Below, piece by piece: positions 1 to 45,856 of a stretch of DNA of 45,856 nucleotides; position 1 is the first letter of the stretch; the number at the start of each line of letters is the position of its first letter. The position numbers and the translations under genes were made by a program. The stretch covers positions 1 to 45,856 of the forward strand of contig DASRKF010000142.1 of the NCBI GenBank assembly GCA_035649095.1, in the 5' to 3' direction. Under the pieces are notes generated by a model. It was not told where the DNA came from and searched no databases. It saw only the letters and a program-made list of their open reading frames with translations. The DNA comes from Candidatus Deferrimicrobium sp. (lineage in GTDB: Bacteria > Caldisericota > Caldisericia > Cryosericales > Cryosericaceae).

Positions 1-66
1 CTCCAGGGACAGCCGGGGTACCGCGGCAAGACTCTCCTGGCGCAGACGTGCAACACGCTCATTCAT
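1..66 (-). CDS. Glycyl radical enzyme (PFL2/HypD-like), N-terminus only; runs off the window edge
   Basis: Reverse strand reads MNERVARLRQESLAAVPRLSLE after GGAGG, directly downstream of a GRE activase. This is a typical GRE N-terminal helix. Not in the ORF track. Confidence 0.75.
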   Translation of the reverse strand, partial: MNERVARLRQESLAAVPRLSLE

Positions 67-67
67 G

Positions 68-964
68 CTATCCTCCCACCGATGCTTCGATACCGGCGTC
101 TGCAAACACCCGCCGGATATTTTCCATGGTTTCCACCGAAGGAGGCTGCAGTTCGGCCAGCTGATACGGTCTTCCGAGCCTCCGGTACTTGTCCGTCCCG
201 ATGCGGTGATAGGGAAGCAGGTCAATGCGGTGCAACCCCAGACGATCCATCATCAAAACCATCAGGTCGACATTCTCCCTGTCGTCGTTGAGCCCCGGTA
301 TCACGGGAAATCGTACGACGACATGAGCATGGACTGCTGCCAGCGCTGCGAGGTTCGTAAGAATTGTCTCGTTTCCCACCCCTGTCGATTCTCCGTGCTG
401 CGCGGTATCCATCAACTTGACGTCATACAGGAACAGGTCGACCTTGTCCGCCATCCCCAGCAATTCCCCCTGGTCAGTCATCCCACAGGTCTCGACCGCA
501 GTCGATATGCCCTGTTCTCGACACGCCTCAAGCAGATTTCTCAGGAATGCCGCCTGCATGAAGGGCTCGCCACCGGAGAACGTGACACCACCACCCGACT
601 CCTCGAAGAACACGCGGTCCCGAACAAGCTCGCTCATCACCTCTGCCACCGTCATGGTCCTTCCCGCAATCGTCCTGGCCCCGGCGAGACAGGCGTCGAC
701 ACACTGTCCACATGCGGTACACGCCTCAGTGGCTCCGGGTACTCCACCCTCCAGGATTGCCGCATGCGTCGGGCATACTGTCAGGCAATCCTCACACCCG
801 GTACACCGTTCCGCTGTGATCATAAGTTCGGGGCGGGAGCCCTGGCTTTCGGGGTTGTGGCACCACCGGCAAGCCAGCGGACAGCCCTTAAGGAACACGA
901 CCGTGCGGATCCCCGGCCCATCATGTAAAGCATAGTGCATGACATTGAACACCATACCACTCAT
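68..964 (-). CDS. Glycyl-radical enzyme activating enzyme (radical SAM with ferredoxin insert)
   Basis: HDGPGIRTVVFLKGCPLACRWCHNPE motif, two CxxCxxCxxxC clusters, GGVTFSGGEP. Confidence 0.95.
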   Translation of the reverse strand: MSGMVFNVMHYALHDGPGIRTVVFLKGCPLACRWCHNPESQGSRPELMITAERCTGCEDCLTVCPTHAAILEGGVPGATEACTACGQCVDACLAGARTIAGRTMTVAEVMSELVRDRVFFEESGGGVTFSGGEPFMQAAFLRNLLEACREQGISTAVETCGMTDQGELLGMADKVDLFLYDVKLMDTAQHGESTGVGNETILTNLAALAAVHAHVVVRFPVIPGLNDDRENVDLMVLMMDRLGLHRIDLLPYHRIGTDKYRRLGRPYQLAELQPPSVETMENIRRVFADAGIEASVGG

Positions 965-1282
965 CCGTATACTCTACACGACCTTTTCATACATGATACC
1001 GCTTGTCGCCGTTTCATGCAGTCATTCTACCACAACACGCGGCAAGGTCATATTGTCCACATGATGATCCTTCCACAACCGCCTCCACCCCCTCTGTGGA
1101 CAAGACGGCCATCGCTGGCAAAACGACCATCAGCTTGTCATCGTGACGCTGGAGGGGAAGTTCGCCTACACATTCAAACCATTGATGAACGCCACGGATG
1201 TGGCCAATCTGTTCGCCCAGGTGTTTGGCGCTATGGTGACATTGCGGCAGGAGTCTGTCGGGGCAGGGTCCTTTGTGCTTGA

Positions 1283-1310
1283 TTGCCCTTTGTGTCTGCT
1301 CGCCTACAAT
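1283..1310 (+). promoter_or_regulatory. Putative sigma70 promoter of the moaD-like gene
   Basis: TTGCCC-N16-TACAAT followed by GAGGTG RBS and ATG. Confidence 0.5.
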
Positions 1311-1325
1311 GGTTGCTGAGGTGAG

Positions 1326-1598
1326 ATGATGGCGACGGTGACGGTGAGAGTGTATCTGGCAGAAGACTTCAAACAGGGACCCGTTCCACTCTCAGCCTCG
1401 ACGTATATCGAGGCGCTGCGAAGCCTTGTTGCGCAGTATCCCGTCCTCAAGGACGTCATCCTCACCAGGGAAATGAAGCTGAAGCGGGACTACATCTACC
1501 TGCTCAACGGAAGAAGCGTCGAGTTTCTGGGCAAGGAAGATGCGCTACTCAAGGACGGCGACACCCTTTCGCTGTTTCCACCGATCGGCGGTGGCTAG
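1326..1598 (+). CDS. moaD: MoaD/ThiS family sulfur-carrier protein
   Basis: 90 aa ubiquitin-like pattern (LLNGR...LKDGDTLSLFPPIGGG) ending in GG; adjacent to the AOR operon. Confidence 0.85.
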   Translation: MMATVTVRVYLAEDFKQGPVPLSASTYIEALRSLVAQYPVLKDVILTREMKLKRDYIYLLNGRSVEFLGKEDALLKDGDTLSLFPPIGGG

Positions 1599-1600
1599 AC

Positions 1601-1629
1601 AGGCCAGGCGCTCGACGAGCGCCTGGCCT
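1601..1629. terminator. Bidirectional terminator-like hairpin between convergent genes
   Basis: AGGCCAGGCGCTC-gac-GAGCGCCTGGCCT, perfect 13-bp stem. Confidence 0.65.
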
Positions 1630-1646
1630 TGCGGCAAGGTGACCCT

Positions 1647-2876
1647 TTACAGAGCTACCTTGAAAACGGACGGATACAAGTCTGCGTGCGCAATGGTTCC
1701 GTGCAGGACAGGATTGATCATGGAGCTGATGTCGGTCTGGTCTCTCATCATCCTGAGATAGACGCCGGGATTGACGACACCTTCTCCGACGAAGACAAAG
1801 CCTTTCAACCGGCCGTCCTTGACGACGATCTTCCTGTACTCGCCGTCACCCACCTTCCTGTAGACATCACCTTCGTCATGTGTGCTGATCCCGCCGGTGA
1901 AGATGGTCTGTCCAAAAACCATCAAGATATTCCTGAGGACATCACCACCGTAGGGCATCTCCATGCCGAGCATATTCTCAGCAGCGTTGTTTGCTTGCTC
2001 TATGGCCACGGGCCAGAGAGCATGAAGCGTTTTCTGGCCCAGCAGGATGTCGTCCGTCTCGACAGCATCCCCCGCGCCATAGATACCCGGTACACTTGTC
2101 TCAAGATACCGTCCAAGAACGACACCTTTGTTGAGCCGTACATCCGTTCCCTTGAGAAAGCCGGTGTTGGGGCGCACGCCTTTGCCATAGACGACGCAGG
2201 AGCCGCTGAGAACTTTTCCTGATGCGAGCTTCACCTCCAGGGCGCCATCCTTCTCCTCGATTTCCTGGATGTCCTCGCCCTTGAGCAGCTCCACATCGAG
2301 TCCTGCAAACGACTTCTCGATGATTGCAGAAGCTTCTCGATCGACGATCTGGGACAGGACCCTGTCCGAGGAAATGACATAGGTCACAGGGATACCAAGC
2401 TTCACAAGAGCATCGCCTATTTCAGCATTGACCAGTCCGGCGCCTGCCAGAATGACTCTCTTCTGTGTCGACTCCGCTATTCTCTTCCGAATGACCTCAA
2501 TATCTCCGATATTCCTGACGCCGACCACCGAAGGAAGTCTGGAACCGGGGATATCGGGGATGAACGGAGATGTACCCGTTGCTATCAGGAGTCTGTCATA
2601 GTCGAGCTGCTCGCCATCTTTAGTATGGACGGTTTTCGACACCGTATCGACCCCGTCGACGTACTTGTTGAGGGCAATCTCGACCCCGTCCACGGAAGGC
2701 AGCATGCAGTTCTCAAACCAGGTCATCCCGGAAAGGATGTAGGGAAGGGACATCTTGCCATACGGCCGGACCCCTTCTCCTGAGAGGACGATCACCTCCT
2801 GCTCCGGGCTGAGTTTCTTTATCTTCGCTGCAGCCGTTATTCCGGCGACAGAGGCGCCGATGATCACATGTCTCAT
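1647..2876 (-). CDS. FAD-dependent pyridine nucleotide oxidoreductase (AorC-like subunit)
   Basis: Start MRHVIIGASVAG overlaps the AOR stop (ATGA); YDRLLIATG and TSVPGIYGAGD motifs. Confidence 0.9.
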   Translation of the reverse strand: MRHVIIGASVAGITAAAKIKKLSPEQEVIVLSGEGVRPYGKMSLPYILSGMTWFENCMLPSVDGVEIALNKYVDGVDTVSKTVHTKDGEQLDYDRLLIATGTSPFIPDIPGSRLPSVVGVRNIGDIEVIRKRIAESTQKRVILAGAGLVNAEIGDALVKLGIPVTYVISSDRVLSQIVDREASAIIEKSFAGLDVELLKGEDIQEIEEKDGALEVKLASGKVLSGSCVVYGKGVRPNTGFLKGTDVRLNKGVVLGRYLETSVPGIYGAGDAVETDDILLGQKTLHALWPVAIEQANNAAENMLGMEMPYGGDVLRNILMVFGQTIFTGGISTHDEGDVYRKVGDGEYRKIVVKDGRLKGFVFVGEGVVNPGVYLRMMRDQTDISSMINPVLHGTIAHADLYPSVFKVAL

Positions 2877-4690
2877 GACAGGTCTTCGAGTCCCAGTTCC
2901 TTCAGTCTTTCCTTCGTAGGAACGCTGTCCTCGCCCCATCCTCTCAGAGAATAGTACTCACCCAGCATCTTATCGAGCTCTTCGATTTCGCCTTTGGAAG
3001 GGCCTGATGGGATCGGCTCCTTGAGGATTCTCAGAGGCAGAGTGTCGTCCTTCCCGGTGAGCCCTGACTTCAGGTTGAAGAGTTTCTCCATGTTCCAGAT
3101 TCTCTCGCCGATCTTCAGGAACTCCTTGTCGTCACAGTCAAAACCGGTAGCAGCTGAGTAAAGTTGTGCAAGGTCCTTTGCCTGCAGTCCAAATGTCGTA
3201 AACAGGCACGTCCCCGTAGAATCAAGTGCTGCTGTCAAGTCCTGCAGGAACTTGGTGACAGCCGCCTTGCCCTCATAAGCCAATCTGTCAAGACCCGGGG
3301 AGAGTATTTCGGCAGCTATGGTATAGCCCCTGACATGACAGGCTCCTCTATTGCTGGTTGCATATTCCAGACCGATTCCTTTGATGCCTCTCGGGTCATA
3401 GGCAGGAAACTCCTGCTTCTTCACCGACATGGACAGCTCTGGATGTCCATAGTGCTCAGCAAGTCGGTAGGAACCCTGCGCGAGCAGTCTTCCAAACTCA
3501 TCCTTCTGCTCTCCCATTGCTCGTATTGATTCTACAACTGCATCCGCGTCGCCGAACCTCAGAGGGAAGGGCGCATCCTTGGCAGGCATGTACCCCTTTT
3601 CATAGAGCTCCATCGCACAGGCAACCGTTGATCCGGCAGAGATCGTATCGAGGCCGTACCGATCGCAGAGGTAGTTTGCCATGGTGACAGCATCGAGGTC
3701 CGAGTTGCCACACATTGCACCAAGTGACCAGATAGACTCCCACTCGGGCCCACCACCGTGCTCGCCTTTGTACTTGCCTTCTTTGATTGCAGTGACTCTT
3801 CCGCAGGCAATAGAGCAGTCAGAGCAACCTTCATTGCGTACCAGGTTGCGCGCCCGTAGCGTCTCACCACTTATCTTGTCCGCCTCAGGAAGATATGCAT
3901 CCTGCGCATTTCGCACAGGCATTGAACCAGTGGAGTTTATGATGTTCACAAGAACTGCAGTTCCATACAGAGGAAGTCCTCCACTTGCAACGGGATTCTG
4001 TGCAAGGATCTCTCTTGTTGCCCGCACAGCCTCTGCAAACTTGTCATGATCAGCGACGGTGACGCCCAGATTTCCTCGTACAACAATACCCTTGAGGTTC
4101 TTGCTGCCAACGACGGCGCCGACACCTGTCCTGCCCGAAGCTCTGTGCCCATTGAACATGACATTGGCGATCATGGACATCTTCTCGCCGGCAGGTCCAA
4201 TCTCCATCGTCTCGGCTTCGAGATGTGTTTCCTCTCTCATCAGCTGATCAGACTCGTTGACGAGTTTTCCCCAGAGGTGTTTGGCATCACGGAACTCAAC
4301 CTTTCCTTTGTTGATCCAGAGGTACACGGGCTCACTGGACTTTCCCTCCAGGATAATCATGTCATATCCGGTTCTCTTCAGCATCGGTCCAAAATATCCG
4401 CCGGCATTCGAGCAGGCGATCGTGCCGTTGAGTGGTCCCTTGGTGATCACCATGACCCGGCCTGACGACGGCGCTGTCGTACCATCCAGAGGACCTGTTG
4501 CAATGACAACCTTGTTCTCAGGGGCAAGGGGGTCGACCTTTGGGTCGATTTCATCACAGATGATTCTCGTGCCGTACCCTCTGCCGCCGATGTATCTCTT
4601 TGCCCAGTCTTCCCGTAGAGCTTCTTCCTTCACGACGTGGTCCGTGAGATTCACTCTCAGGATCTTGCCCTGATAGCCGCCGTCGATCAT
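2873..4690 (-). CDS. aor: Aldehyde:ferredoxin oxidoreductase (tungstopterin enzyme)
   Basis: 605 aa; YIGGRG, GRTGVGAVVGSKNLK, CxxCxxxC, GLDTIS, RGACH and DDTLP motifs. Confidence 0.97.
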   Translation of the reverse strand: MIDGGYQGKILRVNLTDHVVKEEALREDWAKRYIGGRGYGTRIICDEIDPKVDPLAPENKVVIATGPLDGTTAPSSGRVMVITKGPLNGTIACSNAGGYFGPMLKRTGYDMIILEGKSSEPVYLWINKGKVEFRDAKHLWGKLVNESDQLMREETHLEAETMEIGPAGEKMSMIANVMFNGHRASGRTGVGAVVGSKNLKGIVVRGNLGVTVADHDKFAEAVRATREILAQNPVASGGLPLYGTAVLVNIINSTGSMPVRNAQDAYLPEADKISGETLRARNLVRNEGCSDCSIACGRVTAIKEGKYKGEHGGGPEWESIWSLGAMCGNSDLDAVTMANYLCDRYGLDTISAGSTVACAMELYEKGYMPAKDAPFPLRFGDADAVVESIRAMGEQKDEFGRLLAQGSYRLAEHYGHPELSMSVKKQEFPAYDPRGIKGIGLEYATSNRGACHVRGYTIAAEILSPGLDRLAYEGKAAVTKFLQDLTAALDSTGTCLFTTFGLQAKDLAQLYSAATGFDCDDKEFLKIGERIWNMEKLFNLKSGLTGKDDTLPLRILKEPIPSGPSKGEIEELDKMLGEYYSLRGWGEDSVPTKERLKELGLEDLS

Positions 4691-5178
4691 GGGTTCACCC
4701 CCTTCGCCATCTCCGCTGCAATGCGTCTGTACGTCTGTGCAACCCCCTGCTGCTTGCTGGAGACAACATCCTCGACTTCAACATACGTCAGCGCCTCGGC
4801 CTTGCAGACCTTGACGCAGGCAGGATCTCCGCTGCAATGGTCACACTTGATGATCTCCTTGCCCAGATGATTGATCCTGATGGAGCCCCAGGGACATGCT
4901 ACGATGCACTGCTTGCAGCCGATGCATTTCTCTTTGAGGAAGTCCACAAGACCTGTTGTGGTATTCCTGACCAGTGCCGCTGTAGGGCAGACCTGCGCGC
5001 AATACGGCGTTTCGCATTGGCTGCATACCGTCGGGACAAACATCAGGTCTTCGTGAAATGTGATCACGTTGACGCGGGAATCCAGTGGATTGAAGACCCC
5101 CGACTTCTCGAACGAACAGGCGTCCATACATGCCCTGCATCCGGTACACTTCGCCGGCTCAAGCACAAGTACCTTCAT
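4687..5178 (-). CDS. 4Fe-4S dicluster electron-transfer subunit (AorA/DmsB-like)
   Basis: Four CxxCxxC-type clusters; start MKVLVLEP after GGAGG; overlaps the aor start. Confidence 0.93.
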   Translation of the reverse strand: MKVLVLEPAKCTGCRACMDACSFEKSGVFNPLDSRVNVITFHEDLMFVPTVCSQCETPYCAQVCPTAALVRNTTTGLVDFLKEKCIGCKQCIVACPWGSIRINHLGKEIIKCDHCSGDPACVKVCKAEALTYVEVEDVVSSKQQGVAQTYRRIAAEMAKGVNP

Positions 5179-5199
5179 GCTCACGCCTCCCTGTTTCGA

Positions 5200-5293
5200 T
5201 TCCCTTTCCGAATGCGGGAGGTATAAGAGTTTTCCCTTATGCCCTATTGGCTTCACTCCGTAGCAACTGCCGTAGGCCATGAAGCTCGGGTGC
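5200..5293 (-). ncRNA. Moco-family riboswitch, P3-less (tungsten cofactor, Tuco-type) variant
   Basis: Minus strand reads cCCGAGcuuc-auggCCUAcG-gcaguug-CUAcGG-agu-gaagc-caau-AGGGcauaag-GGAAAac-ucuuau-ACCUCCCGcauuCGGAAAGGga, which carries the Moco RNA signature blocks, in the 5' leader of an AOR operon. Confidence 0.85.
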
Positions 5294-5297
5294 CTTC

Positions 5298-5325
5298 CTT
5301 GTACCTTTTTTCACAGAATTGTCAA
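5298..5325 (-). promoter_or_regulatory. Sigma70 promoter of the aor operon
   Basis: TTGACA-N16-TACAAG on the minus strand immediately 5' of the riboswitch. Confidence 0.65.
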
Positions 5326-5363
5326 CCGTGTCACCAACGGCAAACGGGAGGTCATATACCAGC

Positions 5364-7253
5364 CTAGCGCTTGTTGGGTGCCTGTTTCGGCTGGATGATA
5401 ATCGTATGCGTCGGCCGTCCGAGTGTGTGACGATACCTGAGCACATGGCCTGCGTCGTCTTTGAGGAAGGTGCCGTCCGTCATCCATACCCTGTACCCAA
5501 ACGGGTACTGTGACGGCGGCACGAAGATCTCGGTGGGTTCGATGACGCCCGGGTCGTGACGGAAGGTGAAACGCAGGACCCTGTGACGCATATCGAAGGA
5601 GAGATGCAAGGGTTCGCCAGCCGTCGCGACCGGATATGGGCGAACGACGGCACACAGCGCCCGTCCCCCACGGTCGAGGACTCTTGTATCACGGCCCTGG
5701 TCCGCACTCCAGATGGACAGGTCTTCGCCGTTCCAGCCGTCGCCCCTCTCATTGGTGTTGCTTGCCGTGTAGTTCCAGATCGTGGTTGAGCAGAGGCTGC
5801 TTTCCACAGCACAAAGACTGCGGTCCATGAGTGCCTCCTGCTCCCGGTAGTCACCAGTACGGAAGGCGCTCCCACCGCGGAGATCATACGGGACGCCGAT
5901 CTCCCCGATGACGGTGGGCCCGTGCAGGCGCTCAGTCCCAGCCTGGCGGATGGCGGTGAGCTGCCAGGCAAAGCTATGGCGTACGGCCCACGGTCCGATG
6001 ACGATCCGGCTGCGCACAGTGTCATAGCCGAGCCATGCACTCGGCCGCTTCAGCAGCAGGGGAACTGCGTCGTACCAGTGCGGCGCGGATACGAACCCCG
6101 AACATCCTTCGCCAACCTGCGGCGGCAAAGACTGTGGTTCCCCCTCGGCAAAAATGAGCGCTTCGAGGTCTACCGCCCGCACAGCGTCTGCATAGCGCCG
6201 TATGAACGGGACCAGGTAGTCGCGCTCGAAATCAACGTCTCGTCCGCCGACGTGCGAAAAGTAGTCTGGAGCGAGCACATGGGGGTTGCCCTCATCATCC
6301 ACCGTCCAGACCCCGTGGTCGCGCCAGATGCAGGACCTGCCTTCTTTCCACGCCCGCACGCGTCCTGTGTTGAGCCTTCGGTGTCCTTGCAGCCGTGCGC
6401 CGCTCCGTCCCATGCCCCAGACGCCCACCTCCTGCTCCAGCCCGTCGCCCAGGGCAAACGACTGGAGGGGTGTCGGTTGCAGGTCGACCTTCAGCAGGCT
6501 TTCGTGGCCCGTGAGGTCTTTCCTGCCGATGTACCCGTGTGACGGCTCATTGAACGTGTCATAGCCGAGGACGCAGGGCATCCCCTTCAAGCGTTGCATG
6601 ACCTGGACAACGGCGTCCACATAGTGCCGCTGCAGGTACTCCTGGACTGGTTCGCCCTCGACGAGAAGGTGTGGGGCGAAGTCGTTGCCTCCGAAGAAGA
6701 GTGTGAACATCGTCGCGGACGCCAGCCGATCCGCATTGCTCGGCCAGATGACACTGGAGAACGGGTCTCCGTGCGTCTGATGAACGATGGCGGCACACGT
6801 GTCTGCAAACCGGGTCATGTCGAAGCCGACCGCCTCCAGCGTCCAGCCGGGGGCCCCGTCGCCTCCCGTGAACCTGCTCCAGACGTCCTGGTGAGGGTCG
6901 ATGAACACGGTGAAACCCATCTCCCCGGCCAGCCGGACGACCCGCTCGATGTAGTCCAGGTACTCAGTATCGTAGAGCCCCGGCCCCGCGTGCTCGATCG
7001 CCTCCCATGTCACCAGGAACCGCAGGAGTGTCAGCCCCCAGGATTTGAGACGCGACAGGTGTTCGACAGCTTCCGAGAGAGGAAACGGCCGGCCCACGAA
7101 CGAGACCATGCGGTGGTCGAAGAACCCTTGGGCTAGATGCGTCGCTCCATCCGGGATGACCGGGACCTTGCTGTCTCCTCCGAGGTTGACGCCACGCAGG
7201 AGGAGCGTGCGCCCCACGTCGTCCTTGAACCAGTTGCCGTCAGGATGCAGCAT
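5364..7253 (-). CDS. Glycoside hydrolase family 5 (endoglycoceramidase/steryl-glucosidase-like) with C-terminal beta-sandwich
   Basis: LRGVNLGG, TWEAIEH, DPHQDVWSR, acid/base FNEP, nucleophile IGEIG, WNGEDLS, RPYP. Confidence 0.9.
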   Translation of the reverse strand: MLHPDGNWFKDDVGRTLLLRGVNLGGDSKVPVIPDGATHLAQGFFDHRMVSFVGRPFPLSEAVEHLSRLKSWGLTLLRFLVTWEAIEHAGPGLYDTEYLDYIERVVRLAGEMGFTVFIDPHQDVWSRFTGGDGAPGWTLEAVGFDMTRFADTCAAIVHQTHGDPFSSVIWPSNADRLASATMFTLFFGGNDFAPHLLVEGEPVQEYLQRHYVDAVVQVMQRLKGMPCVLGYDTFNEPSHGYIGRKDLTGHESLLKVDLQPTPLQSFALGDGLEQEVGVWGMGRSGARLQGHRRLNTGRVRAWKEGRSCIWRDHGVWTVDDEGNPHVLAPDYFSHVGGRDVDFERDYLVPFIRRYADAVRAVDLEALIFAEGEPQSLPPQVGEGCSGFVSAPHWYDAVPLLLKRPSAWLGYDTVRSRIVIGPWAVRHSFAWQLTAIRQAGTERLHGPTVIGEIGVPYDLRGGSAFRTGDYREQEALMDRSLCAVESSLCSTTIWNYTASNTNERGDGWNGEDLSIWSADQGRDTRVLDRGGRALCAVVRPYPVATAGEPLHLSFDMRHRVLRFTFRHDPGVIEPTEIFVPPSQYPFGYRVWMTDGTFLKDDAGHVLRYRHTLGRPTHTIIIQPKQAPNKR

Positions 7254-7285
7254 CGCCCCGCTCGAAGGGAGTCATGCGCCTGCCC

Positions 7286-7765
7286 TCACCGAGTCCCTGT
7301 GGCGTCCATCGTACGCGCAGTACGTGCCGAGAGTGGCAAGAGGTCGAGGACCGCTGCCGTTTCATCCCCGGTCAGCCCGAACAGGTCCATGTGTTCCCCA
7401 TAGTCCTGCAGGACGAAAACCTGGTCTCCGTCACGTGTCAGGGCTATCTGCCACCACCAGAGAGACTCGTGGCCGGAACCGTGTCCCCCGACGACAGCCC
7501 TGGTGACCTCAGGGGTGACGGCACCCCAGAACATCAGGGCTCCGTCTTCACGTCTCCGTTCGATCGTCTCAGCGACCGGCATGAGCAGCTTGATAGCATC
7601 GGTGTCTTCTCGCAGACAGACGACCTCAAAGGTTCCCGAGCGACGCAGGACAAACTCGGCGAGGGGGACCCAGAACGCTGTTGAAACCGACGCTTCAATG
7701 CCGGGCAGCATGCCCCTCAGCTCAGGAATCGTGATGTGCAGCGATGTGAGTTTGTCGGTCGTCAT
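7286..7765 (-). CDS. Hypothetical protein
   Basis: 159-aa ORF from MTTDKL, co-oriented with its neighbours; no recognisable motif. Confidence 0.6.
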   Translation of the reverse strand: MTTDKLTSLHITIPELRGMLPGIEASVSTAFWVPLAEFVLRRSGTFEVVCLREDTDAIKLLMPVAETIERRREDGALMFWGAVTPEVTRAVVGGHGSGHESLWWWQIALTRDGDQVFVLQDYGEHMDLFGLTGDETAAVLDLLPLSARTARTMDATGTR

Positions 7766-7766
7766 G

Positions 7767-7871
7767 TCACAGCAGGCCGTATTCGTCCAGAAGCTGGAGC
7801 AACGGTGCCTCCAGCATAACGTGGACATCTCGTGCAACAGTCTCAGACACCATCGTTCTCCCTGTTCTCAT
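7767..7871 (-). CDS. Possible small protein (34 aa)
   Basis: MRTGRTMVSETVARDVHVMLEAPLLQLLDEYGLL*; TGgTATCAT -10 box 5 nt upstream; the stop lies 1 nt before the next ATG. Confidence 0.3.
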   Translation of the reverse strand: MRTGRTMVSETVARDVHVMLEAPLLQLLDEYGLL

Positions 7872-7917
7872 GCGATATGATACCAGACACCATCAGTGTA
7901 TCCCGCGCGGCGGGTAA

Positions 7918-8499
7918 TCAAGAGACTCCGCCGGTCGTGTCACGGACGAACCGGGCCAGGTCCTGCCAGGGCCCGATCTCGAAGAAGCGCCGCGCCAGAC
8001 CGGAGGTCGATGGCAGGACCCACACCACTGTTCGCCCGACGCAGTCCGGCTGTCGACCCAGCACGGCGCGCCACCCCAGGAATTGAGCCGCCACGGTCCT
8101 GCTGGTGAACGCCAGCACGCGCGGCTGCCACCGCAGGACCTTTGCCCTGAGCAGTCTGCGCGCCTCGTCCATGTCGACATGGCCGTCGAAGATGTGCACG
8201 TCCTGCCCGTGATCGGTTTTGACCAGGTCGGTCAGTCCAATCCCCCAGTCGACCAGCTGCGGGTATTCCTCAGCCACAAGCCGGCGAGGCGTCAGTCCGA
8301 CCTCTGCCAGGGTCTGCCAGAAACGATTGCCCGGCTTGGCATAGTAGGCCCTTCGCTCCCAGGAGACATCCCCCAGCGCCGAACCGCAGAAGACGACACT
8401 CAGACCATCAGTCAGTACGTCCGGGATGAGCTCTCCGGCCCCGTCGCCATCAAGCGCTGGTTCCAGCTCGCTCCCGCCCTGTTCATGTCGATATCTCAT
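7918..8499 (-). CDS. mug: Mismatch-specific uracil/thymine DNA glycosylase (MUG family)
   Basis: IPDVL..GL.VVFCG, YYAKPGNRFW, GIGLTDLVK, VLPSTSG motifs. Confidence 0.88.
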   Translation of the reverse strand: MRYRHEQGGSELEPALDGDGAGELIPDVLTDGLSVVFCGSALGDVSWERRAYYAKPGNRFWQTLAEVGLTPRRLVAEEYPQLVDWGIGLTDLVKTDHGQDVHIFDGHVDMDEARRLLRAKVLRWQPRVLAFTSRTVAAQFLGWRAVLGRQPDCVGRTVVWVLPSTSGLARRFFEIGPWQDLARFVRDTTGGVS

Positions 8500-8584
8500 A
8501 TTTTCAGTATAGCAGTGTGAAGCCGACGGCTTGCAAAAATCGCTCCGGACTGTAGTCTCAGGAAAACGACATCGAGGAGTTCCT

Positions 8585-10477
8585 ATGAATGGCAAACGCA
8601 TCTATAGCATCGCAGGAGGCCAGTGTGGCCGCGAGACCCTGCTCGCCATCCTCCGCGAACATCCGGAGATTCGCTTCGTCTCTCTCGTGGCGATCGACCT
8701 TGCCGGCAACGACACCGACGAGCGTATCCCCATCCAGACTTTTGTCGCCGACATCGACGCGTTTCTGGCCGGAAAGGCTGTCCAGACCGACGGTTCGTCT
8801 GTCGTGCTGGGCGGCATGACCTCGCTGGACGATGCGCAGGTCGATCTTGCGCCGGACTTGACAGCCACCTGGTTCGTCGACTACAACGAGGAACACGCGG
8901 ACCACGAGACTGGTCTCCCGGTGGGGACTCTACGTATCCCGTCCTTTCTGGTTCACCGCGGTGAGCGCATCGACTCGCGTTCTCTTCTTGCAGCCACAGT
9001 GGAGTATGCACGGGCGGAAATCCTGAAGCTTGTGCGCGACCATGCCTCGTCTCCACTGCTTGCTCACCTCGAGCCGGCGCGGCTTGCGGGCATCGAGTTC
9101 ACCGTCGGGACAGAACTGGAGTTCTGGGTCAAGACTCCGACCGATACGGCAAACGTCGAGGAACTCTCGGCAGCGCAGATGCTGCAGGAAAACTACTGGC
9201 AGCGCACGCGAGGTGTCGCCCGGACTGCTCTCGAACAGGCTGTGATGGCACTTGAAGCATATGGTCTGCACCCCGAGATGGGCCATAAGGAAGTCGGCGG
9301 CGTCAAGGCAGCCATCGGGGCCGGCGGCGAACTGACCCACGTCATGGAGCAGATGGAAATCGACTGGCGGTATGCCCCAGCGCTCCAGGCCGCCGACAAT
9401 GAACTCCTTGCGCGCATCCTGGTGAAGGAAACGTTCCGCGCCAACGGCCTCAAGGTCACCTTCAAGGCCAAACCCATCCCGGGCGTCGCAGGTTCCGGCG
9501 AACATACGCACCTGGGCATCGCGGGTGTCCTGCCCAGCGGCAGGCACATCAACCTCTTCGCACCCGCGGACATGCATGCCGACTTCCTGAGTGTGATCGG
9601 ATACGGAGCGCTGATGGGTCTTCTCCGCAACTACGAAGTCGTCGGTCCGTTCATCTCTGCAAGCAACGATGCCTTCAACAGGCTCAAACCTGGTTTTGAA
9701 GCACCCGTCTGCATCGTCGCGGCGCTGGGACTCGACCCCGCCACCCCGTCACGCAACCGCACGGTCCTGGCAGGCCTGGTCCGAGACGTCGACAACCCGC
9801 GTGCCACCCGTTTCGAACTGCGGGCTCCCAACGCCTACACCAACACTTACCTTGCCGTAGCCGCGTCCATCCTCGCAATGCTTGACGGCATCAGGTGGGC
9901 GGTCGAGTCCGGCACGCCACCCGAAGCACTCCTCGCGGAGATCTCCAAGAAGGCAGGTGAGCCCGGAAGCTACCTTGAGCAGGACCGGGCGTACCGGGCA
10001 GAAGAGAACGTCTTCGAGAACTTCACACAGGAAGAGCGCGACCATCTCTTTGGCGTTCCTCCGGCCACCGTGTGGGAGAACATGCAGAATCTGGTGGCTT
10101 TTCCGGACCGCATTCGCGTTCTGACCGCAGGAAGTAGCCTGACACCACGCGTGATCAACGCTTTCCGCAGTGCAGCCACTGCCCGGTGGAAGCACGAACT
10201 GCTGGTGCGCATCATCCCCGAAGACCTGGACACGGTACGGGCCTGTCAGCCACTCGAGCTCGCCAGTGATCGAGCCCTGGACCTCTGGAACCGTATCGAC
10301 GCCCTGCGTCACGAGCTGGCCGACGATACAGCCGGAAATCCCGCCCTGTGTACCCGGCTGATGTCCGCTCTTTCCAGCGACTCCCTGGAGGAAGCTTCAC
10401 GGCTTCAGCTCGTCCTCGCCGATCGAATGGACCATCTGCGGAAGCTGGAGGACGAATACCACAAGCTCGTGTTCTAA
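8585..10477 (+). CDS. glnA: Glutamine synthetase (long ~630-aa type)
   Basis: TDGSS, GTELEFW, GHKEVGG, EQMEIDW, AGSGEHTH, NRLKPGFEAP, RFELRAP; GAGGAG RBS. Confidence 0.9.
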   Translation: MNGKRIYSIAGGQCGRETLLAILREHPEIRFVSLVAIDLAGNDTDERIPIQTFVADIDAFLAGKAVQTDGSSVVLGGMTSLDDAQVDLAPDLTATWFVDYNEEHADHETGLPVGTLRIPSFLVHRGERIDSRSLLAATVEYARAEILKLVRDHASSPLLAHLEPARLAGIEFTVGTELEFWVKTPTDTANVEELSAAQMLQENYWQRTRGVARTALEQAVMALEAYGLHPEMGHKEVGGVKAAIGAGGELTHVMEQMEIDWRYAPALQAADNELLARILVKETFRANGLKVTFKAKPIPGVAGSGEHTHLGIAGVLPSGRHINLFAPADMHADFLSVIGYGALMGLLRNYEVVGPFISASNDAFNRLKPGFEAPVCIVAALGLDPATPSRNRTVLAGLVRDVDNPRATRFELRAPNAYTNTYLAVAASILAMLDGIRWAVESGTPPEALLAEISKKAGEPGSYLEQDRAYRAEENVFENFTQEERDHLFGVPPATVWENMQNLVAFPDRIRVLTAGSSLTPRVINAFRSAATARWKHELLVRIIPEDLDTVRACQPLELASDRALDLWNRIDALRHELADDTAGNPALCTRLMSALSSDSLEEASRLQLVLADRMDHLRKLEDEYHKLVF

Positions 10478-10485
10478 CGTGCAAT

Positions 10486-10520
10486 CGGGCGGACCTTCCG
10501 GTCCGCCCGGGAGTTTCTTT
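10486..10520 (+). terminator. Intrinsic terminator of glnA
   Basis: CGGGCGGACC-ttcc-GGTCCGCCCG followed by a T-rich tract. Confidence 0.75.
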
Positions 10521-10531
10521 GTCGTACAGTC

Positions 10532-10595
10532 TGTCATTCCCCCCCGAGTATTTCTTTTCAATACAAGGGGTGCTTTCGGCGAAAGCGGGAATCCA
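10532..10595 (-). repeat. REP/SRU-like structured repeat, copy 1
   Basis: GTCATTCCC...GCGAAAGCGGGAATCC frame enclosing AAAGCACCCCT-N17-CTCGGGGG (minus strand). Confidence 0.7.
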
Positions 10596-10631
10596 TTCCC
10601 TTCGGGCATTACCTCAATCGGGTCAGGTCTT

Positions 10632-11090
10632 CTACTTCTCCACCGTCAGCTCACTGGTGCAATGTGGGCACCGAGTAGCGTCGATCGAAATCTCCGACTT
10701 GCAGAAAGGGCACTCCTTGGTCGTGGGAGTCGGGGGCGTGACCACGATCTTCTTCTCGGTCATCTCTCTCAACCTGTTCATCGCCCTCACCATGAAGAAA
10801 ATGACCAGTGAGATGAGGAAGAAATCGATGACCGCTCCGAGGAACAGGCCGATATTGATGGTCGGCGCTCCTGCAGCTTGGGCTGCGTCGAATGTCGGAT
10901 ACCTCGTGCGTTCCAGATTAATGTAGAGGCTGGCGAAATTGACGCGCCCCAATAGTAGACCGATCGGGGGCATCAGGATGTCGTTGACAAAAGACGTGAT
11001 GACCTTACCGACAGCGCCACCGATAATGATACCGATAGCCAGGTCGATCATACTGCCTTTCAAAGCGAACCGCTTGAACTCATTCCACAT
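10632..11090 (-). CDS. mscL: Large-conductance mechanosensitive channel with C-terminal zinc ribbon
   Basis: EFKRFALKGSMIDLAIGIIIG, DILMPPIG; CPFC...CPHC tail. Confidence 0.95.
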   Translation of the reverse strand: MWNEFKRFALKGSMIDLAIGIIIGGAVGKVITSFVNDILMPPIGLLLGRVNFASLYINLERTRYPTFDAAQAAGAPTINIGLFLGAVIDFFLISLVIFFMVRAMNRLREMTEKKIVVTPPTPTTKECPFCKSEISIDATRCPHCTSELTVEK

Positions 11091-11160
11091 GGGCTACCTC
11101 CACGTGAAGTATAGCGACTGCTCGTGGCATCGCGAGTCAGAGAGGTTCACCTTGTAGCGT

Positions 11161-11272
11161 GTCATCCCCGCCTTCGCCGAAAGCACCCCTCACCTTGAAC
11201 CAAAGGGCTCGGGGGGCAGAGCGCCACTCAAAAGCACCCCTCGCATTGGACTAACATGCTCGGGGGAACGAC
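11161..11272 (+). repeat. REP/SRU-like structured repeat, copies 2 and 3 (tandem)
   Basis: AAAGCACCCCT-N17-CTCGGGGG at ~11180 and ~11231; copy 2 also shares CCCGCyTTCGCCG with copy 1. Confidence 0.7.
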
Positions 11273-11346
11273 GGAAAAAGGCTCACCGGCGAGGAGGACG
11301 TTGCATGCAGTTCTCGAGGCGGTATACTTTTGCTTGTGAAAAGCAA

Positions 11347-12753
11347 ATGGAGGATCTGACAGTGGTGCCCGCCGTGAAGCACTCGCAGCCCGGCGTTCTC
11401 CGTCGACTCATGCCGGCGAGTCCCGCTCAACGCATTTTTCTGAGTTTCACGATCGTTATTCTTGTCGGGACCTTCCTTCTGCTGTTGCCACAGTCGAATA
11501 CCGGCGTCCGACCCGGTTTTCTCAGAGCCTTGTTCACGGCTACCAGTGCCACCTGCGTGACGGGTCTCGTCGTCGTCGATACCGGCTCGTTCTGGTCGAC
11601 GTCCGGGCAGGTCGTGATCCTCCTGCTCATCCAGGTCGGCGGCCTCGGCTACATGGTCCTCACGACGATGCTCATGGCCACCTTTCGGAACTCGAGGCTC
11701 CACGTGCGCCAGACCGGTGACTTCCGCGAGAGCATCAGTGCACCATCGCACCGCGATCCCCGCAGTTTCGCCCGTCTCATCGCGTCCACGGTGATCGTCT
11801 GCGAAGGACTCGGGGCCCTGTTCCTTACTCTCCGCTTCCTCCGTGACATGCCGGCGGGCAGAGCTATCTGGAACGGCGTCTTCATGGGTGTCAGCGCCTT
11901 CTGCAATGCCGGCTTCGACATCCTGGGCAAGAACATGACGAGTCTCGAGACGTACGCTGGCGACCTCACGGTCAACCTCATTGTGCCCGTACTCATCATC
12001 CTGGGCGGGCTGGGCTTCCTCGTCATCGACGAACTCAGGCAGCGCTTGTCGCCCACACGGCACAAGAGGCTGTCGACGCATACCCGTACAGTCCTGAGCA
12101 TTTCGACGGTCCTTGTCGTCGGTGGAGCTCTGATGATCTTCATCCTCGAAAGCATGAACCCGGGGGTGTTCGCGTCACTCTCTTTGAAAGACCGTGTGCT
12201 GGTATCCTGGTTTCAGTCAGTGACTGCACGGACAGCAGGATTTGACACCGTACGCCTTGGCAACATGCATGCCAGTTCTCTGATGCTCATCATCGTGCTC
12301 ATGTTCATCGGTGCCTCTCCCGGCGGCACGGGCGGGGGTGTCAAGACGACAACATTCGCAGTCGTGGCAGCGTCTATCTGGAGTTCCGTCATCGGATCGG
12401 ATCAGGCACATCTCGGCAACCGGGGCGTCCGCACCGACAGCGTCAAGAAGGCCATCATCGTATTCTCTCTCAGCCTGATCCTGGTCTTTGGCGGGACGTT
12501 TCTACTGGCCGTGATGGATGGGGAAAGGTTCTCCACACTCAACCTTCTGTTCGAGGTCACGTCGGCGTTCGGGACCGTCGGACTCAGCCCCGGCATCACG
12601 CCCGACCTGTCGGCCGGATCTAAAATCGTCCTCATCGCGACCATGCTGGCCGGACGTGTCGGGGTCCTGACGGCCATGCTGACACTACTTGCCCCCGTTC
12701 GCACGCTCGAATGCCGGCTTCACTTCGCTGAAGACGACGTCGCCATTGGATAG
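11347..12753 (+). CDS. ktrB: Trk/Ktr potassium uptake membrane subunit (TrkH/KtrB)
   Basis: Selectivity-filter motifs SATCVTG, SAFCNAG, TARTAG, SAFGTVG; GGTGGGVKTTT; start position uncertain. Confidence 0.92.
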   Translation: MEDLTVVPAVKHSQPGVLRRLMPASPAQRIFLSFTIVILVGTFLLLLPQSNTGVRPGFLRALFTATSATCVTGLVVVDTGSFWSTSGQVVILLLIQVGGLGYMVLTTMLMATFRNSRLHVRQTGDFRESISAPSHRDPRSFARLIASTVIVCEGLGALFLTLRFLRDMPAGRAIWNGVFMGVSAFCNAGFDILGKNMTSLETYAGDLTVNLIVPVLIILGGLGFLVIDELRQRLSPTRHKRLSTHTRTVLSISTVLVVGGALMIFILESMNPGVFASLSLKDRVLVSWFQSVTARTAGFDTVRLGNMHASSLMLIIVLMFIGASPGGTGGGVKTTTFAVVAASIWSSVIGSDQAHLGNRGVRTDSVKKAIIVFSLSLILVFGGTFLLAVMDGERFSTLNLLFEVTSAFGTVGLSPGITPDLSAGSKIVLIATMLAGRVGVLTAMLTLLAPVRTLECRLHFAEDDVAIG

Positions 12754-12764
12754 GAGGAATTATC

Positions 12765-13424
12765 ATGAAACCACAGATAGGCGTCATTGGTCTTGGAAAG
12801 TTTGGCAGATCTTGCGCCATCCGCCTGGCCGAGCTGGGATTTGAGGTCCTGGGTGTCGATGAGAAGCAGGAGAACGTCGACGCTGTCAAAGATGACATCG
12901 CCCTGGCCGTCGTCGCAGACACAACGGACCCGGCCGAACTCGAGGCTGCGGGCATCAAAAACTGCGACACCGTGGTCCTGACCATCGGAGCGGAGATCGA
13001 ACACAGCGTTCTCACCGCAGTCGTGTTGAAAGAGATGGGCATACGCCACCTGGTGGCACGGGCATCGTCCGACCTGCACGGGAAACTTCTGATGCGTATC
13101 GGAGCCGATGACGTGGTCTTCCCGGAGCATGATATGGCTGTCCGCCTCGCCAACCGCCTCAGTCTTTCCAGCCTCTACGACTTCCTCGAATCGTCCCCGG
13201 ACTACGACATCGTGGAGGTCCCGATTCCTCGTGCTGCGGCAGGCAAGACGCTCCGAGATCTCAACTATCGCGCGCGCTTCGAGATCAATGTGGTCGGGAT
13301 CCGGCGTGGAGGAGAAGTTCTCATCACGCTCCACTCCGACGAGCTCCTCCAGGCGAATGACCGCCTCATCATTCTGGGGAGTGTCGCGAACCTCCATCGG
13401 TTCGCCAGTCAGACGCATTCATGA
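12765..13424 (+). CDS. ktrA: Trk/Ktr potassium uptake RCK subunit (TrkA/KtrA)
   Basis: GVIGLGKFG, IGADDVVFPE and a TrkA-C domain. Confidence 0.93.
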   Translation: MKPQIGVIGLGKFGRSCAIRLAELGFEVLGVDEKQENVDAVKDDIALAVVADTTDPAELEAAGIKNCDTVVLTIGAEIEHSVLTAVVLKEMGIRHLVARASSDLHGKLLMRIGADDVVFPEHDMAVRLANRLSLSSLYDFLESSPDYDIVEVPIPRAAAGKTLRDLNYRARFEINVVGIRRGGEVLITLHSDELLQANDRLIILGSVANLHRFASQTHS

Positions 13425-15067
13425 GGAATCGGGTCGGCCCGCAATCGCTCCGCGGCTCACTGCTCCGTGTGGTTGCCGGAGTACTGGTCCTGGCGGTGCT
13501 GACGAGCGCAAGCGGGTGTGCGGCGCCAGGACACCAGGTCCTCGCCATCGACTCCTACGACATGACCGAGGTCGACCATCTGCTGAGTTCGGCTGCGCCC
13601 GCTGCACGTGGCATGGCCCTGGTCGTCGTGAAGGATGGGAAGGTCATCGAGAGTGCCGGCTACGCCAAATTCGGCCCCGGGACAGTCGTGGACATTGGCT
13701 CCGCTTCACGCTGGCTGGCCGCGGCGGCGATGATGACCCTGGTGGACCAGGGCACGCTTGCGCTGGACGACCCCGTTGCCAAATATCTGCCCGAGTTCAC
13801 CGGCGAGAAGGCCGGCATCACGATACGACAGCTGTGGTCCTATGATTCTGGACTGCCGGCAACAGATCCTTCGATCACGGACCGGACACTGACGCTGGAG
13901 GAATGTGTCAAACGTATCGCCGCTGGACCCATGATCACTCTGCCCGGCACCACCGTGAGTGACGGATCTGTTGCCATCCAGGTCGGAGCCCGCGTCTGCG
14001 AGGTCATCAGCGGGATGACGTGGCAGGAATTTTTCCGTGTCCATATCGCCGAACCTCTCGGGATGGACAGCACAAGCTTCAACCTGATGGGTTTCAACCG
14101 GAATCCAGACGTGGCCGGCGGAGCACGCTCGACAGCCGACGACTATTCCCGGTTCCTGACCATGCTCCTGCAGCGCGGCGTCTGGTCCGGCAAGCACATC
14201 CTCTCGGAGCAGGCCGTCGCCCAGATCGAGCAGGACCAGGCTGCCGCGTCCACCATCGCTGTGACTCCCTATACCACAGTCTCGTCGCTTCTCCCCTCGA
14301 TCAGCGGTGCCCGTCCAGGGCTGGGCATGTGGCGCGAGGAAACCGACCCTGGCATTGGAACCCTCCTCATCGCCTCCTGCCCCGGTACCTACGGGTTTAC
14401 GCCATGGATCGACTATAAGCTGAACCTCGCAGGGGTCCTGTCCATGAAGTACGACCTGGCCAAAGCCGCCTACGACATCATGCGCGTGCGCCAGCTCGTG
14501 CCCCAGGCAATCGCCGCCGGACTTCGGTTCAAAGATGTCCCTGCCACATCGTGGACCTTCGCTGCAGTCACTGACCTGAGCGCCCGCGGTCTCGTCACCG
14601 GGTATGAGGACGGCAAGTTCCATCCGGACAACGCGGTGACGAGGGCAGAGTATGCCAAGCTGATCTGCAGTGCCCTCGGTATCCAGCCGCTCGCCATCAC
14701 GTCAGATCCCTTCAAGGATGTCACGTCCGCTCACTGGGCGGCAGGCTACATCGCTGCTGCTGTCGGCAAGGGCTGGCTGACCGGGTACCCCGGAGGTCTG
14801 TTCAAGCCCGACGAACCCGTGAGTATGGCTCAGGCACTTGTGGTCATCACACGTTCACAGGGCTGGAACGACAAGGCAACTCTTCCCTATGCTGACGTCC
14901 AACCTGGCTACTGGGCCCACGCGTTCATCGAGGCCTGCTTCATCAGGGGCATCATCAAGAACCCCGACCCCGGCATCGAATCCGATGGAAAGCTGAGTCC
15001 CGAGGGTCATTGCACACGCGCCCAGGCATGCGTTCTCCTCAGCCGTCTGCTTGCGCTGAAACCCTGA
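13421..15067 (+). CDS. Beta-lactamase/serine-hydrolase-fold lipoprotein with C-terminal SLH domains (catalytic motifs degenerate)
   Basis: Lipobox-like ASGC; LDDPVAKYLPE, ITIRQL; SLH repeats FKDV..W, GYEDGKFHPDNAVTRAE. Confidence 0.85.
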   Translation: MRNRVGPQSLRGSLLRVVAGVLVLAVLTSASGCAAPGHQVLAIDSYDMTEVDHLLSSAAPAARGMALVVVKDGKVIESAGYAKFGPGTVVDIGSASRWLAAAAMMTLVDQGTLALDDPVAKYLPEFTGEKAGITIRQLWSYDSGLPATDPSITDRTLTLEECVKRIAAGPMITLPGTTVSDGSVAIQVGARVCEVISGMTWQEFFRVHIAEPLGMDSTSFNLMGFNRNPDVAGGARSTADDYSRFLTMLLQRGVWSGKHILSEQAVAQIEQDQAAASTIAVTPYTTVSSLLPSISGARPGLGMWREETDPGIGTLLIASCPGTYGFTPWIDYKLNLAGVLSMKYDLAKAAYDIMRVRQLVPQAIAAGLRFKDVPATSWTFAAVTDLSARGLVTGYEDGKFHPDNAVTRAEYAKLICSALGIQPLAITSDPFKDVTSAHWAAGYIAAAVGKGWLTGYPGGLFKPDEPVSMAQALVVITRSQGWNDKATLPYADVQPGYWAHAFIEACFIRGIIKNPDPGIESDGKLSPEGHCTRAQACVLLSRLLALKP

Positions 15068-15112
15068 CCCTCCGTTCAACGCTGTAACATTGGGTCTGTC
15101 CCCAATACTACA

Positions 15113-15138
15113 AACGCCCCGGAGTAATCCGGGGCGTT
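15113..15138. terminator. Bidirectional terminator hairpin
   Basis: AACGCCCCGGA-gtaa-TCCGGGGCGTT between convergent genes. Confidence 0.75.
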
Positions 15139-15165
15139 CTGCATTCAGGAAACTTGGGCAAGCAA

Positions 15166-15465
15166 CTAATCGTCTTCGTCGTCCTCGGCTTCGTCCGTTT
15201 CTTCCTCTTCCTTTTCCTCGTCGTCCCAGTCGATGTCGCTGTCGGCAAGGTCCTCGAGGATATCCTGAAGGTCGTCCAGCCGATCCATCAGATCATCGAT
15301 AGCATCGTCCGTCAGGTCGGACGCATCGATCTGTTCATATGCCTCATCAAGCTCTGCTCGCAAGCGTGCTGCTTCTTCCACTGCAACGTTATCCTCGTCC
15401 AGCTCACTGACCTTCAGTTCGAGCGCACTGACTATTCCCTCGAGCCGTACTCTCTCGTCATCCAT
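15166..15465 (-). CDS. Small, extremely acidic hypothetical protein
   Basis: GGGAGG RBS; 99 aa, coiled-coil-like N-terminus and D/E tail. Confidence 0.8.
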   Translation of the reverse strand: MDDERVRLEGIVSALELKVSELDEDNVAVEEAARLRAELDEAYEQIDASDLTDDAIDDLMDRLDDLQDILEDLADSDIDWDDEEKEEEETDEAEDDEDD

Positions 15466-15548
15466 GACTTCCTCCCATGCAAATATGCGGGTGTGATGCC
15501 GGCACTATAGATAAAACGCCCCACGTTTCAAGTCTCTGAGAGAAATGC

Positions 15549-15578
15549 CAGACGGCCGGGCAAAAACCCGGCCGTCTG
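15549..15578 (-). terminator. Terminator hairpin downstream of the DUF4342 gene
   Basis: CAGACGGCCGGG-caaaaa-CCCGGCCGTCTG, perfect 12-bp stem. Confidence 0.65.
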
Positions 15579-15608
15579 CAGTACCCCAGCAAGGGAATAG
15601 TATTGTGC

Positions 15609-15902
15609 CTAAGTCTCAGTCTTGTCGATGCACGAGCCCTCGACGGTCGGTTTCGCCGGCGCGTCGACAAGCTCTACGGCAATGGTATAGGACGCCGCGA
15701 GAGCGGCGACTGCCCCGATGGCCGCCCACACGGGAAGCAAGACCGCGCCCACGACACCTGCGGTAAGTGGGACCTCAAACAGCGCGATGCCGTCCTTGTT
15801 CTTAATCGTGACACGCCGGACGTTGCCCTGATGGACCAGGTCCTTGACCTGCTGCAGCAGCTTCTCACCGCTGACCTTGAACTCTTCCGTTCGATTGCTC
15901 AT
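15609..15902 (-). CDS. DUF4342 domain protein
   Basis: EEFKVSGEKLLQQVKDLVHQGNVRRVTIK...EVPLTAGVVG signature. Confidence 0.85.
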   Translation of the reverse strand: MSNRTEEFKVSGEKLLQQVKDLVHQGNVRRVTIKNKDGIALFEVPLTAGVVGAVLLPVWAAIGAVAALAASYTIAVELVDAPAKPTVEGSCIDKTET

Positions 15903-16075
15903 ATCTCATCTCCTCTGATATTGTCGCAGATTTGCAGGATCACTGCGCTGTGCCTGTCCTGCCGTCACCATGTCTACGCAGGTGAAGGAGCCGAGGTTAC
16001 ATGGCCGCTGGTACGGCTGCCCCGTGAGGCTATACTAATGAGGAACACGGCCCCACCGCGGAAGGGAGGAACCTC

Positions 16076-16969
16076 ATGGAGAAACGACCATTTGGCAAGA
16101 CTGGTGTTGAACTCCCGATCCTGAGCCTCGGATGCCAGCGACTGGTGGATGAGGAAGGTTGCAGCCAGGACCAGGCTGTTGCGATCCTTGAAGAGGCCCT
16201 GAAACGCGGTGTGTGCTACTTCGACACGGCACCTGCCTACTCGGAGGGCGAGAGCGAACGGCGTGTCGGTCTGGTGGCTGCCAAGCGGCGCACGGACATG
16301 TGGATAGCGACCAAAGTCAATGAGACCACGCGGGACGGTGCCCGTCGACAGCTTGAGGCGAGTCTCGGCCGACTGCAGACCGACCATGTGGAAGAAGTGC
16401 GTCTGCACAACGTCTTCAACTTTGATCGGCTGGATGCCATGACCGGCAAGGACGGGGCGCTCCAGGCTTTGATCGAGGCGCGAGACGAGGGGATGGTCCG
16501 GTTTATCAGCATCTCGGGACATGCAAATCCACAGGTGCTTGTCGAAGCCATCCGCCGATTTCCGTTCGACACTGCCCTGTGCGCCGTCTCGGCACTGGAC
16601 CATTTCATCTACAGTTTCGCAGAGGAGTTTCTGCCATTTGCGCTCCAGAAATGCATGGGAATCGTCGGCATGAAGGTCCTGGGCTGCAAGGCCCTAGCCA
16701 CCGACTGGCAGCGGGCGCTGCGGTACAGCATGGGCCTGCCGGTCACGACCGTCATTCCCGGATGCTCCACGATCGAGCAGCTGGACGGCAACATCGACGT
16801 CGCTGAGAGTTTTGTGCCGATGACCAGCGTCGAGCGCCTGGCATTTTTTCGCGACATCCTGCCAATGGTCACACCGCAGAATATGTACTGGAAATCGAAG
16901 GACTCGGGACGCAAGGACTGGATAGAACGAAAAGAACCATTCGGATTGACGCGCACCGGCTGTCAGTAA
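16076..16969 (+). CDS. Aldo/keto reductase
   Basis: MEKRPFGKTG, YFDTAPAY, IATK, SLGRLQTD, ISISGH. Confidence 0.92.
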   Translation: MEKRPFGKTGVELPILSLGCQRLVDEEGCSQDQAVAILEEALKRGVCYFDTAPAYSEGESERRVGLVAAKRRTDMWIATKVNETTRDGARRQLEASLGRLQTDHVEEVRLHNVFNFDRLDAMTGKDGALQALIEARDEGMVRFISISGHANPQVLVEAIRRFPFDTALCAVSALDHFIYSFAEEFLPFALQKCMGIVGMKVLGCKALATDWQRALRYSMGLPVTTVIPGCSTIEQLDGNIDVAESFVPMTSVERLAFFRDILPMVTPQNMYWKSKDSGRKDWIERKEPFGLTRTGCQ

Positions 16970-16993
16970 TGGTGAGTCACACCGAAAAGGGGG

Positions 16994-18022
16994 ATGCCGA
17001 TGCAGCATGAGCTGACCACGCACGTGGACCTGTTGAACAACAGGGGCGAGCTGAACGAGAAAGGATGGGCACGCCGGCTGGTGGCCACCTACAACCGCGA
17101 ACGCATCGCTGCAAGCTGGCTGCGCATCAAGGAGTGGGACTACTACTGTGTCCTGACTCCGGACTACGGCGTAGCCATGACGATCTCAGACATCGGCTAC
17201 CTGGCCAACATCTCGGTGACCTGGCTGGATTTCGTGAACCAGACTGAGGTCACGGAAACCATCATGAAGCCGTTCACGCGAGGGTCGCTCAACCTGCCAC
17301 GCACGTCCGAGACAGGTGACATCGCGTACAAGGACAGCCGCATCGACCTGCGCTTCACCCGTAACCCTGCCTCACGCGTGCTGACCCTGGATTTCCCGGG
17401 TTTCGACCATGGCAAGGGGATCAAGGGCAGTCTGAGACTGGACCAGGACCCGTCATTGGAAAGCATGGTCATCCTGACCCCGTTCGAACATGCACCGAAG
17501 GCCTTCTACTACAACCAGAAGGTCAACTGCATGCCCGCGACTGGAACCATCACCGTCGGCGGCGTGAACCATGTCTTCGACCCACAGACCTCGGCCGGCG
17601 TCCTCGACTGGGGTCGGGGCGTCTGGCCGTACCGCAACACGTGGTATTGGGGTTCCGGCTCCGGCCGTGTGGACGGGCATTCCTTCGGGTTCAACATCGG
17701 CTACGGGTTTGGCGACACCAGCGCCGCCAGTGAGAACGTCATCTTCTGGGATGGCAGGGTGCACAAGTTCGACCGCATCGAGTTCCAGATCCCGCCGGAC
17801 TCCTTCATCAAGTCCTGGAAGTTCGTGAGCAGTGACGGTCGATTCGACATGGACTTCGAGCCCATCCTGGATCGCCATGCCAAGACTGATATCGGCGTCA
17901 TCAAGACCGTTCAGCATCAGGTCTTTGGGCGCTTCACCGGTGACGCCGTCCTCGACGACGGGACCCGGGTGCACCTCGACCACTTTCTCGGTTTTGCCGA
18001 GAAGGTATTCAACGAATGGTGA
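16994..18022 (+). CDS. DUF2804 family protein
   Basis: RIKEWDYY, FYYNQK.NCMP, LDWGRGVW, FGFNIGYGFGD, HQVFGRF. Confidence 0.85.
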   Translation: MPMQHELTTHVDLLNNRGELNEKGWARRLVATYNRERIAASWLRIKEWDYYCVLTPDYGVAMTISDIGYLANISVTWLDFVNQTEVTETIMKPFTRGSLNLPRTSETGDIAYKDSRIDLRFTRNPASRVLTLDFPGFDHGKGIKGSLRLDQDPSLESMVILTPFEHAPKAFYYNQKVNCMPATGTITVGGVNHVFDPQTSAGVLDWGRGVWPYRNTWYWGSGSGRVDGHSFGFNIGYGFGDTSAASENVIFWDGRVHKFDRIEFQIPPDSFIKSWKFVSSDGRFDMDFEPILDRHAKTDIGVIKTVQHQVFGRFTGDAVLDDGTRVHLDHFLGFAEKVFNEW

Positions 18023-18029
18023 GGCCATC

Positions 18030-18827
18030 ATGAGCGCAACAAGGATTCTTCCGGTAGCAGTACGCAACGCAGGCGACCTTGCCACGATATGTGCAGGAGA
18101 AGGCGCAAAGTCCGATCCATTGTGGGAACGGGCGACCAAGGCCAAGAGACAGTGGGTCCGCGATCGTCTCGCCGAGCTGGGCACGTTTGCCTGGGTCGCC
18201 TACAACGGAGCTGACCCTATCGGCATGATCCAGTGTCATCCCGACCGCGACCCCATGGGCGTGGGTGTGGCCGTTATCGACTGCATCTGGGTCCCCAAGA
18301 AATCCCGGTGGGGGAGGGGTATCGGCAGCAAGCTTCTGGCAGAAGTCGAGACGACCATGCAGCGCCAGCATCGCTGGTTCGACGGCAAGCCTGCCGACGG
18401 CATGGCCGCCATAGCCTTTCATGGCGAAGCCGAGGGCCAGCAGTCCGCCGAATCGTTCTATGTGCACCACGGGTTTGTCCACGTGGATGGCGACCCGGAC
18501 ATCATGTTCAAGCCCTTCCTGCCGGAAACCGTCTGGACCCCAACTCCCCGCGCAGTCGTGACACCGACGTCGCTACCTGACGATCAGGCTCGCGTCACGG
18601 TGCTGCTCGGACCTCTCTCGTGTCCGTTCCAGTACCGCATCCTCGGCCAGACCGCCACGTATGTCGGCGAGAAGCTCGGCTTGACGGTCACCGAGGTGGA
18701 CGCCGTGAACGATCCCGAAGGCTACCTGGCTCACGGCGGCCTCACTGGCATCCTCGTGAACGGCCACCTGCTCGGATATGACCTTCTACGGCGTGAGAAA
18801 CTCGACGAGGAGCTACGCGGATTGTAG
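18030..18827 (+). CDS. GNAT family acetyltransferase (YoaP-like C-terminus)
   Basis: IDCIWV...WGRGIGSKLL motif A, FYVHHGF, C-terminal CPF. Confidence 0.8.
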   Translation: MSATRILPVAVRNAGDLATICAGEGAKSDPLWERATKAKRQWVRDRLAELGTFAWVAYNGADPIGMIQCHPDRDPMGVGVAVIDCIWVPKKSRWGRGIGSKLLAEVETTMQRQHRWFDGKPADGMAAIAFHGEAEGQQSAESFYVHHGFVHVDGDPDIMFKPFLPETVWTPTPRAVVTPTSLPDDQARVTVLLGPLSCPFQYRILGQTATYVGEKLGLTVTEVDAVNDPEGYLAHGGLTGILVNGHLLGYDLLRREKLDEELRGL

Positions 18828-18842
18828 AATACCCTGCCAGGC

Positions 18843-19845
18843 TCAGTTCGAAGGCGGCTCAGACGGGGCCGCAACACCAAAGAGCGGTCCCGTCGTCTTT
18901 CGGAGAACATCAATGTTGGGGATGACGTACGACACGCCGTCCACGTACTGTGGCATCCCGGGGAAGGGGACCGATTCCACATCTTTCTCCGCGACGTCCT
19001 TGTACATCATTCCGATGCGCGCCATGACGTTGAACGACATATCGGTTGTCACCACCGCCTGCACAGCACGGATGATCGCAGGCAGACGCAGCAGCGTCCG
19101 TACGTCTTTCGTCTGATCGACGAGGGCTGCCAGGAGCTTCTTCTGGCGCTCCACACGCCCGTGGTCCTCACCAGACCACGTGCCGAAGTCCCCAACGGCA
19201 TCCATCCTGAAGCGCACATATTCCAGCGCGTGCTTGCCGTCGAGATGCTGAACGCCCGGGTACAGGTCGATGAACACATCGACCGCCTTGTAGTACATCC
19301 GCTCCTCGACGTCGATCGTCACGCCGCCCAAGGCGTCGATGACGGCGGCAAACCCCGCAAAATCGGTTTTGACCGTATAGTCGATGCGCAGACCCGGCAA
19401 TAGGTCCGTTGTGATGGTATCGATCAACAGACTGGTCCCACCGTCCCGGTAGTATCCACTGGAAGCCTGGTTCAGCTTGTTGACGCCATGGCCGGGGATC
19501 GTGACGCGTGTGTCACGTGGAAGAGACAGCAGGCGTACATGTTTTGTCACCGGGTCCAGCCGCACGAGTATGATCGTGTCTGCACGACCGGGGTCACTCG
19601 TCACGCGGGAGTCGGCCCCAAGCAATAGAATGTTGATGGGTTTGTTGAGATCGGGCTCCGGCTGGAGAGGTATTGGGGGTACCATACGCTGCGCAGGGGG
19701 GGGGATGGTCGACAGCTCCCGGTACCGTGTCACCAGTAATGACGGAGGCTGTGGGCACAGCACGTGACACAGCGACGACGCCGGCAAGCAACGCCGTTAT
19801 CGCCAGTAGTGCCAGGATCGTGTGCAGGGTATGCTTCTGTACCAC
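18843..19845 (-). pseudogene. LCP (LytR-CpsA-Psr) family protein, frameshifted in a homopolymer tract
   Basis: AAGGAG + GTG start at 19845 gives a TM helix in one frame; the catalytic domain (INILLLGAD, RADTI, SLPRDT, YVRFR, RVERQ) is in another frame; removing one base of the G9 run at 19696-19704 joins them. Confidence 0.8.
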
Positions 19846-20015
19846 CTTCTGCTCCTTGTGCTCGTCAGCAAACCAGTTTTTCAGTATACAGCGTCGTCGA
19901 GCATTTCCAACGTCGGCACGATGTTGCATGTAAGTGACGCCGTGCCATACTATCAATAATTGGAACGACAGACAGGTTCAGATGGTTCTGACAGCCAGTG
20001 AGCTGGGAGGACACG

Positions 20016-20462
20016 ATGAGTACAAGACTGCGCCAGATTGACCGACATCACAAAGTAGAGTTCATGGACGCCAACGTCTCCGAAGAACTTGAGCGGTTCA
20101 TGTCCCGCAACCTGGACACGATCGCCGGCAGCGGACCGGACACTGATTATGCTTCCTATGCTATCGTCAGCGATGACGGCAGAATCGTCGGCTTCATCAT
20201 GGTCGGGCAGAAACCGGAGGAAGGAAGTTACTGGCTGGCCAAGCTCATGATCGACACCTGCGAGCGCCAAAAGGGATACGGGACGTCGGCGCTGCGGCTG
20301 GCGATCCAGATGCTGCAGGAGAACTCTGGATGCAAATCCGTACAGGTAACCTACCACCGCGACAACATTGCGGCCAAGACCATGCTCGAGCGCCTGGGGT
20401 TCATCTCCAACGGCGATGGAAAAGACAGCCCGATCGTGGCCACCCTCACTGTCAGCAACTAA
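20016..20462 (+). CDS. GNAT family acetyltransferase (polyamine acetyltransferase-like)
   Basis: LMID...QKGYG, YHRDN.AA....ERLGF; GGGAGG RBS. Confidence 0.85.
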   Translation: MSTRLRQIDRHHKVEFMDANVSEELERFMSRNLDTIAGSGPDTDYASYAIVSDDGRIVGFIMVGQKPEEGSYWLAKLMIDTCERQKGYGTSALRLAIQMLQENSGCKSVQVTYHRDNIAAKTMLERLGFISNGDGKDSPIVATLTVSN

Positions 20463-20470
20463 CAGGGTTA

Positions 20471-20875
20471 TCAGCGGCCTGCGGTACCCGATTCGTGCCG
20501 CGACTGGTTGAAACCGAACAGGGCAGCCACGCTCGGGACAAGGTACAGGAGCGTGCCCATCACACGCGAATCCCGATTGAGGCGCAGCGGCTCTGCCAGC
20601 AGGAGAACCAGCACGAGTCCCAGGGCCGCGCCGAAGATGCCCCGCCACAGGCTGTGAGGAAAACGCAATCGCCACGCCACCAGCCACATGCCGGCCACAA
20701 ATCCAACGGGAAAGGCAAGGACACTTCCAAACAGAGCCCCGATGATGTCTCCCCACCCACTGCTGGCTCCGCTGCCCAGCTTCGCTCCCGCCCAGCTGCC
20801 CAGCAGCAGCATGCAGCCTCCCAGAACAACGCCCGCGGCCAGTTCCAGAAACGTCACCCGCAGTGACTGTTTCAT
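20471..20875 (-). CDS. Small membrane protein (about 4 TM helices)
   Basis: Gly-rich hydrophobic segments; co-oriented downstream of the ADH-like gene. Confidence 0.7.
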   Translation of the reverse strand: MKQSLRVTFLELAAGVVLGGCMLLLGSWAGAKLGSGASSGWGDIIGALFGSVLAFPVGFVAGMWLVAWRLRFPHSLWRGIFGAALGLVLVLLLAEPLRLNRDSRVMGTLLYLVPSVAALFGFNQSRHESGTAGR

Positions 20876-20904
20876 GGACACATTACGCTCCACTGCCGGC
20901 ACAC

Positions 20905-22047
20905 CTAGAGGACGGGCTTGAGCAGCTCGACCACGTCGCGCGCCGTCAGGATGCGCAGTTTCCCGAGCGGACCCTCGGAAAGCGCATTGAACGCGATGTC
21001 GCGGAGCTCACCGGCTGCAATGCCAAGGTCTCCCAGCGTTGACGGAGCCCCCCAGTGCTGAAACGCCGTCTTCATGGCCGTGATGCCTTCTTCGACGGTA
21101 CCTGCGCCCCATACGGCTCTCGCCCACCGCTGGAACTGGCCGGGGTTGTTCTCGCGCTGGTAGGTCATCCAGGCGGGAAGGATGACCGCCATGCCGGCTC
21201 CATGAGCTACTTCGGGGTGCAGAGCACTCATCGCGGATTCGATGCTGCGAGCCGACCAGTCGCTGTCCTCGATGCCGGCGGAACTCAGACCGTTCATGGC
21301 CAGCGTGGCCGCCCAGGCGAGGTTCGCGCGCGCACCATAGTCGGCGTGGTCTGCCTGCAACTGATCTACCATCTTGATGACCGTGCGCATCAGCCCCTCG
21401 CCGAGCGCAAGCGTCGTCTCCTCGAACGACCCCACCAGGTAGGTGGCCATGATATGACTGAGGACGCCAATGGCACCGTTCACGGTCTGGCGCCATGGCA
21501 GGCTGGTCTGCACACTCGGATCCACGATCGCAAACCGGGGATACAGGACAGGAGAGGAAATACTCCACTTCCTGTGCTGTTCGCTCTCCGTCAGGACAGC
21601 CCACGAGTCCATCTCGCTGCCGGAAGCCGAGATCGTCAGAACGACGAAGACCGGGAGCGCCTTGTCGATCGGACACCGTTTCTCGAAACAGCTCCAGAGG
21701 TTGTCGACATATACACCCGCTGCAACGCATTTGGCCGTGTCGATGACGCTGCCACCGCCGACAGCCAGCACGCTGTCCACCTGCTGCTCACGGGCGATCT
21801 GCACCAGTTGCTGGGCAAGTGCCAGCTCAGGATTGGGCCGAACACCCCAGGCTTCTACCACATTGATACCCGACACACTCAGGGACTGGGTGACAGCCTG
21901 ATAGACACCGTTTTCGCGGATGGAACCGCCACCGGCTATCAACAGCACTTTGTGAGCACCTTCGCGAGCGACGGCCGGACCTACCTGCTGTACGGTCCCG
22001 CGACCGAAGATCACCCGCGTCGGATTGTAGAACTCGAAACTGTGCAT
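20905..22047 (-). CDS. Iron-containing alcohol dehydrogenase family protein (BdhA/YqhD-like), metal site degenerate
   Basis: FEFYNPTRVIFG, GGGSIR, AVGGGSVIDTAK, TISASGSE, HGAG. Confidence 0.88.
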   Translation of the reverse strand: MHSFEFYNPTRVIFGRGTVQQVGPAVAREGAHKVLLIAGGGSIRENGVYQAVTQSLSVSGINVVEAWGVRPNPELALAQQLVQIAREQQVDSVLAVGGGSVIDTAKCVAAGVYVDNLWSCFEKRCPIDKALPVFVVLTISASGSEMDSWAVLTESEQHRKWSISSPVLYPRFAIVDPSVQTSLPWRQTVNGAIGVLSHIMATYLVGSFEETTLALGEGLMRTVIKMVDQLQADHADYGARANLAWAATLAMNGLSSAGIEDSDWSARSIESAMSALHPEVAHGAGMAVILPAWMTYQRENNPGQFQRWARAVWGAGTVEEGITAMKTAFQHWGAPSTLGDLGIAAGELRDIAFNALSEGPLGKLRILTARDVVELLKPVL

Positions 22048-22109
22048 GCGTCACCTCTTTCGCGCCGGTCCAGCGCGTCCTTTCAGACTAGCACCTGTGA
22101 CAGACTGGT

Positions 22110-22679
22110 TCAAGCATGCCGTGCCAGGGTGGGCAGTATTCCGAACATATACCAGACCCCTGGCCCCACGGTTCGACCCGCCGCCTGCTCGCTCAGGAGG
22201 AAGGCTGGAATTTCATCCTTCATCATCAGAACGACCTCGATTTCCTCGCTCGGCTCCAGCTCCTGCTGAGGATGCTGATTGAGCGGGTCCGTCTCGTCGA
22301 TCTCCGCGCTGAGAATATACTGGTCGTCGTTGGACATCCCGACGTTCACCTTCAAGGGACCGCTCGACGCGACGATGTGGCCGACGAAACCCGTCTCTTC
22401 ACGCAATTCGCGAAGAGCCTCGACCTCGGGGTCGCTTCCCGCCGGCGCGGCACCTGCGCAGAATCCAATGACGGTGTTCTCAATGGCCTGGCGGTACTGC
22501 CGCAGTAGCACGTATCGTCCGCTGGGCATCAGCCGTGCCACGACCACGACGACGTATGTATCCGTCGCGTGGGCGATGCACTCCCAATACACCTCTTCGC
22601 CACTCTCGCTCATGAAGGTGTCTTCGCGAAGGACGAGCCAGTTCCCTTTCCCAATGATGCGTTCCCCTGTTTTTTTTAT
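22110..22679 (-). CDS. NUDIX hydrolase (ADP-ribose pyrophosphatase-like)
   Basis: QYR, ALRELREETG Nudix box, LEPSEEIEV; the frame is open upstream to an ATA at 22679 behind AAGGAG. Confidence 0.85.
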   Translation of the reverse strand: MKKTGERIIGKGNWLVLREDTFMSESGEEVYWECIAHATDTYVVVVVARLMPSGRYVLLRQYRQAIENTVIGFCAGAAPAGSDPEVEALRELREETGFVGHIVASSGPLKVNVGMSNDDQYILSAEIDETDPLNQHPQQELEPSEEIEVVLMMKDEIPAFLLSEQAAGRTVGPGVWYMFGILPTLARHA

Positions 22680-22764
22680 GTCCCTGTCTCCTTACCGTCT
22701 ACAATATGACGCGCTGGACAGACGGTACCAGCATAGTACCTTTTCGCCGCAGTGCTCGTCGTGG

Positions 22765-23586
22765 CTAGTCCGGTTCCACTGTCAACGCGCCGATCCCGGG
22801 ACGCCAGTCCAACACGGCGATATCTCCAACGTTGTCGAAGCCGAGCCGGGTATATAACTGCACGACCTCGGGGTGTGCCTGCAACACTAGATGCGAATAA
22901 CCCATACGACCTGCCTGGGCCAGAGCCTGCCGGGTGAGCAGGATGCCTGCTCCACGTTTTCGGAACATCTCAGGCACACCAAGCCAGTGCAGTCCCGCCA
23001 CGCCGTCACCCGCAAACAGCAGTGCACCACCTACCGCGGTCCCGTCCTGCAATGCCGTCAGACGATGCCAGCGGCCGGAAAGAATGCCGGTCTCCGTAAG
23101 CACTGACTCCATGTCATGAAACTGTGTCAGGCCAAACCCTTCGAGCACGACGCGCATCCACTGCTCCCGTTCATCCGCGGAGACTGATTCGACTACTGTG
23201 ATGTCCGACGGTGCCTCATCTACACCCTCTGGATCGTCGACCGAGCGAAGCATGCCCGTCCAGAAATATCGCAGCTCAAGCCCATGACTCGTCAGCCGCG
23301 TCGTGAGGTCATTGGGCCTGGAACAGCCGTCGACATACCAGGTAACCGGCACGGCAGCACGGCGAAACGGCAACAGGAGCTGCTCGATGCCCTGATCGGC
23401 GGTGTTCGCACTGAGACGAGCCCTGAAGATGCGATTGCGGTCGACTTGCGGCGCCCGCACAGAAGAAGCGGACGCGTCCCCCAGGATATATGTTCCCGGC
23501 TGGCCGTCCACGGTCAGGAAGTACTGCGCCATCTCCTCGCTGACGAGACAGGCACCAGCCTCCATCGTCAGATTTCCCAGAGCCAT
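22765..23586 (-). CDS. GNAT family acetyltransferase
   Basis: AGLHWLGVPEMFRKRGAG, LQA...LYTRLGF; GGAGAGG RBS before MALGNL. Confidence 0.85.
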   Translation of the reverse strand: MALGNLTMEAGACLVSEEMAQYFLTVDGQPGTYILGDASASSVRAPQVDRNRIFRARLSANTADQGIEQLLLPFRRAAVPVTWYVDGCSRPNDLTTRLTSHGLELRYFWTGMLRSVDDPEGVDEAPSDITVVESVSADEREQWMRVVLEGFGLTQFHDMESVLTETGILSGRWHRLTALQDGTAVGGALLFAGDGVAGLHWLGVPEMFRKRGAGILLTRQALAQAGRMGYSHLVLQAHPEVVQLYTRLGFDNVGDIAVLDWRPGIGALTVEPD

Positions 23587-23814
23587 ATCAGTCCTCTCCC
23601 TCTTCACGACCGCTGTGATCATCGCCCAATGCCTGCTCAACCAGCCCTTGCACGTTAGCCATCGTCGACCTCCTGTCGCCGGAGCATTGCTGTTGCTGCA
23701 CAGCAACGCTGTTCCTGCCCCTATTCTACACAGTGGGTACTCCAACGCAACCATGTTGCGCTATACTGGAAACACGAGTCTGGTGCGTCTCTGCCAGACC
23801 ATTCAGGAGACAAC

Positions 23815-24354
23815 ATGCCCAAACTTGTTAAAGCACCATCAACAGCATTGAGTGTGGCGCCGGCAGTCCTCGTGACTGCGGGCACGATGGAATCATCTGA
23901 CATCACGACCCTCGCCTGGGTCGGTACAGTGTGCTCGAAACCCCCGATGATCGGCATCGGTGTCCGTCCAGAACGCTGGCTGCATCACTTTATCGTCGAG
24001 GGAGGCGCCTTCGTCGTCAACGTGGCGGATGTTGCTCACGCCCGGGAACTCGACCTCTGCGGCATGGTGTCCGGCAAGGATACCGACAAGTGGAAGCTGA
24101 GCGCTCTTACCCGCGAACAGGGAACGGCCACAGCCGTGCCATTGGTGGCGGAGTGCCCCCTCAACATCGAGTGCGTCGTGCGCCAGACCCTGCACCTCGG
24201 CAGCCACGACCTGTTCATCGGCGAGGTCGTCGCCGTCCACATGGACGAGCGCGCCCAGAAAGGCGGGCATACCCTGGACCCAGTCTGCTTCGTGGGTGGG
24301 CAGTACTGGAAGCTGGGGGATCTCATCGGCTCCATGGGATTCTCGCGCAAGTAG
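23815..24354 (+). CDS. Flavin reductase family protein
   Basis: PAVLVT, PPMIGIGVRPER, FVVNV, CGMVSGKDTDK, ECPLNIEC, GSHDLFIGEV. Confidence 0.92.
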   Translation: MPKLVKAPSTALSVAPAVLVTAGTMESSDITTLAWVGTVCSKPPMIGIGVRPERWLHHFIVEGGAFVVNVADVAHARELDLCGMVSGKDTDKWKLSALTREQGTATAVPLVAECPLNIECVVRQTLHLGSHDLFIGEVVAVHMDERAQKGGHTLDPVCFVGGQYWKLGDLIGSMGFSRK

Positions 24355-24549
24355 CCAGGACTTCCGGTCCGCAACCCGCTCCCGACACTGTAGTGTGACA
24401 ACACCGCTCGGCGTTCATTCGCATTTGCCCTTGTAGAAATCTCGCCATACCCTATTCTTCAGCTAGAATACGAGAACAGACTACCCACCGTGGCTTCGGC
24501 CGATGGGCAGTGGTCTGGTCTTGACATATCGAGTTTGGGAGAGAAGGAG

Positions 24550-25002
24550 ATGCGAATGAGGAAGATACTTGTTGCAGTGACACTCTTGGCGCTTGTCGTC
24601 GGTCTGGCGGGGTGCGGAGCGCCCAAGCAGCCTGCGGCCACCGATCCAGGCCTGGATACCACGGGAAACACCAACCACACTATTGTCGAGGTCGATGCCA
24701 AGAAGGTCGAGGAGCTTATCCAGACGGACCGCGACCTCGTCATCATCGACGTCTCCGGCAAATGGGCCGAGGGGCATATCGTGGGTGCACTCGACACGCC
24801 GCTGGACAAGCTGCAGACCATCATCAACAGCAACTTCACGCTCAATGCCAGCAAGCACTACGTCGTGTATTCACACGATGAGGAAACCAGCAAGAAAGCG
24901 GCCAACATGTTGCTGACAAGCTCCTTCACGGTCATCAACCGCCTGGTAGGAGGGTATGACGCGTGGGTGGCGAACGGCGGCTATACCGAAAAGCAGCCCT
25001 GA
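24550..25002 (+). CDS. Rhodanese-fold lipoprotein (no catalytic Cys)
   Basis: Lipobox LAGC; IIDV...GHIVGA, VVYS, LVGGYDAW; AAGGAG RBS. Confidence 0.85.
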   Translation: MRMRKILVAVTLLALVVGLAGCGAPKQPAATDPGLDTTGNTNHTIVEVDAKKVEELIQTDRDLVIIDVSGKWAEGHIVGALDTPLDKLQTIINSNFTLNASKHYVVYSHDEETSKKAANMLLTSSFTVINRLVGGYDAWVANGGYTEKQP

Positions 25003-25069
25003 TCCCCATAGACGACAACAGCCCCGACCTCATATGGCCGGGGCTTCTGCATTTCCTGCCGTCCGCCGT

Positions 25070-25636
25070 TCAGGAGTGTGCCCCTCGTGGCAGGTTGACG
25101 TCAATGGCATGACCCAGGCGGCGCTCGACTTCTTCGGTGTAGGTGCCTGAGCGTTTCTCGCCATCTTCGATTGCCTGCTCCGCACGCGCATGGCCGACAG
25201 CTGCGAACCAGTCCCGCGCAGCGATGCGCTCCATCCACTTGTGAATCCGAGTCAGCTCGGTCTCGTTTTCCTCGATCTCGGCGTACGTGAACTTCTCCTT
25301 CTCGGTCTCGCGGTCCAGTTCATACACCAGGCGTTCGCACTGCTCCACGATCTCATCGTAATCTCCATCGCGCTGTAGCTGAAACGCAGCAATCACTCGA
25401 GCATCATCTTCTTCATCGATGAACTCCATCCTCCCAACGAGAACCTCACCCCCGCTGGACACCACCTCGGCTTTGAGAGCGAGCACCTGCGCGAGCAGGG
25501 TCTCCGTCATTGGCAGCACGGCGGCCCCCTGCTGGACGTAGACCGCGCCCAGCTCCTTCAGCTTCCTCCACAGGTACACGCGCGTGCGTGAGGGCTCTGT
25601 GGGGACCTTGTACGTGATAGTCAGCCAAGTCTTCAT
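25070..25636 (-). CDS. ChrB N-terminal-like (chromate resistance regulator family) protein
   Basis: WLTITYKVPTEPSRTRVYLWRKLKELGAVYVQ...EKFTYAEIEENE...RDWF; ATGA overlap with the MFS gene. Confidence 0.82.
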   Translation of the reverse strand: MKTWLTITYKVPTEPSRTRVYLWRKLKELGAVYVQQGAAVLPMTETLLAQVLALKAEVVSSGGEVLVGRMEFIDEEDDARVIAAFQLQRDGDYDEIVEQCERLVYELDRETEKEKFTYAEIEENETELTRIHKWMERIAARDWFAAVGHARAEQAIEDGEKRSGTYTEEVERRLGHAIDVNLPRGAHS

Positions 25637-26907
25637 GCTGTCGCCGACGGCTCGAACCTTCCACTGGCTCGCATCAGGACCGTGAGGGCAATCATGGCCA
25701 CGAACGCGAGGATAGACCCGAAGATGAACGGGGCACTCGGGTTGATGCGTTGCCACAGGATGCCTGCAATGACACTGGCAGGCAAGGCACTGACTCCCAC
25801 GGCGGCGTTGTACAGGCCGAAGGCGGTGCCACGCTTCTCGGATTGCGGGACGAGGTCGGCGACCAGCGCGCTCGCGACACCATCTGTCATGGCGTAGTAG
25901 ACACCGTACAGGGCATACAGCGCCCATACCTGCCATCCCTGTGTGGCCAACCCGAAGCCCAGGTACACGAGGGCGTAGACCAGCCAGCCGGCGCGGATGA
26001 CATGGTTGCGTCCGATGCGGTCCGACACGATGCCGGCAGGAATAGACAAGGCCGACGTCACGCCCTTCCACATGGCCAGCATCAGGAAGATCTGCACGAT
26101 ATCCAGACCAGCCTTCTGCGCCTTGAGCATAAGAAATGCGTCGCTGCTGTTGCCCAGCGTGAAGACGACGATGATGACCAGGAACGTCTTGAAACGCCAG
26201 TCGAATCCAGAGAGCGAAAGGTTCAGCGTCCTGAGGTTTCCCGTCCGTGGCGCGTTCTCACGAACGAAGGCAGCGATCAGGGGAAGAGCCAAAACGGCGG
26301 GGATACTTACCATGATGATCAGTTTCTGATAGATCGAGCGTGTCAGTGTCATCGCCGCCGCAGAGCCGCTGGCGGCAACCATGCCGGCCGCAGCCAGCAT
26401 GCCGAAGACGGACCCGAGCGTGTCCATGGAGCGGCCATACCCGAAGGAGCGGCCGAGTTTCTTCTTCTCGGACGAGTCGGCCAGCAGAGCATCCTTGGGG
26501 GACGAACGGACTCCCTTGCCGGTACGGTCTGCAAAGCGCAGGAATGCGGCAAAGGGCCACGAGCTGACGAAATACAGCAGCGGCTTTGTGACATTGGAGA
26601 TGGCGTAGCCACTGAATGCCAGCCACTTGCGCTTCTTCATCCTGTCCGACAGCCAGCCGAAGACCCACTTCAGGATCGTGGCCGTCGACTCCGCCAGTCC
26701 CTCGATGAACCCGATGATCGCCGGCTTGACGCCCAGCGCATTGGCCAGGAACAGTGGCAGGATCTTGACCGTCACCTCGCTGCTGAAATCTGTCAGCATC
26801 GACACGAAGCCAAAGACGAAGACGTTCTGGCTCAGCCCGAAGAACTTGCGCTGCGGTCTCTCCTGGCTCGTCTCCACTCCCGTGTTCACTTCACCTGCGT
26901 TTCCCAT
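25633..26907 (-). CDS. MFS transporter
   Basis: About 12 TM helices; GWLSDRMKKRK, RFADRTGKGVR, FTLGNSSDAFL, SDRIGR. Confidence 0.92.
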   Translation of the reverse strand: MGNAGEVNTGVETSQERPQRKFFGLSQNVFVFGFVSMLTDFSSEVTVKILPLFLANALGVKPAIIGFIEGLAESTATILKWVFGWLSDRMKKRKWLAFSGYAISNVTKPLLYFVSSWPFAAFLRFADRTGKGVRSSPKDALLADSSEKKKLGRSFGYGRSMDTLGSVFGMLAAAGMVAASGSAAAMTLTRSIYQKLIIMVSIPAVLALPLIAAFVRENAPRTGNLRTLNLSLSGFDWRFKTFLVIIVVFTLGNSSDAFLMLKAQKAGLDIVQIFLMLAMWKGVTSALSIPAGIVSDRIGRNHVIRAGWLVYALVYLGFGLATQGWQVWALYALYGVYYAMTDGVASALVADLVPQSEKRGTAFGLYNAAVGVSALPASVIAGILWQRINPSAPFIFGSILAFVAMIALTVLMRASGRFEPSATA

Positions 26908-26931
26908 GCACTGCACCTCTCCTGTGATACA

Positions 26932-26973
26932 TGTAACTGTCGTTACAGTATACCTGCCGTTACACGACGTCAA
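26932..26973 (-). promoter_or_regulatory. Promoter plus palindromic operator of the MFS-chrB operon
   Basis: TTGACG-N15-TATACT (minus strand) overlapped by the TGTAAC-N4-GTTACA palindrome (26932-26947), with a further TGTAAC half-site in the spacer. Confidence 0.6.
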
Positions 26974-26991
26974 GAGGGTGAGGCAACAATT

Positions 26992-27066
26992 TGGTTGCGA
27001 CAATTAGAGTCGGGACATTTGACATTAAGTCGGGACATTTGACATTAAGTTGGGTAATTGATGATG
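26992..27066 (+). mobile_element. Putative transposon terminus (type L) at the island border, with tandem 20-bp sites
   Basis: TGGTTGCGACAATTAGAGTCG, then AGTCGGGACATTTGACATTA twice exactly (27008-27047), then AGTTGGGTAATTGATGA; homologous to 38702 and 41580. Confidence 0.6.
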
Positions 27067-27366
27067 TCCGCAGTGATGAAATGAGCTTCAGTATCGCCCC
27101 CCGACACTTATTACATCAGTGTCTGCGGCCGCGATGACGTCGCCGATCCGAAGTGTCCAGAGTGTCGCTCCCCTCCCGTCTCTCTTGTTTGGCCTCTCCC
27201 CGTGGCTACAATTCGTTGATGATGCTACACTACTAGAGGAAAGGGCGGCGCGACTGCCTTGATAACTACGCCGAAGGGGAGCATGAACTATGATCGAGCA
27301 TACACGAACCTTCACGACCAATCTTACGGCGGGGAATGGCACTAACTAGAACAGAAGAGGTGCAGG

Positions 27367-28557
27367 ATGCCAAACGGCAATTTGTCTCACGCAAAGAACG
27401 CCAAGAATGACGAGTTTTACACACAATGGGGCGACATTGAGCGGGAAGTACAGACATATTTAGAATATGACCCCGATGTTTTTCGTGGAAAGACCATTCT
27501 ATGTCCCTGTGATGACCCCGAATGGAGCAATTTTACAAAGTTTTTTGCCTTGCATTTTCATGAGTACGGGTTGAAGAAGCTTATCTCGACAAGTTATGCT
27601 GTTGAGAGTAAGACCTATAAAGCTGGTTACCAGCCCTCGCTGTTTGAGAAAAACGATCCGAAATTCAACAAGGACAAAACCCTGACGCACGGCAAACTTT
27701 TCGTGCTGGACAGACAGGACGTGAACTGTGACGGCAAAATCAACATCGAAGACCTGAAGTGGGATTACCTATCGGGTGACGGTGACTTTAGAAGCAAAGA
27801 GGTACGAAAGCTGCGGGACGAGGCGGATGTGATTATTACCAACCCGCCGTTTTCTCTTTTCCGTGAGTTTGTGGCGTGGATTATGGAGGCGCAAAAGCAG
27901 TTTCTCATTATCGGGAGCCTGAACGCCATTACCTACAAGGAAGTGTTTCCACTGATCAAGGAGAACAAGAGTTGGTTAGGTAATAATTGTAAAGTTAATG
28001 GCGGCGCAATGTTTTATGAAATACCAGAAGGCATTGCTAACTTGGATCAAGTTCGTGAAATAAGGACAAACGAAGTCGGCAAGAAAGTTTATATTACCAG
28101 AGTACAAGGTGTTCGTTGGTTCACCAATCTTGACCACGGGCGTCGCCACCAACCCTTGTTGTCTATGAACACAGCAGACAACTTGAAGTTCAGCAAGCAC
28201 AAGGAAATCAAGGGCAAGAAGGCATATGATCACTATGACAACTATAATGCGATCGAAGTACCATTTGTCGATGCGATCCCTTCCGATTATGATGGCGTCA
28301 TGGGTGTGCCGATCAGTTTTCTTGACAAATATTGTCCGGAGCAGTTTGAGATTTTAGGAGTTGAATTTGGGTTCATTTTTATGAGCTTAGAAGGTGCCAA
28401 AGGTCTTTCTGAGCAATTTGTAAAGGATTATTATGCGCAAGGTGGAACAGGTAGCTATTCAGTAAATCATCCAATTTTAGGATATTACCAAGAAGGCAAA
28501 GCGAAAATTCCGTTTAAACGTATACTTATTCGAAAAAGAAAGGCGGTGGCTAAATGA
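27367..28557 (+). CDS. Adenine-specific DNA methyltransferase, EcoRI-methylase family
   Basis: [62 protein letters not shown]. Confidence 0.92.
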
Positions 28558-29732
28558 ACACCATACTTAAAAAATATACTGTTCGTGAGTTAGTGGAGGG
28601 TTTCATCTACAACGAGCTGGAAGGCAAAGGGCTGTTCGGGTTGTCCGGCAAGCTGACGATCCAGCCGGAATATCAGCGGAATTACATCTATTGCGAAGAG
28701 AAGAAAGAGGGCGCTGTCATTGAATCACTGCTCAAGGGTTATCCTTTGGGACTGATCTATTTCAACGATGTGGATGACGAGCATTTTGAGGTACTGGACG
28801 GGCAGCAACGGATCACTTCGATCGGGCGTTTTGTCACAGGCAAGTTTGCCATCAATGACGAAAATGGAAATCGACAGATCATGGGTCCGGAACCTTCTCT
28901 TTCTCCTGAAAAACAGACAAAGATCTTGGACAGCGAGCTTCTGGTTTATCACTGCAAGGGCGAGGAAAGCGAGATCAAGAACTGGTTCAGAACGATCAAC
29001 ATAGTAGGGATCCCCCTTAATGACCAGGAGTTGTTAAACGCGATCTACTCCGGACCATTTGTGACGCTGGCAAAAGCTGAGTTCAGCAATTCTCAAAACG
29101 CAAACGTAGAAAAATGGAACGCTTATATCAAAGGCTCAGCACGAAGACAAGACTTCCTGGCAACTGCTTTATCCTGGGTTGCCGCTTCTAAGGGACAAAC
29201 CGCAGAAGAGTATATGGCAACGCACCGGAAGGGAAAAAACGTTGACGAGCTGAAAACCTATTTTACCACTGTGATCGACTGGATTTCAGGAATATTCCGC
29301 GCTACCGAAAACGAGATGCGTGGGTTGGAGTGGGGACGGTTGTATAAGATCTATCATGGGCTGTCGTTTGATCCGGCAAACATATCCGAGAGAGTTCAAA
29401 AGCTGTACGCCGATCCCTATGTAAAAAATCGTCGAGGGATCTTCGAGTATATCATGGGTGGTGAAACGGAGACTAAACTGCTCGAGATCCGTGTTTTTGA
29501 CGAAGCGACAAAGAGAGCTGTTTATGAGCAACAGACCACTGATGCAAAAAGCAGGGGCATTTCAAACTGCCCTCTGTGCGCTCTTGGTCCTGATGCAAAC
29601 AAAAACAAGATATGGGAACTGGAAGAAATGGACGCTGATCATGTGACAGCCTGGAGCAAGGACGGTGCTTCCGATATTCATAATTGCCAGTTGCTCTGCA
29701 GAACGCATAATCGAGCAAAGGGGAATAAGTAG
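28554..29732 (+). CDS. DUF262 (GmrS/ParB-like) + HNH endonuclease
   Basis: [24 protein letters not shown]...PL; C-terminal CPLC...DADH...[13 protein letters not shown]; follows directly on the methylase stop. Confidence 0.92.
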
Positions 29733-30352
29733 CGAATGAAGAAATGAAATACGGTATTGTGTCAGAACGGCGAGTACGAAGATTACCAAGGAACCGTAGC
29801 ACTGTTTTGGCACGAACTGTCATCTAAATAGCGTTTCGGCAGAGCCAGTGCGGCTCCTGCGTCGTGTTGCCTGTTGCCGACAAGCGAGGTGCGGGGCAAT
29901 GTCCAAGACTGCGCCGGATTTCTCGCGTTACTCCCGTCCTTGTCGAAGAGCTTTCGTCAACTCTCCTTTCCACCGATCGCCGCCCAGCCTCCGCACGACA
30001 TCCTCCGCCGGCTCATGGCGTTACAATGCGTCGACGGCTCCTGCCGTTCCACCGCACTACACAGAACTGCACCTGTGGTTCTGGGCGGCGTGCGGGATAG
30101 ATCCGAGGATACTACCATGCTCTTGTATTGCCCGTTCAAGCGACTAGTGTTAAGATTGAATTTGCTTTCTGACCAAGAGATGCTGCGACTTTGACGGGCG
30201 ATGGAGGGCAGGGTGCATGGACATGGTTACAAACACATTCATTGATCGACCACTCAAACCGAGACACTCCGTTACGACCCTGTATCCTATGGATTTCAGC
30301 ACAACCGTCTGCACTCGGCGTGTCGTTGTCCCGTTAGTAATGGAGAGTCATC

Positions 30353-33300
30353 TTGGTTACTGAAGATCCAACAACCTTTGAGCTGCTCGTTCCGTCATCG
30401 GCCGATGAGTTCGAGGAACTCTGTCTCGATCTCTGGGAAAGGATCTGGACAGATCCGAATATCCAGCGTCTGGGCGTTTCCGGGCAGGGGCAACATGGAA
30501 TTGACATCTACTCTCGTGTTCCAGGAAATACGGGCAAACACAGAGTCATCCAATGTAAGAAATACTGGCGCACCAGGCTGACACCGAAAAGGATAGACGT
30601 CATTGTATCGGACGTGCTGGAGTCGCCGCTAATGCCGATTTCGGAGCTGATCATCGCTACAACCCAACCGGGCAATGCACGCATCCAGGAGTACGTAGCG
30701 GCGATAGCACGGACGAATGTCGCTGCAGGGCTGTTCGACGTCCACATCTTCTCATGGAACAACATCTGCTCGCTGCTTCGGAATTATCCGGAAGTGCTTC
30801 GGTTGCACTACAAGGACATGTTTGGTCTCTCAGCTGCTAACGCGTCTCTCGCCATCGGCGACATACTTCTCGATGAAGTCAAACAAAGACTCGCAGATCG
30901 CAAGTTCAGCGAAGCGCTGCACATTCTTGATGCATTTGTCCAGAAACAGCAAGTGATGGACAACAATACGCGATTCCGCGTCCTTACAAACAAGGGTGTC
31001 ATCCTCTCGATGATCGGGAGGAATGCGGAAGCAGCAGAGAACTTACTGCAAGCCTACACATTTAACAAGACAAGCGAGATTGCCGGCACCAATGCAGCGC
31101 AAGCGTCTCTGATGACAGGTGACCGCAGAACAGCGACCAGGATCGCCAAAAGCGTCATCAAGATGGCCCCCGGCAATACTCTCGCGTACAGAGTGCTCGT
31201 TCTGGCGACAGCAACCTTCTCCAAGGCGAAATCTCTGGTAAGCAGGCTCTCCAATCCCATTCATCAGTCTGGTGATGTCCTTTTCGCACTTGGCCTAGTC
31301 GCGCAAAGGGAATCGGACTGGGACAACGCTGCAGACTGTTTTCAGAAAAGCCTTGACGCTTATGGTCACGTAGATGCCATGACGTGCGCATTTCTGGCCG
31401 TGGCGATCATGCAGAAGATACGACACGAATCGGAGCGCGATCCGGAGCTCACTGATAGTCCGACGATGCGAGCTGCAACCGAGCGAGCACAGCAATTGCT
31501 TTCGACCGCTATCGAGAACCCCAGCCAGGTGCCAGAGGAACTACTGTCTTCCTGCTACAGCAATCGCTGCCATGCCCACATATGGCTTGGCGACATCGAG
31601 GGCGCTGCACGAGATGCTGATACCTTCACGAAAATGTCTCCAGACCTCCCGGCCAACAAGAAGCTGATGGCGACTATTCTGTATATGAGACACGACATTA
31701 ACGGCGCTATTCAGGCTCTGCGTTCCATCGCAGACTACCGTGACACCCCTGACGCTCTGGACATGTTGGCTCGTCTGCTGGACTCGCAACAACGATACCA
31801 GGAGGCACTGGATGCGATGGATCAGGTCTTAGATCTGCCGGAGAAACCGTCCCTAATGGCTACCTCGGCCAAGCACTTCCGAATACACCTTCTTCTGAAA
31901 CTCAACAGAACCGGCGATGCGCGCGGCTATGCGGACGAACTCCTCTCCAATGATCCTAACAATCCCCTCTGGATGATCGACGTCTGCTTATGTCTTCGCG
32001 CCGCTGGAGCAGACAGCCATGAATCGTCTCTTCAGACAACACTTGAGAAGGTGGTGACGCTCACAACATCTGAGGCACCTCCCATTGTCCGCGATGAGAT
32101 TTCGGAAACGATGGGAACCATTTCAAGGCTCGACCTGAGTATTGAGATTGACAAGATTGGATTCGCTGGAGATGTGTATAACACGCGCTCGAGAAGGTTG
32201 CTCCATGGCTACCTGACGCTCGGCCGCTTCGCTGACGCCAAGAGCCTGTGCGATACCCTGGTGCGGGCTGGCGTTCAGAGAAGTGAAGTGTACTGGTACC
32301 GAGCCCAGTTGAACACTCGTTCTGGTAATCTGGACGCAGCAGAAGCTGATCTCCAGGCATGCCTCATCCAGACAAGCCATGACGGAGCATCAAGCGAGCA
32401 CACTGAAATTGTCTTGCTCCTAGCAGAAGTGCAGCTGGAAAACCAGCATTCCGCTGACGCTCTCGGGTCGATGGCAACCATCAAGGACCTGCCTAGTCTG
32501 ACGTCGCCCCAGTTCGATCGACTCGTCGGCCTCTGGATCAGGCTGAAGGAGTACACGCGTGCTCTCGACGCGGCATACGCAAGACTTCTTGATCCGACGC
32601 ACGGAACAGAGCCTGAGACGTTTCAGACCTATATACGATGCTTTCTGACCATCGACCGTGTCGCTCCAGAAGTCCTTGAACCAGAAGACGTGGTTGGCCA
32701 GAACAGTGCAGTACTTCTGGAACTCTCTCCCGGTGAGCAGGTCTGGTACTTGCCGGACCCAGTGAGGAGAACTCGGATGGGTAACGCCGTCTTCCTGCTT
32801 CCCGGCGACCGACTCTGGCAGAGTCTGTTGGGCAAAAAAGCTGGCGACACGGGCAAGATGGGATCCATTCTCCAAATCGCAGGCCGACACGCTGCCATAA
32901 TTAACGAAGCCTTCACGTCCTATGTGCGACAGTTCCCAGACAGGAACGATCTGGAGCGGGTGCCTCTTACCGCTCCAAACGACTCGACCAGCATTTCCGA
33001 GCAATTCAAGGCGCATATTGCAGACGCGGCGTCATTCGGAGCACACGTCAGAAGAATCTTGACTGCCCAGAGAGAAGGCCAGATACCGTTCTCGCAGGTT
33101 TCGCATGTACTCAGTCATAACCCCGTTGAGTTGTTCCAGGAGATCGCCGCCACTCCCGGGGAGTATGTTCTGGCCGTGCTCCCGGGGACTCCGCCACAGC
33201 CATGTAACGATTCCGTTGCAGCACTTGTTGTTGACCCGCTCACTTCCCTCACGCTGGCTGGCATTCCTGCATTCAGCAACGGTGTCGCTGGGCAATGGTC

Positions 33301-34135
33301 CATCGTCTATACACGGGCAACTCTGGATGTGCTTATGGAAGCCTCCGCAGAGCTCAAGGCATACATCAAACACGGAATGAAATCACTCGTATCTCTTGAC
33401 GGGAAACACTTTACCATTACGACGGTAAGTCCGGAAATCGTCCAGCAAAGGCAGCTGCAGGTTGAGCGCACCATCGCATGGCTCCAAGGATATGCATCGC
33501 TCACACCGTGCAGCCTCATACTCCAATACGGTGAAGATAAATATCAGCAAGCGATTTCGGTTCTTGGCAGGGCGGAGGTGGAGGCAATTGCCCTGGCACA
33601 GGAACCACGTCACGCGCTGCTTTCGGACGAACTCGTGCTGCGAACTGTAGCAAGGTCAGAAGGGGCGATGTCATTCTCTACTCAAGATATCCTGCTGTGG
33701 GCTCGCGAAGAGAACTTGTTGTCTCAGCCGGATTACGCAGCAGGACTCTTTGAGCTCTATCAGAATCACATGCGCGGCGTTTACTGTGATGTTCAGACTG
33801 TCGCCACGCTCTGCGACTCGGTGGAGTGGAATGCAAAGCTTCTGCCCAACAACCTCCTTGGGGTTCTGTCTACTGACAACGCCGGCAGTGCCGGTCCAAG
33901 CATCGCTGGCAAACTAGCGCACCAGATATTCATGAACGTCCAGGATGGTCCCGTGCGCTGCAGCGAGTGGTGGCCGGTGCTGCTCGGTGCGGTAGCAAGC
34001 GGCCGCAAGGCAGCCCAAGCCTTCCAAGCCATGATGAAATCAATGGATACAGAGTTCCATCATGTGGTGACTCTGGCGACAAGCGAGTTGGGAGGAATGG
34101 CAGCAATTTGGCTTAAGACCCACATAGCGAGCTAG
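30353..34135 (+). CDS. Mrr-like PD-(D/E)xK nuclease - TPR - GreA/B-C-like - PIN multidomain protein (candidate defence protein)
   Basis: N-terminal FEELCLDLW...GQGQHGIDI...IQCKKY; many TPR-like helices; LWQSLLGKKAGD; C-terminal LVVDPLT...AEVEAIALA...LLSDELVLR; TTG start after GGAGAG. Confidence 0.8.
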   Translation: MVTEDPTTFELLVPSSADEFEELCLDLWERIWTDPNIQRLGVSGQGQHGIDIYSRVPGNTGKHRVIQCKKYWRTRLTPKRIDVIVSDVLESPLMPISELIIATTQPGNARIQEYVAAIARTNVAAGLFDVHIFSWNNICSLLRNYPEVLRLHYKDMFGLSAANASLAIGDILLDEVKQRLADRKFSEALHILDAFVQKQQVMDNNTRFRVLTNKGVILSMIGRNAEAAENLLQAYTFNKTSEIAGTNAAQASLMTGDRRTATRIAKSVIKMAPGNTLAYRVLVLATATFSKAKSLVSRLSNPIHQSGDVLFALGLVAQRESDWDNAADCFQKSLDAYGHVDAMTCAFLAVAIMQKIRHESERDPELTDSPTMRAATERAQQLLSTAIENPSQVPEELLSSCYSNRCHAHIWLGDIEGAARDADTFTKMSPDLPANKKLMATILYMRHDINGAIQALRSIADYRDTPDALDMLARLLDSQQRYQEALDAMDQVLDLPEKPSLMATSAKHFRIHLLLKLNRTGDARGYADELLSNDPNNPLWMIDVCLCLRAAGADSHESSLQTTLEKVVTLTTSEAPPIVRDEISETMGTISRLDLSIEIDKIGFAGDVYNTRSRRLLHGYLTLGRFADAKSLCDTLVRAGVQRSEVYWYRAQLNTRSGNLDAAEADLQACLIQTSHDGASSEHTEIVLLLAEVQLENQHSADALGSMATIKDLPSLTSPQFDRLVGLWIRLKEYTRALDAAYARLLDPTHGTEPETFQTYIRCFLTIDRVAPEVLEPEDVVGQNSAVLLELSPGEQVWYLPDPVRRTRMGNAVFLLPGDRLWQSLLGKKAGDTGKMGSILQIAGRHAAIINEAFTSYVRQFPDRNDLERVPLTAPNDSTSISEQFKAHIADAASFGAHVRRILTAQREGQIPFSQVSHVLSHNPVELFQEIAATPGEYVLAVLPGTPPQPCNDSVAALVVDPLTSLTLAGIPAFSNGVAGQWSIVYTRATLDVLMEASAELKAYIKHGMKSLVSLDGKHFTITTVSPEIVQQRQLQVERTIAWLQGYASLTPCSLILQYGEDKYQQAISVLGRAEVEAIALAQEPRHALLSDELVLRTVARSEGAMSFSTQDILLWAREENLLSQPDYAAGLFELYQNHMRGVYCDVQTVATLCDSVEWNAKLLPNNLLGVLSTDNAGSAGPSIAGKLAHQIFMNVQDGPVRCSEWWPVLLGAVASGRKAAQAFQAMMKSMDTEFHHVVTLATSELGGMAAIWLKTHIAS

Positions 34136-34297
34136 CCACAGATGTGTCGAATTATGGAACTGCCAGACACCAGAGGCATGCGGGGGCAAAGAAACACCGA
34201 GAATCCCCATTGAGCGCTGCCAATAGTCCCAGTGAAGGCGATTCAGAGTGCAATGAAGATCACCACCAAGCTGGGATTGGCTTACAGAGGAGGACAG

Positions 34298-34720
34298 ATG
34301 TCCGAAACAGTATCAAACGACCAATATGCAGACAGGATACTGAAGGCTCTTTCTACCTTGCAAGCTGGACAATGTGCAGAAGGAATCGGCGAGATCGTTC
34401 AGCTTGGAGGAAAATCCCTAGATAATGCTGATGCTGATTGGCAGGTTCTGCTCAATATTGTGGCAGGACCAGGCGGATTGCTTGATCAAGGGTTTGTCCA
34501 GTGTCAGAAGCTTTCTGGGTATGGCGGCAATGTCGCCGACATTGCCAAAGTCACGATTACATCTGCCGGTCGCGCCCATCTGAAGGAGCAAGAAGCCAAG
34601 TCTCCTGCCAAAGTTGTGACCAGGTCAACTTGGATTGCTCTCAGCTATGTACTAACTGCGATCGGTGGTGGATTTCTGGTGAAACTGGGCGAATGGATTT
34701 TCAACAGACTCTTTCACTAG
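34298..34720 (+). CDS. Hypothetical protein with wHTH-like N-terminus and C-terminal TM helix
   Basis: GGAGG RBS; LLDQGFV...VTITSAGRAHL wing-like motif; hydrophobic C-terminus. Confidence 0.7.
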   Translation: MSETVSNDQYADRILKALSTLQAGQCAEGIGEIVQLGGKSLDNADADWQVLLNIVAGPGGLLDQGFVQCQKLSGYGGNVADIAKVTITSAGRAHLKEQEAKSPAKVVTRSTWIALSYVLTAIGGGFLVKLGEWIFNRLFH

Positions 34721-34754
34721 TCGAGATGAGCAGTCTCAAATGGAGGAATAGGCC

Positions 34755-36044
34755 ATGAAAAGGACTCTGTCAGTCTTCGTTCCAGTATGCCTCGTCTTGT
34801 CACTGTTTGCGGGGACCTTCGTATGTGTACCTTCCGCAAGGGCCGCAGACACTTACAAGTGGACCCTTGTAAGCGACATCTTCACGAACATGGACGTATG
34901 TTCTATCGCCGTCAATCCAAAGAGCCCGAGCATTATCTATTCTGGGAGGTTTGGAGTATCCAAATCAACGAATGGAGGAAGATCCTGGAACACAATTGGG
35001 CTTGCGAACTTCTCCATGGTAGATGGTCTTGCTGTCGACCCGAAAAACCCCAATGTCATCTACGCAGGAACGGAAGCCGGAGTGTGGAAGACTACGAATG
35101 GTGGATCAGGATGGGAGCAGGCTGGCCTCGCCGATTCCTACGTGAGTGCTCTTGCAATTGATCCAGCAGACACCAACACAGTCTACGCAGGCGCAATAGA
35201 GCATCTCTACAAGTCAACCAATGGCGGTTCAAGTTGGACGGCCATCGAGGGACCGTCCCTCATCAACGCTATTGCTGTTGACCCCAAGAACTCGAAGAAT
35301 ATCTACATAGGGAGCCAGCTCTGGTCCGGTGGTGGTTTGTTCAGATCAGCGGATGGCGGAAACAAGTGGGTTACAATCGGCTTTGCCAAACGCTCTGTAA
35401 CTTGTGTTGTGATCAACCCCACAAGTTCGAGCTCTATCTACGTTGGGATATTCGATGGCGGGGTATACAAGTCGACGAATAGCGGCTCTTCCTGGAGCGC
35501 CATCAACAATGGACTCACGAGTCTGGATGTCATATCTCTCGCCATTGCTCCCGGAACGCCTCAGACAATCTATGCGGGGACGTCCAGCGGCGGAATATTC
35601 AAACTTCAGATAGACAGCAGCGAGACGACTCCTCCGCCTTCAACTCCTGTGGTCAGGAAAGTAATCCAATTGACGATTGGAAATCGCACTATGCGCACAA
35701 ACGGAAAATCTACCATTCTTGAAGCAGCTCCCGTCATCTTGAATTCGCGCACATTTCTTCCCATAAGAGCAGTTGTCGAGGCCGCCGGAGGAACCATCGC
35801 CTGGGAAGCGGCTGCGCAGAAGGTCACGATTGTCCGGAAACGTACGACACTGAGCCTGTGGATCGGCAAGAACACCGCAAACCTCAACGGCAAATCGGTC
35901 AAGATTGACACAAATGCCAAGGTCGTACCTATCATTGTGAGCGGCAGGACGCTTCTTCCACTTCGTTTTGTCGCGGAAGCACTTGCGCTGGATGTCGGAT
36001 GGGACTCGAAGACTCAGGTGATAACGATAACGTATACATCATAG
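34755..36044 (+). CDS. Secreted BNR-repeat beta-propeller protein with copper amine oxidase N-terminal (stalk) domain
   Basis: Signal peptide ending ARA; repeats AVDPKNP..IYAG..KSTNGG.SW; C-terminal RTFLPIRAV / RTLLPLRFVAE. Confidence 0.9.
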   Translation: MKRTLSVFVPVCLVLSLFAGTFVCVPSARAADTYKWTLVSDIFTNMDVCSIAVNPKSPSIIYSGRFGVSKSTNGGRSWNTIGLANFSMVDGLAVDPKNPNVIYAGTEAGVWKTTNGGSGWEQAGLADSYVSALAIDPADTNTVYAGAIEHLYKSTNGGSSWTAIEGPSLINAIAVDPKNSKNIYIGSQLWSGGGLFRSADGGNKWVTIGFAKRSVTCVVINPTSSSSIYVGIFDGGVYKSTNSGSSWSAINNGLTSLDVISLAIAPGTPQTIYAGTSSGGIFKLQIDSSETTPPPSTPVVRKVIQLTIGNRTMRTNGKSTILEAAPVILNSRTFLPIRAVVEAAGGTIAWEAAAQKVTIVRKRTTLSLWIGKNTANLNGKSVKIDTNAKVVPIIVSGRTLLPLRFVAEALALDVGWDSKTQVITITYTS

Positions 36045-36060
36045 CATAGAGCGTCAGTCG

Positions 36061-36090
36061 CCCCGGTCAGTGATCCTGACCGGGGTTGTT
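36061..36090 (+). terminator. Intrinsic terminator
   Basis: CCCCGGTCAG-tgatc-CTGACCGGGG-ttgtt. Confidence 0.7.
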
Positions 36091-36116
36091 CCATACCCCT
36101 TCCGTTACATGTTTGC

Positions 36117-36326
36117 TTTCCCTGATTCATTCCCCAAAACCCGGGCTCATTTCCAAATTCCCCGATTCGCGGCCAATCTTGCGGATTCGCGATGACACCG
36201 CTGTCTGACTCGCTCTTCTGCTATTTCGGTTCTGAGACGCCCCGTTCCTCCGTCATCAAGGGGACCAAATCATCAGCAACGTGGCGATATGGAGATGTTG
36301 TGTAGTTCTGGGGACCCTGGCCAACC
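36117..36326 (+). repeat. ~200-bp intergenic repeat (subterminal region of type R end), truncated copy
   Basis: Colinear with 38438-38646 and 45011-45170, e.g. CCGATTCGyGGCCAA..TGyCGGATTyGyGrTGACrC. Confidence 0.85.
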
Positions 36327-36496
36327 TTTCTCAGTATTCTTGCCGTTCGGACTTATGGATTGTGAAGTACAGGGCTTTCTGATGCCCGATGAGCAAGCAA
36401 CTGTTCGGCATAGTATCTGCCGCGACGGAGATTCTTCTCGAATTGTCAATAAAGAAGCATCGTTTCCGTTGAGGAATCGGACTTCCGAATTCTGAC

Positions 36497-36551
36497 TGTC
36501 ATAATGACCAATGATTTGGCTCTTGCTTTTATGACAACGACAGCATATACT
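36497..36551 (+). promoter_or_regulatory. Promoter and probable XRE operator
   Basis: TTGCTT-N17-TATACT; inverted pair TGTCATAA (36497) and TTATGACA (36529). Confidence 0.6.
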
Positions 36552-36575
36552 GCTTTCGCAAGGGGAGGTGTGGCC

Positions 36576-36929
36576 ATGAACAAAACGCAAGCTGATGTTG
36601 GCGCAACAATAAAGTCACTCCGCGAAAGAAGCGGATTTACGCAAGACAACATTGCCCGCTATTTGCAGGTGGATCAGAGTTTCATTTCGAAGTTTGAGTC
36701 ACGTGAAAGGGCTCTGAGTGCCGGGTTGCTCGAAAAACTGGCTACTTTGTTTGGTGTTGATTTGTCAGTGTTCAGTGAAGGTGCCTGTAACATGAAACCG
36801 CTGTCGCTTGCACTTAGAGCAAGTGAAATCAATGAAGAGGATCTGGAAACCATTAGTGCCATCAACAGGATTGCATTGAACGGAGACTTTATGACAAGGC
36901 TGCTCAAGGGCGGTTGTGGTAATGAATGA
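36576..36929 (+). CDS. XRE-family HTH transcriptional regulator
   Basis: IKSLRERSGFTQDNIARYLQVDQSFISKFES; GGAGGTG RBS. Confidence 0.9.
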   Translation: MNKTQADVGATIKSLRERSGFTQDNIARYLQVDQSFISKFESRERALSAGLLEKLATLFGVDLSVFSEGACNMKPLSLALRASEINEEDLETISAINRIALNGDFMTRLLKGGCGNE

Positions 36930-37686
36930 AGTGGATTCATGGAAGAGAGCTGTCTGGTTACGCAAGCTGCTTGGCGAAGATACATCATCTCGTATCGATA
37001 TATTCCCATTGATAGTCGCGAACATTGAGCGCTCAAAGCACTTTACGATGGTGTTTTATCCAATGGGCGATAGATTGAGCGGGATGTGCGTCAAAGGAAC
37101 TGGCAGTACAGTCATCGCGATCAACTCTGCCATGTCTGTTGGCAGGCAGCATTTTTCCATGGCGCATGAATTGTTTCATGTGTATTTCGATGATAACTTG
37201 TCAACGGCAATTTGTTCCCAGAAGATCGGCGGCGGCAACGAAGTCGAAAGAGAAGCCGACCAGTTTGCTTCGTATTTCTTGGTGCCGCCTGATGCGTTGA
37301 CAGCAGCAATTGCACGGGTCAAGCAAAAAGTCGATGACAAACTGACTGTTGGCAATGTTGTGGAGCTCGAACAGTACTTTTGGGTCAGCAGGCAAGCTAT
37401 GCTGTTCCGATTACTTGAAGAGAACGAACTCACCAGCCAAGAAGCAGAACCCATGAGGCGTGGCGTCATCAACTCTGCCCGCAATCTGGGGTATGACGAT
37501 TCTCTGTACAAGCCGCTACCACTGGAAAAACAGCACGCGACCTACGGTTATTACATCCAGCAAGCAGAAGAAAGCTTGAAAGAGGGGTTGATTTCGAACG
37601 GCAAGTACGAAGAGCTATTGCTAGAGGCTTTCAGATCTGACCTTGTCTATGGTGAAGCGTCAGAGGGGAGCGAATCAGTTGACTGA
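36922..37686 (+). CDS. ImmA/IrrE (COG2856) zinc metallopeptidase
   Basis: LSGMC, INS...GRQHFSMAHELFH, EREADQFASYFLVP, FWVSRQAM. Confidence 0.92.
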   Translation: MNEVDSWKRAVWLRKLLGEDTSSRIDIFPLIVANIERSKHFTMVFYPMGDRLSGMCVKGTGSTVIAINSAMSVGRQHFSMAHELFHVYFDDNLSTAICSQKIGGGNEVEREADQFASYFLVPPDALTAAIARVKQKVDDKLTVGNVVELEQYFWVSRQAMLFRLLEENELTSQEAEPMRRGVINSARNLGYDDSLYKPLPLEKQHATYGYYIQQAEESLKEGLISNGKYEELLLEAFRSDLVYGEASEGSESVD

Positions 37687-38215
37687 TTTACTCTTCTTCG
37701 ATACTGACTGTTTGTCAGCATTCCTGTGGGTCGGCAAAGAAAGTCTATTAACTAGACTCTATCCAGGACGAGTCGTGATACCTGAACAGGTATATGACGA
37801 ACTGTCCTATCCGGGACTTCCATCATTCAACATCACAATAGATACGCTATTCGCGCAAAAACAAGTTGTTATCGAAGCAATAAAGGCTGGTACTGAAGCC
37901 TATGATCTATATTACACTTTGTCGAGAGTCCCTTCCAAGGGGCACGTTGTTATCGGGAAAGGTGAAGCAGCTTGCATTGCCTTGGCAAAAACCACTGGGG
38001 GTATCGTCGCAAGTAATAATCTGAAGGACATCTCCTCGTACATAGAAGAGTTTGGTTTGAAACACGTGACAACCGGCGATATCCTGGTTGAAGCCTATGA
38101 AGGGAAACATATCACAGAAGATGAGGGGAATACTATCTGGGCGGGCATGCGACGTAAGGGTCGCCAAATTGGAGCAGAGACATTCTCAGAATACTTGGTG
38201 TCAAAGTATACATGA
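37679..38215 (+). CDS. PIN-domain nuclease (putative toxin)
   Basis: FFDTDCLS, IPEQVYDEL, GKGEAACIALA, ASNNLKD; TTG start after GAGGGGAG, overlapping the upstream stop. Confidence 0.85.
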   Translation: MTDLLFFDTDCLSAFLWVGKESLLTRLYPGRVVIPEQVYDELSYPGLPSFNITIDTLFAQKQVVIEAIKAGTEAYDLYYTLSRVPSKGHVVIGKGEAACIALAKTTGGIVASNNLKDISSYIEEFGLKHVTTGDILVEAYEGKHITEDEGNTIWAGMRRKGRQIGAETFSEYLVSKYT

Positions 38216-38255
38216 TCTTCTGCGAACAGACCATTTTCTCCCTCGCTGTTTCAAG

Positions 38256-38350
38256 TGACTGCGACAAATAAAGTCGATGCATTTCAAATGCCCTACGCAA
38301 CTATGTGATTTGCGAACGTGGGACTACAGGATTCTAACGTAAGAAGCGTT
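38256..38350 (+). mobile_element. Internally deleted mini-element (L-end start fused to a degenerate R end)
   Basis: TGACTGCGACAAATAAAGTCG...CGCAACTATGTGATTTGC...ACTACAGGATTCT. Confidence 0.4.
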
Positions 38351-38437
38351 TGCAAGACAAGATCGTTGAGAGAGAGCTTGTATCAACGTTCTTGACTCTA
38401 CAACTTCGGACCTTCAATTGGCATGGATTCGCCCCGT

Positions 38438-38696
38438 GTTTTCCTGGTTCGTTCCCCAAGAACCGGGTTCATTGCCAAATTCTCCGATTCGTGGCCAAAT
38501 TGTCGGATTTGCGATGACGCCGCTGTCTGACTGACACTTCTGCCGTTTGAGCTCTGAGATGCCCCATTCTCCCTCCATCGAGTCGACAAGATCATCAGCA
38601 ACGTGTCGGCAGAGAAATGTCGTGTTATCCTGGAGACCCCAACCAACCATGCGGGTTGGCGATCACGAGATTACACAACTCTATTTACGGCCACCA
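38438..38696 (+). mobile_element. Putative transposon terminus (type R), most complete copy
   Basis: ~200-bp repeat followed by CAACCATGCGGGTT...ATTACACAACTCTATTTACGGCCACCA; the reverse complement TGGTGGCCGTAAATAGAGTTGTGTAAT matches the L ends. Confidence 0.6.
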
Positions 38697-38701
38697 ACGA
38701 T

Positions 38702-38757
38702 TGGGCGCGACAAATAGAGTCGTGGAATCCGACACTGGAGTCGTGTAATTGATGACG
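38702..38757 (+). mobile_element. Putative transposon terminus (type L)
   Basis: TGGGCGCGACAAATAGAGTCGTGGAATCCGACACTGGAGTCGTGTAATTGATGAC, 5 bp after the R end. Confidence 0.6.
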
Positions 38758-38901
38758 ATGGCGGACCAATTGCTCTTGCGGGATTTCGTACCAGAGCGGC
38801 CCTGCATGGCTCGCCGCTATTTCGCTCCCGGAACTACCTTGAAGGCCTGTCTCTGTTAGTCTCCTGTCCGAGCTCCGCGATCCCGTTTTTTTGGCTCAGA
38901 T

Positions 38902-38956
38902 TATCTGCATCATTGATTTCGTTTCTGCATATTGTTGGGAGCAAAATATGCAGATT
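38902..38956. repeat. TCTGCAT-N17-ATGCAGA palindrome plus half-site (copy downstream of fic)
   Basis: Half-site at 38904, palindrome at 38924-38954; same layout as 40108-40162. Confidence 0.7.
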
Positions 38957-39055
38957 TGTCGGAATATGTCCATGGCATACTCATGTCTCGGAATTGTTCG
39001 CAGTTCGCATCTGTGTTATCGAAGAGAGACCCTCTCAACTACTCCCATAGCGTTT

Positions 39056-40108
39056 CTATTGTCCTATCTTTTTGATGTACTTCGTGCTCCGCGCGCCGCC
39101 GGTCTTCGTGATCTTGCCGTTTCTAACCATCCTTCCCAGGGCCGCTTCAATGGTCGTCGGGCTGATGTCCGGGAAAAAGTCTGAGATCTCCTTTTTGGAG
39201 ATGGGCTTTATGCTGCGCAGAACTGCGGCTTCTATCCTTTTCGCCTTGGTCGCGTACTTTCCCTGAACGATATCGAAACGTTCATTCAATTTCCTGTAAC
39301 AGATTAGCAGCGTCGTCAGGAAGTTTTCCATGAACGGGAAATAGGAGTTCTCACTCGTGTGCCAGTCTTTCGAAGACATCCTCAACGCTTCGTAGTATTG
39401 AGATTTTGCGCTGTTGATCTGCTCCTCGAACGACACGTATTTTCCCGCGTCGAATCCGCTCTTGTACAGCATCAGCAGGGACAGCAGGCGCGATATGCGT
39501 CCGTTGCCGTCCGTGAACGGGTGAATGCAGAGGAAGTCCAGAACAAAGCATGGAGTGAGCAGAAGGCTATTGATGGAACTGTCGCTGCAAGCGGACATGT
39601 ATGCCAGGTTCAGCCGTTCCATTGCTGCCGGCGTCTCCGCTGCAGCAACCGGCGTGAAGCGGATGTGCCTCGCGCCAAACGTATCTGTTTCCATGATCAC
39701 GTTGTCGGACCCCTTGTAGGCGCCTCCGCCCTGCGGGGCATACGAGAGCATGGTCCTGTGCAGTCCCAGGATGATCGGGCTGTTGATCTCCATTGTCGGG
39801 TAATTGCTGTGGACAAGGCCGAGAGCGTCGCGGTATCCCACGATCTCCATCTCGTCGTGGTTCAGCGGAGCAGTGTTCCCGTTGACGATCTCCCTGATCC
39901 GCTGGTCGGTCGTGACGATCCCCTCGATGGCGTTGGATCCCTTCACGGACGCTACTCTGGCGATCTGCTCAAGGCTGCTGAGCATGTCCGGGAATAGGTC
40001 CACGCGCCCTGATTCCATTGCCTTTATCTCTCTGATCGCTCCCGCCAGGTTGGCGATGCTTGCCGGCACCATGCCCTGTCCAAGGAACGTATAGTCGAAT
40101 CTCCTCAT
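39056..40108 (-). CDS. Fic family protein with inhibitory helix and C-terminal wHTH
   Basis: Canonical HPFTDGNGRISR motif; SNAIEG (S/T)xxxE(G/N) motif; C-terminal ISKKEI...TTIEAALGRMV..GKI.K.GG. Confidence 0.95.
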   Translation of the reverse strand: MRRFDYTFLGQGMVPASIANLAGAIREIKAMESGRVDLFPDMLSSLEQIARVASVKGSNAIEGIVTTDQRIREIVNGNTAPLNHDEMEIVGYRDALGLVHSNYPTMEINSPIILGLHRTMLSYAPQGGGAYKGSDNVIMETDTFGARHIRFTPVAAAETPAAMERLNLAYMSACSDSSINSLLLTPCFVLDFLCIHPFTDGNGRISRLLSLLMLYKSGFDAGKYVSFEEQINSAKSQYYEALRMSSKDWHTSENSYFPFMENFLTTLLICYRKLNERFDIVQGKYATKAKRIEAAVLRSIKPISKKEISDFFPDISPTTIEAALGRMVRNGKITKTGGARSTKYIKKIGQ

Positions 40109-40203
40109 ATCTGCACCTCTGTCTCGCTATCTGCATACATGTTAGCACATTATGTGCAGATTGCTATGTGTTTCTGCATATGAATGAGGCAAATATGTGC
40201 AGT
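40108..40203. promoter_or_regulatory. Operator-like array upstream of fic
   Basis: Half-site at 40110; TCTGCAT-N17-GTGCAGA at 40130-40160; TCTGCAT-N17-GTGCAGT at 40173-40203. Confidence 0.65.
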
Positions 40204-40214
40204 ATCGTACGGTT

Positions 40215-40339
40215 TCGAGAGACAAGATTGAAGAATCCCAAAATGCCGGTCTTGGCAGGGATGTTGTGTAATTCTGAGCCCCCACGCAACCATGCGGGTT
40301 TGCAGACACGGAATTACAGGACTCCAATTGCAGAAACCA
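40215..40339 (+). mobile_element. Putative transposon terminus (type R), partial
   Basis: GACAAGAT...GATGTTGTGTAATTCTG...CAACCATGCGGGTTTGC...AATTACAGGACTCCAATTGCAGAAACCA. Confidence 0.55.
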
Positions 40340-40478
40340 CAAGAAGAGGATTGTCTGTGAAAAGAGCACGGGCGGTCCTCTCCTTTCTAGCCACTTTCAG
40401 TGTTCACGATCGCTAGCTATACTCTCCTGTGTGGAGATGTTACAACGCGCTTGCTTGCTAGATGCATGAAAGGAATAC

Positions 40479-40940
40479 ATGCTTGTTGAATGCCCGAACT
40501 GCCATGAGCTGTACGACAATGCTGTTGATGATGCATGTCCAAGATGCACCGTCGCGCACAAGATCGTCTGTCCCAAGTGCGGCAACACATATTCTCCTTC
40601 ATTCGCAAAATGCCCATATTGCGGTGTCAATAACGACGCGTTCGTCCCAGTGCCAGCTGCAACGCTTCTCTATCCGAGCGTTATGTATATCGATGGCGTA
40701 GGCAAGGACAGAAGAACAGCTGCCATGCTCGCTCTCCTTCTCGGTGGTTTCGGCATACACGAGTTCTACCTTGGAAATACAAGAGCTGGAATCTTCATGC
40801 TGCTTTTCTCCTGGACCGGTATTCCGAGCGCAATTGCTATCGGACAGGGTGTCCATTATCTAAGAATGACGGACGATGCCTTTGTTCAAATGATGAAGGT
40901 TATGCGCCAAAACGAGGAGCTCCGCAAATCCATTCGTTAA
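40479..40940 (+). CDS. TM2 (NINE) domain membrane protein with N-terminal zinc ribbons
   Basis: Four CxxC pairs; KDRRTAAMLALLLGGFGIHEFYLG...LLFSWTGIP. Confidence 0.88.
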   Translation: MLVECPNCHELYDNAVDDACPRCTVAHKIVCPKCGNTYSPSFAKCPYCGVNNDAFVPVPAATLLYPSVMYIDGVGKDRRTAAMLALLLGGFGIHEFYLGNTRAGIFMLLFSWTGIPSAIAIGQGVHYLRMTDDAFVQMMKVMRQNEELRKSIR

Positions 40941-41013
40941 AAGGGAAGTTGTATTCTATAAACGGACGGACTCTCGGTGCCTATGAGTAGGACTAAACAA
41001 GTGGAGGCTCAGT

Positions 41014-41562
41014 ATGCCATTGAAAGAGATTGATAAACGGCGAGGATTTACCTTTCTGGAATCCGGCCCGGTCGTGCTGGTTTCCACCAACGACCATGGC
41101 AAGAACAACGTGATGACGATTTCCTGGCACATGGTGATGGACTTCACCCCGCACATTGCCATTTCCACCGGCCCGTGGAACCACTCTTTTCATACCATGC
41201 TGGAAACAAAAGAATGCGTCATCAATGTTCCTACGGTTGAAATGCTGGAGACTGTGGTACGCATCGGCATGGTTTCCGGTACAGAAGTGGACAAGTTTGA
41301 AAAGTTCCATCTGACCGCACTTCCGGCAAAAGATGTGAGGGCACCGCTGATCGGCGAATGCCTTGCCGCTCTGGAATGCAAGGTCGTCGACTATGTGGAA
41401 AAACACGGCCTCGTCATACTGGAAGCAACTCGCGTCTGGTACAACCAACGGAAGAAGGAGAAGAGAGTCTGCCATGCCATTGGAAATGGCAGTTTCTGCG
41501 TCGACGGCGAGATCATTGACTACCGCAGCTTGATGGAAAAGAAGGTGCCTGACGGGGTATGA
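41014..41562 (+). CDS. Flavin reductase family protein
   Basis: GPVVLVST, NNVMTISW, ECVINVP, SGTEVDKF, APLIGECLAALECKV. Confidence 0.9.
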   Translation: MPLKEIDKRRGFTFLESGPVVLVSTNDHGKNNVMTISWHMVMDFTPHIAISTGPWNHSFHTMLETKECVINVPTVEMLETVVRIGMVSGTEVDKFEKFHLTALPAKDVRAPLIGECLAALECKVVDYVEKHGLVILEATRVWYNQRKKEKRVCHAIGNGSFCVDGEIIDYRSLMEKKVPDGV

Positions 41563-41579
41563 TACAAAATCCCACGCGG

Positions 41580-41636
41580 TGGGTGCGGCAAAAAGAGTCG
41601 TGTAATTTGACAATATGTCGTGTAATTGATGACGGC
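41580..41636 (+). mobile_element. Putative transposon terminus (type L)
   Basis: TGGGTGCGGCAAAAAGAGTCGTGTAATTTGACAATATGTCGTGTAATTGATGAC. Confidence 0.6.
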
Positions 41637-41664
41637 ACACTGGGTCCAGCTCCGCTACCCTTGG

Positions 41665-41850
41665 CTGTCGCCGGTTAGTCAAAACATCACTACCGTATTA
41701 TATTTGTTGTAGAAGGTACGATCGTGCTGCGACGCCGCAACGATACGGCGCGCTGATGGCGCTGGTGTTTAGTTACCAGTCCAACGCCCTTGTTGAAGGA
41801 AGGCACGCGTTGGAGGTATACAACATGACAACAACCAAGGCACGAAATCA
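41665..41850 (+). repeat. Shared promoter/leader/start module, copy 1
   Basis: Identical 24-mer CTGTCGCCGGTTAGTCAAAACATC, then colinear similarity to 45195-45370 through TAyGAT, GAAGGCACGyGTTGGAGG and the first codons. Confidence 0.85.
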
Positions 41851-44488
41851 CTCACTCGCTACGACCATCATGGTTCTAGCTCTGTGTCTCTCGCTAAGTC
41901 TCTCGGGTGTTCTGGTTCACACTCCTCTCGTGAAAGCGGCAGATGCCAACGCCTGGAAACAGCTTCCGATGTATGATGGCGGCGTCTCCATTCTTGCCGT
42001 TGATCCCGTCCATTCTTCCACCCTGTACGCTACCACGGCAGAAGGCTTGTTCCGCTCCAAAGACAGCGGTGCGACCTGGGCGGCGATAAACGGAAGATTC
42101 TCCAGTGTGCCGGACTATTTCGGCATTGTTTCCGATTTCAGCAACATGACTTGCTTTGCCATTAACCCGAAATCCCCCTCTACGATGTTTGCTGGCACAA
42201 GTGAAGGCCTATTTCGAACCATTGACGGTGGTACAACCTGGACGGCGTGCGGCACAATTCCTGCTCAGACAGCTCAACCGGGCGTTGAGTCCGTTGCCAT
42301 AGATCCCCTCACTCCAGCCACCCTGTACGTTGCTACCGGCTATGGTGTCTTCCGCTCTGCCAACAACGGTGGCACATGGAAAAGCATGAATACCAGCCTG
42401 ACAAAAAGCGGCGTCAAGTCTCTTGTCATCAATCCAAAGACCCCCACCACGCTGTACGTCATAGCTAACTACAATGGCGTCCTCAGATCTACGGACAGCG
42501 GCGCTACGTGGACGGCGATAAACACCGGTCTCACCGGCTACGATGCGACTTCTCTTGCCATCGACCCCCGGACCCCTACAATTTTGTACACTGGCAGTAC
42601 TGCAAACGTTGCCAATTCACAAGATCGCCTCTTCAACTCCGTGGATGGCGGCAATACCTGGAAATCGTTGCACTTCGGCCGAGGTAACTGGATTTCGTCC
42701 TTCTGTCTCGCCATCAGTCCCAAGGCTCCTGCCACTGCGTATGCCAGTACCAACGACCTCGGCGTTTTTCGATCCACAGACAACGGTAGTACATGGAGTG
42801 GTATAAACAGCGGGCTTACCAACAGAGTGGTCAACTCCATTGCCATTGATCCAAAGTTGCCGACAAGATTATACATCGGCACCAATGCCGGCCTTTTCCG
42901 TTCCACCAACAGCGGCACCACCTGGGCCAAAGTAAGTTTTCCAGTAGTTCTTACTGGCGGGAAGAGGGTTGGAGATCTTGTCGTCGATCCCATCACTCCC
43001 TCCATCATGTATCAGAATTGCGTCAATGGCGTTCTCTATTCCCACGATAGCGGCATGACATGGCACACGGCGAGCTCAACGTCCGCCATTGGCTCTGTCA
43101 GCCATATCGCCATCGACCCAAAGACTCCCACTATTCTCTATGCGTGCACTGCAAAAGAAGTCTTCCGATCGAACAACAGTGGGTCGACTTGGACGAAGAA
43201 AACAACGTTCAAGACCGTCTATGAGATTCTGATCATTGTCGTCGATCCAGTCACTCCGGCAACCTTGTATGTCTATGTTGACGGTGCAGATGCCGCCAGC
43301 GGTGTCTACCGTTCCAAGGACAGCGGCGACCACTGGACTGCCATGAACAACGGCTTCGACCACAAATACCGATTCCAGTCTTTGACCATCAATCCTGTCA
43401 TTCATACGACGCTGTATCTCAGTGATGGCTCCTTCTATCGCTCAACAGACAGCGGCGACCACTGGACCCTGATGCCCATCAAGATAGGACCGGAAGGTGG
43501 GGACGGTGTTATCGCACTGGCGATCAATCCAGCAAATCCTTCGATCATGTATGCAGCCTCTGCCTATACCTACTATCAGCAAACATTGTGCCGAATCCTG
43601 CGTTCCACCGACGGTGGCAGCACGTGGACTGTAGCCCTTGCTGCCGGCGATGCGCTCCTTGGCATCGACCTTTACGCCATTGTCCTTGACCCCGCAACGC
43701 CAACGACCGTCTACGCTGCCGGCGATACCGGCGTCATCCGCTCGACGGACGGTGGGGCCAATTGGACGGACACCGGTCTCCATCAAGGAGTTACGTCCCT
43801 TGTCGTTAACTCGGCTACTGCTACTTTATATGCCTGCACCTGGCACGGCGTGTTCAGCTACAACATGTCCTCATCCCATACCTTGACGGCCGTGACATCC
43901 CCTTCTGCGGGAGGGTCCGTCGTCAGGTCCCCCGATGCGGTTTCCTACACAGCCGGAACAGCGGCTACTCTCACCGCCACTCCTGCCACGGGCTATTCCT
44001 TCACCGGATGGTCAGGGGACCTGTCTGGCATGAAGAATCCCGAAACCATCACGATGGACACCGACAAGACAGTCACTGCCTCCTTTGTCATGGACACGGG
44101 AAGCGTCATGAAGCTGACGCTCGGGAGCAAGATGATCTCGGTAGACGGAAAGCAAGTGCCAATCGACGCAGGCCCCGCCATCTTCAACTCACGCACCTTC
44201 ATCCCCATACGGATAATCACTGAAGTCTTTGGAGGAAGCATCGCCTGGGATGCGGCGCAGCAGAAGGTCACTGTTGTGAGGAACGGCATGACAGTGAACC
44301 TGTGGATCGGAAAGAACGCTGCAGAGATAGACGGCAAGTCGGTCAGCATCGACACCAATCCCGCTGTTGTACCGGTCATATCGTACGGGAGGACTCTCCT
44401 CCCTCTCCGGTTCGTCTCGGAGTCGCTTGGGCTGGATATTCAATGGGATGGGACCGCGCACACGATCACGATAACGCGGAAGTCGTAG
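41825..44488 (+). CDS. Secreted multi-BNR beta-propeller protein with InlB B-like repeat and stalk (copper amine oxidase N) domain
   Basis: Signal peptide ending VKA; many AIDP.TP.TLY...RSTD.G.TW repeats; LTATPATGYSFTGWSGD; RTFIPIR / RTLLPLRFVSE. Confidence 0.92.
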   Translation: MTTTKARNHSLATTIMVLALCLSLSLSGVLVHTPLVKAADANAWKQLPMYDGGVSILAVDPVHSSTLYATTAEGLFRSKDSGATWAAINGRFSSVPDYFGIVSDFSNMTCFAINPKSPSTMFAGTSEGLFRTIDGGTTWTACGTIPAQTAQPGVESVAIDPLTPATLYVATGYGVFRSANNGGTWKSMNTSLTKSGVKSLVINPKTPTTLYVIANYNGVLRSTDSGATWTAINTGLTGYDATSLAIDPRTPTILYTGSTANVANSQDRLFNSVDGGNTWKSLHFGRGNWISSFCLAISPKAPATAYASTNDLGVFRSTDNGSTWSGINSGLTNRVVNSIAIDPKLPTRLYIGTNAGLFRSTNSGTTWAKVSFPVVLTGGKRVGDLVVDPITPSIMYQNCVNGVLYSHDSGMTWHTASSTSAIGSVSHIAIDPKTPTILYACTAKEVFRSNNSGSTWTKKTTFKTVYEILIIVVDPVTPATLYVYVDGADAASGVYRSKDSGDHWTAMNNGFDHKYRFQSLTINPVIHTTLYLSDGSFYRSTDSGDHWTLMPIKIGPEGGDGVIALAINPANPSIMYAASAYTYYQQTLCRILRSTDGGSTWTVALAAGDALLGIDLYAIVLDPATPTTVYAAGDTGVIRSTDGGANWTDTGLHQGVTSLVVNSATATLYACTWHGVFSYNMSSSHTLTAVTSPSAGGSVVRSPDAVSYTAGTAATLTATPATGYSFTGWSGDLSGMKNPETITMDTDKTVTASFVMDTGSVMKLTLGSKMISVDGKQVPIDAGPAIFNSRTFIPIRIITEVFGGSIAWDAAQQKVTVVRNGMTVNLWIGKNAAEIDGKSVSIDTNPAVVPVISYGRTLLPLRFVSESLGLDIQWDGTAHTITITRKS

Positions 44489-44515
44489 GATCTTCAGGCA
44501 ATAGGAGAAGACCAC

Positions 44516-45001
44516 ATGAGAACAGTGTCAAAACGAGCGCTTCTATCGGCGCTGTGCGTTGTAGTCATAGCCGCAGTTGTTCTGGTCGTGATCGTCACAC
44601 TCAACAAGACTCAATATCGGAACGCTCAGTATGGTTTCTACGTTTCGCTGCCATCGACATGGAAAGGGTACTCCGTCATTGACCAAACGTGGACGGGGTA
44701 TACGAACGGGGCAAACGGCCAAGTGGCGAGTGAGCACGGGCCTGAGATCCTCATCAGGCATCCGGCCTGGACGACCAAAGATCCACGCCAGGATATTCCC
44801 GTCATAGTCTTCACGCTCGCTCAGTGGAATGCAGTTCAGCAGGAGAAGTTCTACATCAGCGCTGCACCGATAGGACCAAGCGAGCTTGGACGCAACAGCA
44901 CCTATGTATTCGGGCTGCCGCCGAGGTACAACTATGCCTACATCACAGGCTGGGAAGAGGTAGACAAGATCCTGCAAGGACATTCATTTCACGCCTTCTA
45001 A
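44516..45001 (+). CDS. Hypothetical exported/membrane-anchored protein
   Basis: GGAG RBS; N-terminal TM helix; YRNAQYGFYVSLPSTWKG. Confidence 0.8.
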   Translation: MRTVSKRALLSALCVVVIAAVVLVVIVTLNKTQYRNAQYGFYVSLPSTWKGYSVIDQTWTGYTNGANGQVASEHGPEILIRHPAWTTKDPRQDIPVIVFTLAQWNAVQQEKFYISAAPIGPSELGRNSTYVFGLPPRYNYAYITGWEEVDKILQGHSFHAF

Positions 45002-45010
45002 TCCAGACAT

Positions 45011-45170
45011 CCGGTTCTTTCTCTAATTTCCCGATTCGCGGCCAACTTGCCGGATTTGTGGTGACACAGCTGCTGAAGTGACGTTTCTGTCACTTTCAGC
45101 CACAGACCTCCCTCCGTTTGTCATCAACCCGACCGAGTCGTCAGCGTTTTCTGTGATGGCAATATGTTGG
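45011..45170 (+). repeat. ~200-bp intergenic repeat, third (truncated) copy
   Basis: AATTTCCCGATTCGCGGCCAACTTGCCGGATTTGTGGTGACAC..., colinear with 36117 and 38438. Confidence 0.8.
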
Positions 45171-45194
45171 CTCAGTCAACGTCCGCACATCACC

Positions 45195-45370
45195 CTGTCG
45201 CCGGTTAGTCAAAACATCGCCACAGCGTTACACTTGTGGTGGAGGGTATGATCTCCGCTGCGACGTCGTATGGATACCACGCGATGACGGCTCTAGTGAC
45301 CGTTTCAGTCCACCGCTCTCGTCGAAGGCACGTGTTGGAGGCGCATAGCATGGAGACAACGAAATCACGA
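45195..45370 (+). repeat. Shared promoter/leader/start module, copy 2
   Basis: Colinear with 41665-41850. Confidence 0.85.
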
Positions 45371-45856
45371 TCCTCTTCAAAGATTATCACATTCCTGAGC
45401 ATCCTGCTTGCCATAGTCCTTCTGGTAGGCTGCGCACCAAGAACCACTGGGACAGTCGATGTTCTTGTTGGAGATGACCTGACGACCCAAATCGTGGAGG
45501 GAGGAGCTATATCTCTATATGGAGGAGACGTTCCCATCTCTATCTCGAAGGGAACGTACACGGCTAACTTCTCTGCCACAGTGAAAGTAGTGTCAGTAGA
45601 TGACACCAGGATGATTGCCGCGGAGATTACTTTACCAACGACCACCGTCGGCCAAGACCCCGGTAACGTCGTAGTGTATCTCTATCTCTGTCAGCCCATC
45701 TCAACCACAGCAGACAAGCTTCCCGACGGTACAATAGGCTACAAAGGCCAAGGGTATCCACAGATCATCACTGGGAAGTCGTATTACGTAGTCGGAGTTC
45801 TCCAACCTGGCTGGCAGGACCATCCTCTAGTGTATATCCCCACTGCTGCTGAGTTC
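45350..45856 (+). CDS. Hypothetical lipoprotein, partial (runs off the window end)
   Basis: TTGGAGG RBS; METTKSRSSSKIITFLSILLAIVLLVGC lipobox; frame open to the end. Not in the ORF track. Confidence 0.85.
   Translation, partial: METTKSRSSSKIITFLSILLAIVLLVGCAPRTTGTVDVLVGDDLTTQIVEGGAISLYGGDVPISISKGTYTANFSATVKVVSVDDTRMIAAEITLPTTTVGQDPGNVVVYLYLCQPISTTADKLPDGTIGYKGQGYPQIITGKSYYVVGVLQPGWQDHPLVYIPTAAEF

Follow-up and report, generated by a model that had tools for sequence, protein, structure and literature searches.

The right part of the window, the whole stretch of 45,856 nucleotides analysed here, carries a block of defence and surface-protein genes punctuated by repeated sequences with TGG tips, and raises the question of what these repeats are and how the block was assembled beside a host transporter gene. 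A sequence-only reading had taken it for a co-oriented stack of decayed or non-autonomous TGG-ended elements of the DDE type, and the target duplications and the filled and empty alleles described below bear this out.

The island and its ends

The first end coincides, as had been proposed, with a switch in base composition, from 59.5% GC at positions 1–26991 to 46.9% directly after (26992–30000; 51.4% over the whole island). Left (L) ends with TGG tips lie at 26992, 38702 and 41580, and right (R) ends finish in CCA at 38696 and 40339; these earlier placements are upheld, and so is the degenerate R end near 38350, whereas the fourth left end claimed, at 38256, is the inverted inner site of that decayed R end and aligns 85–12 bp from its tip. 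A 30-bp matrix made from six claimed ends gives those six 36–43 bits, and the two ends of contig C120 of the same genome that were left out of training 44 and 39 bits; the genome background is about 15 bits and the top score in two shuffled genomes 22 bits. The inverted TG...CA termini that DDE transposons require are present, and T, G and G occupy the tip in 75, 72 and 73 of 76 end-like 30-mers, which had been picked with a TGG-like filter (a separate, unfiltered matrix scan was also run). The ~20-bp repeated sites noticed earlier have a measured spacing of 20–21 bp (27003/27023/27043 and 38713/38734, two to three per end); across loci L ends contain two to six such direct sites at this spacing, and R ends contain a pair of inverted sites separated by about 40 bp, the inner of which is the L-like site found in every R end. 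Three end subfamilies, A, B and C, can be distinguished, and 128 of 135 ends have the same orientation.

The host gene bordering the island encodes an MFS transporter (25633–26907, minus strand; Pfam MFS_1; present in 19 of 23 genomes of the genus), is divergent from the island and is followed by a ChrB_N gene listed at 25070–26071. Its predicted promoter, a landmark kept across genomes (26932–26974, minus strand), includes a palindrome TGTAAC-N4-GTTACA (26932–26947), a -35-like box TTGACG (26973–26968) and the -10 candidates TATACT (15-bp spacer) or TACTGT (17-bp spacer). A variable gap, here 17 bp (26975–26991) and in relatives often containing stumps of older ends, separates it from the leading L end, which is of type A, lies on the plus strand (26992–27058) and has three direct sites behind its TGG tip. 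The cargo that follows on the plus strand encodes a type II methyltransferase and a GmrSD/HNH restriction enzyme (27367–29732; Pfam; PADLOC MTase_II, REase_II), a likely defence protein of 1260 aa that combines TPRs with a PIN domain (TPR-GreAB-C-PIN type) and whose N-terminus weakly matches Mrr (30353–34135; Pfam), and a BNR/sortilin and copper-amine-oxidase-N surface protein (34755–36044; Pfam). Next come a truncated R end (36116–36325, minus strand), which, judging by blastn and by pairwise alignment with the R end of C120, retains its interior and inner site and has lost its final 49 bp, and plus-strand genes for an HTH protein, an IrrE/M78 peptidase and a 190-aa unknown protein, with CapH/CapP-like matches (36504–38215; Pfam, PADLOC).

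The decayed R end (38263–38345, minus strand, by alignment) is followed by a complete one (38428–38696, minus strand), which has a conserved interior of about 260 bp and, tipward, its inner inverted site (38613–38628), a ~40-bp spacer containing a AACCCGCAT motif, the outer site and the CCA tip. A 5-bp junction spacer, ACGAT (38697–38701), joins it to a two-site L end (38702–38750, plus strand) that precedes a SoFic-like Fic gene (39056–40108, minus strand; Pfam, PADLOC) and an R end of about 85 bp (40255–40339, minus strand). Genes for a zinc-ribbon/TM2 protein and a flavin-reductase-like protein (40479–41562, plus strand; Pfam) are followed by an orphan L end, with no preceding R tip (41580–41630, plus strand). 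Its interior (41665–41845, plus strand) carries a predicted inward promoter (TTAGTC...TATATT, about 41675–41704), a leader and a ribosome-binding site that would feed the gene of a 910-aa BNR/sortilin, InlB-B-repeat and copper-amine-oxidase-N surface protein (41756–44488, plus strand; Pfam). An internal R-end fragment (45019–45145, minus strand, by alignment) and a second predicted copy of the L-interior promoter and leader, its tip gone (45195–45370, plus strand), lie ahead of a lipoprotein-like gene. These two L-end interiors, the fragment at 45019–45145 and the truncated R end had been overlooked by the sequence-only reading. Across loci, such predicted inward promoter-like leaders recur behind some L ends. 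The Pfam and PADLOC matches agree with the defence and surface cargo proposed before, and anti-phage genes of related loci include restriction-modification, CBASS, AbiE and TIR-STAND-type genes.

Insertion sites and target duplications

An L end lies within 31 bp of the GTCAA landmark in 13 of 18 MFS upstream regions, where GTCAA would be met within 40 nt in 4% of background cases. Measured outward from the MFS gene's -35-like box (TTGAC), the first L end, where it is of type A, lies at 17 bp (five cases), 18, 18, 19 and 20 bp, with one more case in which the landmark is partly lost and two further ones at 17 bp from separate comparisons. A promoter scanner called no sites at this landmark. 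In the genome to which the window belongs, only 1 of 235 TTGAC-N16-19-TAnnnT sites has an upstream end above threshold, indicating that the -35 box alone does not account for target choice, and a -35 box is missing upstream of many internal L ends.

An IS21-like or other copy-out/paste-in enzyme that attacks beside its own ends, with the MFS promoter mimicking an R-end site and the spacers being circle-junction remnants, is an unlikely explanation of the island. IS21 ends are multi-repeat with terminal CA (excerpts of PMC10122671), insertions within older ends are frequent, and a 16-mer of the landmark does match the site in R orientation with a virtual 7-bp spacer (0.8 bits, the top 0.018% of positions); but 695 genome positions score as high, and genomes G003 and G020, whose landmarks are poor mimics (about -12 bits), nevertheless have insertions at 17 bp. 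The G003 newcomer keeps the usual 17 bp from the landmark even though it is 13 bp from an older end, no end-mimic is evident by eye at the tetR or gntR promoters (below), and the two IS21 elements detected in the genus carry ends unlike these. Contigs of four public runs contain R-L joints with other spacers; these were rejected as evidence of circles because arrays of other strains can produce them.

Related end types occur 3–38 bp beyond -35-like boxes at the predicted tetR and gntR promoters and a third promoter. Among 17 tetR loci there are L-type ends at 3–19 bp (four clear and two weak) and 11 are empty and conserved, so that the ends coincide with presence/absence breakpoints, as the sequence-only reading required; one paralogous tetR-type promoter is clearly filled at 13 bp, and the gntR promoter has stacked tip stumps at 23–38 bp and an end at 31 bp. 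The targets comprise four or more promoter sequences that are unrelated to one another. When relatives were scanned for the ends, as had been suggested, 15 of 22 further genomes from the genus, Ca. Cryosericum (permafrost-soil bacteria), proved to have them. Outside the genus the end family occurs weakly, with three weak R-model matches (E 5e-4 to 5e-3); a Prevotella pattern match (L096) is a palindrome without TGG tips and was rejected as a member. The end patterns had no matches in viral contigs or plasmids, viral contigs gave no match to a Prim-Pol query either, and comparison with Rfam gave nothing credible.

Evidence of transposition comes from a filled/empty pair: loci L070 and L089 carry an isolated L...R copy flanked on both sides by ATGC, and the same site in contig C6 of the window's own genome has a single ATGC, as expected of a DDE transposon. 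This site, with the cleanest duplication, has no -35-like box on its L side. At least four flanking bases are common to L and R in 4 of 12 leading pairs versus 4 of 132 non-cognate pairings (~3e-4, a binomial estimate), the duplications of these leading elements at the MFS site being TTCC (G003), TAGC (L067), ATGG (L071) and GTTGG (G008). The duplication is 4 bp in four independent type-A cases and 5 bp in one type-B case; G003, L067 and L071 rule out both a fixed 5-bp duplication and GG tips with a 6-bp duplication. It extends into the older L tip in L071 and G008 and ends 1 bp short of it in L067, so that the newcomer sits on the promoter side of the older element. The other 8 of 12 leading pairs lack shared flanks and 15 of 15 in-array pairs match at no more than two bases, so scrambling must be assumed. 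The ends are true transposon ends.

The 4-bp length also bears on the earlier suggestion of Tn7-like serial insertion at a single attachment site, which is not supported: several promoters are used, and the duplication is mostly 4 bp versus the 5 bp of Tn7. A true Tn7-family element (TnsABC with TniQ/TnsD or Cas) that stacked cassettes at sequence-defined attachment sites is, more generally, quite improbable. The tip-plus-site layout and 20–21-bp spacing do resemble the Tn7 right end in R721, the type-B duplication has the right length, and Tn7-like elements typically carry defence genes (PMC8649781, in part). Against this, Tn7-like elements have TGT/ACA ends and 5-bp duplications (PMC11014353, in the portion consulted; GTGCG in R721), Tn7 sites are all direct whereas an R end of the island has an inverted one, the Tn7 ends score 5.0 and 8.6 bits (the latter R721), under the genome background, and TniQ, TnsB and TnsA/B/C/D queries found no tns genes (with uninformative or silent controls and incomplete genomes).

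Twenty-five distinct R-L spacers measure 0–8 bp (mean 3.64, SE 0.38), with peaks at 3 and 5 and not sharply at 4; this spread is as predicted for serial insertion with a 4-bp stagger. It is very unlikely that the island is an integron-like cassette array in which a site-specific recombinase acts at R-spacer-L. The one-orientation stacks, the leading promoter region and cassettes without an enzyme would suit it, but recombinases with a fixed overlap are incompatible with target duplications and variable spacers, the neighbour is an MFS transporter gene rather than IntI next to attI with fixed cores, and the only tyrosine recombinase of the genome is Xer-like and lies elsewhere in 5 of 5 relatives tested. 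That the repeats are transcription-factor operators, as the promoter-like leader behind some L ends might suggest, is hardly credible, since the nine best site matches of the genome all fall within ends, on two island contigs, the sites go together with TGG tips and duplications and are missing from empty alleles, and the filled/empty pair already largely refutes it.

The cognate enzyme and a model of assembly

The window contains no transposase, as had been read from its sequence: a Pfam scan of 24 ORFs is negative and tblastn with 13 transposition-protein queries gave no match on the island contig. The expected transposase bracketed by an L and an R end was found in none of the loci examined, no transposase adjoins any end examined, and neither TnsC/TniQ nor IstB was found beside one; all the genomes are incomplete (61–97%). 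In the window's own genome, tblastn gave no match for TnsA/B/C/D or IstA, a TniQ search gave none (with an uninformative control), an IstB search gave no strong one, and searches for rve, DDE_Tnp_1, serine recombinases and a home-made DDE profile gave no cognate enzyme. None of 23 incomplete genus genomes gave a match to a Tn7 TnsB query, with no positive control ringing; PF06782 (UPF0236), which we take to be the marker of ISLre2, also matched 0 of 23, its control ringing nowhere. Genus rve loci inspected lack TGG ends, a Mu-transpos_C search gave no cognate enzyme (control silent), and the AAA_22 matches listed are general ATPases only. Two of 23 genomes have IstB matches at E<=1e-12, in each case with ends of an unrelated kind, and no transposase was found among 40 Pfam-scanned representatives of the 240 clusters formed by 520 island ORFs. 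Co-resident ISLbi1-like, IS1202-like and IS21 transposases each have their own, different ends and were rejected as the cognate enzyme.

An undescribed DDE family is likely, its enzyme not having been found at the loci examined. We consider it probable that the island is a stack of non-autonomous TGG...CCA cassettes with 4-bp duplications, inserted successively upstream of predicted sigma70 -35 boxes by a DDE transposase acting in trans. Such an enzyme would insert cassettes one by one, slightly upstream of the -35 box at certain predicted sigma70 promoters, left end promoter-ward, and each arrival would come to lie between the promoter and the older element. The R-L spacer would then equal the duplication length plus positional wobble, and later deletion or recombination between repeated ends would scramble L/R partners. 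Subfamilies A, B and C may reflect several transposase variants, RNA polymerase or a promoter-bound regulator may position the transpososome, and the predicted inward promoter of some L ends would express the cargo.

A broader proposal is more tentative, and we regard it as possible rather than probable: that this family combines multi-site ends of the Tn7 kind with insertion upstream of -35 boxes, guided by RNA polymerase or a regulator and without target immunity, and that its enzyme-less, promoter-supplying cassettes are an integron analogue that renews defence and surface repertoires in Cryosericum, in the boldest form with an enzyme kept by the host. Promoter-upstream targeting is described in the excerpted PMC3942029 for Mutator-like transposases only, with a mechanism proposed there. 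If elements with Tn7/IS21-style ends and 4-bp duplications form a second such lineage, promoter targeting would have been solved independently; they would open a new way to study how transposases recognise promoters and might offer a compact site-directed integrator. They would also account for how a small-genome soil bacterium builds hypervariable anti-phage and surface-protein islands.

Comparison with known transposons

ISLre2/TnGBS and ISKra4-group Mutator-like (p-MULT) elements insert in one orientation, upstream of sigma70/sigmaA promoters by a short and constant interval (15–17 bp for TnGBS), and share this and their asymmetric ends with the island (PMC3942029, in part). In the island such insertion is seen at the predicted MFS, tetR, paralogous tetR-type and gntR promoters, C6 being the exception. 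Those elements have single 18–39-bp inverted repeats, a terminal C and 8–9-bp duplications, whereas the island has TGG tips (terminal T), multi-site ends, 4(-5)-bp duplications and stacks without a transposase.

Tn7 and Tn7-like elements (Tn6022/AbaR) resemble the island in multi-site ends of ~20-bp sites behind a short tip, oriented fixed-distance insertion, nested or tandem islands and defence cargo (PMC11014353 and PMC8649781, both in part). They differ in having tnsABC and TniQ on the element, target immunity and attachment sites defined by gene sequence, beside the TGT tips, 5-bp duplications and uniformly direct sites noted above. IS21 likewise has terminal CA, repeated transposase sites and activity on tandem elements (PMC10122671, in part). 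Its requirement for IstB and the other ends of its copies in the genus set it apart from the island. We know of no promoter targeting by IS21.

IS1202 (ISAjo2 group) has a TnsB-like transposase that acts without helpers and an additional internal binding site; it inserts in one orientation, a set distance away from the site of a host protein, with 3–5-bp duplications (PMC10132070, in part), and is the best model for a host-protein-guided enzyme. Its ends are TGT and its targets dif/XerC, compared with TGG ends and promoter-region targets here, and the TGT ends of the one IS1202-type element seen in the genus (G007) are unrelated. The island resembles ISLre2/TnGBS in its targeting and Tn7, IS21 and IS1202 in the design of its ends.

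Ends and cargo of the island

The left (L) ends of TGG...CCA mini-transposons that the sequence-only reading placed at 26992, 38702 and 41580 and the right (R) ends at 38696 and 40339 can all be confirmed, with scores far above chance; two ends on contig C120 of the same genome, left out of training, score 44 and 39 bits vs a shuffle maximum of 22. The motif at 38256, taken earlier for another L end, instead belongs to a decayed R end, as its inner, inverted site, and R-end remains lie at 36116-36325 and 45019-45145. A shift to AT-richer DNA had been proposed at the first end, and the GC content indeed falls from 59.5% to 46.9% at 26992. The island carries the defence and surface-protein genes ascribed to it: a type II restriction-modification pair, a TPR-PIN protein, an HTH/IrrE pair, Fic, two BNR/copper-amine-oxidase-N surface proteins and small genes; as also claimed, no transposase was found. 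Cargo of related arrays (L050 (G008:C140), L076, L046, L054, L070 and L240) includes CBASS (SMODS, SAVED-HNH), type III restriction-modification, AbiEii pairs, a TIR-STAND protein, PglZ and many unknown ORFs, the last being candidate new defence genes. At L065:2238-4685 (G004:C40) an 815-aa ORF that by eye resembles a reverse transcriptase-Cas1 fusion lies amid CRISPR-associated genes upstream of the MFS transporter region.

L ends consist of TGG, about 7 variable bases and 2-6 direct sites spaced 20-21 bp apart. R ends have TGG and an outer site, then some 40 bp with a conserved AACCCGCAT motif; behind these come the inverted inner site and a conserved interior of about 250 bp. Inner and outer sites of R ends covary from subfamily to subfamily, a pattern that would fit a single protein binding the two. 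There are at least three site variants, types A (AGAGTCGTGTAAT), B (AAAGTACTGGTAT) and C, mixed inside arrays. C44, C229 and C149 of the same genome hold further decayed ends of types B and C, and in relative G005 the same TGGGGTCAAACGTTACA sequence, possibly a fourth end subfamily, lies beyond both the MFS (L157) and tetR (L295) promoters. An approximately 170-bp repeat upstream of many lipoprotein/surface genes is the interior of L ends, in which an inward-facing promoter and a leader are predicted. Copies lie at 41665-41845 and 45195-45370, and C44, C120, C229 and C149 are also listed; this interior stands before a large paralogous lipoprotein/surface-protein set, with 126 ORFs in one cluster.

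Transposition signature, enzyme and distribution

ATGC flanks the isolated element L070:4634-7299 (and likewise L089) on either side, and the empty counterpart, the homologous site on contig C6 of our genome, has a single ATGC. This site falls inside an integrated element that encodes a large serine recombinase and also has a Prim-Pol gene, the latter split in our genome; the cassette is present in this element in other strains (L070, L089), and the element is a possible cell-to-cell vehicle for cassettes. When the L end of the leading element, nearest the host promoter, is paired with the first R end, 4 of 12 pairs have at least four flanking bases in common (TTCC, TAGC and ATGG, and GTTGG in a type-B element), vs 4 of 132 non-cognate pairings. 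No such match is found in the other eight, nor in any of 15 other L/R pairs tested inside arrays; we infer that the failing pairs were afterwards scrambled by deletion and by exchange among the repeated ends, which fits the identical R end and downstream gene but differing upstream cargo of G000 (our genome), G001 and G004. These are very probably true transposon ends.

Across the arrays and loci examined, no end has a cognate enzyme beside it, and none was found by family and protein searches in which several controls were silent and all genomes were 61-97% complete. The TG...CA ends and duplications suggest a DDE enzyme; an IS21-type system (PMC10122671) is possible.

Among R-pattern matches, 6 of 7 records bear the name Ca. 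Cryosericum or Caldiserica. Junction blastn hits 12 of the 22 other genomes in the genus and none of 18 from other families. R models match 15 of the 22 and, outside the genus, only 3 of 70, weakly. A metagenome scan for the elements gave 23 loci.

Probable promoter-proximal insertion and stacking

In 13 of 18 MFS upstream regions an L end lies no more than 31 bp from the conserved GTCAA anchor (TTGAC on the MFS strand). Four of the others contain no such end, and the last lacks the anchor. The chance of GTCAA in a random 40-nt window is 4%. Type A ends lie 17-20 bp from the promoter landmark; the distances for types B and C are 20, 24 and 31 bp, with stumps 0-4 bp away. In one sequencing-run contig 17 foreign letters, IS-tip-like at their start, separate landmark and L end, so what sets the site is distance rather than the local sequence. 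For the tetR promoter, 19 of 25 returned loci were used (17 tetR and two paralogous promoters; partial matches excluded). L-type ends lie 3-19 bp past the box in four (clear) and two (weak) of the 17, the other 11 being empty and conserved in sequence; both paralogous promoters have ends at 13 bp, one clear and one weak. The gntR-ABC promoter has a stack of tip stumps at 23, 31 and 38 bp in G020 and an end at 31 bp in G014. Several observations count against promoter targeting: no TTGAC-like box is seen at the C6 site, a promoter scanner made no call at the MFS promoter, only 1 of 235 promoter-like sites in our genome has an end above threshold, and the box is missing at many internal L ends. 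A palindrome overlaps each of the MFS, tetR and gntR promoters, and each of the three leads into an operon that includes a regulator, so part of the specificity may come from a bound regulator or from selection. The palindrome over the MFS promoter, TGTAAC-N4-GTTACA (26932-26947), is the sole perfect copy among three near matches in our genome and likely the operator of the neighbouring ChrB_N protein.

We note that several copies of an abundant ISLbi1-related ISNCY family (~35% identity, below NCBIfam cut-offs) lie 4-10 bases upstream of TTGAC-like boxes, with a 6-bp duplication in one copy; copies are at G000:C134 (L001), G000:C32, L116, L121, L101 and the G015 MFS promoter (L159). Targeting upstream of promoters may not have been described before for this group.

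Newcomers lie between the promoter and an older L tip in L067, L071 and G008, and 128 of 135 ends point the same way. Most of the listed exceptions are type-B R ends mis-sorted as L; an exception at L237:10377-10540 (G020:C7) is a pair of oppositely oriented R ends that meet tip to tip. Spacers between an R tip and the next L tip, at 25 distinct junctions, are 0 (1), 1 (3), 2 (2), 3 (6), 4 (4), 5 (7), 7 (1) and 8 (1) bp, with a mean of 3.64 (SE 0.38). If insertion is serial, with a stagger of 4 bp and a wobble of 1-2 bp, the mean should be about 4 and the peak sharper than observed. On balance, the arrays probably arose as a DDE enzyme acting in trans inserted cassettes one after another under promoter guidance.

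Relation to known systems

No description of these TGG...CCA elements was found in the open-access literature, and they likely form an unnamed family; defence cargo itself is ordinary in such islands (PMC8649781). ISLre2/TnGBS elements are alike in targeting (PMC3942029), but their duplication and terminus features are not matched. Tn7 is alike in end design, but its TGT tips and 5-bp duplication (PMC11014353; R721 ends) are not matched either. IS1202 (PMC10132070) is the closest model for a helper-free TnsB-like enzyme under host-protein guidance.
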